DNA of 64,000 nt, from positions 4,544,001-4,608,000 of the forward strand of contig CBDCNP010000002.1 of NCBI GenBank assembly GCA_965219415.1. Reading direction: 5' to 3'. This stretch comes from Candidatus Marinacidobacterales bacterium. GTDB taxonomy: Bacteria > Acidobacteriota > Vicinamibacteria > Marinacidobacterales > DATDRI01. The first letter of the stretch is position 1, and each line of letters starts with the position of its first letter. Positions 1 through 64,000 of the stretch are shown piece by piece. The notes beneath the pieces are model-generated. The model made no database searches, was not told the DNA's origin, and was given only the letters and a program-made list of their open reading frames with translations. The translations under genes and the position numbers were made by a program.

Positions 1-2
1 CA

Positions 3-158
3 AGCTGCGGTAGACATGTACAGGAAGACCAGGAACCCTTCGAGGAAAAGATGAAACGCCTCGTCGCGGAACTGCGCCAGCAGCAGGCCGAAGGCGCGAA
101 GCTCGCCGCCGCCATTGAGGCGAATCTGAAGGCACTCGGGTTTGGAGGCGACCGATGA
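3..158 (+). CDS. C-terminal end of a type I restriction-modification HsdM-like subunit (partial, window edge)
   Basis: Frame reads [37 protein letters not shown], a typical HsdM C-terminus; stop overlaps the next ATG (ATGA). Confidence 0.65.
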
Positions 159-1897
159 TCTACAGTGAAGAAGAGATCATGCGCCAACTGCGCCTGGGTG
201 AGGACAGCGACTGGGAATTCAAGCAGATCGAGTTTGCCGAAAACAAACCAAGGAATCCGAGACGTGATGACTTGGCAAATGAGATCGCGGCATTCGCCAA
301 TGCGAACGGGGGCGTGCTGCTCTGCGGCGTCACCGACGAGGGCGAGATGCAGGGCATGTCGCGCGAACAGATGGTCGCGTTGGACTCCGTCCTGGTCGAG
401 GTAAGCACTAACTCCATAAAGCCGGCCGTTCGCATCCGCACCCATCACAGGCAACTCCCGGATGGCAAGCGATTGCTGCTGGTAGAAGTGCCGGAGGGCG
501 ACTCGCAGCATGACAGCCCGGGTGGGAGCTATATTCGGGTGGGAGGATCGAAGCAAAAGATGACGAGTGACGAGCGGTTGCGCCTGGCGCAACGGCGGGG
601 ACAGGCGCGTTTCCGATCGTTCGACGAGCAAACCGTTCCGGATACCGGATTCGGAACTCTGGACGAATGGCTCTGGAAGCCGCTGTTGACCGCCGAAGGC
701 GCGGCGGACCCCGAGTCCGCGCTCGGGAAGCTGGCGCTCCTGAAACCAGACGAGGCCGGAATTCCCCGAGCCACCATAGCCGGCGTGTTGCTGTGCACCC
801 GAAATCCCGAGCAGTGGCTTCCTAACGCCTGCATCACGGCGACCCGCTACCGGGGAAAGGAGCGCGCCTCCGGCCAGATCGATGCGCAGGAGATTACAGG
901 CCCGCTGAACCGACAGATCGCCGACGCGGTGGCCTTCGCCGTAAGGAACATGCACGTCGCGGCGCGCAAGGAGCCAGCGCGCGTGGATCTGCCTCAATAC
1001 AGCGACAAGGCGCTGTTCGAGGCCCTGGTCAACGCCGTGGTGCATCGCGACTATTCAGTGCACGGCAGCAGAATTCGCCTGTCGATGTTCGAAGACCGCC
1101 TGGAGATTCAGTCGCCCGGCTCGCTGCCGAACAACCTGACGGTGGAGAGCATGACAACACGGCAGGCGACTCGCAACGAAGCATTGACCTCCGTGCTGGG
1201 GCGCATGCCGGTAGGGGGAGTCCGAGGCTCGCAGGACAGACAGTATTTCATGGAGCGCCGCGGAGACGGTGTTCCGATCATCCGGCGCGAAACCCAGGAA
1301 CTCTGCGGGAAACTGCCTGAATACCGATTGATCGATGACTCGGAAGTCTGCCTCGCCATTCCCGCGGCAGCGCAGGAGCAGAGTCCCGCACGTGCCGTTA
1401 TCACCGTGCGGTCCGCCGGGCGGCCCTTGCCCGGCGCCGACCTCTTGACCTTGTTTCCGAACAAGACCTGGAAGCGTGGGAGCACGGACGAAGACGGGGA
1501 GGCGACCGTCGATCTGCACACGACTCATCTCCCCATGACGGTGTTCGCCTCCGCTCTCGGGTACGCCGCGCATCTGGAACGGGAATGGGTGCCGAGCCGG
1601 GGAGCGCTCACGGTAGAGCTTGAAGCCCTACCGGAGGGCGGAAGCGTCATTTTCCCCGAGGCGACCGGCTATCTTCCGGGGCTCAAAGGGAAGCTGAATC
1701 CCATTCGCGATACCCATGACCGAACTTATCTCTATGCGTCCAACATCGCCATCAACGAAGGACGTCAGCAGCCGGTCCACTTCGTGCCCGGTGAAGACCT
1801 GCGACTGACGGACGCCGAGGGAAGCGGACTGCTTGTGTGCATCGTCGATATCGTGGGCCGTTCGGCGCTGGTGGAATATCGGCCCATAAAGCCATGA
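155..1897 (+). CDS. AlbA_2/Schlafen domain + HATPase_c_4 (RecG-C-like) protein with extra C-terminal beta domain
   Basis: GEDSDWEFK and [18 protein letters not shown] (AlbA_2); [12 protein letters not shown] and DRLEIQSPG (HATPase_c_4). Confidence 0.85.
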
Positions 1898-1925
1898 CTG
1901 TCAGCACGGATTTCCCGCCCTGTGC

Positions 1926-2040
1926 GGTGCTTCCGCCATTAAGTGTTGGTGAGATGACGCTAAGACTTTATAGTGCATTAAATTACAGCCAAAATAGCGT
2001 TCGTGACCTTCGCTGCGCGCTAAATGGAGCGTAAGCGCTT
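1926..2040 (+). mobile_element. Partial 166-bp IS1-like MITE
   Basis: Near-identical to the first ~115 bp of the full MITE at 19541-19706. Confidence 0.8.
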
Positions 2041-2076
2041 TCCTAAGAAACTCCGGTGTGCGGACTCGATGCAGCC

Positions 2077-3361
2077 TGTGCATCGTCAAAACTGCTCCGC
2101 CCACGAAATCAAGGACTTACGCTCCGCTTGAATTCTGGGCCGAAGACGGCGAAACTCCGCCGCTATGTTCAACGTTGTTGTCTTCCTCGTCTCACTTGGC
2201 GTCCGTGCCATTCGGGCGATGTGTCGGCGCCGCGCCGACCTGGTGTTGGAGAACGTCGCCTTGCGGCAGCAAGTGACGGCGCTGAAGAAAGAGCGCCCAC
2301 GCCCACCGCTCGACGACACGGAACGGGCTTTCTGGGTTGCCCTTCGAGGTTCGTGGCCCGTGTGGGCGAGCCGCCTGCTCATCGTCCACGCGGACACCGT
2401 AGCCCGTTGGCATCGCGACCGATTCCGACGGTACTGGGCAATGATCTCGCAGCGCCGCCATCCTGGTCGACCCCGGATTGATGCTGAGATTCGTTGCGTC
2501 GTCCGCACGATGGCGCAAGACGGCTGGGGGGCGCCACGCATCCATGCTGAGCTCACCAAGCTCGGTTTCATCATCTCCGAGATCACGGTGTCGCGATACC
2601 TGCCGCGGCATCCCGCGGAGCCCGACCAGCTGAAACGATGGATGGCTTTCTTGCGCAACCATAAAGACGATATCGCCGCCATGGATCTGTTCACCGTGCC
2701 CACCGCGTCGCTCCGGCTGCTGTACGGCTTCTTCGTCATCGAGCACGGCCGTCGGCACATCGTTCACTTCAACGCCACGTTCCACCCGACGTCTGCTTGG
2801 GTTATTCAGCAACTGCGTGAGGCGTTTCCCTACGACACCGCTCCGAAATATCTCATCTTCGATCGCGACTTCATCTTTAGCGCTGCGGTCATCGAGTTCA
2901 TCAAAGCAACGGGCACAAAACCCGTTCGCACTTCGTTTCGCAGCCCATGGCAAAACGGAACTGCGGAGCGGTGGGTCGGCAGCTGCCGTCGCGAGCTCCT
3001 TGAGCACGTCGTGGTTCTCGGCGCATGTCATCTCATCCGGCTCGTGCGGGTTTACATCAGCTACTATCACGAGGACCGTTGCCACTTGGGGCTGAACAAG
3101 GACACACCGAGCTTGAGAACGGTCACGCACCGACCGTCTCCTACGGCGAAAGTCGTCGCACTGCCGCGAGTCGGTGGATTGCACCATCGATACGAGTGGC
3201 GAGAGGCAGCCTGAGTCAGCTTGGTCGCTCGCGTTACTCGGTTGGTCGCCGAGAAGTTCGACCTCAGCACTTTCCCTCGCGCGCTGACCACGCTCTCCAG
3301 CATGTGCTCGAGGGCGGTCCGGGCCTAGAGTCCAGTCCCGGACAAATAATGATGATGGACA
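2077..3361 (+). mobile_element. 1285-bp rve-integrase IS (IS481-like), copy 1
   Basis: Termini TGTGCATCGTCAAAACT and ATAATGATGATGGACA; near-identical copies elsewhere in the window. Confidence 0.9.
2165..3214 (+). CDS. Integrase core (DDE) transposase, 349 aa
   Basis: AMDLFTV, IFDRD and SPWQNGTAER give the DDE triad; WGAPRIHAEL HTH. Confidence 0.9.
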   Translation: MFNVVVFLVSLGVRAIRAMCRRRADLVLENVALRQQVTALKKERPRPPLDDTERAFWVALRGSWPVWASRLLIVHADTVARWHRDRFRRYWAMISQRRHPGRPRIDAEIRCVVRTMAQDGWGAPRIHAELTKLGFIISEITVSRYLPRHPAEPDQLKRWMAFLRNHKDDIAAMDLFTVPTASLRLLYGFFVIEHGRRHIVHFNATFHPTSAWVIQQLREAFPYDTAPKYLIFDRDFIFSAAVIEFIKATGTKPVRTSFRSPWQNGTAERWVGSCRRELLEHVVVLGACHLIRLVRVYISYYHEDRCHLGLNKDTPSLRTVTHRPSPTAKVVALPRVGGLHHRYEWREAA

Positions 3362-3389
3362 GCCTCAGTGCTGTATGATTGCCTAGAAT

Positions 3390-4244
3390 ATGGAAGGGAA
3401 AACCGCGCAGTCGACGGTAGATAAGGCGGAGGACCGCGGCTCGGTCTTACAGTCGCGGGTCGAAGACAGTCTTTCACCTCCACTGAAATGGGCTGGCGGC
3501 AAGCGTTGGCAACTACCGCACCTTCTGCCTCTCTGGATGGGTCACGAAGGCCGCCGACTTGTAGAGCCGTTTTGTGGCGGCTTGGCAGTAACGCTCGGGC
3601 TAAGACCGGAACGCGCTCTACTGAATGATATTAATTCGCACCTCGTGAATTTCTATATCTGGCTTCAGCGCGGCCTTCGTCTAACACGAGTCTTCGAGAA
3701 CGATGAACGCTACTACTATGCTCAGCGTCGCAAATTCAACGCACTGTTAGAAGAAGGCAAGGGCAATTCGCGCGAAGCTGCTGCGCTCTTCTACTATTTG
3801 AACCGCACTGGGTACAACGGACTATGCCGCTTTAATCGAAGCGGGCAGTTCAACGTTCCCTTCGGTCGCTACAGCAAGATCAACTACCAGCAAGACTTCA
3901 TGAAACACGAGGCCCTATTCAAGAATTGGCAATTCACGTGTGTGGATTTCGAAGAGATCGACCTGAACGCCAGTGATTTCGTCTATGCAGACCCTCCATA
4001 CGATGTGCAGTTCACGCAATACTTCAAGGGAGGCTTCGACTGGGAGGATCAGGTCAGAACAGCTCAATGGGTGTCGCGGCATGAAGGTCCAACAGTCCTC
4101 GTCAATCAGGCAACTGAACGAATCGTTGAGCTCTACGGCCGCTTGGGCTTCAAACTGAAATTTCTATCTGCTCCCAGGCGCATAAGCTGCACGGGGGACC
4201 GGAGGCCAGCAAAAGAGGTACTTGCATTCCTAAATTTGGAATAG
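3390..4244 (+). CDS. Dam-family (D12 class) N6-adenine DNA methyltransferase
   Basis: PPLKWAGGK, EPFCGG, YLNRTGYNGL, FNVPFG and DPPY motifs. Confidence 0.92.
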   Translation: MEGKTAQSTVDKAEDRGSVLQSRVEDSLSPPLKWAGGKRWQLPHLLPLWMGHEGRRLVEPFCGGLAVTLGLRPERALLNDINSHLVNFYIWLQRGLRLTRVFENDERYYYAQRRKFNALLEEGKGNSREAAALFYYLNRTGYNGLCRFNRSGQFNVPFGRYSKINYQQDFMKHEALFKNWQFTCVDFEEIDLNASDFVYADPPYDVQFTQYFKGGFDWEDQVRTAQWVSRHEGPTVLVNQATERIVELYGRLGFKLKFLSAPRRISCTGDRRPAKEVLAFLNLE

Positions 4245-4247
4245 CAA

Positions 4248-4658
4248 ATGTCTCGGAAAGACACCGGCAGAGTGCTGGAGCAAATGATCCTGCCTACTCT
4301 AGAACGCGCAGGCTACGGCTGCGCTACCGGCGTTACGGTAGGTCTTCGGCTGGGCACTGGTCGCCATGTCGTTGATGTCGTCGCGGAACGAGACGGACTC
4401 CGTTACCTAATATCTTTGAAGTGGCAACAGGTTGCTGGAACCTCGGAACAGAAGGTTCCCTTTGAGATCATCTGTCTAAGTGAGGCTCTAGAGGGCGGCG
4501 ACTACGCGGGTGCCTATTTGATGCTCGACGGGGAACGCTGGCGCTTTCGAGATTTTTTCATTTCAGATCACATCAAAGCCTACATGCACGTATCCGACCT
4601 CATAGACATCATCACACTCGAAGCCTTGATTGCGGAAGTCAACAGTGAGGGGCTGTGA
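4248..4658 (+). CDS. PD-(D/E)XK nuclease superfamily protein (restriction endonuclease-like)
   Basis: HVVDVV...ISLKWQQVAGTSEQKVPFE; starts 3 bp after the methylase stop. Confidence 0.7.
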   Translation: MSRKDTGRVLEQMILPTLERAGYGCATGVTVGLRLGTGRHVVDVVAERDGLRYLISLKWQQVAGTSEQKVPFEIICLSEALEGGDYAGAYLMLDGERWRFRDFFISDHIKAYMHVSDLIDIITLEALIAEVNSEGL

Positions 4659-5449
4659 GAATGGCCGAGGGCCGAGGTACTGACAAACAGAGGAAAGCCC
4701 TTGAATTTTTCAGGAAACACCACCTGTCCCAACTACCGTTTTCCCTGGACGAATTCGCCAAGGCGACTGGCTGGACGGGAACGAGCGCCCCGACCTATTT
4801 ATCGAAGCAGTATGTTGTGTTCACGAGGAAGGTGGACGGTGGGCGCTACGTGGTTACCCAAGCGTTTCGCCGCTATAGAAGATGGAAGGCCTTTCGCGAA
4901 CTCGTAACGCAGGCTCGAAGAGCTCCCGAGTACTATTACAAGGCTTACGATCGTGTGCGCGTTTATGAGTTCTTATTACCATTGTCCAATGAAGAGCATC
5001 TCAAGGGCGTCCTCGATACGCTCTTTTACCAAGACACGATTAGAGCGCGACTCGGCGTTATCTCACGAACTGTGCTTGAACGCGAGTTCTCTCGTAAAGA
5101 GGGAGAAGACGACGACAAATATTTTAGCCGCTTGTTTCGTTGGCTCTCTGAGCGCTTCAGCGGCTATTCGGTTTATCACGTACAAGGTCGCTTCCGCGCA
5201 ACCGATTTGGCTTCCCGTGCAAGAGCGGCCGGAATGGAAGAGATGGGCGAACGGTACCTCATCGACGAGACTACGGCCATCGCCCGCTTTATTTTCCCGT
5301 GTTCTAGCCAGACCGAAGCGGACGCGATTCACTTTTTCTTCTGGGAATTGTTCGTCGAAAGCATCGTCGAGGTCGTCAGCGGCCAGGATCAAATCTGGAT
5401 GGTCGAAAGCGGCATGCAGGACCGGGTTCACATTTGGAAAACAAAGTAG
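4655..5449 (+). CDS. Hypothetical protein with N-terminal wHTH-like region
   Basis: Coupled (GTGA) to the upstream gene; FSLDEFAKATGW looks HTH-like. Confidence 0.65.
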   Translation: MRMAEGRGTDKQRKALEFFRKHHLSQLPFSLDEFAKATGWTGTSAPTYLSKQYVVFTRKVDGGRYVVTQAFRRYRRWKAFRELVTQARRAPEYYYKAYDRVRVYEFLLPLSNEEHLKGVLDTLFYQDTIRARLGVISRTVLEREFSRKEGEDDDKYFSRLFRWLSERFSGYSVYHVQGRFRATDLASRARAAGMEEMGERYLIDETTAIARFIFPCSSQTEADAIHFFFWELFVESIVEVVSGQDQIWMVESGMQDRVHIWKTK

Positions 5450-5458
5450 TCCCGTACG

Positions 5459-5800
5459 ATGGACAACACGCGCGAATGGCTCCGTGAGAACGGATACGAG
5501 GATGTTTTGACGCGCATCCAGGAGCTGGAAGCACGATGGAAGGCAGAAGGCAAGAAGACTCGTCGCAATTGGTGGGAAGTTCTTGCGGGGAGTAAGACCG
5601 GTCAGCCAAGAACCATCGGCGGCCATGAGTTCCCAGTCCTAAGATCGGCTCGGGTCCGGGAAGGGCTGCCTATCACACCGAACGCGATTCAGCGCGATCC
5701 GAACGAGAAAGCACCGCCGGTACGTACAACGGGTCGCTGGCCCTCAACGGCAAAGAAACTTACTCGGTCTGGACGCCGCCGACGAAGATCCAAGCAATAG
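5459..5800 (+). CDS. Hypothetical basic protein, last gene of the methylase operon
   Basis: ATG 9 bp after the previous stop, same strand. Confidence 0.6.
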   Translation: MDNTREWLRENGYEDVLTRIQELEARWKAEGKKTRRNWWEVLAGSKTGQPRTIGGHEFPVLRSARVREGLPITPNAIQRDPNEKAPPVRTTGRWPSTAKKLTRSGRRRRRSKQ

Positions 5801-5842
5801 ACGTGAAGCGTGCAAAAGCTGGGTTGAGATCCTAAGTAAAGC

Positions 5843-6195
5843 TGTGCCTTCTATTTATTCATCCGCGGGTGCTTGCGCTGTTTACTGTTGGTGATGTGTA
5901 CGCATCCCTTTGCAAAAGAGGCGCTTACGCTCCATTTAGCGCGCAGCGAAGGCGTCCTGTCCAAAAACACAAACGAACTCAAGACTGGCGCGCCGGGCCG
6001 TTTCGATCGCGTCGTATCCAAAAATACAAACGAACTCAAGATCGGCACGCCGTGACGTTTCGGAATAGACGTGTATACGCTGGGTTGGCCGATGGGAGCT
6101 GGAATCCCTCGGTCATGAGGACGCCGATCGCCGATCCAGCCTTTGACACTGTTGATGGTTGCCGTCGCTGGTTGGCTCCAGCGTGACCAACAGGC
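5843..6195 (+). mobile_element. Stack of IS-end stubs: TGTGCCTTCTATTT left end, MITE end, two tandem CGTCGTGTCCAAAA-type left ends
   Basis: Each piece recurs elsewhere (44826, 48968; 42081; 14875, 15060, 56729). Confidence 0.8.
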
Positions 6196-6229
6196 CGCTA
6201 CCGTCTACTTACTCGAGGAGAATGGAAGG

Positions 6230-6471
6230 AGCAGCTCCCCTTCTACGAATTCCCGCAGGCGATGTGGAAGTCGATCCGAATGACGAACGCCTTGGAGAAC
6301 CTGAATCGCGAGTTCCGACAACGCACGAAGACGCAGGCATCATTCACCACGGAGGCGTCAGAGGTCGGCTTGCTGTTCGGGCTTGTCGCTTCTGGCTAGA
6401 TCAGACTACGTCGCATTGATGGCTACCAACACCTCGCAGAAGTTCTTGCTCAAGGCGAGGTCACCGCGTGA
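6230..6471 (+). pseudogene. IS256-family transposase C-terminal fragment
   Basis: FYEFPQAMWKSIRMTNALENLNREFRQRTK; similar to 38772-39015. Confidence 0.8.
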
Positions 6472-6581
6472 TCTGATACCTTCACAAGGAACGGGAGGTG
6501 CGCCGTTCTTTTTCCACGGGAGTCGAGACGCGTCCGCTTCGACAGACCAATGCGAGTCTCTTGAATCTCGGAGGGTTCAAT

Positions 6582-6845
6582 ATGCAGGAATGCCAGGAAG
6601 ATCACCGATATTGGAAGACGTTCGAGTCACTTCCCCTTGATCAGGGGGGCGCTGGTAGACATAGGTGTGTTGGCTGCGCATATGAAAAGGGGCTCAAGGA
6701 TGGACTCGCTCGAAAGGAGCAACTTGACCTGTCTCTTGACAGTCTTCTGGAGAGCCAGGCCGGATCAGTTCGCCACCGGAGTCCCCATGCCGGTTACGCA
6801 GAGGGGTATCTCCATGGCGTGTACAGGTCGTACGAGGACTCGTAG
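6582..6845 (+). CDS. Small Cys/His-containing hypothetical protein
   Basis: GGAGGG RBS before ATG; GRHRCVGCAYEKG. Confidence 0.6.
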   Translation: MQECQEDHRYWKTFESLPLDQGGAGRHRCVGCAYEKGLKDGLARKEQLDLSLDSLLESQAGSVRHRSPHAGYAEGYLHGVYRSYEDS

Positions 6846-6903
6846 AGCGCCATCGAAAAATGGACTGACCCGCTTCTTACTGATATCCATGCGTGCTCTA
6901 GGT

Positions 6904-7055
6904 GCCTCAGTGCTGTATGATTGCCTAGAATATGGAAGGGGAAACCGCGCAGTCGACGGTAGATAAGGCGAAGGACGGCGGCTCGGTCTTACAGTCGCGG
7001 GTCGAAGACAGTCTTTCACCTCCACTGAATGGGCTGGCGGCAAGCATTGGCAACT
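6904..7055 (+). pseudogene. Degenerate duplicate of the Dam methylase upstream region and 5' end
   Basis: Near-identical to 3362-3513 with indels; cut by IS copy 2. Confidence 0.85.
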
Positions 7056-8340
7056 TGTGCATCGTCAAAACTGCTCCGCCCACGAAATCAAGGACTTACG
7101 CTCCGCTTGAATTCCGGGCCGAAGACGGCGAAACTCCGCCGCTATGTTCAACGTTGTTGTCTTCCTCGTCTCACTTGGCGTCCGTGCCATTCGGGCGATG
7201 TGTCGGCGCCGCGCCGACCTGGTGTTGGAGAACGTCGCTTTGCGGCAGCAAGTGACGGCGCTGAAGAAAGAGCGCCCACGCCCACCGCTCGAAGACACGG
7301 AACGGGCTTTCTGGGTTGCCCTTCGAGGTTCGTGGCCCGTGTGGGCGAGCCGCCTTCTCATCGTCCACGCGGACACCGTGGCCCGTTGGCATTGCGACCG
7401 ATTCCGACGGTACTGGGCAAATATCTCGCAGCGCCGCCATCCCGGTCGGCCTCGGATTGATGCCGAGATTCGCCGCCTCGTCCGCACGATGGCGCAAGAC
7501 GGCTGGGGGGCGCCACGCATCCATGCTGAGCTCACCAAGCTCGGTTTCATCATCTCCGAGATTACGGTGTCGCGATACCTGCCGCGGCATCCCGCGGAGC
7601 CCGACCAGCTGAAGCGATGGATGGCTTTCTTGCGCAACCATAAAGACGATATCGCCGCCATGGATCTGTTCACCGTGCCCACCGCGTCGCTCCGGCTGCT
7701 GTACGGCTTCTTCGTCATCGCGCACGGTCGCCGGCACATCGTTCACTTCAACGCCACGTTCCACCCGACGTCTGCTTGGGTTATTCAGCAACTGCGTGAG
7801 GCGTTTCCCTACGACACCGCTCCGAAATATCTCATCTTCGATCGCGACTTCATCTTTAGCGCTGCGGTCATCGAGTTCATCAAAGCAACGGGCACAAAAC
7901 CCGTTCGCACTTCGTTTTGCAGCCCATGGCAAAACGGAACCGCGGAGCGGTGGGTCGGCAGCTGCCGTCGCGAGCTCCTTGAGCACGTCGTGGTTCTCGG
8001 CGCATGTCATCTCATCCGGCTCGTGCAAGCTTACATCAGCTACTATCATGAGGACCGTTGCCACTTGGGGCTGAACAAGGACACACCGAGCTTGAGAGCG
8101 GTCACGCACCGACCGTCTCCTACGGCGAAAGTCGTCGCACTGCCGCGAGTCGGTGGATTGCACCATCGATACGAGTGGCGAGAGGCAGCCTGAGTCAGCT
8201 TGGTCGCTCGCGTTACTCGGCTGGTCGCCGAGAAGTTCGTCCTCAGCACTTTCCCTCGCGCGCTGACCACGCTCTCCAGCATGTGCTCGAGGGCGGTCCG
8301 GGCCTAGAGTCCAGTCCCGGATTAATAATGATGATGGACA
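7056..8340 (+). mobile_element. 1285-bp rve IS, copy 2 (transposase 7144-8193)
   Basis: Same termini and 349-aa ORF as copy 1. Confidence 0.9.
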
Positions 8341-8709
8341 ATAATCGCCCTTTTTCTACCGGGAGACCGGTGCTTCCACCATGCACTGTGGGCAGCAGGC
8401 CCCAAGCCGTGTGTGTGGCTCGGTTCGATCAGGTCCACTCGCTGATGGGACAACTTCGAAGGAAATGACACCGGCGGCATGGGCTCCGCACAAACTTGAC
8501 CGGATTGAGGACCTGCAGTGGGATCCACCCGAGTTGTCCTTCATCACTGAACGTCACGGTGCAATGGTCGTAGGAGAGTCATCAAGAGAAGAAATACAGA
8601 GATGGACCGTCAACCTTGATACCCTCACCGCGATGGCCAGCATCTGTGGATTCCGTCAGAAGACGCCAGCACAGCCATGGCTGAACATTGCTCCCTCTTT
8701 CAGATCACG

Positions 8710-9978
8710 TCATTCAGTGCCATCGTCCCGATTCTCGAGAGCCTCGCGAATTTGCTGCACTGTTGCGTCGATAATCTCGAACCATTTCGGGCCGCGGGTG
8801 ACCAACGGGTCAAGCCGTTCGCCCTTCTTCATGCCCTTGCCGACCCCCTCATACTCCTTGCCGGACGGGGTACGGTGCTTGTAAACGGCAGCGCCCGGAA
8901 TCAGGGCCGCGACCTGGTCCAAGTAGCGCCGATAGATCGAGCTGTCGAGCCCGAGCTTGACACAGCGTCGAGACAGCCAGTGTGTGTTCTGGAGTGTCCC
9001 TCTCCGGTTGAGCTGCCCAAACGTGAAGGAATGGCCGGTCTCGGCGTCTTCGTATTTCAGCAGTGGTCCCGCATCTCCCCACGTGATCGTCAGGCCATGT
9101 GCCGGGGCGTGCTCAATCGCCCACTCTGCGAACCTGACGACCTCGGGCGAGCTTGAGCGTGACAGCTGCTCGAGGAAATCGCTCTCGGTGATCTTCGCTC
9201 GTCTGCTCTGCGCTTCGGCCGCCACGGAGGGGACCGAGACGCGGACCTCGTCCGGTGGCACCGTCGTTTTGATCTCGACCACCGCGCGCGTCACCTCGCG
9301 AGTCCGCGCAACGATCCGCGGCTGCACATAGAACTCTGGCGGCTCTGCCTTGGGATCGAGGGCATACAACCCCATCTCCACCAAGCCCAGGGTGAATTGC
9401 AGCCGGGGAGTCTGGTTGAGAAAGTCGGCCATCTGCTCGACGCCTTCGTGAATGCCGTCACCGACAATCAGCAACACAAAACGGCCGAGCCGCAAGTTTC
9501 GATTCACGCGATCGACAAACTCCCGTTCATTCACGCCCTCTTCGCCGTCGTCCACCAGCTCGACCAGCGGGTCGGCGGACGCCAAGGCACCGCCCTTGCG
9601 GCTGTCCAGTACCGCCTGTCGTAACTCGTTGTACGTCCAGGTTGAGACGTGCGAGGCGTAGTCAATGAGCTGCGCGACGACGGTTCGGCGCGCCTCGGGA
9701 TTCCGCCAGAGTTTCGTTTCGACGAGCGTCAAGTAGCCCTCGTCGTTCATGAAGACCAGATCGATGAACCCACTCCCGACCCGCAACTCACGCGCCAGCG
9801 GGTGCAGCCGATCAAAGATCGGCTCGATGTCTCCGACAGGGATCAGCGTCGGGTGTGCGAACAGCAAAGCTTGCAGGTCGGCCTCCTTAAACGTTCGCTC
9901 GTCGAGTGGAACGTGACGAAGCACCGTTGCCGTGCCGTTGCGGATGAGAACTGGTGTCACGAACTGTCTGGCTTTCAT
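8710..9978 (-). CDS. NucS/DUF91-like PD-(D/E)XK endonuclease domain protein
   Basis: EADLQALL...GFIDLVFM...LVETKLWRNPEARRTVVAQLIDYA. Confidence 0.75.
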   Translation of the reverse strand: MKARQFVTPVLIRNGTATVLRHVPLDERTFKEADLQALLFAHPTLIPVGDIEPIFDRLHPLARELRVGSGFIDLVFMNDEGYLTLVETKLWRNPEARRTVVAQLIDYASHVSTWTYNELRQAVLDSRKGGALASADPLVELVDDGEEGVNEREFVDRVNRNLRLGRFVLLIVGDGIHEGVEQMADFLNQTPRLQFTLGLVEMGLYALDPKAEPPEFYVQPRIVARTREVTRAVVEIKTTVPPDEVRVSVPSVAAEAQSRRAKITESDFLEQLSRSSSPEVVRFAEWAIEHAPAHGLTITWGDAGPLLKYEDAETGHSFTFGQLNRRGTLQNTHWLSRRCVKLGLDSSIYRRYLDQVAALIPGAAVYKHRTPSGKEYEGVGKGMKKGERLDPLVTRGPKWFEIIDATVQQIREALENRDDGTE

Positions 9979-10132
9979 CGGGGACCGCCCTTCTCATTGA
10001 AGCCAGCCAGCCAACGGGACTGCGATTGACCTTGTCCCCGCTCGGCGCAGAGTTGCTGCAAGGACACTTGCAACGTCTTGGACACGTCAACCATACAGAT
10101 TCTCCTCTCGGCTCGGTGAACACGCGGCACGT

Positions 10133-10245
10133 GGTGCTTGCGCTGTTTACTGTTGGTGATGTGCACGCATCCGCGGATTCCAAGGGCGTCTAAGCTGCTG
10201 ATTTGTGGTCTATTTCAAAAGGGCCGAGTTTTGGCACAGGACGGG
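10133..10245 (-). mobile_element. Chimeric linker: MITE end fused to a CCCGTCCTGTGCCAAAACTC-type IS end
   Basis: Same junction repeated at 55277-55368 plus 56627-56651. Confidence 0.8.
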
Positions 10246-10256
10246 AGCGAGGTCGC

Positions 10257-10829
10257 CTACCCCAAGTGACGATCGATGTCGTTGATCCACAGGCCGAGAA
10301 GCGTGCCGCGTTTGAATCCCTGATTCTTGTGCCCCAGGTCTTTGCGAATAGCGTTCAGAAGCTTCTCGTACTGAAACAACATTTTAATCGGATTTCCACC
10401 ATCAATGAACGCCATCCGCAATGCACGAAACTCTCGCACCACCTCATCAGAACCCCACACAACGAGTTGTTCTGTGACTGTGACAAAGAACCGCATCAAC
10501 TCTTGCTCCGTCGGTGGCTTTTCGCCGACCTTTTCGGCAAAATGAACCTTGAACAGCATGCCAATGATGGTCTCGTAGATCGGCTTCTTCTTTTCACGAA
10601 GCTCTTGACGAACGGCAACCATTGCCTCGATACGCTTAGACATTACAAGGGAGAATGTCGACACGGTGATCGTGCCTGCCGCCGCCACTACAGCAATAGC
10701 AACGTCCGATTGCATCGACGCAAGACTCGATATCAGCGCCGCGACAAATAGGTACGCTCCCCAGCCGATCAGGCCAAGCAAGAGGAAACCCAACACCGCC
10801 TGCGCCGCGGACTTTACGCGCGTATTCAT
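10257..10829 (-). CDS. Hypothetical protein with two N-terminal transmembrane helices
   Basis: Two hydrophobic segments followed by a helical soluble domain. Confidence 0.65.
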   Translation of the reverse strand: MNTRVKSAAQAVLGFLLLGLIGWGAYLFVAALISSLASMQSDVAIAVVAAAGTITVSTFSLVMSKRIEAMVAVRQELREKKKPIYETIIGMLFKVHFAEKVGEKPPTEQELMRFFVTVTEQLVVWGSDEVVREFRALRMAFIDGGNPIKMLFQYEKLLNAIRKDLGHKNQGFKRGTLLGLWINDIDRHLG

Positions 10830-11154
10830 CGCGTCACGGATCCGTTCCGGTTCTCGTGGAAATAAGAATGGCGTAACCTCCTGGTTGCCTAAAACCAAAC
10901 CTGCCTAGAAAGGCGAGGAGGAGGATTATGTCATGAAAGAAGGCTTGTGATCCGCAAAAAAGAAGATCGCGTATCGACGGGCAGACAGCCAAGAGAGGGA
11001 GGTTCTGCGAACTCGTCTTCGCCTCTGTAGAAATTCTGCGCGCTGTCGACGCCGGACCACCGACGCAATAACGTGCTCAAGAAAGAACGCGTTGTTCGCC
11101 GCGAGAAGCTAGGTCAGTCAGGCGACGCGCGACAACCGGTAATCGTGATGGAAC

Positions 11155-11334
11155 CCCGTCCTGTGCCAAAACTCGGCCCTTTTGAAATAGCCCATAAATC
11201 AGCAACTTAGAGTCTGTGTTTGTGGCCGTGCCCAGGGCCGGGCACGAACGAACGACGAAATCATGCAGGCATGGTGCCGGCAGACCGGGGATCAATCAAG
11301 TTCGGTGCGCGCGGATGAATAAATAGAAGGCACA
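11155..11334. mobile_element. Hybrid mini-element: CCCGTCCTGTGCC end fused to an inverted TGTGCCTTCTATTT end
   Basis: Both halves recur in the window. Confidence 0.75.
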
Positions 11335-11372
11335 GGTGTGTGAGATAGCTCAAACCGTAAAAAGTTGATCGC

Positions 11373-11684
<312 letters not shown>

Positions 11685-11691
11685 TCACGGG

Positions 11692-12978
11692 CTAAGGGTC
11701 TTGAGTCGTTTGTGTTTTTGGACACGACGGGTGCTCCCATTTTTTTTCAACATCAACCTCGCTAATTGCGACGCTGCTCTCGGTGATTGTGTTCAGCACA
11801 GCTTCAAGCCGGGAATAGTCATACGAGGATTTACGCGATTTCTGTCCAAGGAAATTGCGCAGGTAGCGTGACTTACCCTCCAGTTCACCCTGATAGGCAT
11901 CGGCCTTGGCGTTGTAACTGGTCCAGCGCACGCGAGCCCCGGCGTCCAGATCCAGGTAGCACTCGATTGCCGCTCCGCAGCCATTGATGTCGGCTCTATG
12001 TTCGCCGTTCGGTCCTATCGCCTGAAAAGATCTGAGGTCAGGAAGATCGGGTAGCTTTAAGATGCATATGTTCGGCAAGACTTTGAGTTCCCTACAGCGT
12101 TTGTAATTAGCAACGCCTTCTGCATCGTTGTCGAAGAGAACCAGAATCTTGTTTTGCACTGAGATGCTGATGAGGCCCTGCACGAACCGGAACAAGTTCC
12201 CAGTGCCCGAAAACGGGTAGCCTTCCTCCATGTCAACGAAATCAAAGAAGTCTGCCACATGCGGGCGCAACATCTTCAAGGCATGTCGAAGGATCGCCGC
12301 GTCCGAGCTGCCCTCTGTTACGATTAGGAAACGGTCAACAGGATCAAGCGGCCGAACGAAGTCTTCGCGGCGCGCGTAACCGCCTTGCTCGATGTCATTG
12401 AATGCCCACTGCACCGGCAGGTCGCACGCACGAGAGTTGCGGGCGAGTAAGTGTAGGATGGTGTAGGCGCTCAGGTTTTCCATAGCCTCTGATATAGCGC
12501 CGCCTTTACCCAGGTCGGCCTCTATGCGCTTGTCTAGACCGAGACGGGGTGCAAGCTCGCGCCGAAAGAACTTTCCGAAGTCCTCGCCGCCCTCGCCATA
12601 ATTGGCTGATATGGTGTTTAAATCGACACCTGCCAGAGCATCGCGCATATGCCCAAAGCAAAAGCGGGTCATGTCAAATCCAATGAATGCCGCAAGAAAG
12701 GCAAACTCCCGTTTGCACTGTTTGTAGGTATGTCCAAGCAGATTGAGGCGGTCTATGACTTGGGACAGAGGTTTCGACAAACCTTCTTCTAACTCGACGA
12801 TGGGCTTCCATTTTGTATCGCCTTCAAAGTCGGTGCCGTCTTCCTCACCAACGTAATAATAGGGAACATTCGCGACGTCAGTCTCCCCCTGAAACAGAGC
12901 GGAGTGGTCGCGGAAAACACTGTTCTTGCCCCAATCAATTTCAAGGCGGCCAACAGCCAAGTGAATCATCGAGCCCAT
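11692..12978 (-). CDS. HEPN/Toprim-associated N-terminal domain + Toprim protein
   Basis: MGSMIHLAVGRLEIDWGKN start; LIVTEGSSD and LFDNDAEG Toprim motifs; the last codons come from an IS-end stub. Confidence 0.8.
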   Translation of the reverse strand: MGSMIHLAVGRLEIDWGKNSVFRDHSALFQGETDVANVPYYYVGEEDGTDFEGDTKWKPIVELEEGLSKPLSQVIDRLNLLGHTYKQCKREFAFLAAFIGFDMTRFCFGHMRDALAGVDLNTISANYGEGGEDFGKFFRRELAPRLGLDKRIEADLGKGGAISEAMENLSAYTILHLLARNSRACDLPVQWAFNDIEQGGYARREDFVRPLDPVDRFLIVTEGSSDAAILRHALKMLRPHVADFFDFVDMEEGYPFSGTGNLFRFVQGLISISVQNKILVLFDNDAEGVANYKRCRELKVLPNICILKLPDLPDLRSFQAIGPNGEHRADINGCGAAIECYLDLDAGARVRWTSYNAKADAYQGELEGKSRYLRNFLGQKSRKSSYDYSRLEAVLNTITESSVAISEVDVEKKWEHPSCPKTQTTQDP

Positions 12979-13020
12979 GTCGTTGTCTTATAGACTGGTA
13001 TTTTCCAATTGGTTCGTCAA

Positions 13021-13476
13021 TCAATAGCCGCCTACGATGTCAGATGCATTGAATAGTTGGATGACGGCTTGACGCGAGCCGGGCTTCCTTCTCAGAAGGT
13101 CTATGACGTTCGCTACTTGGTCAATATCCCCTCCGAACAATCGTGGCCCGTATGCTCCCCAAAGGCTAGATCCTTCAGCAAGATCTCTGTACCGCGATAA
13201 GTAATACGAAATGAAATCAACGTCGTCACTTTTTTCTAAGTACCAGCAGAGCTCCCCAAGACAACTGAAAGGCTTTCCACGTGTCTCGGTTCGGCTTAAA
13301 CGAGATCTCGGATTCGTGAGTTCGAGCAGCACGCCAGTCAATTCTCGATTAGGACCTTTAGACGATTGAATTGGCTCGCCGTGTGATAGGAGCTCTTCGA
13401 TGACGCGGCGCATCACATCATCAAGTGTGGCCGCGGCGAAAAGTTTTGGCACAGGACAGGAAGAGAGTTCAGACAT
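13021..13476 (-). pseudogene. Truncated thymidylate synthase-like gene
   Basis: LGELCWYL, GAYGPRLF, QVANVIDLLRRKPGSRQAVI; stops before the catalytic PC motif. Confidence 0.75.
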
Positions 13477-13616
13477 CAACGACGCCTCGAGATCGATTTC
13501 ACGAGCATCGCCCTCCCGGTTCTGTCGCAGCGAGTTTGCGACTTCTTTTTTGCGGACGACAGCCCGTATGCAGGCGATCTGGGCTAGAACCGCTGCCAGG
13601 AAGACGCGAAAACAAC

Positions 13617-14864
13617 TCAAACGACGCCGGACACGCGCAACAGCTGGAACGCTCCCAGCCCAATGACGACGAGCACCACTGCGCCCGCGAGCAAGTTGGC
13701 AAACCATCTGTTCCGATGGCGCCCGAGCAGTGACCGGTCGTTCACGACGACGAGCAGGAAGATGGCGATGAGCGGCAGCAGGAGCCCGTTCGCAGCCTGC
13801 GCGAGGAGGATGGCTTCGGTGGGGCTGCCGCCCGAGAGCGACAAGGCGACACCGACGACGATGACCAGGATCCATACGCTGCGAAAGGCGGTGGACCTCA
13901 TGTCGCGGTCCATGCCGAGCGCGCCCGTCGTCGCATAGGCCGCTGCCAGAGGTGCTGTGATCGCACTGGTGAGGCCGGCGGCGAAGAGGCCGAGGCCAAA
14001 GAACGTTTTCGCGGCGGAGCCTAGGATGGGCTCGAGTACCCCCGTCACCATGAGTGCGTCGGCCTGTTCGATGCCTCGGCCAAAAAGTGGTGTGGCGGTC
14101 ACGACGATCGCAAGCGTCACCGCACCTCCGAGGGTCACGGACAAATATGTATCGAGCCGAGCGGCCGGGAGGGCTTCGTCGGCCGGAACCTCCGAGGACC
14201 ACTTCTCCTGAACGGCGCTCGCGTGCAAAAAGAGGTTGTACGGGACCACGGTGGTTCCGATGAGGGCGATGATGGTGACGAGCGAGCCGGCTGGGATCTG
14301 CGGGACCAGCATGCCCTTGAGGAGCTCTCCCGGAGCGGGCCCGACCATGACCGCGGTGAAGAGAAACACGGCACTCATGACCACGACCAGCGCCACCAAG
14401 ACGCTCTGTATCACGCGATAGGTGCCCGAGCCGAGGAGGACGGTCGCAGCGACCGCGATCACGACCGCCCAGGCTCTGGGTGTCCAGCCGAGCGTCAGCT
14501 CGAGCCCCAGCGAGGCGCCGAGCAGGTTTCCCGCCTCGTAGGCGGCGTTGCCAACCGTAATGGCGAGCGCCACCAGCCCGAGTGCCGCGTAGCGCAGGAG
14601 TGGTCGACGAAAGCTCTGACGGATTGCGTCGCTCAATCCCGAGCGGCGGACGATCCCCAGGCGAGCGGCCATTTCCTGCAGAACGGCAGTAGCGATGACC
14701 GAGAAGACGACGGCCCAGAGCAACGCGAAGCCGTAGCGTGCCCCGGCGTGTGAGGAGGTAACGATGGTTCCCGGACCGATGAAGGCTGCGGTCACGAGAA
14801 GGCCGGGACCTAGGCTTCGGAGTGTCGCCGCGAGCTTGCCCACCGGAGCGATATGCTGTATCAC
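13617..14864 (-). CDS. NRAMP-family divalent metal transporter
   Basis: LGPGLLVTAAFIGPGT, QEMAARLG, IGTTVVPYNLFLH; many TM helices. Confidence 0.88.
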   Translation of the reverse strand: MIQHIAPVGKLAATLRSLGPGLLVTAAFIGPGTIVTSSHAGARYGFALLWAVVFSVIATAVLQEMAARLGIVRRSGLSDAIRQSFRRPLLRYAALGLVALAITVGNAAYEAGNLLGASLGLELTLGWTPRAWAVVIAVAATVLLGSGTYRVIQSVLVALVVVMSAVFLFTAVMVGPAPGELLKGMLVPQIPAGSLVTIIALIGTTVVPYNLFLHASAVQEKWSSEVPADEALPAARLDTYLSVTLGGAVTLAIVVTATPLFGRGIEQADALMVTGVLEPILGSAAKTFFGLGLFAAGLTSAITAPLAAAYATTGALGMDRDMRSTAFRSVWILVIVVGVALSLSGGSPTEAILLAQAANGLLLPLIAIFLLVVVNDRSLLGRHRNRWFANLLAGAVVLVVIGLGAFQLLRVSGVV

Positions 14865-14874
14865 ATGGTTGTCG

Positions 14875-15286
14875 TCGTGTCCAAAAATACAAACGAACTC
14901 AAGACCCCGCGCGCCGGGGCGTTTCGGATTAGAGGCGCCTAGGCTTGGTTCGCCAATGGAAGCTAGAATCCCCGGTCATGAGGACGCCGATCCAGCCCTT
15001 GACACTGTTGCTAGTCGCTATCGCTGGTTGGATCCAGCGTGACCAACAGGCGGCTATTGCGTCGTGTCCAAAAATACAAACGAACTCAAGACCGGCTCGC
15101 CCGGACGTTTCGTAATAAACGTGTCTACGCTTAGTTGGCCAATGGGAGCTAGAATCCTCGGTCATGATCACGCCGGTCCAGCCCTTGTTGGTGAGATGAC
15201 GCTAAGACCCTACGGTGCATTAAATTACAGCCAAAATAGCATTCGTGACCTTCGCTGCGTGCTAAATGGAGCGTAAGCGCCTCTTT
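14875..15286 (+). mobile_element. Two tandem CGTCGTGTCCAAAAATAC left-end stubs followed by a partial MITE
   Basis: First stub encodes MRTPIQPLTLLLVAIAGWIQRDQQ, an rve-IS N-terminus. Confidence 0.78.
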
Positions 15287-15443
15287 TGGACTTGACCCGC
15301 TTTCGTGGACACCTAATCCTTTGGGAGACAGGAGTCCACGATGTCAAAGCAGGGAAACAGATACGCGGCCGAATTCCGGCGCCAAATGGTAGAGCTGGTG
15401 CGAGCTGGCCGCGGCCCCGAAGAGCTGGCGAGAGAGTTTGAGC
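15287..15443 (+). mobile_element. IS3 left end and orfA start, truncated by rve IS copy 3
   Basis: Near-identical to 17499-17655. Confidence 0.85.
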
Positions 15444-16728
15444 TGTGCATCGTCAAAACTGCTCCGCCCACGAAATCAAGGACTTACGCTCCGCTTGAAT
15501 TCCGGGCCGAAGACGGCGAAACTCCGTCGCTATGCTCAACGTTGTTGTCTTCCTCGTCTCACTTGGCGTCCGTGCCATTCGGGCGATGTGTCGGTACCGC
15601 GCCGACCTGGTGTTGGAGAACGTCGCTTTGCGGCAGCAAGTGACGGCGCTGAAGAAAGAGCGCCCACGCCCACCGCTCGAAGACACGGAACGGGCTTTCT
15701 GGGTTGCCCTTCGAGGTTCGTGGCCCGTGTGGGCGAGCCGCCTGCTCATCGTCCACGCGGACACCGTAGCCCGTTGGCATCGCGACCGATTCCGACGGTA
15801 CTGGGCAAAGATCTCGCAGCGCCGCCATCCCGGTCGGCCTCGGATTGATGCCGAGATTCGTCGCCTCGTCCGCACGATGGCGCAAGACGGCTGGGGGGCG
15901 CCACGCATCCATGCTGAGCTCACCAAGCTCGGTTTCATCATCTCCGAGATCACGGTGTCGCGATACCTGCCGCGGCGTCCCGCGGAACCCGACCAGCTGA
16001 AACGATGGATGGCTTTCTTGCGCAACCATAAAGACGATATCGTCGCCATGGATCTGTTCACCGTGCCCACCGCGTCGCTCCGGCTGCTGTACGGCTTCTT
16101 CGTCATCGAGCACGGTCGTCGGCACATCGTTCACTTCAACGCCACGTTCCATCCGACGTCTGCTTGGGTTATTCAGCAACTACGCGAGGCATTTCCCTAC
16201 GACACCGCTCCGAGATATCTCATCTTCGATCGCGACTTCATCTTTAACGCTGCGGTCATCGAGTTCATCAAGGCAACGGGCACAAAACCCGTTCGCACTT
16301 CGTTTCGCAGCCCATGGCAAAACGGAACCGCGGAGCGGTGGGTCGGCAGCTGCCGCCGCGAGCTCCTTGAGCACGTCGTGGTTCTCGGCGCATGTCATCT
16401 CATCCGGCTCGTGCGAGCTTACATCAGCTACTATCATGAGGACCGTTGCCACTTGGGGCTGAACAAGGACACACCGAGCTTGAGAGCGGTCACGCACCGA
16501 CCGTCTCCTACGGCGAAAGTAGTCGCACTGCCGCGAGTCGGTGGACTGCACCATCGATACGAGTGGCGAGAGGCAGCCTGAGTCAGCTTGGTCGCTCGCG
16601 TTACTCGGCTGGTCGCCGAGAAGTTCGTCCTCAGCACCTTCCCTCGCGCGCTGACCACGCTCTCCAGCATGTGCTCGAGGGCGGTCCGGCCCTAGAGTCC
16701 AGTCCCGGATTAATAATGATGATGGACA
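15444..16728 (+). mobile_element. 1285-bp rve IS, copy 3 (transposase 15532-16581)
   Basis: Same termini and ORF as copy 1. Confidence 0.9.
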
Positions 16729-16746
16729 CGTTATAATCGGGGCCCC

Positions 16747-17430
16747 ATGAAACGCTACCTGGCTGAATCCATTGGTACCTTTGCGCTCGTGTTCGCGGGC
16801 ACCGCCGCCATCGTCATTAACGAGCTCAACGGGGGAGTTATTTCCCATGTAGGCGTGGCCCTCACGTTCGGTCTGGTGGTCATGGCAATGATCTATTCGG
16901 TGGGGGACGTTTCCGGTGCGCATTTGAACCCCGCCGTGACACTAGGGTTCTGGGCCTCGGGGCGAATGTCGCGCCGTGAGGTTGCGCCCTACGTCGTTAG
17001 TCAGTCCGGAGGTGCCCTCGCTGCCAGCCTCATCGTTCGTGCGTTGTTTCTGGAGAGCCAGACCGTCGGCGCGACAATTCCCGCTGGTCGGGCTTCGCAG
17101 TCTTTCGTTCTCGAGGTGCTCCTCGCATCCATTCTGATGTTCGTGATTCTCGGCGTTTCCACCGGCGCAAAAGAGAAGGGCCTATTGGCAGGAGTCGCCG
17201 TAGGTGGAGCCGTCGCCCTAGGGTCTCTCTTAGGGGGACCCGTCTCTGGTGCCTCGATGAATCCTGCGCGCTCCCTCGGACCCGGGTTGGTGAGTGGACA
17301 CGTCCAAGCTCTTTGGATCTATCTCACGGCTCCGGTGCTCGGCGCTCTCCTAGCGGTCGGCGGTTGTCGCTGTGTGCGGGACTCGGAATGCTGTAACCCG
17401 AGCAACGCCAATATTCAGATAGAATCTTGA
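16747..17430 (+). CDS. MIP-family aquaporin
   Basis: Two NPA boxes: SGAHLNPAVT and GASMNPARS. Confidence 0.92.
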   Translation: MKRYLAESIGTFALVFAGTAAIVINELNGGVISHVGVALTFGLVVMAMIYSVGDVSGAHLNPAVTLGFWASGRMSRREVAPYVVSQSGGALAASLIVRALFLESQTVGATIPAGRASQSFVLEVLLASILMFVILGVSTGAKEKGLLAGVAVGGAVALGSLLGGPVSGASMNPARSLGPGLVSGHVQALWIYLTAPVLGALLAVGGCRCVRDSECCNPSNANIQIES

Positions 17431-17498
17431 CCTCTTTCTCTTGCGTCTGGTCCAAATGGTGCTTCCGCAGTCAAGTGTTGGCGGCCGCCGCGTAACCT

Positions 17499-18756
17499 TG
17501 GACTTGACCCGCTTTCGTGGACACCTAATCCTTTGGGAGACAGGAGTCCACGATGTCAAAGCAGGGAAACAGATACGCGGCCGAATTCCGGCGCCAAATG
17601 GTAGAGCTGGTGCGAGCTGGCCGCGGCTCCGAAGAGCTGGCGCGAGAGTTTGAGCCCTCGGGCCAGACGATCCGGAACTGGGTGAACCAGGCGGATCTCG
17701 ACGAGGGTCGCAGGCAGGACGGTCTGACGAGTGAGGAGCGTGCGGAGCTCCGCCGCCTGCGACGGGAGAACCGTCAACTACGGTTGGAGCGGGAGATCCT
17801 CTCAAAAGCCGCGGCCTGGTTCGCTCGGGAGACCGAGTCGGTACCACCGAAGCCTTCCGATTCGTGAGGGCGAACCAGGATTCACTACCGGTTGCCACGA
17901 TGTGCCGACTGCTGGACGTCTCCGCCAGCGGCTACTATGCGTGGCTTGAGCGTGCCCCGTCGGCCCGCGCGGTGTCGGATGCGGAGTTGCTTGAGAAGAT
18001 CCGGGCGATTCACACCGCGTCGCGGAGCACGTACGGCGCGCCGAGGATTCTCCACGAGCTACGAGAGACACACGAGCTCCACGTCTCACGCAAGCGTGTA
18101 GCGCGGCTAATGCGCGAGGCTGGCATTCAAGGTGTTCACCGGCGCAAGAGGGCGCACACTACGATTCGCTGTGACGACGCCCGTCCCGCCCCCGATCTCG
18201 TCGACAGGAATTTCGAGGTGGACCGGCCCGACCGCCTGTGGGTCGCCGATATCACCTACGTGCCCACGTGGTCGGGCTTCTTGTTCCTCGCCGTCGTGCT
18301 GGACGCCTTCAGCCGACGCATCGTCGGATGGGCAATGGCTACCCACCTGCGGACGTCGCTCGTCTTGAGCGCCCTCGACATGGCGCTGTTCCAACGCAAG
18401 CCCGGCGACGTCATCCATCACTCGGACCAGGGCACGCAGTACACGTCACTAGCGTTCGGCCAGCGATGCCGGGAGGCCGGGGTGCGACCGTCGATGGGTT
18501 CGGTCGGGGACTGTTACGACAATGCGATGTGCGAGAGCTTCTTCGCGACGCTCGAGTGCGAGCTGATCGAGCGCCGGTCGTTTCGCTACCACGCTGAGGC
18601 GCGCATGGCGACCTTCGATTTCATCGAAGGCTGGTACAACCCGCGACGACGACACTCCGCCATCGACTATTGCTCGCCTATCCAATTCGAAAGGAGGTAC
18701 TATCGCGACGCTTGATCCCTAACTCTTAACCTGTCCACGAAAGCGGGGTCACTTCA
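17499..18756 (+). mobile_element. IS3-family element (orfA 17553-17867, orfB 17864-18715)
   Basis: TG...CA inverted repeats; 3-bp target duplication CCT; WVADITY, HHSDQG and DNAMCESFF DDE motifs. Confidence 0.93.
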
Positions 18757-18968
18757 CCTGTTCGCGTGCTAGAGTTTTAGCCTGATTTCGATAGGCGCAG
18801 TTCTTTCGTCGATGCCGGCTGGGCCGAGTTTTGGCACAGGACGGGAACTATGAGATACGATAGGGTGGGTAGGCGGTGGTTCCAATCCCCCCTGCGGCCA
18901 TCAGGGGTTCCCCACGCCGCCCGCGCCGGGTCCGGCGCGGTTTCCTCTGTGAGTAAGGGAGGCTCCTC

Positions 18969-19443
18969 ATGGTTCGTTTGCTGCTGTTGGCGTTCTTACT
19001 CTCCGCAGCGCCCGTATCGGCCCAATGGTCAATCGAGGAATCACAAGAGACCGACGGCCTCAGATCCAGGCCGACAGCTACTGAGGCCAGTCTCGTGAGC
19101 GACGAGGGGCGGCTCGCTTGGGTGTATGGGTGTGTCCAGGCGCTTTCCGGTCGCAGCTATATTGAAGACCTAGAGCTCTATACCGAACAGAGCGGGAGGA
19201 GTTTAGCGGCGGCACAATACGATATCGCTTCGATGGCGGTCGGTGGCAGCGCGCCCGGTGGAACTCGTTCGGTTACGCGCTGGGGTTCCACTCGTACGAC
19301 GAGATGCGCCGGTTCCTTGGCATGCTCCGCCGCTACAACTTCCTGAGCGTAGAGGTGGAAACAAACAGGGGTCAGGTGGCCAACACCTTCAACCTGGCGG
19401 GCACGATCGCTACGCTGGACGAGATAGCCTGCCCTGACGAGTG
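18969..19443 (+). pseudogene. Putative secreted protein, probably frameshifted
   Basis: Signal-peptide-like MVRLLLLAFLLSAAPVSAQW; frame degrades downstream. Confidence 0.4.
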
Positions 19444-19540
19444 AGCGAACCCCCGCGCGCGCGATGCGGGTCCGTTTCTGAGTTGAGGTTGCCCGTTTCC
19501 GTCTGCCGCTGTTGTCCCGGTCCCATGTTCCGCGGCTGTC

Positions 19541-19706
19541 GGTGCTTCCGCCATCACGTGTTGGTGAGATGACGCTACGACTTTACGGTGCATTAAGTTA
19601 CAGCCAAAATAACGCTCGTGACCTTCGCTTCGCGCTAAATGGGGCGTAAGCGCCTTTTTTGCAAAGGGATGCGTACACATCACCAACAGTAAACAGCGCA
19701 AGCACC
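19541..19706 (+). mobile_element. 166-bp MITE with IS1-like GGT termini (full copy)
   Basis: 27-bp imperfect TIR GGTGCTTCCGC..TGTTGGTGA / GGTGCTTGCGC..TGTTGGTGA; second full copy at 42081-42246. Confidence 0.85.
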
Positions 19707-19742
19707 GCACAGGACGGGATCAAGTCATGGGAGCGTGATGAC

Positions 19743-21632
19743 ATGGCGGCGATATTCGATAAGCATGCGATACCAACTCACGTGTTCAACATTCCTGATT
19801 TAGACTTCCACGAAGATTTGTTTGCCGATCGCCTCGGCAGCCTTTGGTTCAGGCTAGGGGTTTGGACTATCAAATCTCAACGCAATGATCGAGGCGTTGA
19901 AGACGTGATTGAACGGCAAAGCGTCATGCTTACACCTGGACGCTTCTCTGAAATCTACGACAAACTCGAGTCTGTTGGCAATGTGTTCCACAATCTCGGC
20001 GAGCCCGTAGAATCGGTACAACGCGATGGGGACTATAAGAAGTACGCCTATGCCCCGTTTCATCGCTTCGAACTGAGGTTCACTTCGATAGTATGCGAGC
20101 CGCTGGTATCCGTTCGTATCCTGAATTCGGGCATAGAGCTTTTCATCAACCCTGACTTAGAGTTGTTTTTTAAGCTAGAGGAAAAGACGGTCGGGTGCGG
20201 CCTCTGGTGGGACCCACGACGTGGGGTCGAGGCTCTTCGGCGCCGTGTGATTGCGAACAGCAACCTGCAAATCGTTGAGATTCGAGTTGACTACCTGCGG
20301 AAATACTTGCAGGCACGTCAGGTATCATTGCTGGTTGGGCATTATCGCCATCTTCATCTTTTTGATCCCTCACCGAGTACCCTTGAAGCATTTGTGAAGG
20401 AGGACATCGTGCGAGGCTCTCCCGATCAGGGGGCTAAGGCGATCTTCCAAAACTGGGGACTCCGGCAACATAACCCAGAGGAGCAATACCTACAGAGAAG
20501 ACTACATTTGTGGTTTGAAATCAAACCTCCCGAGTCCGACATCGATGATCCATGGGCTGACGAACCATCATTCGATCCCTACGAATTTACTCTACCCACT
20601 CAGGGTGGCCCAGTTGCCCCGGGTCGTTGGAAGCACTTTCGACAAGCCGAAGGACGAGAGTTCGATGGTGGAGCCTGTGACTTCATGGATCGCGTCTACT
20701 TCAGACAGGAAGTGTTATCGAAGTATGAAGGGGCTTCCGGGTTTGACGTTTTGGACAATGGCTCGGTGTCCTGTCGGCACTATTGGGGGCTAGTTCGCAG
20801 TACGTCGCGGATCGGTAACGAACTGCTCGCAACTGCTATTGGCGATTTTGCAGAAGGAGTTCCTTTTGAAGAGTGGCCGCACTGGAAGCAGCACGCCATA
20901 GAACCACCGAGCGTGGAAACCATAAACGCACTTTACGAAGAGCAGACAATACCACATGCAGTAAATTCTCTAGTCGGTGAACTTGATGCATTGAATGCTA
21001 CATTCGCGAGTTTCTCTGATGTGATGAAGGCTGAGATTTCAGTTCCGCTTTGGGGCGGTTCACTCAAAAGTCTGGCTGGCCGCCAGCTCAAGTGGGTCTA
21101 CTCCACGACCGCCGATGACGATGAGTTTCTGAAAAGAGCGACACTTATGTCGACACTGGTCGTTGACGGGCTGGCTGCAAAGTCGCTACGAGAGCTCCTT
21201 CAGGCTTGGGATGAAGGCCTCCACCTCAATGACGGTGGTCAATCTCTGCGTTCCCGGAAACTCCTGGAACGAGTTACGTTCGTTGCTGTGCTGATCGAGG
21301 ATTTCCAGCCGAACAGCGCCGAGATCCCCATGCTAGTAAAGCAGGCAGAAGGTAAAGCCAACAACGCAGGCGACCCTGATCTACAGACCGAACTCAAGAG
21401 TTCGTATCAAAAAACCCGAGAGGATTTGTCTCCGCTGGCTTTCCTCTATGACTTGCGAACACACGGTGGATTTGCTCACTCCCCCAATAGGGAAAAGGTA
21501 GCGACCGCAGCGGCAAAACTCCGTCTTCCTAAAAGGAATTGGCATCGGACTGACTATCTTCAACTTCTCGGACTCGTTGCCGGAAGCGTTAAGCAAGTTA
21601 GTGAGCACCTAGAAACTGCCGCAAAGATGTGA
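19743..21632 (+). CDS. Large hypothetical protein with C-terminal HEPN-like motif
   Basis: Long open frame, lower GC than flanks; LAFLYDLRTHGGFAH near the C-terminus. Confidence 0.7.
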   Translation: MAAIFDKHAIPTHVFNIPDLDFHEDLFADRLGSLWFRLGVWTIKSQRNDRGVEDVIERQSVMLTPGRFSEIYDKLESVGNVFHNLGEPVESVQRDGDYKKYAYAPFHRFELRFTSIVCEPLVSVRILNSGIELFINPDLELFFKLEEKTVGCGLWWDPRRGVEALRRRVIANSNLQIVEIRVDYLRKYLQARQVSLLVGHYRHLHLFDPSPSTLEAFVKEDIVRGSPDQGAKAIFQNWGLRQHNPEEQYLQRRLHLWFEIKPPESDIDDPWADEPSFDPYEFTLPTQGGPVAPGRWKHFRQAEGREFDGGACDFMDRVYFRQEVLSKYEGASGFDVLDNGSVSCRHYWGLVRSTSRIGNELLATAIGDFAEGVPFEEWPHWKQHAIEPPSVETINALYEEQTIPHAVNSLVGELDALNATFASFSDVMKAEISVPLWGGSLKSLAGRQLKWVYSTTADDDEFLKRATLMSTLVVDGLAAKSLRELLQAWDEGLHLNDGGQSLRSRKLLERVTFVAVLIEDFQPNSAEIPMLVKQAEGKANNAGDPDLQTELKSSYQKTREDLSPLAFLYDLRTHGGFAHSPNREKVATAAAKLRLPKRNWHRTDYLQLLGLVAGSVKQVSEHLETAAKM

Positions 21633-21654
21633 ACCACCCCGGGTGGCCGGAGAA

Positions 21655-21763
21655 GGTCACCCATGAAGACGGACGCCTGTTCGTGTATAAGGAACTCTTT
21701 CAGGATTTTCTTATACATACCTGGTCGCTTGGCCGGAACATCGTAGGACACCATTACGAACAT
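21655..21763 (-). pseudogene. cas2: Cas2 (non-I-E type) N-terminal fragment
   Basis: MFVMVSYDVPAKR...KILKEFLIHEQASVFMGDL matches the Cas2 YD...Q.SVF.G pattern. Confidence 0.75.
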
Positions 21764-22534
21764 GGAGTTCGGAGAGAAGTCGCTCCATCATGCGCTTAGG
21801 GAATACGTCGTCTACCATCACCATGAGAGGAATCATCAAGGCAAGGAGAATTTGCTGCTGATCCCAGCCAGCGACCAGTTGCATCAGTCCGGGCGCAAGG
21901 TGCGCTCCGGGTGCTTCCGCCATCAAGTGTTGCTACGCGGCTGCGGGCAGTGGTTCAGGTGCGGAAGAGACCAGGTTGCGCGCCCCAGTGAGCAGGAAAA
22001 CCTCGATCCGCGACCACAAAGGAATCGTCGTCGCCAAGAAGATGTCTCGAAAGGTGAGCCCGTCTGGTCAAAATACTCGAACGCCCAGCGGGTCAGCAGT
22101 TTGCACCTTCGCAAAGGCCGCTTGAATCCGCCATCGCTGTCGGATACGTATTCCAGTTCAGCGGAAGGAGTTGCGATGGACTGGAAGACCATGCTGAGCT
22201 ACATCCCAGGATCCGTGGATGCGGAGTTGCTCCTGCGCAACGAGTATCTTGTGGCCGAGAATCGAGTTCTTCGAAATCAGCTCCAGGGTCGCTTGCACCT
22301 GACCGATGGCGAACGGCGGTCTCTGGCCGAGCTCGGAAAGCGTCTGGGTAAGCAAGCCCTTGATAAGATCGCGAGTATCGTGAATCCCGACACGATCCTA
22401 GGTTGGCACCGGAGGCTTGTCGCGAAGAAGTTCGACAGCTCCGAGAACCCGTGAGGTCAAAATACTCATACAGCTTCCCGTTGGAAAGGTGCAAACTGCT
22501 GACCCGCTGGGCGTTCGAGTATTTTGACCAGACG
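21764..22534. mobile_element. Stack of IS remnants: rve C-terminal fragment, IS1 right end (21910-22058), rve IS left part (22059-22449), ~85-bp mini-element (22449-22534)
   Basis: ERNHQGKEN; match to the IS1 3' end at 61407-61535; MDWKTMLSY..LLLRNEYLVAENR; GGTCAAAATACTC inverted termini. Confidence 0.8.
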
Positions 22535-23466
22535 CGGTGAGAAATTTTCAGTCGGCGCTTGTTCGGTTTGAGCACCATCCCACTTCCGAATCGCTGGTGG
22601 TAGCGCTGCACGAAGAGCTGTCGGAATTCGTCTGGGCAACGCCGCGCAGGCGTTCGGAGACGGGTTTCGGGATGACCTGTCACCCAGGCAAGCGCCCACT
22701 CCGACGGAATAGGCTTGCCAGCCGCGACGATCTGACCGAGCGCTAGACGCACTTCCGAGGCAAGCTCGCCACTCCCACTACCGAAAGTCGGCGGGCGCTT
22801 CCAGGCTCTTTCTTGCGACCAAAGCGCTCGGGCCAACTGGATCAATGAGGTGCTATATCTGTCGAACGATCTGTTCCCAGCGTAGATTGAGCGCAGACGT
22901 TCGACCTCGGCGATCAGCGCGTGGGCCTCACCCCGACGCTCCGGAAGGTACCGAAGGTCGAAGAGGAGCCGGCGCTCTAGGCCGTAGAAGAAGAGGAAGA
23001 CGTACCCAATGTAGGCGTTCGTGTCTGACCGTCCGCCCACGAGCCAATCGAGATAGGCGGCGCGAGACTCGTCTGGGATCCGGGAATACGAGGGCCAGTA
23101 GCCCATGCCCTCGCCGGAATAGTCACGGCGGCCGCGGGCAACCTTCAGTGCGGGAACGATCAGAGCGGGCTCGCAATCCTGCCAGCCCCCGACTGGCAAC
23201 AGTGAAGAGCCTACGTAGACCATGCCCCCCGAGATGAGGCGATTCGCGACCTTCGCGTCGGATTCCGGTGGGATCCACAGTTGGTCGGCGGCTCGCGCGT
23301 GCTTGGCCGGCTCGACGCGGTGGCGGGTTGTGGACGGGAACTGAACCTCCCCGTCCGATTCGACGTCGACCGAGTTCGTCACTACATTGATCAAGATGCC
23401 AATCAGAACGAGGCCAACGAGGATAAAGAGGCCGATCAGAACGAGGCCAACGAGAGCGCTCATCAT
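22535..23466 (-). pseudogene. TerB N-terminal domain protein (Shango SngA-like), 3' truncated
   Basis: YWPSYSRI..RAAYLDWL..IGYVFLFFYGLERRL; N-terminal TM; cut by an IS end. Confidence 0.8.
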
Positions 23467-23549
23467 TGCAATTCACTATACAACAAGCTGTCGCCCCCTG
23501 ATTCCTTCTCGGGTGCTTGCGCTGTTTGCTGTTGGTAATGTGCACGCAT

Positions 23550-24379
23550 CCCGTCCTGTGCCAAAACTCGGCCCTTTTGAAATAGGCCATAAATCAGCAG
23601 CTTAGTGTCTGTGTTTGCGACCGTGCCAAGGGCCGCAGGCTCTACAATCGTCTTGGGCGGACGGGTCGTCACCATGCAGAAGACCACCTAGGCGAGGGCG
23701 AATATCCAAGCGTGTTCCTGAATCTGTCGCAGCGATAGCGCCCCCATGAGCCTTGATGAAGGTGCTCCACGGCATACTCTTGCTCCGCTCCGGGGCAGGC
23801 GCGATACCGTGCTCGGCGAGGGCCCCCTTGATGGTGTTGCGTCCGAGTTCATATCCGAGGTTCTTGAGTGCGCCCTGCAGGCGCGTATATCTCCATGTCA
23901 GGTTCTCCCGCGCCACACGTACCATGAGCTCACGGACGTCCTTCGCCGTGGGAGGTCGGCCTGGACTCCGGTTCTTGGTGCCATCGTACTTGGCTGCGAT
24001 GAGGTAGCGGTACCAGCGCAACAGCGTAGCGGGTGTGGCAACGGACGCAATCTCGGCCAGCACCCAGCGGCCCAAGGCCTGGGCCTTGACGGCGAGCCTG
24101 CGCCGGTCGTCGTCAGAGAGCCTGAGACGTTTGCCCCGAACCCGGCTCGGAGCACACGGTTCTCCTCTCGCAGGTAGTCAACCACGTCCTGCTGCTGGCG
24201 GTTGACCCAGCCAGAACGAGCAGTAAGAATTGCACATGGTACGTCATGATGGATCCGAAGATAACACCCTCGGGCCAGACGATTGTAAAGCCCACGGCCC
24301 TTGACCTAGTCGCAAAACACAGACTCTAAGTGGCTGATTTATGGCCTATTTCAAAAGGGCCGAGTTTTGGCACAGGACG
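23550..24379 (-). mobile_element. Internally deleted rve IS with long (~100 bp) terminal inverted repeats
   Basis: CGTCCTGTGCCAAAACTC at both ends in inverted orientation; frameshifted QFLLLVLAG..DYLREENRVL..TLLRWY..RLGGLL. Confidence 0.8.
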
Positions 24380-24383
24380 CGGT

Positions 24384-24529
24384 CGCGAGCTACATCGAGG
24401 AGTTCTACAATCCGTATCGACTCCACTCCTCACTCGATTACAACAGCCCAATGGTGTTCGAACGCATTCATGACCTCAAAACCGCTCATGCGAGATAATC
24501 AACCTGTCCACTTTTCCTGGGCAAGGTCA
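24384..24529 (+). mobile_element. IS3-family 3' remnant with right inverted repeat
   Basis: YIEEFYNPYRLHSSLDYNSP followed by CTGTCCACTTTTCCTGGGCAAGGTCA. Confidence 0.65.
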
Positions 24530-24774
24530 CTAGACGCCCTTTAGCGAATTGCGGACTGCATTGAAAAGGGTAAACTGAGTCAGATGGGAGGCGTACACGG
24601 CAGAATCGACGGCTCATCAGCTGGCCGGAAGTTTCCCGTGATCGATGTGAAACGGCAGATGTACCACCAAGATGTGCTGGATCGCCTTGTCGAACTGTTC
24701 ATCGAGTTCACGGCCAAAGCCGGTCGAGAGTGGTTCCAGACAGTGGGTCAGGAAAGCGTTTTTCTTGAAGACTC

Positions 24775-26559
24775 GTGACCATGGAGTTTGGAAGGAGCGT
24801 GAACGAGTTCAGTTGGCTTCTAATCTCCGACCTTCACCTCAAATCCGACTACGCCACATGGAGCCAGAGCGTTGTGCTCCGCGACATGGTTCGAGACATA
24901 AAACGTCGTTCGGAAGAGCATCCGACCATCCAGTTCATTATCGTCAGTGGTGACCTCGCGTACGCGGGCAAACCTGAGCAATATACGCTCGTCGAGTCCT
25001 TTCTGGATGATCTCATAGGACCGCTACAACTCGACAGGTCCGACGTTCTTATCGTTCCGGGGAACCACGACGTAGATCGGGACGTACAAGTGCTGGCGTT
25101 TCACGGTTCCAGGAGCCAGTTCACAAGCGCGAACAACGTTGAACGATTTCTATCTGACCCTGATGAGAGGGTTCCGCTCTTGGCGCGCCTCCGAGCCTTC
25201 TCGGATTTTGAGTCTGATTACTGCCAAGGAATCGAGCGCGTCTTCACGGACGGCCGACTCGCTTATATTTCGCGGCGGCTTGTTGGCGGGTTGCCATTGG
25301 CTATTGTCGGCCTTAACTCGGCATTGGCCTGCGGTGACGACGATGACCGAAATATCGTCGTTGGCGACCGACCCATTATTGAGGTAGTCGAGAATATTCG
25401 AGAAGCCGACGTTCGACTCGTCATCGGTATACTGCACCACCCTCCCGTTTGGTTGCGCGAATTCGACAGAAGAACCCTTGAGCACCGTTTTTTGCCCCAC
25501 TGCGACATTCTCCACAGGGGACATATTCACGAGTCAGGTGTCGAACCTGTTGTCACATCGAAGGAAACGAATTGTTTGGTTGTCGCCGCCGGAGCGAGCT
25601 ATGTCGGTAGACAGTTCAAGAATTCCTACTCCATCGTTTCGCTGAATGTCGCTGCTGCAACTTGTAGTGTGACGAACCACGAATACGAGAACCATTCGGG
25701 GAAATTCCGTAGCGCTGAGACGCAGACGCACGAAGTTCGGTTACGCGGTGATGTGCCCGGGGACACAAAGGATTTGGTGACCGCGATACAGGCACTGAAT
25801 GTCGCGGCGAACGAATTCGCGCCTTACTTAGCGGGGCTCATCGACAATCGAGTGTCAGACATTCCTTTGAGACTGAATGGTCGGCTGACTTTCGGAGCCG
25901 CTGGACTGCTGGACCCTGGAGATCCCTTCACAAAGGTGACGAAGGACTTCCTGAATACTCGTAACGCTCTTCTCGGATTCTCTCGTGAAACATCGCTCGC
26001 AGATCGAATTAGGTACGTTTCAGGTCCCATTATGCGCTACGCGGAACGACTCCACGCTCTTGCGGCTAACGATGAGCGCTTCCGCACCGAGTTAGTGTCG
26101 AGAAGTGAGCAGGCAAACGGTCTGTGCCGAGTTCATTTGGAAGAGCAGCCGAGCAACTTGGTCGCGACTCTCGATCTGTTGGCAACCGAAGAGGACTGGG
26201 TAGAACTAGCTGTATTCGCTCGCAGGTACCAGTCGAGCATTGACGCCCATGTCCTGAGAATAGCGACCATGCGATTGGCTCTGGCGCTCGCGCACAGCGA
26301 GAACCCAGAAGAGCAAAGCGAGGCGAGATCGATCGCGGACGGTTTAGTAGATCAGGAAGGTGCGACCGAGGAGTGCTACGAGCTCGCATTTGCCATTAAC
26401 CGTCGTCATGGGGAATCCGAAAAAGCGAGTCAGTTGCTTGTCGAAGCCGTCGATGTGTTTGGCAATGTGTCTCCGTCCTTCTGTCGGTCAGGCTACGCTT
26501 TCGCTGCGGAAACGGGCATTACCGCAGTTAAGGAGAAGCTCGACGTGCTGAAGGGATGA
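24775..26559 (+). CDS. Calcineurin-like metallophosphoesterase with C-terminal helical/TPR-like region
   Basis: ISDLH, SGDLA, PGNHD, HHPP and GHIH motifs. Confidence 0.85.
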   Translation: MTMEFGRSVNEFSWLLISDLHLKSDYATWSQSVVLRDMVRDIKRRSEEHPTIQFIIVSGDLAYAGKPEQYTLVESFLDDLIGPLQLDRSDVLIVPGNHDVDRDVQVLAFHGSRSQFTSANNVERFLSDPDERVPLLARLRAFSDFESDYCQGIERVFTDGRLAYISRRLVGGLPLAIVGLNSALACGDDDDRNIVVGDRPIIEVVENIREADVRLVIGILHHPPVWLREFDRRTLEHRFLPHCDILHRGHIHESGVEPVVTSKETNCLVVAAGASYVGRQFKNSYSIVSLNVAAATCSVTNHEYENHSGKFRSAETQTHEVRLRGDVPGDTKDLVTAIQALNVAANEFAPYLAGLIDNRVSDIPLRLNGRLTFGAAGLLDPGDPFTKVTKDFLNTRNALLGFSRETSLADRIRYVSGPIMRYAERLHALAANDERFRTELVSRSEQANGLCRVHLEEQPSNLVATLDLLATEEDWVELAVFARRYQSSIDAHVLRIATMRLALALAHSENPEEQSEARSIADGLVDQEGATEECYELAFAINRRHGESEKASQLLVEAVDVFGNVSPSFCRSGYAFAAETGITAVKEKLDVLKG

Positions 26560-26565
26560 GGCTTA

Positions 26566-28833
26566 TTGATGAGTAGCGACAAATCCTTCGAAGTGGGGAT
26601 GGACTTCAAGCACGTCCACAAGACAATCTCTGAGCACGTATACGAATCCCCACTGGCCTTTCTACGAGAGAACGTGCAGAACGCGCTGGACGCGATCCGG
26701 ATGCAAGCCCACGCTGATGGGAAAGAGCCAGGCGATGACAACTACGAGATTGCGATTCACGTTACAGAAGCCGATTGCACCATAAGGGACAACGGTATCG
26801 GAATGTCATCGGATGATTTACGCCGGTACTTCTGGACTATTGGGGCCAGTGGCAAGCGCAGTCCAGCGGCCAGAGACGCTGGATGCGTTGGGATGTTCGG
26901 CATCGGAGGCTTTGCGAACTTTGGCGTCTGTGATTCTCTGACCGTTACATCGAGAAGGAGCGATGACGCAATTGGAACACTAACCTGTCTCACGGAAGAG
27001 GAAATAGAAAGGGCAACGACCGGCTTCCCGAAGGTTGAAGCAGAGGATTCACACGATGCTGACCCACGCGGCACGGTCGTCGCGGGGCACTTCAAACCCG
27101 AATATAAGAACCGTAACAACGTTCAAGAGCTGAAGGATTATATTGTCGGGTTCGTTCGGTACGCGAAGGAGCGCGTGATCTACAATGACGCACTGATAAG
27201 CCAGAAGAATTGCTTTGACTCGGCGCAGGCGGAGAAGCTAACGCCTATCACTCCAGACGCAACGACGTGGTCCAATGGCGCAATCGAGCTTACAGGTCAG
27301 CTTTTTCACAACAAGACCGCTAGCACGGTCATAGCGCGGATCACTGAATTGAAAGTGTCTAACCAGGATGTGAGATTTCAGGCTGACCTTAGAATGAACA
27401 ATGGTCCGATTGACATTCTCAAACGTGGCTTCAAGCTATGTGCTACCACAATCCATACTCAGATCGGTGTTTCGGGCCGAATCGACTGTGATCGGATGTC
27501 ACCGACCGCAGGGCGAGATTCGCTGAATTCCGAATCGACCGCTCTCCTCCAAGCGATCGCCAACTCTCTAGAAGGTGTGGTGGTTGAGGCGATTCTCGAA
27601 TCCGAAGAGCTACTGGCTCAGCATGGACGTATATACCGGTATGTGAAGCAAAAGGGTCGGGTCGAGCGCCTCGGTAAGTCGAGAGTGACCATGGCTGATG
27701 GGTCGTCAAAACTGTTGGGATCGATTCAAGAAAGCGCAACCAACGGCGTTAGTGTGTTCTTTGGTGAGCACCAGAAGGAAGCCTTGAGCCAAATAATGCA
27801 GGCGCGCGGGAATCTTGTCGTTCTACTCCCGAATGATCGCCATCGAAGTCGGGCTGTACAGTCGTTCTTAACTAGTTACTGCGCGGCCAAGCCATTTTCT
27901 GGAATTGTCGAGTTTAAAGAAGTGTATAAAGATCTGGATCGTTTCGAGCGCGTGTTTCTGAGCGAGCTGGAGATGACGATTCAGTCGGAGTTCGATGTGC
28001 GCAACGTGAAGTTCACGCCCGGGAGTCTCACAGAGGATATTCCTGTTTACTTGAGTGATGCGAGGGGGGACGGCCCCTTGGAAATTGCGGTGGATGTTCG
28101 GCATCCGGAAATTGCGAAGTTGAGAAAACTTGAGTTTGGACCGTTACTCTACTCACTTATCGGAACATTCTGTCGCGAATACTTGAGCTTAGCCCTTCGC
28201 AAGAGGAGTCCGAAATTCTTCGGAAGCGGGGCGGTAAACCTCGACTCACTTGAGAAGAAGCGCTCTGAGCTTTGGGTGCTGGTTAAGGACGATATTCACA
28301 CAGTCTCGCGAAGTGCGAAGAGGCAGGTTGTGAGACGCTCTGATGTGCACACGATTACAGCAGGTGGTAGTGCTTCAAGCCGGCCGTTGGTAAGGAACCC
28401 CAAGCTCCTACACATTCAAGGTGACGAGGAATTCCGCGACATTCTGGGCTACTACATACGTATACCGGACCCAGCGACGAAAGCATTCGGTGACGTCATC
28501 AAGCAGTACGATAACCGAGGCTCCGTTTGGGGCGGTAACAAGGTGATGTTCGTAGCATCGGACGGGATTAGTAGTGCGTTCCAATTTGAGCTTCGACTGG
28601 AGCACGTTGTCACGACCGAAGTCAACGGGGTTCAATCGACGGAAGGCGCGGAACAGCTCGGTCACGCCGTCCAAGAGATCGAGGGAGGGTTGTATTTCCC
28701 GATCTCTGTTGTCCTCGAATCCCATTTGGTGCCAGCTGGCGATGAGGCCATCCGGATAGAGGTGTCTTCCGGCGACTGGATAGACACAGAGAGTGCGCAC
28801 GCCTGGCGGGCGAAGGAAGAAGAGGACGACTAA
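26566..28833 (+). CDS. HSP90-like (GHKL) ATPase domain protein
   Basis: LRENVQNALDA, IRDNGIGMS, GMFGIGGFA; starts 6 bp after the upstream gene. Confidence 0.85.
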   Translation: MMSSDKSFEVGMDFKHVHKTISEHVYESPLAFLRENVQNALDAIRMQAHADGKEPGDDNYEIAIHVTEADCTIRDNGIGMSSDDLRRYFWTIGASGKRSPAARDAGCVGMFGIGGFANFGVCDSLTVTSRRSDDAIGTLTCLTEEEIERATTGFPKVEAEDSHDADPRGTVVAGHFKPEYKNRNNVQELKDYIVGFVRYAKERVIYNDALISQKNCFDSAQAEKLTPITPDATTWSNGAIELTGQLFHNKTASTVIARITELKVSNQDVRFQADLRMNNGPIDILKRGFKLCATTIHTQIGVSGRIDCDRMSPTAGRDSLNSESTALLQAIANSLEGVVVEAILESEELLAQHGRIYRYVKQKGRVERLGKSRVTMADGSSKLLGSIQESATNGVSVFFGEHQKEALSQIMQARGNLVVLLPNDRHRSRAVQSFLTSYCAAKPFSGIVEFKEVYKDLDRFERVFLSELEMTIQSEFDVRNVKFTPGSLTEDIPVYLSDARGDGPLEIAVDVRHPEIAKLRKLEFGPLLYSLIGTFCREYLSLALRKRSPKFFGSGAVNLDSLEKKRSELWVLVKDDIHTVSRSAKRQVVRRSDVHTITAGGSASSRPLVRNPKLLHIQGDEEFRDILGYYIRIPDPATKAFGDVIKQYDNRGSVWGGNKVMFVASDGISSAFQFELRLEHVVTTEVNGVQSTEGAEQLGHAVQEIEGGLYFPISVVLESHLVPAGDEAIRIEVSSGDWIDTESAHAWRAKEEEDD

Positions 28834-28924
28834 GGAAAATCTGGTGTGATAGCTAGTATTTGCTCGGTGAGGTATTTCTTGTGAAGTCGTAGTGGGCTAG
28901 CACGTTCTGGTCTAGATGCGCCTA

Positions 28925-29068
28925 GGTGCTTCCGCCATCAAGTGATGGGATGGACTCCTCCGCTGACATAGACGGCATCGATGTGCCAAAGTCAGTCGAA
29001 AGAACGCATCGAAAAAGGAGGAGTCCGAATGAAAGATGCGACGATCGCTGTGGGTCTTGCAAAGAACG
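28925..29068 (+). mobile_element. IS1-type terminus interrupted by an IS110 left end, itself truncated
   Basis: Same junction as 59962-60105 (GGTGCTTCCGCCATCAAGTG|ATGG..TGGACTCCTC). Confidence 0.85.
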
Positions 29069-30354
29069 TGTCCATCATCATTATTAATCCGGGACTGGAC
29101 TCTAGGGCCCGGACCGCCCTCGAGCACATGCTGGAGAGCGTGGTCAGCGCGCGAGGGAAGGTGCTGAGGAGGAACTTCTCGGCGACCAGCCGAGTAACGC
29201 GAGCGACCAAGCTGACTCAGGCTGCCTCTCGCCACTCGTATCGATGGTGCAGTCCACCGACTCGCGGCAGTGCGACTACTTTCGCCGTAGGAGACGGTCG
29301 GTGCGTGACCGTTCTCAAGCTCGGTGTGTCCTTGTTCAGCCCCAAGTGGCAACGGTCCTCATGATAGTAGCTGATGTAAGCTCGCACGAGCCGGATGAGA
29401 TGACATGCACCGAGAACCACGACGTGCTCAAGGAGCTCGCGACGGCAGCTGCCGACCCACCGCTCCGCGGTTCCGTTTTGCCATGGGCTGCGAAACGAAG
29501 TGCGAACGGGTTTTGTGCCCGTTGCCTTGATGAACTCGATGACCGCAGCGTTAAAGATGAAGTCGCGATCGAAGATGAGATATCTCGGAGCGGTGTCGTA
29601 GGGAAACGCCTCGCGTAGTTGCTGAATAACCCAAGCAGACGTCGGGTGGAACGTGGCGTTGAAGTGAACGATGTGCCGGCGACCGTGCTCGATGACGAAG
29701 AAGCCGTACAGCAGCCGGAGCGACGCGGTGGGCACGGTGAACAGATCCATGGCGGCGATATCGTCTTTATGGTTGCGCAAGAAAGCCATCCATCGTTTCA
29801 GCTGGTCGGGCTCCGCGGGACGCCGCGGCAGGTATCGCGACACCGTGCTCTCGGAGATGATGAAACCGAGCTTGGTGAGCTCAGCATGGATGCGTGGCGC
29901 CCCCCAGCCGTCTTGCGCCATCGTGCGGACGAGGCGACGAATCTCGGCATCAATCCGAGGCCGACCGGGATGGCGGCGCTGCGAGATATTTGCCCAGTAC
30001 CGTCGGAATCGGTCGCGATGCCAACGGGCCACGGTGTCCGCGTGGACGATGAGCAGGCGGCTCGCCCACACGGGCCACGAACCTCGAAGGGCAACCCAGA
30101 AAGCCCGTTCCGTGTCTTCGAGCGGTGGGCGTGGGCGCTCTTTCTTCAGCGCCGTCACTTGCTGCCGCAAAGCGACGTTCTCCAACACCAGGTCGGCGCG
30201 GCGCCGACACATCGCCCGAATGGCACGGACGCCAAGTGAGACGAGGAAGACAACAACGTTGAGCATAGCGGCGGAGTTTCGCCGTCTTCGGCCCGGAATT
30301 CAAGCGGAGCGTAAGTCCTTGATTTCGTGGGCGGAGCAGTTTTGACGATGCACA
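29069..30354 (-). mobile_element. rve IS, copy 4 (transposase 29217-30266)
   Basis: Same termini and ORF as copy 1. Confidence 0.9.
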
Positions 30355-32615
30355 GGCTTCGGGGACAGCGCTTGCCACTCCGTGCTTGCCGCGTCGCTGG
30401 CGACAAGCCGATCGTACTTGCCGGCGCCGCCAGCCTGCTCGCGCACGCCCCAAACGTCGGCATGGTTGTATGCGGGGCGAATCGGCACGGTTCCACTTGG
30501 GGGGCACATGAATAAGCCGATGGCAACGCCCTGCTGGATGTCGAAGATGTTCTCATCCTTGCCGCCGTCCGGCGCGCGGTCCTTCTTCTTCGCGTTGCCG
30601 TGCAGGTCAAGCAGGTGTATTTGCGGAAATGTAGCAGCGAGGCTCTCGCGCATGCCGCGAAACGTGGGGTTGTCCAGGTAGCTGTGGTTGGTGATGAAGC
30701 CGAATAGGCCTAGGCCCGTGCGTTCGATCTGCCAGTGGGCGAGGCGGATGAACTTTACGTAGTCGTCGTTCAGCCATTTGGGATTACGTTCGTTCAGCGG
30801 GCCGCCGTCAACCTCGAAATAGTTCTCCACGCGCAGCGTACCCGCACTCCCCCGGAGCAACTCCCGAATCCAGGCGCCCTTGTTGGCAGAGTGGCCCGAG
30901 TACGGTGGGTTGCCGATGATGACCGTGAACCGTGCGGCACGCTTGACCTCGTTCACCGCCTGGGCTTCGTCGGCTAGCGCCGGAATCGCGAAGTCGAAAG
31001 CTCCTTGTGAAAAATCCTGCTCCGATTCCAGCGCGTTGGTGAGATACACTCGCGCCCGCTCGTCGCTGCCGAAGCGGTAGCCGGTCTCGTAAAGCTTGAG
31101 GCCGATCTTGAGGTGGGCGATGGCATAGGGTGCCATCAGGAGTTCGTAGCCGTGCAGGCGCGGCAGCAGGTGCTTTGGCACGTACTCGTTCCAAAACGCG
31201 TCGATCTTCTTCTCGCCGTGCCCCTGTGCCTTCCACTTGGCGACAAGCGTCTTGTGGATGAGGTCGATGGCCTCCACGAGGAAGGTGCCAGTGCCGGTGG
31301 CGGGATCGAGGATCTGCACGAAACCCTGATCCGGCGAGATGGCGTCGGGGATGCTCAGGCCCTCGCGGCGTTCTGCCATCTCCCCCCACGTTGCGGTGTC
31401 CGCGAGGCCATCCTTCAGCTTGAACTCGCTCCGCAGCAAGGTATGCACGGAGCGGACGATGTAGGAGACGATCGGGCGCGGGGTGTAGAAAACGCCGCGC
31501 TGCATCCGTTTCTCCGCGTCGTACTCCTTCAGGAACAGCTCGTAGAAGTGAATAACCGGGTCTTCTCGTGGGTTTCGGTCGCCGAAGTCGCGGACCACGG
31601 CTTCCATGTTGGCGTTGTCGAGTAGTTCGACAACCTCGGCAACGCCGAGCTCGTCGAAGTCGATCCCCTCAGCGCCCGGCTCGTTGTGGCGCCCGCCGAC
31701 CTTGAGGAACATTTCCATCAAGTCGCGGAGAAATGGGTTTGTGCGCATGTGACTTGCGAAGTCGTCGACCGTTTTCTTGTGCGGATCGGCGATGCGCGCG
31801 GAGAGCAGGCCGTATGCGATCGTCTGGGCGTACATGTCGGCGAAGCCGTCCGCGTCCAGGTCGTGAACGAGCGCTGTCTGGAACGCCTTCATGAGTTTGT
31901 TCAGCGGGCCGTGTTGGGTCTCGATGGCGATGGCGGTCGTGATGCGGTCGCGGATGGTGCGCGCGAGCTCGGCCAGACGAACCGCAAGCTCGCGGGACGT
32001 GGTGATGACCTCACGGTGGCGAAGCGTGAAGGCGGCACGCCACTGCTCGCGCCACGCGTTGGCGTCACCGTCGTTTTTGGGCCAGGCGAGGTGCTCGGTT
32101 AGCTCCGTGGCAACGGCGTCGAGGTGCAACGCGGTGTCGCGGTTGTCCCAGCCGAGCACCTTGAGGGTCGGCAGGTCGTGGCCGTACGTGGGCGTCGAGA
32201 AGTGGGCGAAGCTGATCTGTCGCTCGTCACCCACGCCGTAGTTGGAGATGAAGAGCAGATCATCCTTGGCCCAGGCGGTCCGCTCGGCGCTGTTGGCGGA
32301 GGCACGCTTCTTGAGTGCCACCTGGCTTAAGATGCGGCGTAGCGCCACGACGGGGAGCTTCTTCGGCTCGAACTTGACGAAGAAGATGCCCCAGGGCTGG
32401 CGCGGCGAGAGGGGGCGTAGGCGCTTGATACTCTCGATTTTGGCCGCGGTCTTCGGGTCGATGCCGAGCTCATCGGCGGTGAAGTCGTAGAACAGATCGT
32501 CCACGTCCTCGAACGAGTCCCGCGCAATCGGCCAGCCCATCTCGTCGCGCAGGTAGGCGATGAGCTGGTCGAAGCGCTTGATGCTCGCGAGGGCGCTACG
32601 GTGGTCGGTCGGCAT
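30355..32615 (-). pseudogene. N6-adenine DNA methyltransferase (type ISP/IIG-like), 3' truncated by IS
   Basis: GVFYTPRPIV, ILDPATGTGTF, IIGNPPY, LNDDYVKFIR, TFRGMR; the target-recognition region is missing. Confidence 0.85.
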
Positions 32616-32619
32616 CGAC

Positions 32620-35600
32620 TCAGCCCTCGTTGAGTTCCATCCAGCACTTGAGCAACGGCTTCACGCCCACTGGGGCGTCGACACGCTTGAGATAGCTGTT
32701 CTTGATGTGTTTCTCGATCGTGGTCCGAATCTCGACCAGGGTCTTCTCCTCGATGGTGCACTGGCGCGGCGTCTCGGATGTGGACCGGATGCTGCCAGCG
32801 ATCTCGCCCGGATCTTCGAGAATCGCGCCGCGGTCGAGGTCATAGAGGTACCAGCGGGTCGTGCCCGCCTCCTCGGTGAACTCGCCCGTCTCCTTGTCGA
32901 GGGCGGGAAGCGTGTAGCAGAAGAACACGCCGCGCGCCCCTTGGGCCACGCGCTTACGGCCGCTGAAGGTGGCGCCGGGCAGGCGCTTGATGCGCGCCTC
33001 CAGCTCGGGGTCGGCCTGAAGCAGCGCCTGGTACTCGAGGTGCATGTCTTCGACCGCGGTCTTGGTGCCCTCGTAGGTGTGATTGAACTCTTTGAGCGCG
33101 GCGAAGTTGTCCTGGGGAGTCAGGAGCTTTTTTCCCTCGATCCCGAGCGTTGTCGAGATCAGCAGCGTCTTCTGCGTGACCTTGGTGTAGAGCGTGAGGA
33201 TCGCGTTCAGCTCGGCGGGCGGCAGGAAGTTCCAGAAGCTCACCGTCCCCCGGGAGCCGGTGACCTCCGGGTGGTCGGCGACCAGTCGTTTCTCGATTTC
33301 CGGATTCATGCGCCGATCCACGCGGCCGATGCGCTGCATCAGACGAACCGGGTTCCAGTGGATGTCGTAGTTGATCATTCGCGACGCGTCCTGGAGGTTC
33401 AGGCCCTCGGACAGGACGTCCGTGGAAATGAGGACGCGGATCTCCGTGCGGCCTTTCTCCGCGAGCTCTGCCGAGGAGAGGCCGTTGTAGTAGGGCGAGA
33501 AGCGCTGGATGACGTCGGCGCGGTTGCCTTTGGAGGCGCTGTCGACCTGGGCGACGCCGTCAATGCCGGCTTGATCGAGTTGGCGCCTCAGGTAGCGGGC
33601 AGTGTCGGCGAACTCGGTGAAGATGAGGACCTTCTGGTCGGCAAGTTCTTTCGCCTTGAGCAGCCGGCTGAGCTTCTGGAGCTTATCGTCGTGCTTGGGC
33701 TCGAACTTCCGGGCCTCGGCAGTGAAGTGCGCAAGCTGGTCGAGATCACGAAAAGTTTCCGTGATCATGGCTGGTACATCAAACTGCTTTCTGTCCAGCC
33801 TTTTAACAGCGTTTAGCATCTCCGGGGGAACGATGTCTTCGTCCTCCGACTCGTCTCCGTCCTGACCCCAGAACTCGAGTTGCCGACTACGTGCGTAGCC
33901 AAGGATCTCAGCGTTGTCGGATTTCCAGTGCTCAAGCTTCTTCTTCTCCGCAGCGGTCTCGCTGTGAACCTCGAGGAAGGCCAGAAGCTTCCGGAGCAGC
34001 CGGTCGCAGGAGAGTTCGAACGCGACAACGGAGCTTTCGAAGCGCTTGAGGAAGTTCGTACGGATCAGGCCAACGACTTGCTTCTGCCGGTTCTGTTCGA
34101 ACGGATCGATGCTTGTGTCCGGTCCCTTGTACCAGGCGAGTGGGTAGTACATCGGGAGCGCGAACAGCGGGTTCAGCCGCGTGAACGCGTTCTCGAACAT
34201 GTCGAGCAGCCGCCCGTAGGTCTTACGAATGGAGTACGCGGCTACCTGCGGCGGCTTGCGCTCGGGGAAGGCGACCGTCTTCCCCGTCTCGCGGATCTGG
34301 CTTTCGCGCGCGTAGGCGCGGCTGCGCTGCACGACGAGGTGGCGGAAGATCTGGTCGGAGAAGAGGATCTCATGCGTCTCGGTCAACTGTTCGGAGACAT
34401 CGGTCAGGTCGTGTCCGACTCGATTACGCAGGGCCTTCTCCATCTGGTTGAAGTGCGCGCGCAGGTTGTTGACGCCCAACGTGCGGGCGAAGTACGTCTC
34501 GTCCCGGCGCGTGAACAGCTCGGCCATGTGCCGAAAGTCGCTCAGCCGGTTGTTGATCGGCGTGGCGGTGAGCATGAAAAGGGTTTTGGGCCGCTTCGCG
34601 TTGTCGAGCAGGTCGTAGAGGCGATAGTAGCGCGACGGCTCCGCGTCCTCATCATCGTCGCCCCGTGTCCCGGGGTTGCGGAAGTGGTGCGCTTCGTCGA
34701 TCACCACGATGTCTGCAAGCTCGGCGATACGTTGGAACCTCTCCGGGAAGTCGCCCTTGCGGCCGAGGTCCGTGTGGCTGAAGACCGCGAGGTTGCTGAA
34801 GTCCGCGTTTCCACCGATGCCGCCGATGTGTGGCAACCACTCGCGCAAGTGCGGTTCCCAGACGCCCTCCTTCGTCGCCTTGGGAGCGAAGAGCACCACG
34901 CGCTTCCCTTCGTGCAGCACCAACCGCTCGATCAGCATCAGGCCGACGAAGGTCTTGCCGAGGCCGACGCCGTCGCACAGGAACGCGCCGCCATGCTGGC
35001 GGGCAATCTTCATGAGCGCCCGGTAGGCCTCTTGCTGATAGCGGTCGACCCGGGAAAACATCTTCGAGCGGGTTTCATCCCACTCGGTCGCAGTCAGCTC
35101 GTGGCCGCGGAAATATTCCTGCAGCGCCTTGGCGTAGACCTCGAACGGCGTGTAGCGGTGCGTGTGGCGCGAGATGGTCTCGACGATCGAGTCAGTGACC
35201 ACGACTGCCTCGTTCCAGTGCGCCTCGAACCACTCCTGAAGTTGGGCAACTTCGCGTGCGCTCTGGACTTGGATGTTGAGCTCGATGTTCTTCGTAAGAC
35301 CAGGTGCGGTGAAGTTGCTCGACCCGACCAGCGCCTGCGAGCCGACCACCTCAAGCTTCGCGTGCGTGATGTACGCCTTGGCGTGGAACTTGTTCTTGTC
35401 GTAGACACGGCACTCGATCTGACCGGAGCGCAGCGCGTCGAGAATCGCCGGGACGCCGTGCAAGAACGGGTTGGTATTCTTGTTCGCCTCAAGGCTCCCG
35501 TCGAGGGTCTGAACCGCGTGCGCCCGCACAGCGTCGAGCAGCGCCGTGCGCGTGCGATACGTCGTCTCGGCGCCCATCAGAATCCGGATGTTGTCAAGTG

Positions 35601-35769
35601 ACTGCCACTGGCCATCGAGGGCGAGCAAGGCGCCGATCTCGAAGTACCCCGTTGCAATATCGAACGCCTTGGCGATGCCGGACCACTCTTCGAGATAGCG
35701 GAGCCCCGTCCAGCCGGAAACGCTGTTGTCGACGATGAAGAGGCCTCGACCTTTGGGGTCAGCGGTCAT
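32620..35769 (-). CDS. PLD-family nuclease + SNF2-type helicase
   Basis: HAKAY..GSSNFT (PLD); DGVGLGKT, DEAH, LTATP, SEGLNLQ, QRIGRVDR. Confidence 0.9.
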   Translation of the reverse strand: MTADPKGRGLFIVDNSVSGWTGLRYLEEWSGIAKAFDIATGYFEIGALLALDGQWQSLDNIRILMGAETTYRTRTALLDAVRAHAVQTLDGSLEANKNTNPFLHGVPAILDALRSGQIECRVYDKNKFHAKAYITHAKLEVVGSQALVGSSNFTAPGLTKNIELNIQVQSAREVAQLQEWFEAHWNEAVVVTDSIVETISRHTHRYTPFEVYAKALQEYFRGHELTATEWDETRSKMFSRVDRYQQEAYRALMKIARQHGGAFLCDGVGLGKTFVGLMLIERLVLHEGKRVVLFAPKATKEGVWEPHLREWLPHIGGIGGNADFSNLAVFSHTDLGRKGDFPERFQRIAELADIVVIDEAHHFRNPGTRGDDDEDAEPSRYYRLYDLLDNAKRPKTLFMLTATPINNRLSDFRHMAELFTRRDETYFARTLGVNNLRAHFNQMEKALRNRVGHDLTDVSEQLTETHEILFSDQIFRHLVVQRSRAYARESQIRETGKTVAFPERKPPQVAAYSIRKTYGRLLDMFENAFTRLNPLFALPMYYPLAWYKGPDTSIDPFEQNRQKQVVGLIRTNFLKRFESSVVAFELSCDRLLRKLLAFLEVHSETAAEKKKLEHWKSDNAEILGYARSRQLEFWGQDGDESEDEDIVPPEMLNAVKRLDRKQFDVPAMITETFRDLDQLAHFTAEARKFEPKHDDKLQKLSRLLKAKELADQKVLIFTEFADTARYLRRQLDQAGIDGVAQVDSASKGNRADVIQRFSPYYNGLSSAELAEKGRTEIRVLISTDVLSEGLNLQDASRMINYDIHWNPVRLMQRIGRVDRRMNPEIEKRLVADHPEVTGSRGTVSFWNFLPPAELNAILTLYTKVTQKTLLISTTLGIEGKKLLTPQDNFAALKEFNHTYEGTKTAVEDMHLEYQALLQADPELEARIKRLPGATFSGRKRVAQGARGVFFCYTLPALDKETGEFTEEAGTTRWYLYDLDRGAILEDPGEIAGSIRSTSETPRQCTIEEKTLVEIRTTIEKHIKNSYLKRVDAPVGVKPLLKCWMELNEG

Positions 35770-35785
35770 CGAGGTCCGTTACCTC

Positions 35786-36214
35786 TCAGAACGTCCGGCG
35801 CGCTGACGGATCGGGGCGTGCCGTTGTCACTCGACCAGATCGGCCGCCGGCATCGACGCGCGACTGACCGCTTCCTGCCACGCCCGGCCTACGCTGCCGG
35901 GTACACCAGGGCTTGACGCACGCGGCGATTCGGTGGCCCACGGCGATTCGGTGGCCCTCGGCGATCTCCGCGCGGCGCATCTCATGGGTCTTTTGCAGGT
36001 TCAGCCAGACCTGCGGCGTCGTCCCGAAATAGCGCGCCAGCCGGACCGCCGTGTTGGCAGCCACGCCCCGTTGCCCGTGCAGGGTCGCCGTGGTCCGATT
36101 CACCGGCGCATCCAGCGCCTTGGACAACGCATTGGCCGACAGCCCGAGCGCCTGGAGTTCGTCACGCAAGATTTCTCCTGGATGCACCAGCCGCATATCG
36201 TTGTTCGCCGTCAT
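35786..36214 (-). CDS. higA: HigA-family antitoxin (XRE HTH), C-terminus possibly aberrant
   Basis: VHPGEILRDEL..LSANALSKAL..RLARYFGTTPQVWLNLQ. Confidence 0.8.
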   Translation of the reverse strand: MTANNDMRLVHPGEILRDELQALGLSANALSKALDAPVNRTTATLHGQRGVAANTAVRLARYFGTTPQVWLNLQKTHEMRRAEIAEGHRIAVGHRIAACVKPWCTRQRRPGVAGSGQSRVDAGGRSGRVTTARPDPSARRTF

Positions 36215-36226
36215 CGGTTCGACCTC

Positions 36227-36330
36227 CTAGTGATAGTCCACGATCTCCATCTCGCCTGGCTCGTCATCTTACCATCGGAAACAAATCCGCCAGTGCGCGT
36301 TGATCCGGATGCTGTACTGTCTGGCCCGAT
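36227..36330 (-). pseudogene. higB: HigB toxin 3' fragment with internal stop
   Basis: QYSIRINAHWRICFRW*..EIVDYH. Confidence 0.75.
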
Positions 36331-36332
36331 TC

Positions 36333-36590
36333 GTGGACAATGCAAGCCCTCACACGAAGGGGAAATTCCTTTTAAAGATGGACTTCAAAGATTTTTTCCC
36401 TTCGCTGAAGGCGCACGATTTCAGGATGTTTCTTAGGAGAATCCAGTCGGATCTCGATGTGGCGGAGATCGCAGCGCTTTGCCAGATCCTCTTCTGGAGG
36501 CCGAAAGGCACCCGTGATCTGTGCCTGTCTATTGGCGCTCCAACATCCCCGATGCTCTCAAATATCTTGATGATGGAGTTCGATCGTCGT
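36333..36590 (+). pseudogene. Retron-type reverse transcriptase internal fragment
   Basis: NAxxH (NASPH), KMDFKDFFPS, LSIGAPTSPMLSN; YADD region absent. Confidence 0.8.
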
Positions 36591-37062
36591 CGACCCGTGG
36601 TGAGCCCCAGATCTGGGGCGTGCCGGAGGCGATGTCGGCGATCCGGGTTCCCCGTACGCGCAGGGAAAACACCATCCAGCAACGGGATGCCACGCTCCCG
36701 GCGGAGACCTGGATCCAGGCCCGAGCCGTACCTGGACCAGAACGTGCTAGGCCAGCTACGCTGCGGTAGCCCCAACCTCAATTTTGGGCCTCTCGGGTGG
36801 CCTCTTTTCGGCCGCCGTACAGCCCCGTCAGCGCCTGTCTCCTATTTGGCGCAAACGTGTCCCTCGAAAATAGAGATTAGAGACGAAAACCGAAAATGAG
36901 GCCCGTTGAGCCCTTCTAGCGCGTCTCTGGTGCCACCCAATCCTGCAAAACCCCGCCAACCGCGCGGAAAATCTCATCCGTCTCTGCAGTGCCACAATTG
37001 GCCAGACTGGGTGGCGGATGGTGCAGTTCGGAGCTATCCGGTCTCGCCTGGAAACCATGAGA

Positions 37063-37250
37063 AACAGGGAATTAACAGGGAATTTGGGCCTTTTTTGTGC
37101 TGATTTGGGCGTTTTCCCACCTTGTAACTCTTTATATTCCAAATGGTTAGATGGCGATTCCCTGTTCCGAAAGAACAGGGAATTCCAGATGACCGATCAG
37201 GGAATCGCTCTGGACGAACAGGGAATTGAGATGACCGATGAGGGAAATGT
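37063..37250. repeat. Cluster of AACAGGGAATT-like repeats
   Basis: Copies near 37063, 37075, 37174, 37196 and 37217, plus an inverted copy near 37138. Confidence 0.7.
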
Positions 37251-37862
37251 CACGAGCAGCGTGTACGGGTTCCATTCGAGTACACGAGCGGCGCCTCATA
37301 CTGTAGCGCGAGCGGCCGGAAGTTAGTTCTCACCCAGGGCGATGTTCCGGAAGGCGGCGTCGCTCAGATGCCAATTCATGCGGCTCGTGACCTCCAGCTC
37401 CGTTCGGATTCCGTAGCTGCACGGTTATACCAAGAACGGTTATATTCGAGCGGCCCCGCTGGGGCCATCATGCGCGAAATCTGGCTACTTGTTGCCCAGA
37501 TGCCCGCCGAATCGGCTGCGATGATGCTACGATCATCCCGTTATGCCCCGAACAACCAGGAAACACCCACCAGACCAGCTCTACATTGAGGTTCGCGCGT
37601 GGTTCCTTGAAATCATCCGCACGGACTGTCCGCAGGTACTCGATGACCGTTGGACGGAGGTTTTTCTGCCAAGGAGGGCGGCCCTGTCACAGACGGCAGC
37701 GGTCGAGGACATCGAGAAGATCGGGATTTGATGGGGCTAGACCGGCGGCCACGCTTGAGACACGTGCTCGACCTGCGCAGCGAGCGCGACCAGGACCGGG
37801 CACTGTTCGACCTCCCCGCCACACCAAAAGATGCCTGATTCGCAACCGAAGGAGTCTTCTAC

Positions 37863-38660
37863 ATGAGCGATGAGCTGAAGCGCGACTATCAGGAGAAGCT
37901 CGGCGAGAAGTTTGGGGCCATCGTTAACGGCGTCTCGTACGATTGGGCGAACGGATTGGTCAGACTCAACGAGTACCGGGCTCTTTTCGGTGACCCGGCC
38001 AATATCGAGTTCATCAATACGTTTAGTGGTCCGTTTATGTCGGAGGTGCAGCAACTTTTCTGGCGCGATCTATTGCTCCACATCACCCGGCTGACCGACC
38101 CTGTCAAGAGCGGAGACAAACAGAACATCACTGTTGGGCAGCTCCGGGGCTTTCGTGGCGACCTGGAGTTGCGTGCTCGGTTCCCGGACGTTTGTGACGA
38201 CCAAGAGTTGCTTGTTCGAGTGGAGTCTTTTGCTGCTACTGCAACTGAAAACGCTAAACCGGCACGTGACTGGCGTAATCAACGTATCAGTCACTCGGAT
38301 CTGAACCTGGCGATCGATCCCGATGCGAAGTCTCTAGATCCGGCTACCCTTGCCTCGATCCAGAGCGTACTCGACGCTGTTCATGCTGCTCTCGATGCCA
38401 TTTCGTCCGCTTTCCTGGACGTTCACATTTCAAATCGCGTTACTACGAGCGAGCCGTGGGCTACGGCGTTCTTGAACTATGCCCAGATGCTTGTGACTGC
38501 GGTTCGGTACGTGGACTCACTCGTAGATCCTTCCGGAAGCGCGTCGGCGAACGACACCGATGTTGCGGCCAATTTTCTTGCCAAGGTTGGCCGTGAACCC
38601 ACCATGGATGAGATTCTCCAAATCATCTACTTGCGCCAAGCTGTTCGCCGGTTCAGCTGA
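37863..38660 (+). CDS. AbiU2-like HEPN domain protein
   Basis: LLLHITRLTDP and RNQRISH (R-x-H HEPN motif); GGAG RBS. Confidence 0.72.
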   Translation: MSDELKRDYQEKLGEKFGAIVNGVSYDWANGLVRLNEYRALFGDPANIEFINTFSGPFMSEVQQLFWRDLLLHITRLTDPVKSGDKQNITVGQLRGFRGDLELRARFPDVCDDQELLVRVESFAATATENAKPARDWRNQRISHSDLNLAIDPDAKSLDPATLASIQSVLDAVHAALDAISSAFLDVHISNRVTTSEPWATAFLNYAQMLVTAVRYVDSLVDPSGSASANDTDVAANFLAKVGREPTMDEILQIIYLRQAVRRFS

Positions 38661-38771
38661 CCCTTAGTTCTCCCCTTTCCTGGTTTGGCCTAAAGCCCTT
38701 TCAGGGGTGCTTCCATCGTGTTCTTCGGAAAGCACAAGAAGCGCCGGGCACTCAGTCATCAGAGTATCAGA

Positions 38772-39015
38772 TCAAGCGGCAACCTCCGCGTGTTCGAGAA
38801 CTTCGCTCAGACGTTGGTAGCCGTCGATGCGTCGTAGTTGAATCTGGCCAGAGGCGATAAGCCCAAACAGCAAAGCGACCGCGGACTCCTCGCTGGAGAA
38901 CGACGCTTGGGTTTTCGTCCGGCGTCGAAACTCGCGGTTAAGATTCTCCAGAGCATTGGTCGTTCGAATTGATTTCCACATGGCACGAGGGAATTCATAG
39001 AAGGTCAGCAGCTGA
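38772..39015 (-). pseudogene. IS256 transposase C-terminal fragment
   Basis: FYEFPRAMWKSIRTTNALENLNREFRRRTK. Confidence 0.8.
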
Positions 39016-39376
39016 TTACCGCGTCTGGTCAAAATACTCGAACGCCGAGCGGGTCAGCAGTTTGCACCTTTCCAAGGGCCGGCTGCTTCGTGCCGCGTCG
39101 GCTGGTCTCCGCGGATTTCGAGAACGCCTCCAGAATTCGAGCTTTCGGCTCCGTTCGTATTTTCGGACACGACGCGCTCTACGCCTGGATCGCGCCTGAG
39201 GAGAAAGCGAATAGCGGAATTCGAATTGGCCAAACTTCGAATTCATCCAGCGGAGCTTCATGGAAGAGAGGAAGATTCCTCCGCCAGACGGTCCAGTATA
39301 AGGAGCTATCCGAGTCTGGAAACGATGACAGAGAATTGGGGCCAGTTTGAGTCTGATTGGTGGAGGCCAGTGTCGG

Positions 39377-40070
39377 TTAGCAGCAAGCTGCTCTCCGACA
39401 CTGGGGTTGGATCTGGGGGCTCTGGGAAGAGGTCAGTCCAACGGGCTGGCGGCCATCCACAATGGCACGCACGATGTCGGGCGCCAGGAAGGCATAGCGG
39501 ATTGCCTTGCGCACCCGGGACGTTGGGATGGCGTCTTCGGTGGCAATCTCCTCATAGGTCTTGCCCGCTTTGACCCGGTCGAGCCAGGAGACGGCGTTCG
39601 CGATATTGCGCAGCAGGGTGCGGTCGATGGACTTCGGTGAGTTGCCCAGAACGAGCTTAGTCTCGACACCGCGTCGACGTAAGCGGAACGGCGCGTGAAT
39701 ACGGAGTGTATCTTCCCGAATGCGGTCGGGCCCCATGGACGGGCAAGCAGCAAACGCATCGCGGTCGAGCAGGATAGACATCGAGCCGGGGCTGATATCG
39801 ACTCGCCGAATGAGACGGAGCAGGCGGACTTCCGAGCCATTAACGTTACTCTCGGAACACAGCCCGTCCAAAGAACGATGCACCGAGGCGAGCTCTTCCA
39901 TGGTTGGAGTGTGGACCAGCGAGGCCGAGAAGTCCGGTGCTCCCACATGCTGTTGGACAAGGTGCACGACGGTCTGCTCCAGCGTGGGTGCGGACAGGCG
40001 CCAGCCGGAGAGGTCCTTTTGGCCACTGTGTTGCGCGCCGCGGGCGGTGTCGAAGAAACGGATCCGGGAG
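39377..40070 (-). pseudogene. C-terminal fragment of a large serine recombinase (DUF2924-associated type)
   Basis: RRRGVETKLV..DRTLLRNIA..FLAPDIVRAIVDGRQP. Confidence 0.7.
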
Positions 40071-40100
40071 CGTGCCGAGACGCGGGGTGCAGAGGCGACC

Positions 40101-40970
40101 TCAGAAACCGTGGAGGAGTTTCCCGTACTTGTCGAACAACCGGACGTTGAGCCGATCAACGCAGTCCAATACCTTGCCGATGTACGGATCGTCCAACTGG
40201 ACTCTCGTTGCCCATTTCCGAAAGGGCAGGGTGGCAAACGGGACGATCAAGGAGACGTTGCCAACGCTGACGCGAAGCGGCCGGTGCAGTGGGTAGAACC
40301 CGTGGGTTGGGTCCCCATGCAGGGAGTAGCTGCGGATGTCCTGCCACGAACCGTGAACGGACTCCGAGGGGGCGCCGTATGCGACGTCGTATAGGTTCTC
40401 GCCCATCACGTCCTCGAAGATGTGGCGGAACGTCTGGCCCCCCAGACGCCAACCGTTGGCGATCTGTTGTTCGAAGCTGTTCTCGTCCAACCCCTCCAAG
40501 GCCAGCTTGTCCTTGATCGAGCGTAGGAGCCGCCGCCCAGGCTTGCTGTGATAGTACACGGCCCCGGCAGCGGCTTGTTCGAGGATCTTGAACCTGTTCC
40601 CGTAGGAGCAGCGCCGGTAGTCTTCCATCGTGGATGCGCCCGAACGGAGCAGATAGGTTGCGGTGACGGCGACTTCCATGAGCGATCGTTCGGCGATTAC
40701 CGCGTACTCCGCGCTGTCCTCCTTGTAGATCCAGACGACGAGCTTCAGGAGTTTCCACGTGCGAACGAGCAGACCGAGTATAGGCGCGTCGTCGATGGAG
40801 AAACCCGTCGGATTCCGTTCGACGTTCTTCATGCGGGAGAGGATGTCGAGAATCTCCGCGACGTCCTCGTAAAAGGCCAGTGCCAGCCGGTCCGCCTCCG
40901 GCGTGGAGGCAAGGAACCGCGCCAAGTAGTCGCGCTTGTACTTCGCAAGAATTGCCTGGATTTCGTTCAT
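40101..40970 (-). CDS. DUF5677-like protein, paralog B
   Basis: RSLME..YL, SESVHGSW; similar to the upstream gene. Confidence 0.65.
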   Translation of the reverse strand: MNEIQAILAKYKRDYLARFLASTPEADRLALAFYEDVAEILDILSRMKNVERNPTGFSIDDAPILGLLVRTWKLLKLVVWIYKEDSAEYAVIAERSLMEVAVTATYLLRSGASTMEDYRRCSYGNRFKILEQAAAGAVYYHSKPGRRLLRSIKDKLALEGLDENSFEQQIANGWRLGGQTFRHIFEDVMGENLYDVAYGAPSESVHGSWQDIRSYSLHGDPTHGFYPLHRPLRVSVGNVSLIVPFATLPFRKWATRVQLDDPYIGKVLDCVDRLNVRLFDKYGKLLHGF

Positions 40971-41011
40971 GACCGGAAGGTTGCGAGGGATCGCTCATAG
41001 AACGCCGTCGG

Positions 41012-41914
41012 CTAGGCTGAATCGGCGGCCGCGGACCCCTCGGCAGTCGGGCCGTCGTAGAGTTCGTCGAACTTGTAGTAGATCGTACGCGAGTAGACTT
41101 GGATTCGGTCGAGGGTCTGCCGCAGGGACTTGTCCGGCAGTCGAATTCTCTCGATCCAAAGGGCGTACGGGGGCGTCGCGTATCGGACTAACGGCAGTAT
41201 GGCACGGGCGTCTACGCCGACGAACGGCGCGTACGCGGAGAACGTGCCATCGTCGGTCCTCAAGAGGCACCAGTCCATGGATTCGTTCCACGAACCGTGT
41301 ATGGCTTCAGACATCATGCCGTAGACGAACGGGAATTCGTCCGGGCCGGCCACGTCGCCGAAGATATCGTACAGGGACTTCCCCTGGAGGCGCCAGTGAT
41401 TCCGCCTCTGCTGAGCGAAACTGTCCTGGGACAGGTCTTCGAGAGCGAGGTCGTCGAGGGCGGACTGCAGAACGCGCTGACCGGCAGCCGTTCGAAAGAA
41501 CTCGGATCCGCTCTCGCGCTTGCGGAGTATCCTGAGCGTGTCCTTGTACGAACACCGCCGGAAGTCCTCTACGGCCTCGTCTCCCTCGCACAGAAGGTAG
41601 GTGGCGATGATCGCCGATTCGATCAACGGGCGGGAGAACACGGAAAGGTACTCGCCGTTGCCGAGCTCGTAGAACCGGCAGATGAGTCGGAACAGCTTCG
41701 CGACGCGTGTCAGAAGACCGACGACGGGGGCGTCCGAAAGGTTGTACCCGGAAGGGTTCCGGCTTGGGTTGCGCATCAGCGTGAGCAGGCGAAAGGTCTG
41801 AGCTGCATCGCTGCCAAAGGTCAGCGCAAGGCGATTGACTTCGTCGAGCGACTCAAGACGGTCGAGAATTCGGCCTTCCTCGTACTTCAGCCAGATGCGG
41901 TCGATTTCTTGCAT
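41012..41914 (-). CDS. DUF5677-like protein, paralog A
   Basis: RPLIE..YL, SEAIHGSW. Confidence 0.65.
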   Translation of the reverse strand: MQEIDRIWLKYEEGRILDRLESLDEVNRLALTFGSDAAQTFRLLTLMRNPSRNPSGYNLSDAPVVGLLTRVAKLFRLICRFYELGNGEYLSVFSRPLIESAIIATYLLCEGDEAVEDFRRCSYKDTLRILRKRESGSEFFRTAAGQRVLQSALDDLALEDLSQDSFAQQRRNHWRLQGKSLYDIFGDVAGPDEFPFVYGMMSEAIHGSWNESMDWCLLRTDDGTFSAYAPFVGVDARAILPLVRYATPPYALWIERIRLPDKSLRQTLDRIQVYSRTIYYKFDELYDGPTAEGSAAADSA

Positions 41915-42080
41915 ATGAGGTCTCCCCCGTTGGGAGACGGATTCTGGCAGACACTTCACGAACCGTCAACGAACCGATCTGGATCCCGGTGCTTCTCGTC
42001 GATTCGCGTTGCTCGCGCCCACGGCCATCATGCCAGACCCGTCGATGGCGTTGGGATGCGCGACCAGACGCGACATTTTG

Positions 42081-42342
42081 GGTGCTTGCGCTGTTTGCTG
42101 TTGGTGATGTGTACGTATCCCATTGCAAAAAAAGCGCTTACGCTCTATTTAGCGCGCGGCGAAGGTCGTGAGCGCTATTTTGGCTGTAATTTAATGCAGC
42201 GTAAAGTCTTAGCGTTATCTCACCAACACTTAATAGCGGAAGCACCGATTTGTGGTCTATTTCAAAAGGGCCGAGTTTTGGCACAGGACGGGTTGCTACG
42301 TTTCTACCATCGGGAAGCCGCATGAGTATTTTGACCTCACGG
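42081..42342 (-). mobile_element. Full 166-bp MITE (42081-42246) + CCCGTCC end stub + rve IS right end
   Basis: Three nested termini; the last encodes LLRFYHREAA* followed by GTATTTTGACCTCACGG. Confidence 0.82.
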
Positions 42343-42417
42343 GAAGCACCGGAAGTTCGCCAATCTCATACAGCTCGAGTTTATGGAAGGGACAGGTCCA
42401 GATACGCTGTTGGTTCG

Positions 42418-44703
42418 TCATCTCAACGTGAGCGTGTAGGCGGTGGGTCCTGGCAGAAGCGGCGTGGGTCGGCCCTCCTCCCAGTCTTCGTGGCCGGCGC
42501 CGTAGAACGGGGAGAGCGGGTGGCCGCTTTGGCCGCCGGGCATGTGGAACAGGCCCTCGTCTTCGCGGCCCGGTGACACCACGAATCGCTCCGAGGCGCC
42601 TTGGGTTCGGCTTTGGACGCGGGGCATGTGGCTGTCGCCTGGCAGTGGCCGGGACGGCATGTCGAGCCAGCGGGAGAGAAACGGGACGGCGCGGCTCAAC
42701 GGGTGGCGGATGTCAGACATTCTCGCGTCGCCCCAGGTTCGCGTTTCCAGGGGCTCGTCCCACTCGGCGACGGTTTGGTCGACGATGGCGTTAATCCATG
42801 TGTTCCAGCTGTCGTAGCTCGACGGCAGCAGGTGCGCGGGTTGTTCGGTCACGAGCTTCCACACTGGTCCCTCCCACTGGCGTTGTGCCCAAATGTCGAA
42901 GCGCAGGTCGGCGGCGCGTACGTTGCGAGTGATCGACGAGAGTACGGCTTCGTACACGGCGAGCCGCAGCTCGCGAACGATGCGGTATCCTGCTGAGTCC
43001 GTGGAAGCGCGCCCGGTCCACTCGTTCTTGATTACGCTTCGGATCGACTCGTCTTCGATGGTGTCGAGAAAGAAGTCGCGCCACGTTCCTATGAAAAGTG
43101 CGCGATCGTCGAGCTGGATAGCGAGCAGGTCTTGCTCGCTCGCCTTGTCGAGAGCAAACAAGTTGTCGCGGATTTGCCGGGCGCGTGCGCCGAGGTCATA
43201 GCCGCCGTCGCCGAGCTTGTCGAGTTTTTCGCCGCCGACCACGCGCGCGTTGGCGGTCCAGATGGCACCGCCTTCGGGATTGCGGATGACGGGATAGTCG
43301 GCGGGGTCGAGCCAGCCGTTCCAGCCGCGCGATCCGTCCGCCCACGACGACGGAAGTCTTCCATCGAAGCCGAATCGTCGCGGGATGCGCCCGGCGATCG
43401 TCCATGCGATCGTGCCCGAGGTGTCGACGCCGACGAAGTTTTGCGGAGGGATCCCGCTTCGTTGCGCGATGGCTAGCGCTTCTTCGAGCGTTTTCGCAGT
43501 TTCGAGCTTGCCAAATGTAACGTTGATGCCGCCAGGCTCATGGGCAATCCATCGTACCGCGCGCGGAGTGCCTTCGTGGTCTTCGTCGAGAACGGGTCCC
43601 CAGATCGTCTCTCGTACGATGAACTTCTCGGGCTCGGCGGCGGCGACGTAGATCGTCTCCTCGTGCACTTCGAAGCTCGTCCAGCCCTCAGCCGTTCGAT
43701 ACGTGTCTGCCTCGTCGGGGTGCATCTCGATCTCCACGAGATCGACCCAATCGCCGTTGGAGTTGGTGAAGGCCCAGGCGACTTTGGTGTTGCTGCCGGC
43801 GACGAGAAACGGAGTGCCTGGGAGGGTGACGCCGACGGCGGTGTTCAACACTGCGCGATACCAGATGTTGGGAACGGCGTGACCGAGATGCATGTCGCTC
43901 GCGAGCAGAGCGCCGCCGTGAGTCGTGCGCACACCGGCGACGGCCCAGTTGTTGCTGCCGAACGTGATCCTCTCACGACGCGATTCGCTGACCGAAACGG
44001 GCTCGGCGCGCAGTGCGGTCGCTGGGATCGGCGGCATCACGATGACGTTGCCTTCGACGGGCGCGTCCCAGTCGGTTCCGATCGGAGACAAAAATGCGGC
44101 GAGATCCGGTGGGAGTACGTCGTGGAGCAAGCCTAGAGTCGATTCGTAGTGGCCGTCGGCGTCGTTGAGCTCGAAATACATCGACGCGATCACGAGGACG
44201 CAGTCTTCGACGACCCACGGCCTTGGCTCTTGTCGCAGCAGCAGGTACTCGAACGGCGAGGCACCCAGTGTTGCGAGACCCGCGTTTACGCCGTCGGTGT
44301 ACGCGTCGAGAAGCGCTCGCTCGGTGTTGCTCGCGGCAGCGACGTTTCTCGCAGCTCGGGCGCGCATGCGGTGCACGCGGTGGGCTCGATCGACCGTGAG
44401 CGCCCCGGCGCCGATGAGTTCGGCGAGTTCGCCCGCGGCGCGCCGCCGCATGAGATCCATTTGAAAGAAACGCTCTTGGCCGTGCACGAACCCGAGCGCG
44501 CGGCTCAAATCGAGGCGACTCTCGGCAGTGATCGTCGGGACGCCGAGCACGTCCCGTTCGACCGTGACCGGTTCCGACAGTCCAGCAAGGGCTACTTCGC
44601 CATCGACATTAGGAAGACTTGCCTTCACCAAGTAAATCGTGAGAATCGCAGCGAGTGCAATTGCGAGTAGGAGGAAAAGCGCGAGTCTCTTCACCCATTT
44701 CAT
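42418..44703 (-). CDS. Penicillin acylase family (Ntn hydrolase)
   Basis: GSNNWAV beta-chain start, GFVHGQERFFQMD, PGGQSG; N-terminal TM. Confidence 0.92.
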   Translation of the reverse strand: MKWVKRLALFLLLAIALAAILTIYLVKASLPNVDGEVALAGLSEPVTVERDVLGVPTITAESRLDLSRALGFVHGQERFFQMDLMRRRAAGELAELIGAGALTVDRAHRVHRMRARAARNVAAASNTERALLDAYTDGVNAGLATLGASPFEYLLLRQEPRPWVVEDCVLVIASMYFELNDADGHYESTLGLLHDVLPPDLAAFLSPIGTDWDAPVEGNVIVMPPIPATALRAEPVSVSESRRERITFGSNNWAVAGVRTTHGGALLASDMHLGHAVPNIWYRAVLNTAVGVTLPGTPFLVAGSNTKVAWAFTNSNGDWVDLVEIEMHPDEADTYRTAEGWTSFEVHEETIYVAAAEPEKFIVRETIWGPVLDEDHEGTPRAVRWIAHEPGGINVTFGKLETAKTLEEALAIAQRSGIPPQNFVGVDTSGTIAWTIAGRIPRRFGFDGRLPSSWADGSRGWNGWLDPADYPVIRNPEGGAIWTANARVVGGEKLDKLGDGGYDLGARARQIRDNLFALDKASEQDLLAIQLDDRALFIGTWRDFFLDTIEDESIRSVIKNEWTGRASTDSAGYRIVRELRLAVYEAVLSSITRNVRAADLRFDIWAQRQWEGPVWKLVTEQPAHLLPSSYDSWNTWINAIVDQTVAEWDEPLETRTWGDARMSDIRHPLSRAVPFLSRWLDMPSRPLPGDSHMPRVQSRTQGASERFVVSPGREDEGLFHMPGGQSGHPLSPFYGAGHEDWEEGRPTPLLPGPTAYTLTLR

Positions 44704-44825
44704 ATGCTCTGATAGTAGTATTGTCGCCGTTACCGGACAACGCGGGGGAGGTGCTGTGTGGAAGGATTGGTAGGGTTTCTCGCGATCGGCCTCGTCGCCG
44801 GGTGGCTCGCAGCAGGTCAGCTGGT

Positions 44826-45260
44826 TGTGCCTTCTATTTATTTATCCGCGCGCACCAAACTTGAATAATCTCCGGTCTGCCAGCACCATGCCGGCATGAT
44901 TTCGTCGTTGGTTCCCGCTCTCATCTCCGCCTTCAAGGCTCGTCGCGAGCTGGCTCTCGAGAATGTCGCTCTTCGGCAGCAGCTCGCCGTCCTCCGCCGT
45001 TCCGTGAAACGGCCACGGCTCTCGAATGTCGACCGCGTGTTTTGGGTGCTGTTGCGCAGAATCTGGACTGACTGGGAGAGCGTCCTTGTCATCGTGAAAC
45101 CTGAGACGGTCATCCGCTGGCACCGTTGTGGGTTCAGACGATATTGGACTTGGAAGAGCCGACGGCGTAGGCCCGGACGACCAGGCGTCGCTCCCGTCCT
45201 GTGCCAAAATTCGGCTCTTTTGAAATAGACCATCAATCAGCAGCTTAGTGTCTGTGTGTC
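44826..45260 (+). mobile_element. Left end and truncated transposase of a second TGT-type rve IS, cut by a CCCGTCC end
   Basis: ELALENVALRQQL..VKPETVIRWHR..PGRP. Confidence 0.8.
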
Positions 45261-45528
45261 CCGATGTCGGAAGTTCGGGAATTCGGGGCTGTGATTCTAA
45301 AAAAAGAAGATCGCGTACCGCTGGATCGACTTTTTGCGGAGCACAGGCTCCACCTTGCGAACAGCTTGGCTCGTCTGGGCAAGCTCGACGACCGTAAGCA
45401 GTGATTGCGCCGGCCCGGGGAGTGGTAGTACCATTTTGGGTAGTCTCGAATGAAACACATCAGACTAGTTGGGGCCTTCGTGCCAAAGAAAGATCGGTCG
45501 GAGGAACTGCATCGCCAAGTAAACGAGC

Positions 45529-45992
45529 TGTGCATCGTCAAAACTGCTCCGCCCACGAAATCAAGGACTTACGCTCCGCTTGAATTCCGGGCCGAAGACG
45601 GCGAAACTCCGCCGCTATGCTCAACGTTGTTGTCTTCCTCGTCTCACTTGGCGTCCGTGCCATTCACGTCGTGGTTCTCGGCGCATGTCATCTCATCCGG
45701 CTCGTGCGAGCTTACATCAGCTACTATCATGAGGACCGTTGCCACTTGGGGCTGAACAAGGACACACCGAGCTTGAGAACGGTCACGCACCGACCGTCTC
45801 CTACGGCGAAAGTCGTCGCACTGCCGCGAGTCGGTGGACTGCACCATCGATACGAGTGGCGAGAGGCAGCCTGAGTCAGCTTGGTCGCTCGCGTTACTCG
45901 GCTGGTCGCCGAGAAGTTCGTCCTCAGCACCTTCCCTCGCGCGCTGACCACGCTCTCCAGCATGTGCTCGAGGGCGGTCCGGGCCCTAGAGT
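45529..45992 (+). mobile_element. rve IS copy 5, internally deleted
   Basis: In-frame deletion joining VRAI to HVVVLG; right end replaced by a CCCGTCC stub. Confidence 0.85.
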
Positions 45993-46079
45993 CCCGTCCT
46001 GTGCCAAAACTCGGCCCTTTTGAAATAGACGATAAATCAGCAGCGTAGTGTCTGTGTTTTCGACCGGCCAGTGAGCGTA

Positions 46080-46315
46080 TTACTTCGGCCAGCGGCCGGA
46101 TACGATCCGGCGCTGTTTGATGCGGGTCGCCTCGACCGTGTAGACCCAGGCGAGTTCCCGGACTCCGTGGACCGTGACGGGCACCAGCACACGGCGGTAC
46201 AAGCTGGAACTGCCTGGACGGAAGCCCTCCAGGCGGTCGATGGCAGGCAGGCGGGATAGTGGGTCGTCGAAGGTGAGAAGCTCCCCGTACACGGCGCCCG
46301 AGGCGCCCACTGTGG
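46080..46315 (-). pseudogene. Gamma-glutamylcyclotransferase-like 3' fragment
   Basis: VYGEL..IDRLEGF..LYRRVLV..AWVY. Confidence 0.65.
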
Positions 46316-47601
46316 TGTGCATCGTCAAAACTGCTCCGCCCACGAAATCAAGGACTTACGCTCCGCTTGAATTCCGGGCCGAAGACGGCGAAACTCCGCC
46401 GCTATGCTCAACGTTGTTGTCTTCCTCGTCTCACTTGGCGTCCGTGCCATTCGGGCGATGTGTCGGCGCCGCGCCGAGCTGGTGTTGGAGAACGTCGCTT
46501 TGCGGCAGCAAGTGACGGCGCTGAAGAAAGAGCGCCCACGCCCACCGCTCGACGACACGGAACGGGCTTTCTGGGTTGCCCTTCGAGGTTCGTGGCCCGT
46601 GTGGGCGAGCCGCCTGCTCATCGTCCACGCGGACACCGTAGCCCGTTGGCATCGCGACCGATTCCGACGGTACTGGGCAAATATCTCGCAGCGCCGCCAT
46701 CCCGGTCGGCCTCGGATTGATGCCGAGATTCGTCGCCTCGTCCGCACGATGGCGCAAGACGGCTGGGGGGCGCCACGCATCCATGCTGAGCTCACCAAGC
46801 TCGGTTTCATCATCTCCGAGAGCACGGTGTCGCGATACCTGCCGCGGCGTCCCGCGGAGCCCGACCAGCTGAAACGATGGATGGCTTTCTTGCGCAACCA
46901 TAAAGACGATATCGCCGCCATGGATCTGTTCACCGTGCCCACCGCGTCGCTCCGGCTGCTGTACGGCTTCTTCGTCATCGAGCACGGTCGCCGGCACATC
47001 GTTCACTTCAACGCCACGTTCCACCCGACGTCTGCTTGGGTTATTCAGCAACTACGCGAGGCGTTTCCCTACGACACCGCTCCGAGATATCTCATCTTCG
47101 ATCGCGACTTCATCTTTAACGCTGCGGTCATCGAGTTCATCAAAGCAACGGGCACAAAACCCGTTCGCACTTCGTTTCGCAGCCCATGGCAAAACGGAAC
47201 CGCGGAGCGGTGGGTCGGCAGCTGCCGTCGCGAGCTCCTTGAGCACGTCGTGGTTCTCGGCGCATGTCATCTCATCCGGTTCGTGCGAGCTTACATCAGC
47301 TACTATCATGAGGACCGTTGCCACTTGGGGCTGAACAAGGACACACCGAGCTTGAGAACGGTCACGCACCGACCGTCCTCCTACGGCGAAAGTAGTCGCA
47401 CTGCCGCGAGTCGGTGGACTGCACCATCGATACGAGTGGCGAGAGGCAGCCTGAGTCAGCTTGGTCGCTCGCGTTACTCGGCTGGTCGCCGAGAAGTTCG
47501 TCCTCAGCACCTTCCCTCGCGCGCTGACCACGCTCTCCAGCATGTGCTCGAGGGCAGTTCGGGCCTAGAGTCCAGTCCCGGACAAATAATGATGATGGAC
47601 A
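46316..47601 (+). mobile_element. rve IS copy 6 (transposase frameshifted near 47377)
   Basis: Same termini; an extra C gives a read-through ORF. Confidence 0.88.
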
Positions 47602-47841
47602 GGCGGCGCCGTTGCCTGGTGTTCCGTTCACCATGGCGGCCAGAGCGCGTCGGGTTGCGGCCGAATGCCCCCCATAGGTCCGGCACTGGCGTTCGTACGC
47701 GAGAACGCGGCACAGGAAAGCGCGTGAGAGCGAACTTGGCGGAGCAGCCTCGAAGGTCTGCTCCCAGACCCGCCGCAGGCTAGGAAGGTCCAAACCGTCC
47801 AGAACGATCCTCCGGCCAACTCTTGTATCCTGCGGCATCAC
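47602..47841 (-). pseudogene. DUF2924-like protein N-terminal fragment
   Basis: LRRVWEQTF..PP..LSRAFL.RVLAYERQ..YGG. Confidence 0.65.
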
Positions 47842-48285
47842 CGGACGTTCGCTCTTTTGCGCCGTAAAGTCCAGTCCAATGGGCGCTTCCGCGGGTGCGC
47901 AGTTCGCGGCCTGCAGCTCGTCCTGCAGCCGATTTGAGCCAGCCAGCCGTGCGTACCCCAGTGGGCCTGTCGCCCGCCACCCGCAGCCCAGGGGGTCGGA
48001 AGCCAGCCCTGCGGCGCGAAATACCCAGGATTCTGCGCGGATTCCAAGGGCGTCTAAGCTGCTGATTTGTGGTCTATTTCAAAAGGGCCGAGTTTTGGCA
48101 CAGGACGGGGTTGTAGGTCAAGCGGGAGACGGTCAGGAAACGGCCTCTGTTGAAAGGGGTTTGCGCTTCATAATTCAGAGTGTGGTAAACTGTACTTGAC
48201 TTGTCATACCGCTTAGGTGTATAGCTTCCCTTCCGTTTCTAAACAGGAGCCGCTTATGAGTCTTAACCCAATGATTCGAGACGCT

Positions 48286-48867
48286 TTATCTCTTGAATAC
48301 AAACGAAATTATGGGTGTGCTCTCGGGAAGATCGAACTCTCGGATCTCGTGAACTATCCCCCGCTTGCGAGCGAATTCAGCCGTCTTGGTCTGAGCCGCT
48401 ATGAAGAATTTCTCAACCTCTTTTTCGGAAATATCTGTTCGTTCAGTGATGATGCTGCCGATGCGCCGCTGATCAGCAGTAAGCCCGTCCAACATTTCCC
48501 TTAACGCTTTCTCTTCGTATCGACCAGCGGGTCGGTCAAATCCTACGCCATGAAACATGAACGTTGAGTTCGGACAGGCGTACCGAACATCTGCTGCTAG
48601 AAAAATGGCATTTCCTATTGAGTCGACATTACCAATGTTGTGAACGATGAGTTTGAACGGTACTCCTCTCAGAAAGTTGTAGAGTGAAATGCCTTGGGCA
48701 ACATTCCCACCTGGCGTCGAGAATGCAAGATAGACCTCCTTAACCCCTTGCTGGGCCAGGTTGGATAATGCTTGAATCATTACTTCTACGGTTTGGGGCA
48801 CGATCTCCGAAGTGAACATCGCGTAGACAAGTGGAGGAGGCGACGGTGTAGGTGTAGGGCCGTTCAT
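48286..48867 (-). CDS. Stand-alone ClpP-like protease
   Basis: STPGGNV..GISLYN, NVDSIG (Ser), FMFH (His). Confidence 0.75.
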   Translation of the reverse strand: MNGPTPTPSPPPLVYAMFTSEIVPQTVEVMIQALSNLAQQGVKEVYLAFSTPGGNVAQGISLYNFLRGVPFKLIVHNIGNVDSIGNAIFLAADVRYACPNSTFMFHGVGFDRPAGRYEEKALREMLDGLTADQRRIGSIITERTDISEKEVEKFFIAAQTKTAEFARKRGIVHEIREFDLPESTPIISFVFKR

Positions 48868-48967
48868 TACTGCTTCAAATCCCGATAGCTAAGCCTTTTC
48901 CCGTCCATCCCTCGGACAACCTCGGCCATCTGGTCGATGGTATCAGATTCGCGGACGTTATGCCGCC

Positions 48968-49772
48968 TGTGCCTTCTATTTATTCATCCGCGCGCCCCGA
49001 ACCTGATCGGTCTCCGATCTTCCGGGACTATGCCTGCATGATTTCGTCGTTTGTTGTCAATGACAACCGAAAACTGCACACTTTAGACAACCGGAAACCG
49101 CACACTTTTCTAACGGTCCGGAGCGGTGCCGGGGTCCGCGTCGGAGTCGCCGTTCCGCGTTTGGTGCTGGACGCATGGAGCGGAACGACCGAAGGCCGGC
49201 ACCAAACGCATCGGTCGGTTCCCATGGACCGAGTTCACCCCACCACACGCTCGGCAGTCTTGTCGGAGGTGGCTCGCAGCAGGTTCCGGTGTTCTCGCAT
49301 CCCGTCCTGTGCCAAAACTCGGCCTTTTGAAACAGGACATCATATCAGCAGCTTAGAGTCTGTGTTTGCGCCCGGGCCAAGGGCCGCAGGCTTTACAATC
49401 GTCTGTCCCGAGGGTGTTATCTTCAGATCCATGATGACCTACCACGCGCAATTCCTACTGCTCGTTGTGGCTGGCTGGGTCAACCGCCAGCAACAGGATG
49501 TGATCGACTACCTGCAAGAGGAGAACCGTGTGCTCCGAACCGGGGCTTCGGGGCAAGCGTCTCAGGCTCTCTGACGACGACCGGCGTAGGCTCGCCGTCA
49601 AGGCCGTGAGGTCAAAATACTCATGCGGCTTCCCGATCTTCGATAAGTGCTTCCGCAGTCAAGTGTTGGCGGCCGGCGCGTAACCTGTTCGCGTGCTAGA
49701 GTCTTAGCCTGATTTCGAGAGGCGCAGTTCTTTCGTCAATGCCGGCTGGGCCGAGTTTTGGCACAGGACGGG
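48968..49772. mobile_element. Stack of IS termini of at least five types, including an IS21-like end (49055-49110)
   Basis: TGTGCCTTC end; TGTCAAT with two GACAACCGRAAACYGCACACTTT repeats; CCCGTCC left end plus ORF start (49301); GTGAGGTCAAAATACTC (49604); IS1-left/CCCGTCC hybrid (49647-49772). Confidence 0.78.
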
Positions 49773-49812
49773 CTCAATTCCTTAGAAGTTTGACAAGAGC
49801 GGGAGGGAAAAA

Positions 49813-49989
49813 ATGAGTCGCAAGATGGTTTGTAGCGAGTGCGAGTGCGGGGTCGATATCTGCGACGCGCTTTCCGACACCAAGCGGCTGTGCTGCGTCT
49901 GTTGGGCGCTTGAGCAGGAAACCGAGACGCCCTACGAGTCCATGTGCTCGAAGTGCTCCGAGCGCGTGAAAGAATGGAACGGACTATGA
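49813..49989 (+). CDS. 58-aa Cys-rich (zinc-finger-like) protein
   Basis: GGGAGG RBS; CSECEC, CCVC, CSKC; below the ORF track's apparent size cutoff. Confidence 0.55.
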   Translation: MSRKMVCSECECGVDICDALSDTKRLCCVCWALEQETETPYESMCSKCSERVKEWNGL

Positions 49990-50069
49990 GGCTTGAGGTC
50001 GAAAACCTGATGGGAATCGAGAAGGTTGAGTTCGACCTTCTCCCGGGCCGGGTGGTCGAACTCGTGGGC
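49986..50069 (+). pseudogene. N-terminus of an SMC/AAA-type ATPase, cut at the P-loop
   Basis: MRLEVENLMGIEKVEFDLLPGRVVELVG, coupled by ATGA to the upstream gene. Confidence 0.5.
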
Positions 50070-50356
50070 GTCCGGTCAAAATACTCGAACGCCCAGCATC
50101 GGGAAGCCGCATGAGTATTTTGACCTCACGGCGTGGGCGCTCTTTCTTCAGCGCCGTCACTTGCTGCCGCAAAGCGACGTTCTCCAACACCAGGTCGGCG
50201 CGGCGCCGACACATCGCCCGAATGACACGGACGCCAAGTGAGACGAGGAATACAACAACGTCGAGCATAGCGGCAGAGTTTCGCCGTCTTCGGCCCGGAA
50301 TTCAAGCGGAGCGTAAGTCCTTGATTTCGTGGGCGGAGCAGTTTTGACGATGCACA
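50069..50356 (-). mobile_element. ~62-bp mini-element plus left part of rve IS copy 7
   Basis: GGTCAAAATACTC...GAGTATTTTGACC, then sequence matching 2077-2300. Confidence 0.82.
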
Positions 50357-50569
50357 GGTGTTCGAAAGCTGCGTTTCGGGGCCTTGGGCCGTGGCAAGCA
50401 AGGCGGTGCGCGAGTGATCTACTTCTATGGTGGCGAAGACATGCCGGTCTATGCACTTCTCGCCTATGCAAAGTCGGCAAAGACAGACCTGAAACCGCAC
50501 GAGCGGCGAACGGTGTCCGCGCTTGTGGCGGCGATCAAGGCCGCCGGGAAGGAGAAGGAGAAGAAATGA
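50357..50569 (+). pseudogene. RelE/HigB2-like toxin, 5' truncated
   Basis: GRGKQGGARVIYF..LLAYAKS. Confidence 0.75.
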
Positions 50570-50913
50570 GCACGTTCGGAGAGGACTTGATTCAATCGCT
50601 CGAAGAGGCTCTGGCCCATGCAAAGGGCGGAGGTCCCGCCATCGTTCATGCACCCGTAGTGCCACGCGAGGTTCGGAAGCAAGCGAAGCTTACGCAGGCA
50701 CAGATGGCGCTCCTGATGGGCATGAGCCTGTCCGGCTATCGGAAATGGGAGCAGGGCACACGCCGGGTCAGCGGCCCGGCGGCGACGCTCCTGTGCGTGA
50801 TCCAGAAGGAACCCGAGGCCGTCAGGCGCGCGTTGATGCACAGCAGGGGGACACGGACGAACTATACCCCCAAGATTGGAAAAGTCGTCGGGAAATCTCC
50901 AATCCCCAAGTAA
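50566..50913 (+). CDS. XRE-family HTH antitoxin
   Basis: FGEDLIQSLEEAL..VRKQAKLTQAQMA..KWEQG. Confidence 0.78.
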   Translation: MSTFGEDLIQSLEEALAHAKGGGPAIVHAPVVPREVRKQAKLTQAQMALLMGMSLSGYRKWEQGTRRVSGPAATLLCVIQKEPEAVRRALMHSRGTRTNYTPKIGKVVGKSPIPK

Positions 50914-51257
50914 AGGACACGGCAGATCGGTACGAGCATGTCCGACTGATCCTAAGCGGTCAATCCTCTGGCACGGGTGTCGTCTTGCCCTTGATGAACG
51001 CCACCGGAATGGCTATCGAGTTCTATCTCAAGTGCCTTACAGCGAAAATCATTCACGTTCCCGAACAGGATATCTTCAGGACAGGCATCCGCCGTAAATA
51101 CGTCGACTACTATCATTCGTGCCGGACTCATTTGTCGCTTGAGAAGGACGCGCTTGAGCCTCGCCGGGTAGAGTCACCGGCGATGGGCAAAGTCAGTGTT
51201 CTACGCCTGCCACGGAGCCGCCTCACGCTGTCGGAAACGGTATTGCACGGTTTGACC

Positions 51258-52657
51258 GGTGATGTCTTAAGATTCCTGTCAAAGAAAAACGATGTATGGT
51301 TCCCCAAGCTCAAACCCGTCCCCGTCATGGGGACAGAAAAGGAGAACCATACATCATGGGAAAGGTACTACCGAGTCAGCGATTGCTCAAGCAGTTCGAG
51401 GAACAACTGGTATTTGGGGAGATGAATCTCTCGGAGATCGTCCGGTCGGGAGCTCAGATGATGCTTCAATATGCGTTGGAGCGCGAGGTGACGGAGGCGT
51501 TGGGTCGAAACTACTATGAGAACGCTCCGGCAACGACGAAGGAGAAGGGACGACGCAACGGGTATGAGTCGCATCGGGTCCTCACGGGCGAGGGAGCGGT
51601 GACGGTGCAAGTGCCGCGGGTACGAGAAACAGAGAAGGTGTTTCAGTCAAAGATTCTCGACGCCTACGTGAGCCGGACCGAGAAACTCGATGAACTGATC
51701 GCGCGGATGTACGTCCACGGGATGTCGACGCGTGACATTGAGGCGACGTTCGCGGACGTGCTGAGCGGCACGGGTGTCTCGAAGTCGGTGGTGAGCCGGG
51801 TCACACGGTGTCTGTCGGAGGATTTCGAGGCGTTTCGAAAACGGGATCTCTCGAACGAGAAGCTGTTGTATCTCGAGCTCGACGGCACGTACCTGCGCTA
51901 CCACCAAGGAGCGGAGAGGAAAGAGCCCATCCTCGTTGCGACCGGCTATCGCGCTGATGGGACGCGAGTTCTTCTTCATATCGGTGTCGGCAACCGAGAA
52001 TCCTACGAGAACTGGAAGGGGTTCTTGCAGGAGATAGTGGCCCGAGGAATGAGGGAGCCGTTGCTCATCGTGACGGACGGGAATCCTGGAGTGCTCAAAG
52101 CGATCGCAGAGGTCTTCCCTCGAAGCCTCAAGCAACGTTGCCAGAAGCACCGCCTCGAGAACATCCTGGGCAAGGCTCCGAAGGAAGTGCGCGACGAACT
52201 CAAGGCGGCCATCCTTGAGTCGTTCCATGCGAACAGCTACGAGCAAGGGCTGAAGAAGGGTCGGGAGGTGATCGCTCGGTACCGTCAACGATTCCCGAGC
52301 GCGATGAAGTGCATGGAAGAGACCCTCGAAGCATGTCTTCAGGCGCTACGCCTTCCTGCGGCGCATCACAAAAGGCTTCGCACGTCGAATCTACTTGAGC
52401 GCACGTTCGGAGAGCACAAACGTCGCACAAAGGTCATTCCTCACTTCTTCACCGAGGAGGCCGCGATGAAACTCTCGTTCGCTGTGCTCTTGGCCGCCGC
52501 AAACAAATGGCGCGGCGTGAGGATGGATGTCTTCGCCGCTAGGAAAGTCGAGGAGCTTCGCAACGAGCTTCTCCCGCAAGGCACGTCGGAGGAATCAGCA
52601 GCTTAACCGAGCGCGGGGAACCGTACGGAGATTTGACAGGAAAATTAAGACTTGACC
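51258..52657 (+). mobile_element. IS256-family element (transposase 51356-52606)
   Basis: 26-bp imperfect TIRs; 8-bp target duplication GTTTGACC; RNGY, LDG, VTDG, QRCQKH and RTSNLLER motifs. Confidence 0.93.
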
Positions 52658-53056
52658 GTTTGACCCACCTGTACCTTCTATAGATCCTTCTGCCGAGTGG
52701 ACGGCGCACCAATGGTCAATGCTTTTCCATGGGATACGGCACCTCGGTATCCGGTACGAGATCGAGACCAGACCTACGGAGCGTACTTCGACAGTCGCGT
52801 CGACGGTCTTGGGATGGAGCAGGTCCTTCGTTTGACACGGGATGACACGCCTCACGCTGTCGGAAGCTGCGGCGGCTGATTTATGGTCTATTCTAAAAAG
52901 GCCGAGTTTTAGCACAGGACGCGGTCCCTACCGCGAAGGATCACAGGCCAATGCTCTCGATCCGCCTAACACTTAGCGCGGCTCGTGATCGCTAGCGGGC
53001 ACCTCGCGCGATGTATAGACGGGGGAACGTGGGAGAGAGTATTATTCACTTCCAAA

Positions 53057-54319
53057 ATGACCAGGCAAACACGTACTGTGTCAGAGCTAGCCCGATTAAC
53101 TGGACGCCCGCTCGACGATGTGCTTTTAGAGTTGGTCGATTGTGGCTTCGACGTTGAATCACCATCAGATTGCCTCAAAAATGGGCGATTGACTTCTGCA
53201 AAGGTAGCGCTGAAGCTGTCCTCTGGACCTTCACGCCTTGTAAGTGATCTGTCAAAAGAGGCCGGACTATCAGAAGGCCAAACGCGGCAAATACTCTACG
53301 AAAAAAAAGTTCTTGCTAAAAGGCGACTGAAGCGCGTACCGAGGCCATTATTAAAAGAGGCTAAAGCAGCTCTTGGAATTAGCAAGCCACAGGATCACAA
53401 AAAGGCCGAGGTTCCTATAGCGTCACAGCAACCTAAGCCGCGAAGGCCCAAACAACCTAAGCCGCGAAAGCCCAAACAACCTAAGCCGCGAAAGCCCAAA
53501 CAACCTAAGCCGCGAAAGCCCAAACGTCCGTCGAAAGAAGCCTGGCCGAAAGTTGGTAAGAAGGAAGACCTAGTACATTTGACCGCTGCCGACATCGTAG
53601 CGATACATGTTCTCTTGGTCAAAGATTTCGCCAAGTCAAAGGACCCGATTGTTCCGGCAGGAGTCAGGGATGAAAAATTACTTGAATCTGCAGTTTTTCG
53701 GCCGCATACATCACTCGGAGAAGAGGATAAGTACCCCACGGCATCCATGTCGGCCGCCGCTTTGCTGCACTCTATTGTTCAAGACCATCCGTTTTTCAAT
53801 GGAAACAAGCGCACAGCACTAGTTTCGATGCTAGTATTTCTCGATAAGAACGGTTGGGTATTCACCCTGGACGAGGATGACATCTATGACTTTGTGATCG
53901 CATTAGCGTCTCATCAGCTTATAGAGAATGTGTCAGCTGAGAAACAGCCTTCTTCTGATGAGGAAGTTCTCAAAGTGTCCCGTTGGCTTCAGAACCACAT
54001 TAGGAAGCTCAGAAAAGAAGAATACACCCTAAAATTCAGGGAATTTAGGGCAATTCTGAATTCCTATGGCTGCGAACTAGAGCTTGCTAGGCGTGTCGGG
54101 AACAGAATCAATGTCCGTAGAGACGACCTTCACTCGCAGATCGCCTACAGAAACGAGGGGGCTGATGTGGACCGAAATACTATACACAAAGTTCGGAAAG
54201 AGCTAGGCCTGGATGAGAAGAGCGGATATGACTCAGATATTTTCTACAACAAAGGACCCAAGATTCCGCGTTTCATCAACAAGTACCGTAAAGTGCTCGA
54301 TCGGCTGGCTAAAGTCTAG
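53057..54319 (+). CDS. Fic/Doc-family protein with additional N- and C-terminal domains
   Basis: HPFFNGNKRTA Doc-type motif; GVRDEKLLESAV. Confidence 0.85.
   Translation: MTRQTRTVSELARLTGRPLDDVLLELVDCGFDVESPSDCLKNGRLTSAKVALKLSSGPSRLVSDLSKEAGLSEGQTRQILYEKKVLAKRRLKRVPRPLLKEAKAALGISKPQDHKKAEVPIASQQPKPRRPKQPKPRKPKQPKPRKPKQPKPRKPKRPSKEAWPKVGKKEDLVHLTAADIVAIHVLLVKDFAKSKDPIVPAGVRDEKLLESAVFRPHTSLGEEDKYPTASMSAAALLHSIVQDHPFFNGNKRTALVSMLVFLDKNGWVFTLDEDDIYDFVIALASHQLIENVSAEKQPSSDEEVLKVSRWLQNHIRKLRKEEYTLKFREFRAILNSYGCELELARRVGNRINVRRDDLHSQIAYRNEGADVDRNTIHKVRKELGLDEKSGYDSDIFYNKGPKIPRFINKYRKVLDRLAKV
53429..53524 (+). repeat. 4 x 24-bp in-frame tandem repeat (QPKPRKPK)
   Basis: CAACCTAAGCCGCGAARGCCCAAA x4. 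Confidence 0.95.
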
Positions 54320-54326
54320 GGAAATC

Positions 54327-54355
54327 GTTTCCCGCGCACGCGCGGGGATGGACCC
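54327..54355 (+). CRISPR. Single orphan type I-E-like CRISPR repeat (29 bp)
   Basis: GTTTCCCGCGCACGCGCGGGGATGGACCC with hairpin CCCGCGC/GCGCGGG; no second repeat seen. Confidence 0.6.
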
Positions 54356-54376
54356 TCGGTAGTCGGCATTGCTCGT

Positions 54377-54712
54377 ATGGTGCAAAAACTCAGCCGGTCA
54401 TCTTCCGCAGCGGTAAGTGATTTCGGCTAAGATGCTTGCGATGAGCACATTTGTCTCGCCACAAATCTTCCTGGTCTCGCTCCTGGCCGGTTGGCTGAAC
54501 CAGGAGCAGCAGAAGCTCCTCGAGTATCTTGCAGGAGGAGAACCGTCACCGTTTCGTCGGCGGAAGGACGACGTGGGGGCAGTTTCTTCGGAGTCACTGG
54601 GACACCCTTGCCGCTGCCGATTTCTTCACCACCGAAATCTGGACTCCCGCAGGTCTGGTTACGTTCTACGTCTTGTTCGCGATTCAGCTGAAGACCCGCC
54701 GGGTCCATATCT
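54377..54712 (+). mobile_element. Remnant of another CGT-end rve IS
   Basis: TCGTATGGTGCAAAAACTC end; [33 protein letters not shown]. Confidence 0.75.
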
Positions 54713-54719
54713 CGATACC

Positions 54720-55122
54720 CGGACGCCAAGGCATCGCCCTTGCGGCTGTCCAGTACCGCCTGTCGTAACTCGTTGTACGTCCAGGTTGAGACGTGCGAGG
54801 CGTAGTCAATGAGCTGCGCGACGACGGTTCGGCGCGCCTCGGGATTCCGCCAGAGTTTCGTTTCGACGAGCGTCAAGTAGCCCTCGTCGTTCATGAAGAC
54901 CAGATCGATGAACCCACTCCCGACCCGCAACTCACGCGCCAGCGGGTGCAGCCGATCAAAGATCGGCTCGATGTCTCCGACAGGGATCAGCGTCGGGTGT
55001 GCGAACAGCAAAGCTTGCAGGTCGGCCTCCTTAAACGTTCGCTCGTCGAGTGGAACGTGACGAAGCACCGTTGCCGTGCCGTTGCGGATGAGAACTGGTG
55101 TCACGAACTGTCTGGCTTTCAT
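54720..55122 (-). pseudogene. Truncated duplicate of the 8710-9978 nuclease gene
   Basis: Near-identical to 9576-9978. Confidence 0.9.
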
Positions 55123-55368
55123 CGGGGACCGCCCTTCTCATTGAAGCCAGCCAGCCAACGGGACTGCGATTGACCTTGTCCCCGCTCGGCGCAGAGTTGC
55201 TGCAAGGACACTTGCAACGTCTTGGACACGTCAACCATACAGATTCTCCTCTCGGCTCGGTGAACACGCGGCACGTGGTGCTTGCGCTGTTTACTGTTGG
55301 TGATGTGCACGCATCCGCGGATTCCAAGGGCGTCTAAGCTGCTGATTTGTGGTCTATTTCAAAAGGGC

Positions 55369-56626
55369 TGAAGTGACCCCGCTTTCGTGGACAGGTTAAG
55401 AGTTAGGGATCAAGCGTCGCGATAGTACCTCCTTTCGAATTGGATAGGCGAGCAATAGTCGATGGCGGAGTGTCGTCGTCGCGGGTTGTACCAGCCTTCG
55501 ATGAAATCGAAGGTCGCCATGCGCGCCTCAGCGTGGTAGCGAAACGACCGGCGCTCGATCAGCTCGCACTCGAGCGTCGCGAAGAAGCTCTCGCACATCG
55601 CATTGTCGTAACAGTCCCCGACCGAACCCATCGACGGTCGCACCCCGGCCTCCCGGCATCGCTGGCCGAACGCTAGTGACGTGTACTGCGTGCCCTGGTC
55701 CGAGTGATGGATGACGTCGCCGGGCTTGCGTTGGAACAGCGCCATGTCGAGGGCGCTCAAGACGAGCGACGTCCGCAGGTGGGTAGCCATTGCCCATCCG
55801 ACGATGCGTCGGCTGAAGGCGTCCAGCACGACGGCGAGGAACAAGAAGCCCGACCACGTGGGCACGTAGGTGATATCGGCGACCCACAGGCGGTCGGGCC
55901 GGTCCACCTCGAAATTCCTGTCGACGAGGTCGGGGGCGGGACGGGCGTCGTCACAGCGAATCGTAGTGTGCGCCCTCTTGCGCCGGTGAACACCTTGAAT
56001 GCCAGCCTCGCGCATCAGCCGCGCTACACGCTTGCGTGAGACGTGGAGCTCGTGTGTCTCTCGTAGCTCGTGGAGAATCCTCGGCGCGCCGTACGTGCTC
56101 CGCGACGCGGTGTGAATCGCCCGGATCTTCTCAAGCAACTCCGCATCCGACACCGCGCGGGCCGACGGGGCACGCTCAAGCCACGCATAGTAGCCGCTGG
56201 CGGAGACGTCCAGCAGTCGGCACATCGTGGCAACCGGTAGTGAATCCTGGTTCGCCCTCACGAATCGGAAGGCTTCGGTGGTACCGACTCGGTCTCCCGA
56301 GCGAACCAGGCCGCGGCTTTTGAGAGGATCTCCCGCTCCAACCGTAGTTGACGGTTCTCCCGTCGCAGGCGGCGGAGCTCCGCACGCTCCTCACTCGTCA
56401 GACCGTCCTGCCTGCGACCCTCGTCGAGATCCGCCTGGTTCACCCAGTTCCGGATCGTCTGGCCCGAGGGCTCAAACTCTCGCGCCAGCTCTTCGGAGCC
56501 GCGGCCAGCTCGCACCAGCTCTACCATTTGGCGCCGGAATTCGGCCGCGTATCTGTTTCCCTGCTTTGACATCGTGGACTCCTGTCTCCCAAAGGATTAG
56601 GTGTCCACGAAAGCGGGTCAAGTCCA
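55369..56626 (-). mobile_element. IS3-family element, copy 2 (orfA 56258-56572, orfB 55410-56261)
   Basis: Near-identical to 17499-18756; 4-bp target duplication GGGC. Confidence 0.93.
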
Positions 56627-57066
56627 GGGCCGAGTTTTGGCACAGGACGGGAGCGCACCTTGCGCTCGGACTTGAGGTAACTATTCGCTGGCTGGGAACG
56701 GCAGTAGATTCTCCTTGCCTTGATGATTCCCGTCGTGTCCAAAAACACAAACGAACTCAAGACTCACGCGCCGGGCCGTTTCGTATTAGACGTGTCTACG
56801 CTTGGTTCGCCAATGGAAGCTAGAATCCTCAGTGATGAGCACGCCGAGCCAGCCCTTGACATTGTTGGTCCTCGCCATGGCTACATCCGTAGGAATCTGG
56901 ACCGTGTTTCAGTTCCAGTGTGGCCGTCTGCTCTTTTAGGGCAGCGATACCGTTCTGGTTTGTCAACTTCGTGTAAGGCCATTAGAATAGCGCCGTTTGA
57001 GTATCGCTCGAAGCTCAACCACCTAATACGTCGAGTTAGCTGCAAACGAAAAAGGAGACTTGAGGA

Positions 57067-57384
57067 ATGGCGAAAAAACCCATGACCCAAACCCAAATCG
57101 TGGCTCAGATGTCGGAAACAATGCAGGTTCCGAAGAAGCAGGCCGCTGCATGGTTCAAGTCGATTGCCGATCTCGCGGTAAAGGAAACGAAGCGAACGGG
57201 CCAGTTCGTCATTCCCGGAATCGGAAAACTCGTGAAGTCGAAACGAAAGGCTCGCAAGGGACGCAATCCCCGGACCGGCGAACAGATTCGAATCCCTAAA
57301 AAGACGGTGGTCAAGTTTCGAGTAGCGAAAGCTTACCAAGACGCCGTCGTCCCACCGAAGAAGAAGCTCACAAGCGACGCCTGA
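57067..57384 (+). CDS. hup: HU-family DNA-binding protein
   Basis: IPGIGKL..RKARKGRNPRTGEQIRIP..VKFR; AGGAG RBS. Confidence 0.9.
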   Translation: MAKKPMTQTQIVAQMSETMQVPKKQAAAWFKSIADLAVKETKRTGQFVIPGIGKLVKSKRKARKGRNPRTGEQIRIPKKTVVKFRVAKAYQDAVVPPKKKLTSDA

Positions 57385-57607
57385 GAATGTTCTACTGATC
57401 CTGGCGGTCGTTTCCTGCACGAGTGTTGGGTTGTCGTGGCACTATAGTGCATCTCCTTGGAGGTAGAGCTGTTCAGACATTGCGCCACAGGTGCTTCCGC
57501 CATCAAGTGTTGGTAGCTGCCACGTAACCCGTTCGTGTGCTAGAGGTTGAGCCTGATTTCGAGAGAAGCAGTTCTTTCGGCGATGCGGGCTGGGCTGACC
57601 ACACGGT

Positions 57608-58096
57608 TGTCCATCATCATTGTTAATCCGAGACTGGACTCTAGGGCCCGGACCGCCCTCAAGCACATGCTGGAGAGCGTGGTCAGCGCGCGAGGGAAGG
57701 TGCTGAGGACGAACTTCTCGGCGACCAGCCGAGTAACGCGAGCGACCAAGCTGCCTCTCGCCACTCGTATCGATGGTGCAGTCCACCGACTCGCGGCAGT
57801 GCGACTACTTTCGCCGTAGGAGACGGTCGGTGCGTGACCGTTCTCAAGCTCGGTGTGTCCTTGTTCAGCCCCAAGTGGCAACGGTCCTCATGATAGTAGC
57901 TGATGTAAGCTCGCACGAGCCGGATGAGATGACATGCCCCGAGAACCACGACGTGCTCAAGGAGCTCGCGACGGCAGCTGCCGACCCACCGCTCCGCGGT
58001 TCCGTTTTGCCATGGGCTGCGAAACGAAGTGCGAACGGGTTTTGTGCCCGTTGCCTTGATGAACTCGATGACCGCAGCGTTAAAGATGAAGTCGCG
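57608..58096 (-). mobile_element. rve IS copy 8, 3' part only
   Basis: Right terminus plus transposase C-terminus. Confidence 0.85.
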
Positions 58097-58101
58097 AATC
58101 G

Positions 58102-58923
58102 ATGAGGAAGAGCGACGAGGAAAAGTACCTGAAGTTCTGGAGCCAGTTCGGCAAGGCCTTGAAAGAAGGGGTTACGGAGGATCTCGAGAATAAAGACAAG
58201 CTCGTCGAACTCCTGCTCTTTGCTTCTTCCAATGACGCCGAGAAGCTGGTGTCCCTGGCAGATTACGTGTCGCGAATGAAGGAGGGGCAGGAGGCAATTT
58301 ACTATCTGAGCGGTGAGTCCCGCGCTGCTATCGACAGTTCGCCTCACCTCGAGGCATTCCGGGCCCGAGACATCGAGGTCCTGTACCTCACCGATCCTGT
58401 CGACGAGTTCCTCGTCCAAGTCCTTGCCGACTACAAGGAGAAGAAGCTCCGGTCGGCGGCGAAGGGCGAAGTGGACCTCGGTTCAGAGGAAGAGCGTCAA
58501 GAGAAGAAGAGGGAGCTAGACTCTAAAGCGAAGAATTTTGCGGCTATGATGGAGAGAATTCAAAAGGTGCTCGACGACCGAGTCAAGGAAGTGCGCCTCT
58601 CGACCCGTCTCACGGATTCGCCGGCCTGCCTCGTGGGCGGCGAGGAGGATGTGAGCCCTCGTCTCGAGAAACTCCTGCGCCAGCAGGGCGACGTGCCTCC
58701 CCAGCGACGTATCCTCGAGCTGAATCCGTCGCACGACGTCGTGATCGCGCTCAAGGCGCGGTCCGACGTCAACGAGGACAGTGAAAGCGTTCCCGAATAC
58801 GCCGAGCTACTTTACGGCTACGCCCTACTGGCGGAGGGCGCCGATATTTCGGACCCGGCGAAGCTCGCCGCCCGCTTTGCGGAGCTGATGCGTCGCGGCC
58901 TTGGAATTGGCGGGGGCGGTTGA
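58102..58923 (+). pseudogene. htpG: HtpG (Hsp90) C-terminal third, 5' truncated
   Basis: FGKALKEGV, YVSRMKEGQEAIYY, SPHLE, RLTDSPACLV, ILELNPSH. Confidence 0.88.
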
Positions 58924-59321
58924 GCTCGTGAAGGCATTGTCAAGTTTTCCACGGCCTGACGGCCACCCCGAATGCATGAAACGCGGTTAGTCGCTGGAGG
59001 TGGCACCGGCTCAACACGACGCCTGAGGGAGCTCGGTTTTGACGTCACTCTCACACCTCTTGACAACGTTACACCCTGAGTTTCTTATTAGTTAAGCAGA
59101 ATCGGGCTGTCATCGTACGGAAGCCTCGGGGCCGCCGTGTTCGGAGGACTGCCCGGACAGATAGGTCGCGCAATCATCGGCGGCATTGGTCCCGTCTGGT
59201 CAAAATACTCAAACGCCCAGTGGGTCAGCAGTTTGCACCTCACGGCTTGGCGGGTTGCTAAGTTTCTATCATCGGGAAGCCGCATGAGGGTGGGCTTGAT
59301 CCGGTTTCGTAGACGGTTTAG

Positions 59322-59961
59322 TTAAGCTGGCGAAGTCCTCATCCGTCGTTCAAACTCGGCCGGACTGACCTGGCCGAGGGTCGAGTGTCGTCGTCTCTGG
59401 TTGTAGAATACCTCGATGAAGTCGAAGAGGGCCATCTTGGCCTCGCCGCAACTTAGGAAATGCTCCCCAAGCTCGTGCTTGACCGTGGAGAACCAGCTCT
59501 CGATGACGGCGTTGTCATAGCAGTTGCCCCGTCGGCTCATGCTCCCGGTCATGCCATGCGTCTCAAGGAGACGTTGGTAGTCTTTGCTGGCATACGGACT
59601 GCCCTGATCGGAGTGATGCAAGAGCCCCGCGGCCGGTTGGCGACGTTTCAGTGCCATCCCGCAACGCCTTGATAACCAGGTGACGGTCGTTAATAGCACT
59701 TACGGCCCACCCAACGAGGAATCGCGAGTAGAGGTCGAGGAGCGCCGCGAGATAAAGCTTCCCGCCGCTGCCGATCACGAACTCGGTCGTGTCCCCGACC
59801 CACCGTTGGTTCGGCGCATCGGCGACGAAGTCTTGCCCGAGCACATTGGCCGCGACGGGCTGGCCATGACCGCTTACCGTCGCGCGCTTGAAGCGTTTTG
59901 CGTACTCGAGCAATGAGGCCTTCTGCCTGTTTCAACCGAATCACCCGCTTCCGACTCACTC
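59322..59961 (-). pseudogene. IS3-family orfB remnant, frameshifted
   Basis: PNQRWVGDTTEF, HHSDQGS, SRRGNCYDNAVIESWF. Confidence 0.8.
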
Positions 59962-60062
59962 GGTGCTTCCGCCATCAAGTGATGGAATGGACTCCTCCAC
60001 TGACATAGACGGCATCGATGTGCCAAAGTCAGTCGAATACGCATCGAAAAGGAGGAGTCCGA

Positions 60063-61094
60063 ATGAAAGATACAACGATCGCTGTGGATCTTGCAAAGAA
60101 CGTCTTCGAGATTGCCATCTCGGGAGAAGCGGGGAAGGTGTCCAAGCGACTCCGTGTGAGTCGACCCAAATTGGTGTCGTTCTTTGCCAAACAGAGCGCT
60201 GCCACCGTGCTTCTCGAAGCCTGCGGCTCGGCTCACTTCTGGGCAAGGACGTTCCGAAGGTTGGGACACGACGTCGTCCTGCTCCCACCTCACCTCGTGA
60301 GGCCGTATCGACGCGGGAGCAAGAACGACCGCGCCGACACGAAGGCGTTGCTCGAGGCCTACAGGAACGAGGAGCTTCTTCCCGTACCCATCAAGTCCGT
60401 GCACCAGCACACCCTCGCCGCGCTCCATCGCCTGCGCTCAGGATGGCTCTCCACACGGACCGCACGCATCAATGCCGTACGCGGGCTCCTGCGCGAACTC
60501 GGATTCATCATCCCAAAGGGCGCTCACTTCGTCGTGCCCGCCCTCTTCGAACTCGTCGAAGACGCTGATTCTGATTTGCCCGACGTGCTCCGTTCGCATC
60601 TCCGTGATGCCTGCTCCGAGATTCGAGAACTCAAGGACAAGTGCGCTAGCATCGAGCACGAGCTCAAGGCGCTCACCAAGCAGCTTCCTGAAGTCCAACG
60701 ACTTCTCGCCATTCCCGGCATCGGACTTCTGACCGCGACCGCCATCGTGGGCTTCGTCGGCGATCTTCGCCGCTTCCCATCGGGGCGCCGCTTCTCGAGC
60801 TACCTCGGCCTAGTTCCCAAGGAAAACTCCAGTGGCGACATTCGCCGCCTCGGACGCATCACCAAGCGTGGCGACTCCTACCTCCGTATGCTCCTCACCC
60901 AGGGCGGGCGCGCCGTGCTCCGCGCGGCGAACGTCAGCAAGAGCCCGCCCGACAAGCTCCGCGCCTGGGCTCGGAAGGTCCACCGCTCGCGGGGACACAA
61001 CAAGGCCGTGATTGCTGTCGCCAACAAACTCGCCCGGATCGTCTGGGCCGTCTCCACCCGCGAGAGTGAATTCCAGTCGCCGGTGGCCGCTTAG
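60063..61094 (+). CDS. IS110 DEDD recombinase/transposase
   Basis: AVDLAKNVF, LEAC, KNDRAD, IPGIG, YLGLVPKENSSG, ANKLARIVW. Confidence 0.93.
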   Translation: MKDTTIAVDLAKNVFEIAISGEAGKVSKRLRVSRPKLVSFFAKQSAATVLLEACGSAHFWARTFRRLGHDVVLLPPHLVRPYRRGSKNDRADTKALLEAYRNEELLPVPIKSVHQHTLAALHRLRSGWLSTRTARINAVRGLLRELGFIIPKGAHFVVPALFELVEDADSDLPDVLRSHLRDACSEIRELKDKCASIEHELKALTKQLPEVQRLLAIPGIGLLTATAIVGFVGDLRRFPSGRRFSSYLGLVPKENSSGDIRRLGRITKRGDSYLRMLLTQGGRAVLRAANVSKSPPDKLRAWARKVHRSRGHNKAVIAVANKLARIVWAVSTRESEFQSPVAA

Positions 61095-61159
61095 ACTTAG
61101 AGGCTCCACTTTCGTGTTTTCCTTTTTCCCTTCCAAAAGAGGCTGCGACGATACCCATC

Positions 61160-61325
61160 CAACTGATGGCGTACCGGTCGGACCGGCGCGGGGTCAAGCC
61201 AATAGCAACACTGGCCCTAAGAGGCCGTTCAAAGTGATTGGCTCCTCGCGCGCGGATTTTCCATCATGGCCCGGAGCACCCAAGACGCTCCTCACTGAGG
61301 CCGAAGATACGTTTGCAGTCTGACC
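61160..61325 (+). ncRNA. Predicted bridge/seek RNA of the IS110 element (boundaries approximate)
   Basis: Loop 1: GCCAAT..ATTGGC stem enclosing TAGCAACACT and AAGTG (target match). Loop 2: TTCCATCAT and AGATA (donor-junction match). Confidence 0.75.
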
Positions 61326-61409
61326 CACCCGTCACGACGCGATGGATGCGCAGCTTCGATGGAAGATTTATTAAGAAAGGGGCTTGACTAGAGGAGTCCA
61401 GATATGTTG

Positions 61410-62477
61410 CTACGCGGCTGCGGGCAGTGGTACAGGTGCGGAAGAGACCGGGTTGCGCGCCCTACTGAGCACGAAAACCTCGATCCGCGACCACAAAGGA
61501 ATCGTCGTCGCCAAGAAGATGTCTCGAAAGGTGAGCCGTCGCGTGGTCAGACCAGCCTGCATAGCCGGAGTTCGGATCTCACGTCCGAACTTCAGAGTTC
61601 CGTGCGGTCGGACGAAGTTGTAATAGCAACGGAGCAACTCCAGGTGCTCATCGAGCCTCTCCGTCGAGCGAGCGTGGGAAAGCGTTCGTCTCGAAAGGTA
61701 TGCCGAGCTTTGCCGGATGGTCAGATTCAACCGCTCGATGAACGACGTGTTCAATGTCGAAGAGTCCTCGGAGTTATTCAGCGCGTCTTCGAATCGCCAC
61801 GCGGCTCCGTGCAGCGCTCTGCGTTCGACCTTGATGATGCGATCGTTCCTGCGCGTTTTTAGGACCTGGCCGTAGAGACACGCTGGACCGAAGAAGCGAC
61901 GGATGACCTTCTGGTAGAATTCGAATCCATCCGTGACGATCAAGGGAAGACGCTCGAAATTCATCCGCTTCGAAAGGTCGCGAAACAGAGCGTGAGTGTT
62001 CCGGTAGCTTCGCCTTCCCGTCACCGTCGATGGCCAGAGCCGAGACCAGACTTCGATTGTAACGAAGACCCAACTCGGTGTCTTCTTGTTGCCCGCGAAC
62101 GTGCGAATCTCGTCGGCTTGAAGCTCTTCGGCAGCGAAGCCAGCGATCCTCCTGTGATTGAATCGACGACACATTTGGGCTGCCTTCTCGAGCCAGCGGG
62201 CGACGGTGTTCCGGGCAATCCCTTTGATCCGGGAAATCGAGGAAATGCTGACACCCTCGACTCTGAGAGCGATGACCCCATCGAAAGTAGCTCTTCGATG
62301 TTGGAGACGGTAGTAGGGCGTGCCTTTCGTCGAGGAGAACGTCTTTCCGCACTCGCCGCACCGGTATCGACGGCGTTTCCCGGACCTGGTTCGGTAGAAT
62401 CCGTGGCGAACGATGTTTCCGGAACTGACTTTGCCCTGCAACGGACATGCGAGATTGAGACATCTGCGATTCTTCAC
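61410..62477 (-). CDS. IS1-family transposase (zinc ribbon + HTH + DDE)
   Basis: CLNLAC..RYRCGECGKTF, QADEI, IVTDG, NTSFIERLNLTIR. Confidence 0.82.
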   Translation of the reverse strand: MKNRRCLNLACPLQGKVSSGNIVRHGFYRTRSGKRRRYRCGECGKTFSSTKGTPYYRLQHRRATFDGVIALRVEGVSISSISRIKGIARNTVARWLEKAAQMCRRFNHRRIAGFAAEELQADEIRTFAGNKKTPSWVFVTIEVWSRLWPSTVTGRRSYRNTHALFRDLSKRMNFERLPLIVTDGFEFYQKVIRRFFGPACLYGQVLKTRRNDRIIKVERRALHGAAWRFEDALNNSEDSSTLNTSFIERLNLTIRQSSAYLSRRTLSHARSTERLDEHLELLRCYYNFVRPHGTLKFGREIRTPAMQAGLTTRRLTFRDIFLATTIPLWSRIEVFVLSRARNPVSSAPVPLPAAA

Positions 62478-62586
62478 TTTGGCTCGGCCCTGACGATGAG
62501 AGAACTGTGTCTTCGGAATTCTGGTCCAAACTCTAGCACGCAGACCGGTTAGGGGCTGGCCGCCAACACTTAATTGCGGAAGCACC

Positions 62587-63302
62587 CTTTCTTGCGCAAC
62601 CATAAAGACGATATCGCCGCCATGGATCTGTTCACCGTGCCCACCGCGTCGCTCCGGCTGCTGTACGGCTTCTTCGTCATCGAGCACGGCCGTCGGCACA
62701 TCGTTCACTTCAACGCCACGTTCCACCCGACGTCTGCTTGGGTTATTCAGCAACTGCGTGAGGCGTTTCCCTACGACACCGCTCCGAAATATCTCATCTT
62801 CGATCGCGACTTCATCTTTAGCGCTGCGGTCATCGAGTTCATCAAAGCAACGGGCACAAAACCCGTTCGCACTTCGTTTCGCAGCCCATGGCAAAACGGA
62901 ACCGCGGAGCGGTGGGTCGGCAGCTGCCGTCGCGAGCTCCTTGAGCACGTCGTGGTTCTCGGCGCATGTCATCTCATCCGGCTCGTGCGAGCTTACATCA
63001 GCTACTATCACGAGGACCGTTGCCACTTGGGGCTGAACAAGGACACACCGAGCTTGAGAGCGGTCACGCACCGACCGTCTCCTACGGCGAAAGTCGTCGC
63101 ACTGCCGCGAGTCGGTGGATTGCACCATCGATACGAGTGGCGAGAGGCAGCCTGAGTCAGCTTGGTCGCTCGCGTTACTCGGCTGGTCGCCGAGAAGTTC
63201 GTCCTCAACACTTTCCCTCGCGCGCTGACCACGCTCTCCAGCATGTGCTCAAGGGCGGTCCGGGCCTAGAGTCCAGTCCCGGACAAATAATGATGATGGA
63301 CA
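62587..63302 (+). mobile_element. rve IS copy 9, 3' half
   Basis: Matches 2646-3361; 5' half replaced by the IS1 element. Confidence 0.87.
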
Positions 63303-63401
63303 ATCAACTCATGAGCGAAGACGCTGTTATCGTCGATGTCGGAGGCATCGATCTAAATGACGGGAACGTAAAAACCGCGTACGTTCGGATCCGGCTCCGA
63401 A

Positions 63402-63659
63402 TCATAGGAAATTTACCGTGGCCGCGTGAGCAAAAAACACTGAGTTTATGTTCGCCATCCATCCGGTGACCGCCTGCATGACGGTGTAGGCCACCAGAAA
63501 GCTGGAGAGGTTCCGCGCGTAGCCGAAGTTGGAGATACCTAGCTCGTCCCGCAACGTCGGCGCGACGACCGCAAGGGTCTGCCGATCGACGTAGCTGACG
63601 GCGGTGGCCAGGAAAAGAAGGGCTACGATCCACCAGCGCATGTTGGGGATTCTTCGCAC
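63402..63659 (-). pseudogene. MFS transporter (ExuT-like) N-terminal fragment
   Basis: RWWIVALLFLATAVSYVDRQTLAV. Confidence 0.75.
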
Positions 63660-63675
63660 CAGGGCCGCGAGTCGG

Positions 63676-64000
63676 TTATGGAGCCTGAATCATCTTCAGC
63701 ACGGCGCGAAAGAGCTCGCTGTCTTCATCGCCTAGGGATAGTGCCGTCTGGGCGTGATCCTCGCCCTCTAGAACGAGGAACTCCGCCTCCACGCCCTTGG
63801 CCTTCAACTTGTCGGCGAACTCCCGAGATGCGTCTACGTACGCTTCCACGGAGCCGACGGCCACTACCGCTCGGGGCGGCGGGTTGTCCGGATCGGGGAC
63901 CTCCCCCGCCCGGCGAACGACGCGCGCCGTCGCTATCTCCGCCTCCGTCTCTGCATCTTCGCTGTCGTAGGGAGCGCTGACCGGTGCGACGCCCTTGAGC
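63676..64000 (-). CDS. Alpha/beta hydrolase C-terminal part (runs off the window)
   Basis: VAVGSVE..SREFADKLKAKG..LEGEDH. Confidence 0.5.
   Translation of the reverse strand, partial: LKGVAPVSAPYDSEDAETEAEIATARVVRRAGEVPDPDNPPPRAVVAVGSVEAYVDASREFADKLKAKGVEAEFLVLEGEDHAQTALSLGDEDSELFRAVLKMIQAP

Follow-up and report, generated by a model that had tools for sequence, protein, structure and literature searches.

Make-up of the array

The DNA analysed, hereafter the window, is a stretch of 64,000 nt from the 8-Mb genome of an uncultured acidobacterium. An IS/MITE library was built de novo from the same genome and tiled onto the window, leaving 31 unannotated gaps between positions 1925 and 63302. 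In this region 27 segments that are free of repeats and at least 200 bp long alternate with 76 IS/MITE pieces, 11 of them full-length, in agreement with the 25-30 cargo segments and IS linkers of the first-pass annotation. The main features are listed below, with the strand in brackets where one applies.

155..1897 (+): defence-associated Schlafen AlbA_2 and HATPase_c_4 protein, 580 aa (PF04326 4.4e-20, PF13749 1.2e-18); left flank, outside the array; matched by PADLOC pAgo-associated models
1925..2041 (-): M168 fragment (51-167 of 168)
2074..3363 (-): full-length IS F01, 1.29 kb, rve_3 DDE transposase; further complete copies at 7056-8340 (-), 15443-16728 (-), 29069-30357 (+) and 46316-47602 (-)
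3364..5841 (+): cargo, 53.6% GC; Dam-type N6-adenine methyltransferase (3390-4244), PD-(D/E)XK nuclease (4248-4658), two ORFs without family (4655-5449, 5459-5800)
5842..6536 (+): linker; U4 end (26 nt), M168 (85 nt), two D20 ends in succession (53 and 213 nt), F07 3' part (307 nt)
8341..10132 (-): cargo; NucS-like/PDC-S11-like protein, 422 aa (8710-9978)
10133..10247: linker; M168 end (1-40) and T12B end (77-1) joined by their inner sides, both pointing outwards
10248..10837 (-): cargo; 213-aa ORF without family (10257-10898)
11155..11336: chimeric 186-bp unit; IS12 end (4-92) and U4 end (95-1)
11337..13441 (-): cargo; HEPN/Toprim protein, 428 aa, intact here (11692-12978)
13442..13457 (-): T12 (IS12-type) terminus reduced to 16 nt, with the element end facing the Nramp segment
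13458..14872 (-): cargo; Nramp/MntH transporter, 415 aa (13617-14864)
14873..15442: linker; successive D20 ends (188 and 127 nt), M168 fragment, F08 3' fragment
16729..17457 (+): cargo; MIP/aquaporin, 227 aa (16747-17430)
17458..18827 (-): F09 right-end remnant, interrupted by full-length IS3-family F08 (17499-18757)
19539..19706 (-): complete 168-bp MITE M168, about 10 nt inside a T12 end
19707..21766 (+): cargo, 51.7% GC; 657-aa ORF without family (19659-21632)
22535..23511 (-): cargo; TerB_N/SngA-like gene fragment
23548..24379 (-): IS12 derivative, internal deletion of about 590 nt, both ends retained
24530..28924 (+): cargo; PDC-S60-like metallophosphoesterase (24775-26559), HATPase_c_3 protein (26566-28833)
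30358..36578 (-): cargo; type IIG-like N6 methyltransferase (30300-32615), HKD(PLD)-Snf2 helicase (32620-35769), 142-aa ORF
37047..38735 (+): cargo; AbiU2-type HEPN protein (37863-38660)
39429..40033 (-): piece from the interior of T12B (3 kb)
40034..42080 (-): cargo; two DUF5677 proteins (40101-40970, 41012-41959), with no others in the genome
42081..42396: linker; complete M168, T12B end (40 nt), F16 end (54 nt), U4 end (46 nt)
42397..44825 (-): cargo, 63.6% GC; penicillin amidase, 761 aa (42418-44703)
48111..48965 (-): cargo, 49.2% GC; ClpP-like protease (48286-48867)
51258..52657 (+): full-length IS256-family F15, 8-bp target duplication GTTTGACC
52922..54376 (+): cargo; PDC-S23-like Fic-domain protein (52985-54319)
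55277..56646: second copy of the M168+T12B linker, split by full-length F08 (55369-56626)
58109..59189 (+): cargo; HtpG/Hsp90 C-terminal fragment (58102-58923; profile positions 223-492 of 518)
59962..62586 (+): IS110-family F09 (transposase 60018-61094), cut short at position 1476 by full-length F06
62587..63302 (-): F01 fragment (3-719 of 1291), closing the region on the right

The full-length elements are five copies of F01, two of F08, one each of F15 and F06, and two of M168, and sequence of IS/MITE origin makes up 23,507 of the 61,378 bases. No element exceeds 1.7 kb save one of 3 kb, T12B, which encodes a large serine recombinase. Full-length elements of 1.2-1.4 kb thus sit in the array as well, and part of the "termini" of the earlier description are whole MITEs. 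That description had named rve and IS1 transposases; the first holds for F01, and IS1 was not confirmed in the window, where the single IS1-like match falls below the Pfam cut-off. MITEs are non-autonomous IS derivatives, and M168 resembles them in being short, in having no ORF and in its terminal inverted repeats, which are related to the F06 and F09 ends. About 14 elements of 320 bp with two T12 ends are likewise found in the genome. Unlike MITEs, the linker stubs are mostly single ends, 335 of 511 T12 ends having no partner within 4 kb.

By Pfam and PADLOC, genes of defence type are present in about eight segments, and the predicted anti-phage character of the cargo is upheld, defence genes being enriched. 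Genes lie on both strands with no polarity, and segment GC runs from 49.2% to 63.6% (genome 59.2%), confirming the mixture of low-GC and high-GC cargo; the Fic cargo has 50.3%, computed over 52922-54557. Several segments are truncated. The TerB_N/SngA fragment matches positions 28-210 of the 528-position SngA profile, and its ORF (22093-23466) leaves unique DNA to continue into F16 stubs; the HtpG fragment is cut where an F01 fragment begins; and a 5' piece of the NucS-like gene (9576-10132) is duplicated at 54720-55276. Other pieces recur in the genome with the same limits, namely 49056-49300, 50359-51086 and the MIP segment, which has three copies with the same F16 junction and whose final 18 nt are an F16 end. 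An F16 end of about 10 nt also persists at 11681 in the HEPN/Toprim cargo, and Nramp has a second copy, 99.4% identical, on contig C2.

Edges, nesting and the genome-wide distribution of debris

When the terminal 70 nt of every family were searched against the window, 76 element ends were found. The claim that cargo sits between the outer edges of two termini was borne out for eight of the nine intervals cited, which are bounded by F01 (3363) and U4 (5841), T12B (10248) and IS12 (11152), IS12 (13463) and D20 (14871), F01 (16730) and F09 (17457), F16 (22537) and M168 (23512), F16 (42343) and U4 (44824), T12B (48112) and U4 (48966), and IS12 (49775) and F16 (50066). For 52922-54376 the library holds the left end only (52926, IS12), the right side being an unclassified repeat. 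The boundaries derive from about 12 families and share no common site. Cargo/IS junctions comprise 37 element ends and 19 internal breakpoints, plus 4 and 4 beside low-copy repeats, about one third of cargo edges not being element ends. The share of element-end edges is far above chance, since a random break would fall within 8 nt of the end of a ~1.3-kb element in about 1% of cases, and such an excess is what insertion produces. Five small gaps are open in one frame through both edges.

The linkers are indeed chimeras of fused termini, IS/IS junctions being internal-to-end in 33 cases, internal-to-internal in 11 and end-to-end in none. Most junction 50-mers are single-copy in the genome, in keeping with junctions that arise in place. 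A few chimeric junctions have multiple copies (29, 37 and 17), among them IS12/U4 at 11155..11336 (29) and F09/F06 at 59962..62586 (17); the M168/T12B junction of 10133..10247 has two, both inside the window.

Younger elements have inserted into older ones. One F08 lies in a T12B end, flanked by a GGG target duplication and preserved intact (55369-56626), and another lies in an F09 end, its 3-bp duplication corresponding to F09 positions 1652-1654. Identity to the family representative is 93.5% for partial pieces and 97.1% for full-length copies. Genome-wide, D20 is present as 141 fragments with no full-length copy, IS12 as 12 full and 334 partial copies, and M168 as 149 full and 83 partial. 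Fresh target duplications flank 37 of 41 F00, 26 of 32 F03, 21 of 24 F04 and 6 of 6 F15 copies; none were seen at the five full F01 copies in the window, at T12-bracketed units or at full-length IS12 copies.

The genome as a whole holds 605 full-length and 1,806 partial pieces, and 17.6% of its 24-mers are repeated. Partial pieces number 21 per Mb on contig C1, 376 on C2 and 291 on C3, and only 5 of the 475 T12 ends of C3 lie within its first 1.8 Mb. By the same count the window (61 partial, 11 full) ranks among the densest 3.3% of 64-kb windows, of which the highest has 69 and about 12, on C3 and C2, have 62-69. The supposed concentration of stubs is therefore real and strong, as a property of about 2.5 Mb of compartments and not of this array. 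Unique segments of 100-8000 bp between IS pieces number 923, of which 468 have element ends on both sides, and element ends account for 1,299 of 1,846 segment edges (70%) in the genome versus 35 of 54 (65%) in the window. Restriction-modification methyltransferases and defence genes co-localise with the debris genome-wide: all 25 N6_Mtase matches are on C3, and 24 fall in 100-kb bins with at least seven T12 ends, which cover about 31% of the genome (binomial P ~1e-11). Ten families, including F01 with its 51 full-length copies, are absent from C1, for which tolerance of insertions alone is no obvious explanation. The contamination estimate of 8.45% means that C1 might come from another cell; the compartment pattern is also present in C3 taken alone.

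The window is thus an ordinary sample of a transposon-saturated compartment, and the array is probably a graveyard of IS and MITE elements, produced by insertion, by nesting and by deletion, within an accessory and defence compartment of megabase size. A decaying IS hotspot, which the first-pass annotation had given as an alternative, is the best reading, the pattern being the same genome-wide, nesting being seen directly and the pieces bearing signs of decay. Accessory DNA, much of it defence genes gained horizontally, would have been struck repeatedly by about 12 IS and MITE families, each insertion bringing an element end next to DNA that is not IS. Transposase-mediated adjacent deletion, or recombination among hundreds of homologous copies, may then have removed element interiors together with the DNA between, leaving genes and gene fragments set apart by short mosaics of ends. 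If so, insertion and decay make the "cassette" look a by-product and not the output of a capture machine. What goes beyond plain decay, and counts against this reading, is the near-identical cargo shared with relatives, the cargo edge at 13441, which is identical to the nucleotide in G000 and G003 with different abutting sequence, the recurring pieces, the multi-copy junctions and the C1 absences.

Defence islands, as Makarova and colleagues are said to have described them in 2011, are clusters of defence genes in which genes of mobile elements are over-represented. The array is like them in placing RM-type methyltransferases, an HKD-Snf2 helicase, HEPN/Toprim, AbiU2, Fic and Schlafen-ATPase proteins and an SngA-like fragment beside transposases, and unlike them in its scale of about 2.5 Mb in patches and its extreme share of broken elements. 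For Amoebophilus asiaticus, the published account (PMC3196728) gives 122 full-length and 143 truncated IS copies, with 83% of the full-length ones lacking direct repeats. The likeness to such "genomes in transition" lies in many truncated copies with non-conserved truncation sites, families without target duplications and fragments older than intact copies; the present elements are about 10 times more numerous in a genome 4 times larger, are confined to compartments and not evenly spread, and several families have fresh duplications.

Related genomes and the possible exchange of cargo

The first-pass annotation proposed that relatives be compared for the same linkers with other cargo or order. 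Some cargo is shared with them, pieces of 0.2-2.6 kb being 96-100% identical in other genera with differing order and neighbours, and much of it is unique here. Shared IS/MITE ends may accordingly be imagined to provide portable homology, or to be acted on by transposases in trans, and so to shuffle 1-3 kb cargo within and between genomes, a reading which we regard as rather unlikely. In its favour, the T12 33-mer is present in 7 of 21 related genomes (4 of 12 genera) at 25 to 409 copies each, IS and MITE families are 90-99% alike in five genomes, and intact IS12, U4, F16 and F01 transposase genes are present. HEPN/Toprim is 99.6% identical in G003, the only genome in which an F02 IS splits the gene, Nramp shows 98-99% identity in G002, G014 and G018, and the methyltransferase piece is 96% identical in G003, there adjoining MIP cargo pieces in another order; pieces of 30358..36578 are 85-98% identical at three G003 places. 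Cargo-stub junctions are common to genera (T12 with Nramp in G002, F16 with HEPN in G003), and contigs from four public runs (three studies) hold these sequences with variants and unequal depths. Since relatives carry some of the same cargo reordered, recombination between shared stubs is still a live candidate route of exchange. The mosaic multiresistance regions of plasmids and resistance islands, with IS26-type elements, truncated transposon ends and recombination, are comparable in that cargo is parted by truncated ends of several elements, insertions enter earlier insertions and the same cargo recurs reordered in other replicons, and differ in that the cargo here is defence and housekeeping-like, no dominant IS brackets the units and the host is uncultured.

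Against exchange, no stub-exchange event was observed, and shared junctions reflect common descent of cargo and stub, a pattern explained equally well if larger DNA was transferred and then decayed locally. The ends flanking each cargo belong to different families in all eight intervals checked, so that no single transposase could act on both. The DUF5677 pair had a DNA match in 0 of 20 relatives, and 24530-28924 had no high-scoring match among the 150 matches listed for five related genomes. 

Penicillin amidase orthologues in relatives have a DNA identity of only 62-69%, and in a 78%-identical record the neighbours of the gene match C3:897-901 kb of the present genome. The graveyard reading is supported by homology with relatives that stops at lineage-specific IS insertions, and near Nramp the D20 and T12 positions differ between G000/G002 and G014/G018.

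Capture, assembly and meaning

Integrons comprise IntI, attI, attC cassettes and a Pc promoter. The first-pass annotation proposed an integron-like platform at which one locus recruits defence cassettes singly at IS-terminus linkers, by site-specific or transposase-driven means. Short one- or few-gene units in a row, short repeated linkers, defence genes, diverse mixed-GC cargo and bracketing ends do recall one; even so, the idea is very improbable, as at least 12 other 64-kb windows are similarly stub-dense, bracketed segments occur genome-wide, linkers are remains of about 12 unrelated families and not a single recombination site, both strands carry genes, one cargo edge in three is an internal breakpoint, many units hold only part of a gene and most junctions are unique. 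No IntI is present, a tyrosine recombinase (PF00589) being absent from the window and its vicinity, and no Rfam families or tRNA were found. Collapsed or misjoined repeats, or merged DNA of several organisms, might be suspected from the extreme repeat content, the contamination estimate and the occurrence of the same sequences in several co-occurring organisms, and are just as hard to credit, given contigs of 0.28-5.7 Mb with zero N, the small size of the elements, junction 50-mers so nearly all unique that the path through repeats is determined, the same mosaic type in separately assembled relatives and, from outside the assembly, short contigs of public runs, one (X3 run) spanning the 13441 and 13457 junctions with at most one difference and another covering 11310-13058 with none.

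The graveyard, then, would be explained by selection accepting such debris in non-essential DNA only, and for that reason debris would gather in compartments of defence genes. Should exchange scaffolded by stubs also take place, it would be a diffuse, compartment-wide system and not one platform, compatible with the graveyard and adding a function to it.

Composition of the region and of its junctions

The source genome (G000) comprises 8.05 Mb in three contigs (C1, 2.07 Mb; C2, 0.28 Mb; C3, 5.69 Mb), with a GC content of 59.2% and no N. Repeat finding and self-comparison showed that the window is made of repeated stretches alternating with unique ones, many of the former having tens to hundreds of copies in the genome and one 56-nt unit up to about 430. 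A library of IS and MITE families was derived de novo from G000 and tiled on the window and on the whole genome. The first-pass annotation had described cargo, meaning the non-IS segments, as alternating with pieces of IS, and the tiling bears this out: 76 IS/MITE fragments were placed in the window, 11 of them full-length (five F01, two F08, one IS256-type element, one F06 and two copies of the MITE M168), and 27 of the 31 gaps without annotation at 1925-63302 are at least 200 bp long. IS/MITE-derived bases account for 23,507 of the 61,378 in this region (38%), and searching with the outermost 70 nt of each family located 76 element ends in the window. The cargo had also been placed between the outer edges of elements; eight of the nine intervals cited are flanked on both sides by element ends facing the cargo, and in the ninth (52922-54376) the left edge is an element end and the right edge has no confirmed one. 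The array description, correct overall, gives too little weight to elements of full length, to complete MITEs and to those cargo edges, a third of the total, that are not element ends. Unclassified repeats of 5-40 copies, outside the library, were also seen at 36579-37046, 54376-54546 and 56882-57488, and the unit at 54376-54546 is found too in five related genomes (G001, G003, G008, G014 and G018).

According to Pfam, F01, IS12, U4 and F16 encode rve_3/HTH_32 DDE enzymes, F08 is IS3-like, F07 and F15 are of the IS256 (Mutator) type, and F09 belongs to the IS110 family. IS1 transposases, which had been proposed as builders of the array, received no such support, the sole IS1-like signal being a sub-threshold match in F06. 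T12B, a 3-kb element with a T12-type end, encodes a large serine recombinase; its full form at C3:5100466-5103530 carries a 553-aa protein with Resolvase and Recombinase domains, and full copies of the element number 6 in G000 and partial ones 246, with window fragments at 39429-40033 and 47617-48110. M168 is non-coding, 168 bp long, bounded by inverted ends (GGTGCTT(G/C)CGC...) and present in 149 full copies, and is thus a MITE. D20 is represented by 141 fragments and no full-length copy in G000, the longest shared extent being about 475-500 nt. Of the 511 copies of the T12 end, 335 stand without a second end inside 4 kb. The spacing of a full-length element, 1.43 kb, is seen in only about 13 pairs, and another 14 or so form MITEs of 320 bp. 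It was considered whether T12-end orientation follows replication in G000, and this was rejected, as the orientations are mixed with local runs only. True inverted-repeat ends are expected in both orientations. In G003 the T12 33-mer, a sequence of the IS12-type terminus, is on the plus strand in all matches listed at C2:8039-683000, and among the matches listed on its C3 it is nearly all plus at 2.02-2.72 Mb and mostly minus at 22-212 kb; these one-strand runs span hundreds of kb, set against the mixed orientations of G000.

The junctions themselves carry the record of how the linkers arose. Where cargo meets IS, 37 element ends were counted against 19 internal breakpoints, with a further four and four beside low-copy repeats, and the element-end share of the cargo edges is far above the expectation of random breakage. 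Junctions between two IS pieces comprise 33 of the type 'internal|end', 11 of the type 'internal|internal' and none of the type 'end|end'. Since each insertion sets both of its ends against target DNA, insertion necessarily yields cargo lying between outer edges. Several insertions into other elements, or with a target duplication, are still legible:

55369-56626, F08 within a T12B end, target duplication GGG
17499-18757, F08 within an F09 end, 3 bp duplicated
19539-19706, M168 placed about 10 nt inside a T12 end
the IS256 element of the window, 8-bp target duplication

Successive ends of the same family and direction also occur (D20 at 5953 and 6010; D20 at 14873 and 15061), and they fit repeated insertion followed by loss of the intervening DNA. 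Most junction 50-mers are single-copy in G000, which indicates that the mosaics were made in place. The exceptions, IS12|U4 with 29 copies, F09|IS12 with 37 and F09|F06 with 17, resemble short chimeric units or preferred sites of nested insertion. Site-specific insertion of F09, F06 and M168 into T12 ends, which would account for these multi-copy junctions, was rejected; outer flanks are mostly diverse and the preference is mild, with the commonest outer-flank 10-mer at 13 of 342 for the right end of F09 and 15 of 262 for that of M168. The left end of F06 is uninformative on this point, because its boundary was set slightly wrong, by some bases, and 53 of 57 have the same flank.

Genome-wide, the fragments, at 93.5% identity to their family representative, are older than the copies still intact, at 97.1%. 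Element interiors would have been lost by deletion, as their missing halves suggest, possibly by adjacent deletion promoted by an active neighbour or by recombination among the numerous homologous copies. No target duplication is visible at the five F01 copies of the window, which may fit recombination between copies. Genome-wide, a test for duplications of at least 5 bp gave 0 of 29 for F01. Around 88 T12-bracketed units, examined for signs of mobilisation in trans, no target duplication was seen, but the full-length IS12 copies lack one as well, so that this absence does not discriminate. A 150-bp sequence occurs at 3364-3514 and 6906-7055, 96.7% identical and in the same direction, adjoining one F01 copy at its left end and the next at its right end, with the methyltransferase cargo between the two copies; the arrangement may be a product of duplication or of recombination between F01 copies.

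Cargo genes

The cargo was annotated with Pfam and PADLOC, and the proposal that many of its genes are of predicted anti-phage type was upheld, with defence-type matches in about eight segments and in the left flank. These are a Dam-type methyltransferase with a PD-(D/E)XK nuclease, a NucS-like/PDC-S11-like protein, a HEPN/Toprim protein, AbiU2, a metallophosphoesterase (PDC-S60-like) with a HATPase_c_3 protein, a type IIG-like methyltransferase with an HKD-Snf2 helicase, a Fic protein (PDC-S23-like) and a TerB_N/SngA-like fragment, while a Schlafen AlbA_2 ATPase adjoins the left edge of the array from outside. PADLOC gave no match for the HEPN/Toprim protein, AbiU2, a pair of DUF5677 proteins, a ClpP-like protease or four ORFs without a family. 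The remaining cargo includes Nramp, aquaporin and penicillin amidase genes together with the ClpP-like protease, the two DUF5677 proteins and several family-less ORFs. The cargo genes occupy both strands without any order, and the presence of both low- and high-GC cargo was confirmed, the segments ranging from 49.2% to 63.6% GC.

At least three of the cargo genes are disrupted. The SngA-like ORF passes from unique DNA into F16 stubs (truncated element ends) and spans profile positions 28-210 of 528; an HtpG gene lacks everything before profile position 223 and begins at the edge of an F01 fragment; and the stretch at 54709-55137 repeats a 5' part of the NucS-like gene. Five small gaps are open in one frame across both edges, as expected of internal gene pieces, and gave no Pfam match. 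When the longest frames of ten small gaps were scanned with Pfam, nine had no credible match (eight without any, one with Sex_peptide below the cut-off) and the tenth was the duplicated NucS-like fragment. Several predicted defence systems look incomplete, as judged from the lone SngA-like fragment and an orphan-type methyltransferase. The Nramp gene starts with GTG at 14864, with just 8 nt between it and the end of a D20 remnant (14864-14873), so that its native upstream region is gone in G000, and its expression would need a promoter supplied by the remnant.

Related genomes and exchange of cargo

Of 21 genomes of the order, 7 contain the T12 33-mer, in 25 to 409 copies each; they represent 4 of 12 genera. 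The IS/MITE families are matched at 90-99% across G002, G003, G014, G016 and G018. Some of the cargo is shared almost unaltered. The HEPN/Toprim segment at 11681-13441 matches G003 at 99.6% identity (up to 100% by one comparison), with the gene interrupted there by an F02 element; Nramp, at 13458-14872, reaches 99% identity in G002 and 98% in both G014 and G018, and has a second G000 copy on C2; and a 2.6-kb methyltransferase piece at 30355-32972 is 96% identical in G003, where it adjoins a 224-bp piece of 36261-36484 and pieces of the aquaporin cargo in an order absent from the window. The DUF5677 pair has no match in any of 20 relatives, and 24530-28924 had no high-scoring match among the matches listed for five genomes. 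Penicillin amidase has only 62-69% orthologues in the related genomes examined; its closest named records are MAGs labelled Candidatus Marinacidobacterales or Acidobacteriota, the best at 78% protein identity, and the amidase's neighbours in the 78% record match G000 C3:897-901 kb, indicating that the amidase was moved or acquired. A 321-aa ORF of record OZ250169.1 (20379-21344), probably a transposase, is 97-98% identical at C3:2487284, C3:3955433, C2:98596 and C2:85273, and this, against 78% for the amidase of the same record, is a further sign of a mobile-element pool common to lineages.

Homology with the relatives usually ends at a lineage-specific insertion. In G000 and G002, D20 is 8 nt ahead of the Nramp start; G014 and G018 have it on the other side of Nramp instead, at 13605, and retain about 125 nt more of upstream sequence. 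Cargo-stub junctions common to different genera were also found (T12|Nramp with G002, F16|HEPN with G003), so that the moved DNA included stubs. One end of the HEPN/Toprim segment is identical to the nucleotide in the window (13441/13442) and in G003 (about 9640 of the locus compared); at this edge a 16-nt T12 remnant abuts in G000 and unrelated sequence in G003, for which we offer no explanation.

A fixed cargo order, which would speak against exchange at stub boundaries, was not seen; order and neighbours differ in the relatives examined, and the weaker idea that shared stubs promote exchange therefore stays alive. Hundreds of identical element ends are common to genomes of different genera. 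In its fullest form, in which shared IS/MITE ends act as a common recombination scaffold swapping 1-3 kb defence and accessory genes within and between genomes, we consider the idea unlikely; if true, the IS/MITE debris of these acidobacteria would be more than waste and would amount to a diffuse, community-wide counterpart of the integron without a dedicated integrase.

Genome-wide setting and relation to known systems

Repeated 24-mers make up 17.6% of G000 (11% occur at least five times) and 26.7% of the window, placing it in the top 9% of 983 windows; C3 at about 4.1-5.2 Mb and 5.4-5.7 Mb is 17-35% repeat throughout. Tiling of the genome gave 605 full-length and 1,806 partial IS/MITE pieces, with 11 full and 61 partial in the window, which ranks it among the top 3.3% of windows of 64 kb; the highest count is 69, and some twelve windows of C3 and C2 reach 62-69. 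Between consecutive IS pieces lie 923 unique segments of 100-8000 bp, of which 468 have element ends at both edges, compared with 11 of 27 in the window, and element ends form 70% of all such edges genome-wide against 65% in the window. Cargo between outer edges is, by these similar statistics, the general state of IS-bracketed DNA in G000.

The distribution of the elements is patchy. T12 ends number 1 on C1, 35 on C2 and 475 on C3; D20, U4, M168 and F16 ends are distributed likewise, and ten IS/MITE families have no copy on the 2.07-Mb C1, including F01 with its 51 full copies. F00, F03 and F04 occur throughout the genome, most copies being intact, and fresh target duplications flank 37 of 41, 26 of 32 and 21 of 24 copies, respectively. 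Given a contamination estimate of 8.45% for G000, C1 may stem from another cell rather than be a second replicon of this one; the contrast between compartments is present within C3 too. Genome-wide mapping of defence genes covered three families, one of restriction-modification and two small ones. The 25 matches to the methyltransferase family N6_Mtase (PF02384) are all on C3, and 24 fall in 100-kb bins holding seven T12 ends or more; such bins amount to about 31% of the genome. The three AlbA_2 matches all fall within C3 4.26-4.54 Mb. The suspected concentration of stubs is thus strong, but it extends across about 2.5 Mb of accessory compartments instead of marking the array, and the window is a typical piece of these compartments.

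The first-pass annotation went further and suggested an integron-like capture platform which, if real, would be a new kind of genetic device. The evidence says otherwise. Neither an IntI-type gene nor a common boundary site, polarity or a discrete locus was found. A whole-genome search for PF00589 gave 13 matches, none in the window, C3:4544001-4608000, and the nearest on C3 at 2.87 and 5.48 Mb, and no Rfam family and no tRNA were found within the window. Cargo boundaries are ends of F01, U4, T12B, IS12, D20, F09, F16, M168 and others, with no single attC-like site. Whereas integron cassettes are co-oriented, cargo here is on both strands, and whereas an integron is one discrete platform, the same edge statistics hold for the 923 segments of the genome. 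The comparison with integrons thus fails at every testable feature. Of the tyrosine-recombinase (PF00589) matches, 11 of 13 are on C1, opposite to the ten families absent from that contig. An IS26-like composite array differs as well, as the flanking ends come from different families in 8 of 8 intervals with both ends identified.

An assembly artefact behind the mosaic is argued against by megabase-long contigs, short elements and junctions that are nearly all unique. Public runs offered short Logan contigs, which bear on local junctions and not on long-range order, and no weight was given to uncovered parts or to the many short repeat-to-repeat joints: one contig of run X3 bridges the junctions at 13441 and 13457 with at most one difference and a second spans 11310-13058 with none, lending slight support to the local assembly. 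The Nramp part is several-fold deeper in these runs with 18-19 differences, indicating that other organisms of the same runs carry Nramp.

What the region does resemble is two known things at once. With its clustered, unrelated defence-type genes and its association with mobile elements, which extends to the N6_Mtase genes in T12-rich bins, it qualifies as a defence island by predicted gene content. It also qualifies as an IS graveyard, in which truncated copies outnumber intact ones and diverge more, nested insertions keep their target duplications and D20 survives as remnants only. The mosaic multiresistance regions of plasmids come close as well. The nearest described cases are IS-laden genomes such as that of Amoebophilus asiaticus, which has 122 full and 143 truncated IS copies, mostly without direct repeats (PMC3196728). 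The literature yielded nothing on 'Marinacidobacter' and, at the level of titles and abstract openings, no paper on nested IS/MITE arrays in defence islands.

The region shows with unusual clarity, and in a full assembly, what becomes of defence islands after long transposon bombardment; in this genome some 2,400 element pieces lie within about one third of the sequence, the third that also holds the restriction-modification genes. It also serves as a warning that a 'cassette-like' anatomy arises from insertion and decay. The catalogue of element ends is useful for annotating related genomes, in which the same ends occur hundreds of times, and the near-identical cargo found across genera makes it testable whether shared IS remnants promote gene exchange between genomes.

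Follow-up and report, generated by a model that had tools for sequence, protein, structure and literature searches.

An IS1111-group insertion sequence inside the terminal repeat of a probable distant IS1-family element, with a predicted guide RNA that matches its target

The window, meaning the whole stretch of DNA analyzed here, comprises 64,000 nucleotides of a Candidatus Marinacidobacterales bacterium (GCA_965219415.1, contig CBDCNP010000002.1, positions 4,544,001 to 4,608,000), and coordinates are counted from its first letter. It contains an IS110-family insertion sequence lodged in the right terminal inverted repeat (TIR) of a second insertion sequence, referred to below as the host. 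The locus has the following features:

59982-61406, plus strand: IS1111-group insertion sequence of the IS110 family, 1425 bp long if the TG core is counted once, at the right end.
60063-61094, plus strand: transposase gene, 343 amino acids, DEDD/RuvC-like N-terminal domain and Transposase_20 domain, motif GLVPKENSSG.
61095-61406, plus strand: 3' non-coding region of 312 nt with the predicted bridge/seek RNA.
59982-59998, plus strand: left end of the element, terminal extension ATGGAAT and sub-terminal inverted repeat GGACTCCTCC (59989-59998).
61384-61406, plus strand: right end of the element, -35-like TTGACT (61384-61389), sub-terminal repeat GAGGAGTCC(A) (61391-61400), terminal AGATATG.
59962-59981, plus strand: left target, the outer 20 bp of the host right TIR (GGTGCTTCCGCCATCAAGTG), with the shared TG core at 59980-59981.
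59962-62586: host element, probably distant IS1 family, 1200 bp without the insert, transposase on the minus strand.
61407-62586, minus strand: rest of the host, comprising the right target (inner part of the TIR, TTGCTACGC), the transposase and, up to 62586, the left TIR.

In the window sequence, the insertion point lay 20 bp inside the host right TIR. The left junction read ...CCATCAAGTG up to 59981, followed by ATGGAATGG from 59982, and the right junction read ...CCAGATATG up to 61406, followed by TTGCTACGC from 61407. An intact copy of the site at 21910-21938 joined GGTGCTTCCGCCATCAAGTG directly to TTGCTACGC, with a single TG common to both sides. An earlier note on this DNA, all of whose coordinates were exact in the sequence, had described an element splitting the host right TIR before TTGCTA with a shared TG; the junctions and the uninterrupted copy agree with this description. 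The sub-terminal inverted repeats TGGACTCCTC (59988-59997) and GAGGAGTCCA (61391-61400) matched perfectly over 10 bp, or over 12 bp with one mismatch. For the IS1111 group, terminal extensions of 7 bp on the left and 3 bp on the right beyond the repeats were taken as the criterion; measured from the intact site, they were 6-7 nt on the left and 4-5 nt plus the 2-nt TG on the right, which departs from 7/3 but varies with the way repeat and core are delimited. The first six nucleotides of the left end (ATGGAA) constitute the right-donor sequence. The transposase gene was preceded by 81 nt of non-coding sequence (59982-60062), compared to 312 nt downstream. A consensus scan found no sigma-70-type promoter in the integrated element. 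We infer, giving it little weight, that TTGACT (61384-61389) and a weak -10 in the left end might form a promoter across the circle junction; the spacing is not conserved in the related lineage L132. The joint 61406 to 59982 was absent from the contigs of four RNA-labelled runs, which cannot exclude a circular intermediate.

The transposase matched PF01548 (E 6.6e-12, residues 7-146), PF02371 (E 5.9e-25, residues 212-290) and NF033542 (NCBIfam 'IS110 family RNA-guided transposase'; 306 bits, cut-off 140). Its nearest named relative was the transposase of ISPa25 (46.5% identity), followed by those of IS4321 (34%) and IS5075 (33.5%), in alignments that spanned 96-99% of the protein. All of these agree with the earlier assignment to an IS110/IS1111-type element. 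IS1111-group transposases were defined by a length of 330-350 amino acids, the motif GL-P----S(t)G and a full-length relation to IS1111-type transposases. The size and motif are present in the window element, together with sub-terminal repeats, a longer downstream non-coding region and a single target and orientation. Published sub-terminal repeats of the group measure 7-17 bp (PMC11208160) and usually 11-13 bp (PMC11187229).

The host transposase appears to be related to the IS1 family at a distance. It matched NF033558 with an E of 1.4e-24 and 87 bits, under the cut-off of 100, and the IS1/IS1595 zinc domain with an E of 6.7e-4; Pfam DDE_Tnp_IS1 stayed under its cut-off. Plasmid genes annotated 'IS1 family transposase' were 28-31% identical to it over 80-94% of the length. 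Its stop codon TAG lies at 61410-61412, just inside the insertion point, and the open reading frame stays open. The host TIRs are at least 23 bp long, and 481 such ends were found in the genome. The ends at 59962 and 62586 form a pair of class A-E, of which the genome contained 37 with a median length of 1200, and the host family includes a 244-bp miniature derivative (MITE). Target-site duplications of IS1 are 8-9 bp long. Among 61 A-E and B-E pairs, occupied or not, no direct repeats longer than 3 bp flanked the host copies; hence the order of insertion events cannot be read from them.

Across the genome, all 33 left junctions followed ...CCATCAAGTG, with one TIR position and one orientation throughout and with at most 1-2 changes tolerated in the final 20-mer; 29 of 31 right junctions preceded TTGCTA. 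The check proposed in the earlier note, whether all genomic copies share one IS1 end, thus gave a uniform answer. The 30 complete copies measured 1445 bp (25 copies), 1425 bp (two) and 1439, 1446 and 1465 bp (one each), and all copies of the element were at least 99% identical. Occupancy of the 481 ends with the common outer 20 bp differed sharply with the letters beyond the insertion point: 28 of 115 TTGCTA ends were occupied, against 2 of 363 for all others (p = 8e-17). Taken separately, TTGGTA (0/33), TTGGTG (0/185) and TTGGCG (1/91) each differed from TTGCTA (Fisher p = 6e-4, 2e-13 and 3e-7, respectively). A single complete copy out of the 30 stood at TTGGCG, which has two mismatches to the guide described below. 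The three letters that separate TTGCTA from TTGGTG, TTGGCG and TTGGTA track occupancy, so that the 481 near-identical candidate sites serve as an in-vivo specificity readout for the right target guide, and the TTGCTA-type ends offer the element about 115 good sites. The element was present in 7 of 55 genomes of the order. In genomes of relatives, the same guide lineage was also inserted outside TIRs, at sites with nothing but the short target (about 11 nt) in common, for example ..ATCAAGTG before TTGCTG and ..TTCAAGTG before TTGCTT.

The 3' non-coding region folds into a predicted RNA with the following parts:

61186-61253, plus strand: predicted target-binding module, with a basal stem, the stem AGCCAAU/AUUGGCU, an internal loop and the hairpin GGCC-CUAAGA-GGCC.
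61203-61212, plus strand: predicted right target guide TAGCAACACT, complementing the top strand AG-TG-TTGCTA.
61230-61236, plus strand: predicted left target guide, with AAGTG exact (61232-61236); the target TCAAGTG needs a 1-nt bulge.
61259-61267, plus strand: predicted right donor guide TTCCATCAT, complement of A-TG-ATGGAA at the left end.
61305-61311, plus strand: predicted left donor guide AGATACG, compared to the element end AGATATG with one mismatch, in the core.

The minimum free energy of the region was -117.6 kcal/mol (z -3.95), and none of 100 shuffles was as stable. The target module appeared in both the minimum free energy and the centroid structures, with the stem GCCAAT 61198-61203/ATTGGC 61237-61242 and the inner hairpin GGCC 61213-61216/GGCC 61223-61226. 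In the consensus fold of six lineages it comprised 7+7+4 bp with both loop strands unpaired, and 5 of the 26 consensus pairs stayed paired despite changes on both sides. The RNA folding suggested in the earlier note hence recovered the stem, internal loop and hairpin with unpaired guide strands, and the target loop it had described, consisting of the stem, the GGCC hairpin and a 10-nt reverse complement, lies where it was placed.

TAGCAACACT is the exact reverse complement of AGTGTTGCTA over 10 nt. When the 286-nt non-coding region was compared to a 24-nt target window, 130 of 20000 mononucleotide shuffles gave a match of this length. The AAGTG that the note had also pointed to is exact, and as a 5-nt match it is weak by itself, as is AGATA. 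The left target guide of the window lineage is short (5 nt in an unbroken run, 7 if a bulge is allowed), and its core UG adjoins the closing stem. The top-strand complement (61203-61212) lies 5' of the bottom-strand match (61232-61236), the two overlapping on AGTG; this is the order given for IS1111 seekRNAs in PMC11187229. In the second loop, TTCCATCAT is the exact reverse complement of the RE/LE junction A-TG-ATGGAA, core included (403 of 20000 mononucleotide shuffles for the 9-nt match). The second loop of the earlier note stood in this part and in the match of AGATA (61305-61309) to the right end. Beyond AGATA the RNA continues with CG where the element terminates in TG, a single mismatch that falls in the core. 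Only a weak stem closes the donor module, and in the RNAalifold consensus 3 nt of one donor guide pair with 3 nt of the other. Each of these two matches alone is only moderately unlikely; the weight comes from the placement in unpaired loops and from the relatives. An Rfam 15 scan of 59800-61600 (E <= 10) returned four chance-level matches in the coding region and none on the non-coding region. Contigs from the four RNA-labelled runs mapped to 61250-61411 and to portions of the transposase gene and left 61196-61249 uncovered; they show neither expression nor absence.

The scaffold is kept in L047, L132/L138 (62% amino acid identity), L069 (46%) and ISPa25 (46.5%), while the loop letters follow each lineage's own flanks and ends. 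The complement of the 5' loop matched the lineage's own right junction without mismatch over at most 8 nt in the window lineage, 10 nt in L047, 9 nt in L132 and 9 nt in L069, compared to 3-5 nt for the junctions of the other lineages in this matrix. The left-flank guides matched their own flanks at 5, 5, 7 and 7 of 9 positions, respectively, compared to 1-5 off the diagonal. The left target guide position reads the own left flank in L132, L069 and L047, and uninterrupted paralogous sites in genome G041 matched the L132 left guide at 8/9 and 9/9 positions. The window element and L047 share about 91% DNA identity and the same stems, with both loop strands changed and a different, matching target sequence. 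The boundaries of L047 and L069, both single copies with no empty site, were set by homology of their ends; for L047, which is single-copy in its own genome, an empty site was found neither in the genome of the window nor at the other loci examined. A further lineage, L145 (55% amino acid identity), had a recognizable scaffold but decayed ends without boundaries, and entered the consensus fold only.

The donor guides follow the ends as well. Pairs of donor guide and left end were UUCCAU/ATGGAA in the window element and ISPa25, UCCCAU/ATGGGA in L132 and UCUCAU/ATGAGA in L069. The right-end donor guide was exact in 4 of 5 lineages, the window lineage being the exception, with AGATATG/AGATATG in a lineage of about 92% identity, AGATACG/AGATACG in L132, ATACACG/ATACACG in L069 and ATATACG in ISPa25. 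The fit is not perfect throughout. In the ~92% lineage the left end now reads ATGGGA and the donor guide has changed at a different position (UUCCGU), so that its predicted donor pairing survives through two wobble pairs only, with no clean compensation. The core positions of the left-end guide mismatch in L132 and L069, the core register in the 5' loop shifts by one position between lineages, and an asymmetry of the junction core (TG vs CG) was seen in L132, L069 and ISPa25. The guide that the earlier note had called readable is borne out by these relatives, in which the loop sequences vary along with the target and the element ends. The five lineages differ in these respects and yield a readable rule for the positions of the four guide segments in this IS1111 subgroup, and the prediction that the 3' non-coding region encodes a bridge/seek RNA has strong comparative support.

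We conclude that this IS1111-group insertion sequence is very probably active, or was until recently, and that its DEDD transposase is most likely guided to the host TIR by the RNA of the 3' non-coding region. Here, an RNA with two internal-loop modules would work together with the transposase. The target module (61197-61243) would read the target, and the donor module (about 61255-61315) would pair with the left end (TG-ATGGAA) through its 5' strand and match the right end (AGATA-YG) with its 3' strand. The RNA would then join the excised circle, in which the right end abuts the left end, to the target, with exchange at the TG core. The programmed target would happen to be the inner right TIR that an IS1-family element shares with its 244-bp miniature. 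The sequences themselves show the anatomy, the constant site and orientation, the dependence of occupancy on guide-read letters and the co-variation in relatives; that the RNA is transcribed and bound by the transposase, and that a circle forms and exchanges strands, is assumed from what is known of the family.

About 30 guided insertions are one way to arrive at these copies; a single insertion into a host IS or MITE, followed by movement of the composite by the IS1-family transposase, would be another. The high identity of the copies fits such passive spread, as does the outer 20 bp of the TIR that is still attached, so that a composite end exists. Host and insert may also travel together, since between genomes the host (96%) and the inserted element (92-98%) are far more similar than a chromosomal gene (67-69%). 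However, the two main element haplotypes were found in host classes A, B, C and E, including both the 1200-bp IS and the 244-bp MITE, and the host sequences beside the insert varied from copy to copy while the inserts were identical, which argues for independent insertions. Classes A (15/76) and B (11/36) were occupied to a similar extent, the junction survey partly showed occupied host copies scattered among unoccupied ones, and relatives carry the element outside any TIR. Hence, we regard passive spread from one insertion as very unlikely. Recognition by protein alone, in which the transposase, or a complex of it with TIR-bound host transposase, reads the repeat and the loop matches are incidental, has in its favor that the targeted repeat is itself bound by the transposase of a different element, and that the single guide matches are only moderately improbable. 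Against it stand the nearly unused ends that share the same outer 23 bp and differ at guide-read positions, the relatives at non-TIR sites with just about 11 nt in common, the corresponding letters in the same loops of relatives with other targets, and the RNA guidance established experimentally for IS1111 members (PMC11187229). This makes protein-only recognition extremely unlikely, and RNA-guided insertion is the reading we retain.

What guided insertion does to the host is a separate matter. The earlier note had proposed a hyperparasite that immobilizes IS1 elements. In this reading the element might act as a functional hyperparasite that disables host transposition by splitting the right TIR and so brakes the expansion of the IS1-family element, a possibility we consider doubtful. 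In its favor, 1.4 kb of inserted DNA lies between the inner TIR and its outermost 20 bp, roughly one in four matching ends carries the element, and the insert and the host transposase gene are transcribed convergently. Moreover, the host was present at 96-98% identity in two same-genus genomes in which no IS110-type transposase was found (E <= 1e-30), which indicates that it spreads on its own. On the other hand, the host transposase frame remains open, only one host end is affected and the other is almost never occupied, 361 of the 363 ends without TTGCTA are empty and beyond the guide's reach, and, without target-site duplications at any host copy, the order of events is unreadable. Loss of host mobility through the insertion is plausible, and a safe-site or hitch-hiking reading fits equally well as immobilization; a repeated, dispensable and horizontally travelling landing site is the more economical reading. 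It is unlikely that the element is a natural RNA-guided anti-transposon that splits the right TIR and so disables the IS1-family element and its MITEs, with a guide selected to follow TTGCTA as the commonest end of that family. If this were true, the carrier genomes (7 of 55 in the order) would curb an IS1/MITE expansion that goes unchecked in non-carriers. On a smaller scale, donor and target cores in this IS1111 subgroup may differ in their first base (TG and CG) and give asymmetric junctions; the core requirement would then be looser than in IS621.

The earlier note had implied that the case was new. Both the targeting of terminal repeats by the IS110/IS1111 family and the guide RNA mechanism are already in print, so behavior and mechanism do not make a new class. 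Our literature search, which was not exhaustive and did not extend to ISfinder, came across neither this element nor any IS1-family TIR serving as a target. Muller, Lauf & Herrmann reportedly found in 2001 (Mol Genet Genomics 265:1004) that IS1383 integrates specifically in the inverted repeats of IS1384 in Pseudomonas putida H. As here, an IS110-family element targets the inverted repeat of another IS, but the host IS (IS1384 belongs to a non-IS1 family) and the host phylum are different, and that paper predates the guide RNA. Partridge & Hall are said to have described in 2003 that IS4321 and IS5075 target Tn21 repeats. These two share with the window element the IS1111 group, the sub-terminal repeats, and the single position and orientation in the terminal repeat of another transposon. 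Their transposases are just 33.5-34% identical to the one described here, their target is a Tn3-family and not an IS1-family repeat, and they reside on plasmids of Proteobacteria, whereas the present element is found in marine Acidobacteriota-type genomes.

The guide RNAs, called seekRNA or bridge RNA, were demonstrated in 2024 (PMC11187229, PMC11208160), and close relatives of the window element may already be contained in the target logos and bridge RNA tables of these papers. PMC11187229 demonstrates seekRNAs for ISKpn4 and ISPst6 and predicts one for ISPa25, all of them attC-targeting IS1111 elements. ISPa25 shares with the window element the first 17 nt of the left end and a 3' scaffold in which target strands and donor guides occupy corresponding positions. 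It differs in its target, an integron attC instead of a TIR, and in its junctions, with CG on the right and TG on the left, whereas the window lineage has TG at both. The same paper presents ISEc11 and ISXne4 as a natural re-direction of the seekRNA (PMC11187229). The window element and L047 form a comparable pair that keeps the stems and swaps loop strands and target, although the L047 target is known from one insertion. In the IS621 bridge RNA, as described, a left and a right guide stand in each of two internal loops, the pairings take in the core, and the donor and target modules are independent (PMC11208160); the predicted RNA would have a similar layout, although its donor guides mismatch the core in some lineages. 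IS621 encodes its RNA at the left end, with the opposite guide order, whereas here the RNA lies in the right end, the placement given for the IS1111 group, and the sub-terminal repeats are longer. With this element, the RNA-guided IS110/IS1111 recombinases gain a further, well-resolved example from nature, and the guide-segment rule could help to choose or reprogramme compact recombinases of non-proteobacterial origin.

Direct reading of the window at 59000-62400 and 21000-22200 found every coordinate exact and so bore out all those of the earlier note. An IS1111-group (IS110-family) element interrupts a terminal inverted repeat (TIR) of another insertion sequence, the host IS, and an uninterrupted copy of the site lies elsewhere in the window.

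Left junction: GGTGCTTCCGCCATCAAGTG (59962-59981), then ATGGAATGGACTCCTCC
Right junction: GAGGAGTCCAGATATG up to 61406, then TTGCTACGCGG
Uninterrupted site: 21910-21938, GGTGCTTCCGCCATCAAGTG joined to TTGCTACGC
Element transposase ORF: 60063-61094, 343 aa, Pfam PF01548 and PF02371
Host IS transposase ORF: minus strand; its stop codon TAG (61410-61412) lies just within the insertion point

The uninterrupted site delimits the insert to 59982-61406 (1425 bp), with a single TG, the core, common to target and element. The transposase scored 306 bits (cut-off 140) against NCBIfam NF033542, 'IS110 family RNA-guided transposase', and contains the motif GLVPKENSSG. Perfect 10-bp sub-terminal inverted repeats are present (left about 59988-59998, right 61391-61400), and the non-coding parts measure 81 nt on the 5' side and 312 nt on the 3' side. 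The closest named transposases in a plasmid collection, in nearly full-length alignments, were those of ISPa25 (46.5%), ISShdy1 (40%), IS4321 (34%), and IS5075 (33.5%). Judged from sequence, the domains, repeats, non-coding layout, motif, and closest transposases assign the element to the IS1111 group under the definitions of PMC11187229 and PMC11208160. The sub-terminal repeat motif occurs a third time (GGAGGAGTCC, 60051-60060), over the ribosome-binding site and 3 nt before the start codon. This copy and the left-end repeat are complementary; pairing of the two in a hairpin could mask the ribosome-binding site of read-through transcripts.

The left 20-mer and the sequence to the right of the insert belong to one 1200-bp host element (59962-62586 minus the insert) with an inverted copy of the repeat at its other end. 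Its ORF matched the NCBIfam IS1-family model with E 1.4e-24 and 87 bits, under the curated cut-off of 100, and weakly matched the IS1/IS1595 zinc domain; the transposase shares 28-31% identity with plasmid genes that carry the annotation IS1 family transposase. From these three matches, the host is probably a distant IS1-family element. With at most three mismatches, the outer 20-mer has 481 copies in the window's genome, in five interior classes. Ends of classes A and E pair to form the 1200-bp IS (37 pairs), and ends of classes B and E form a 244-bp miniature element (MITE; 24 pairs). As candidate target-site duplications, flanking direct repeats were looked for in 61 pairs, and none exceeded 3 bp. 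Class D comprises 179 ends of this very abundant family, and ends were noted in the window at 21910, 57490, 59962, and 62586. Several host copies adjoin another repeat ending ...GGCCCTTTTGAAATAGACC. The host IS in the window sits within the remnant of a frameshifted IS3-type transposase (rve domain; 59322-59960, minus strand), and an IS481/rve-type ORF (62574-63155) adjoins its right side.

The earlier note had proposed checking that all genomic copies lie in the same IS1 end, and they do. The 8.05-Mb genome holds 30 complete and 3 truncated copies, with the same 20-mer preceding the element at 33/33 left junctions and one orientation relative to the repeat throughout. At the right junctions, TTGCTA comes next in 29 of 31 cases, TTGGCG in one, and an internal part of another copy in one. 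Most complete copies (25 of 30) are 1445 bp long because a 20-bp unit with a -35-like TTGACT (window unit 61373-61392) is tandemly duplicated; two are 1425 bp (the window copy and C3:4669541-4670965), and one each is 1465, 1446, and 1439 bp. Both main element haplotypes occupy full-length IS copies as well as MITEs, and one is additionally present in classes C and E; the host sequences adjoining occupied copies differ from one another around nearly identical inserts. Since haplotypes span host classes and flanks differ, the sequences favour separate insertions in a recent burst over amplification of a single composite. The lineage behind the burst is the one with the 20-bp duplication. A 122-bp left-end fragment of a ~92-93% lineage (ATGGGATGG...) occupies the same repeat position at 28945-29069; therefore, an older relative of the element also visited this genome.

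The 481 repeat ends have the left side and TTG in common and vary in the next three letters, and occupancy follows these letters.

Occupancy of repeat ends. Fisher p values are against TTGCTA and indicative only, since copies are not fully independent observations.
TTGCTA ends: 28/115 occupied
TTGGTA ends: 0/33 occupied, p = 6e-4
TTGGTG ends: 0/185 occupied, p = 2e-13
TTGGCG ends: 1/91 occupied, p = 3e-7
Non-TTGCTA ends pooled: 2/363 occupied, p = 8e-17

The TAGCAA part of the proposed guide reads the letters that separate occupied from empty ends. Elements of the same guide lineage in related genomes are also found at non-repeat sites with only the short target in common (for example, ..GTATCAAGTG then TTGCTGAG, and ..TGTTTCAAGTG then TTGCTTGA); hence, recognition covers ~11 nt and not the entire repeat. 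The element gives an unusually clean natural readout of specificity.

The 312-nt 3' region folds more stably than 100/100 shuffles (z -3.95), and the stem AGCCAAU/AUUGGCU around an internal loop and GGCC hairpin is predicted in MFE and centroid structures alike. A consensus fold of six lineages (the window and the relatives' loci L048, L047, L132, L069, and L145) has a basal stem and a further stem, both of 7 bp, plus an inner hairpin of 4 bp; it leaves both loop strands unpaired and keeps pairing despite changes on both sides in 5 of 26 pairs. The predicted guide segments are as follows.

Target loop, 5' strand: TAGCAACACT
Target loop, 3' strand: CAAAGTG, with the core UG adjoining the stem
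Second module: UUCCAUCAU on the 5' side, AGAUACG on the 3' side adjoining a short stem

Taken on their own, 10-nt matches arose by chance in 130/20000 shuffles and 9-nt matches in 403/20000. The second module has a weak closing stem, and the consensus program pairs 3 nt between the two donor guides, the segments matching the element ends. In the window lineage, the right-end guide has CG where the empty site and both junctions have TG. Promoter prediction found none in the integrated element.

A scan with one genome per species recovered the element, at 89-98% aa identity, from MAGs whose title is Candidatus Marinacidobacterales, as well as more distant relatives; 7/55 genomes of the order carry the element. 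In the ~92% lineage, target guides and target are unchanged from the window element, and the right-end guide AGAUAUG is exactly its own end. The left end is now ATGGGA and the left-end guide is altered elsewhere (UUCCGU), which is not clean compensation because pairing needs two wobble pairs. In L047 (~91% DNA identity), the stems are kept and the target loop letters are AUAACAAUCGU and UUUGCAGCG; at its insertion site, CTCCAGTG then ATTGTTATCC, the 5' strand complement matches GATTGTTATC (10 nt) and the 3' strand matches CAG.G. L047 is a single copy for which no empty site was found. L132/L138 (62% aa identity) exists as two identical copies whose right junction is, over 9 nt, ACGCAGTTG, the complement of the 5' strand; the 3' strand GUCCGGACG agrees with the left flank at 7/9 positions and with two uninterrupted paralogous hairpin sites at 8/9 and 9/9; the donor guides are UCCCAU (left end ATGGGA) and AGAUACG (exactly the own right end). 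L069, from a Steroidobacteraceae MAG (46% identity), has target matches to the left flank GTCTTTG (7 nt) and the right junction ACGATCCTT (9 nt), and its donor segments match the element ends, ATGAGA on the left and ATACACG on the right. Across lineages, the 5'-strand complement matched its own junction over 8-10 nt versus 3-5 nt for others, and left-guide identities of 9 were 5, 5, 7, and 7 for the own flank versus 1-5 for those of other lineages.

Further features were seen among the relatives. The L132/L138 relative (genome G041; also L159 and L162) has its target in a hairpin repeat with 8-bp arms, on the loop side. This repeat recurs as part of a context that encodes an HNH-like ORF and is ~80% similar from copy to copy; the two element copies face in opposite directions relative to that context. 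The core reads TG at the left and CG at the right junction in L132/L138, L069, and L157 (ISPa25), and CG in the uninterrupted paralogous targets of G041; the junctions in these three distant lineages could be a donor core TG recombined with a target core CG. In L031, L039, L040, L044, L045, and L056, complete copies are followed by 1-3 tandem partial 3' copies that begin at ~850-1110 and reach the end, so that the predicted RNA-coding region is present in extra copies. Many right ends in relatives are joined to target-like internal element positions (e.g., ..GCCGTG then ATTGCTG), and a joint of the window right end (61404) to 60872 occurs in contigs of two RNA-labelled runs.

For spread, G049, G053, G054, G006, and G007 were set against the window's genome. 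Identity to G049, G053, and G054 is 67-69% for the chromosomal gene beside the element (58113-58901), far below the 92-98% (DNA) for the element and the 96% for the host IS; the element and the host IS have therefore moved horizontally. In two same-genus genomes with the host IS at 96-98% identity, no IS110-type transposase was found (E <= 1e-30). Within its family, the element is in the window's genome and 0/7 others; in another family of the order, it is in 6/19.

By homology with members studied by experiment (ISEc11, ISKpn4, ISPst6, and ISPa11 in PMC11187229; IS621 in PMC11208160), the element would excise as a circle, its RNA would pair with both strands of target and of donor, and the transposase would swap strands at the core. 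The earlier note proposed a hyperparasite that immobilises IS1 elements. Disabling of the host IS is a reasonable idea because the insertion breaks the repeat 20 bp in from the tip, but we regard it as rather doubtful: the host ORF is left intact, the TTGCTA end alone is hit, and 361/363 non-TTGCTA ends are empty, beyond the guide's reach. A repeated, dispensable, horizontally mobile landing site accounts for the target choice equally well.

Terminal-repeat targeting and the RNA-guide mechanism are both already in print. PMC11187229 and PMC11208160 describe how the guide RNA works and its re-direction in nature, and the references of the latter include work on IS1383 in IS1384 and on IS4321/IS5075 in Tn21-family repeats, IS110-family members that target the terminal repeat of another element. 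In our literature search, with supplements and ISfinder outside its scope, no publication described this element or named an IS1-family repeat as a target. ISPa25 has the same layout as the window element, shares 17 identical nt with it at the left end, and likewise has a repeat-motif copy over the ribosome-binding site. The tandem partial 3' copies of relatives recall the separate ssr9 copies of ISPpu9 (PMC12288879). The guide order is the one reported for IS1111 elements in PMC11187229, where the same kind of evidence, loops following targets, was used for ISEc11/ISXne4.
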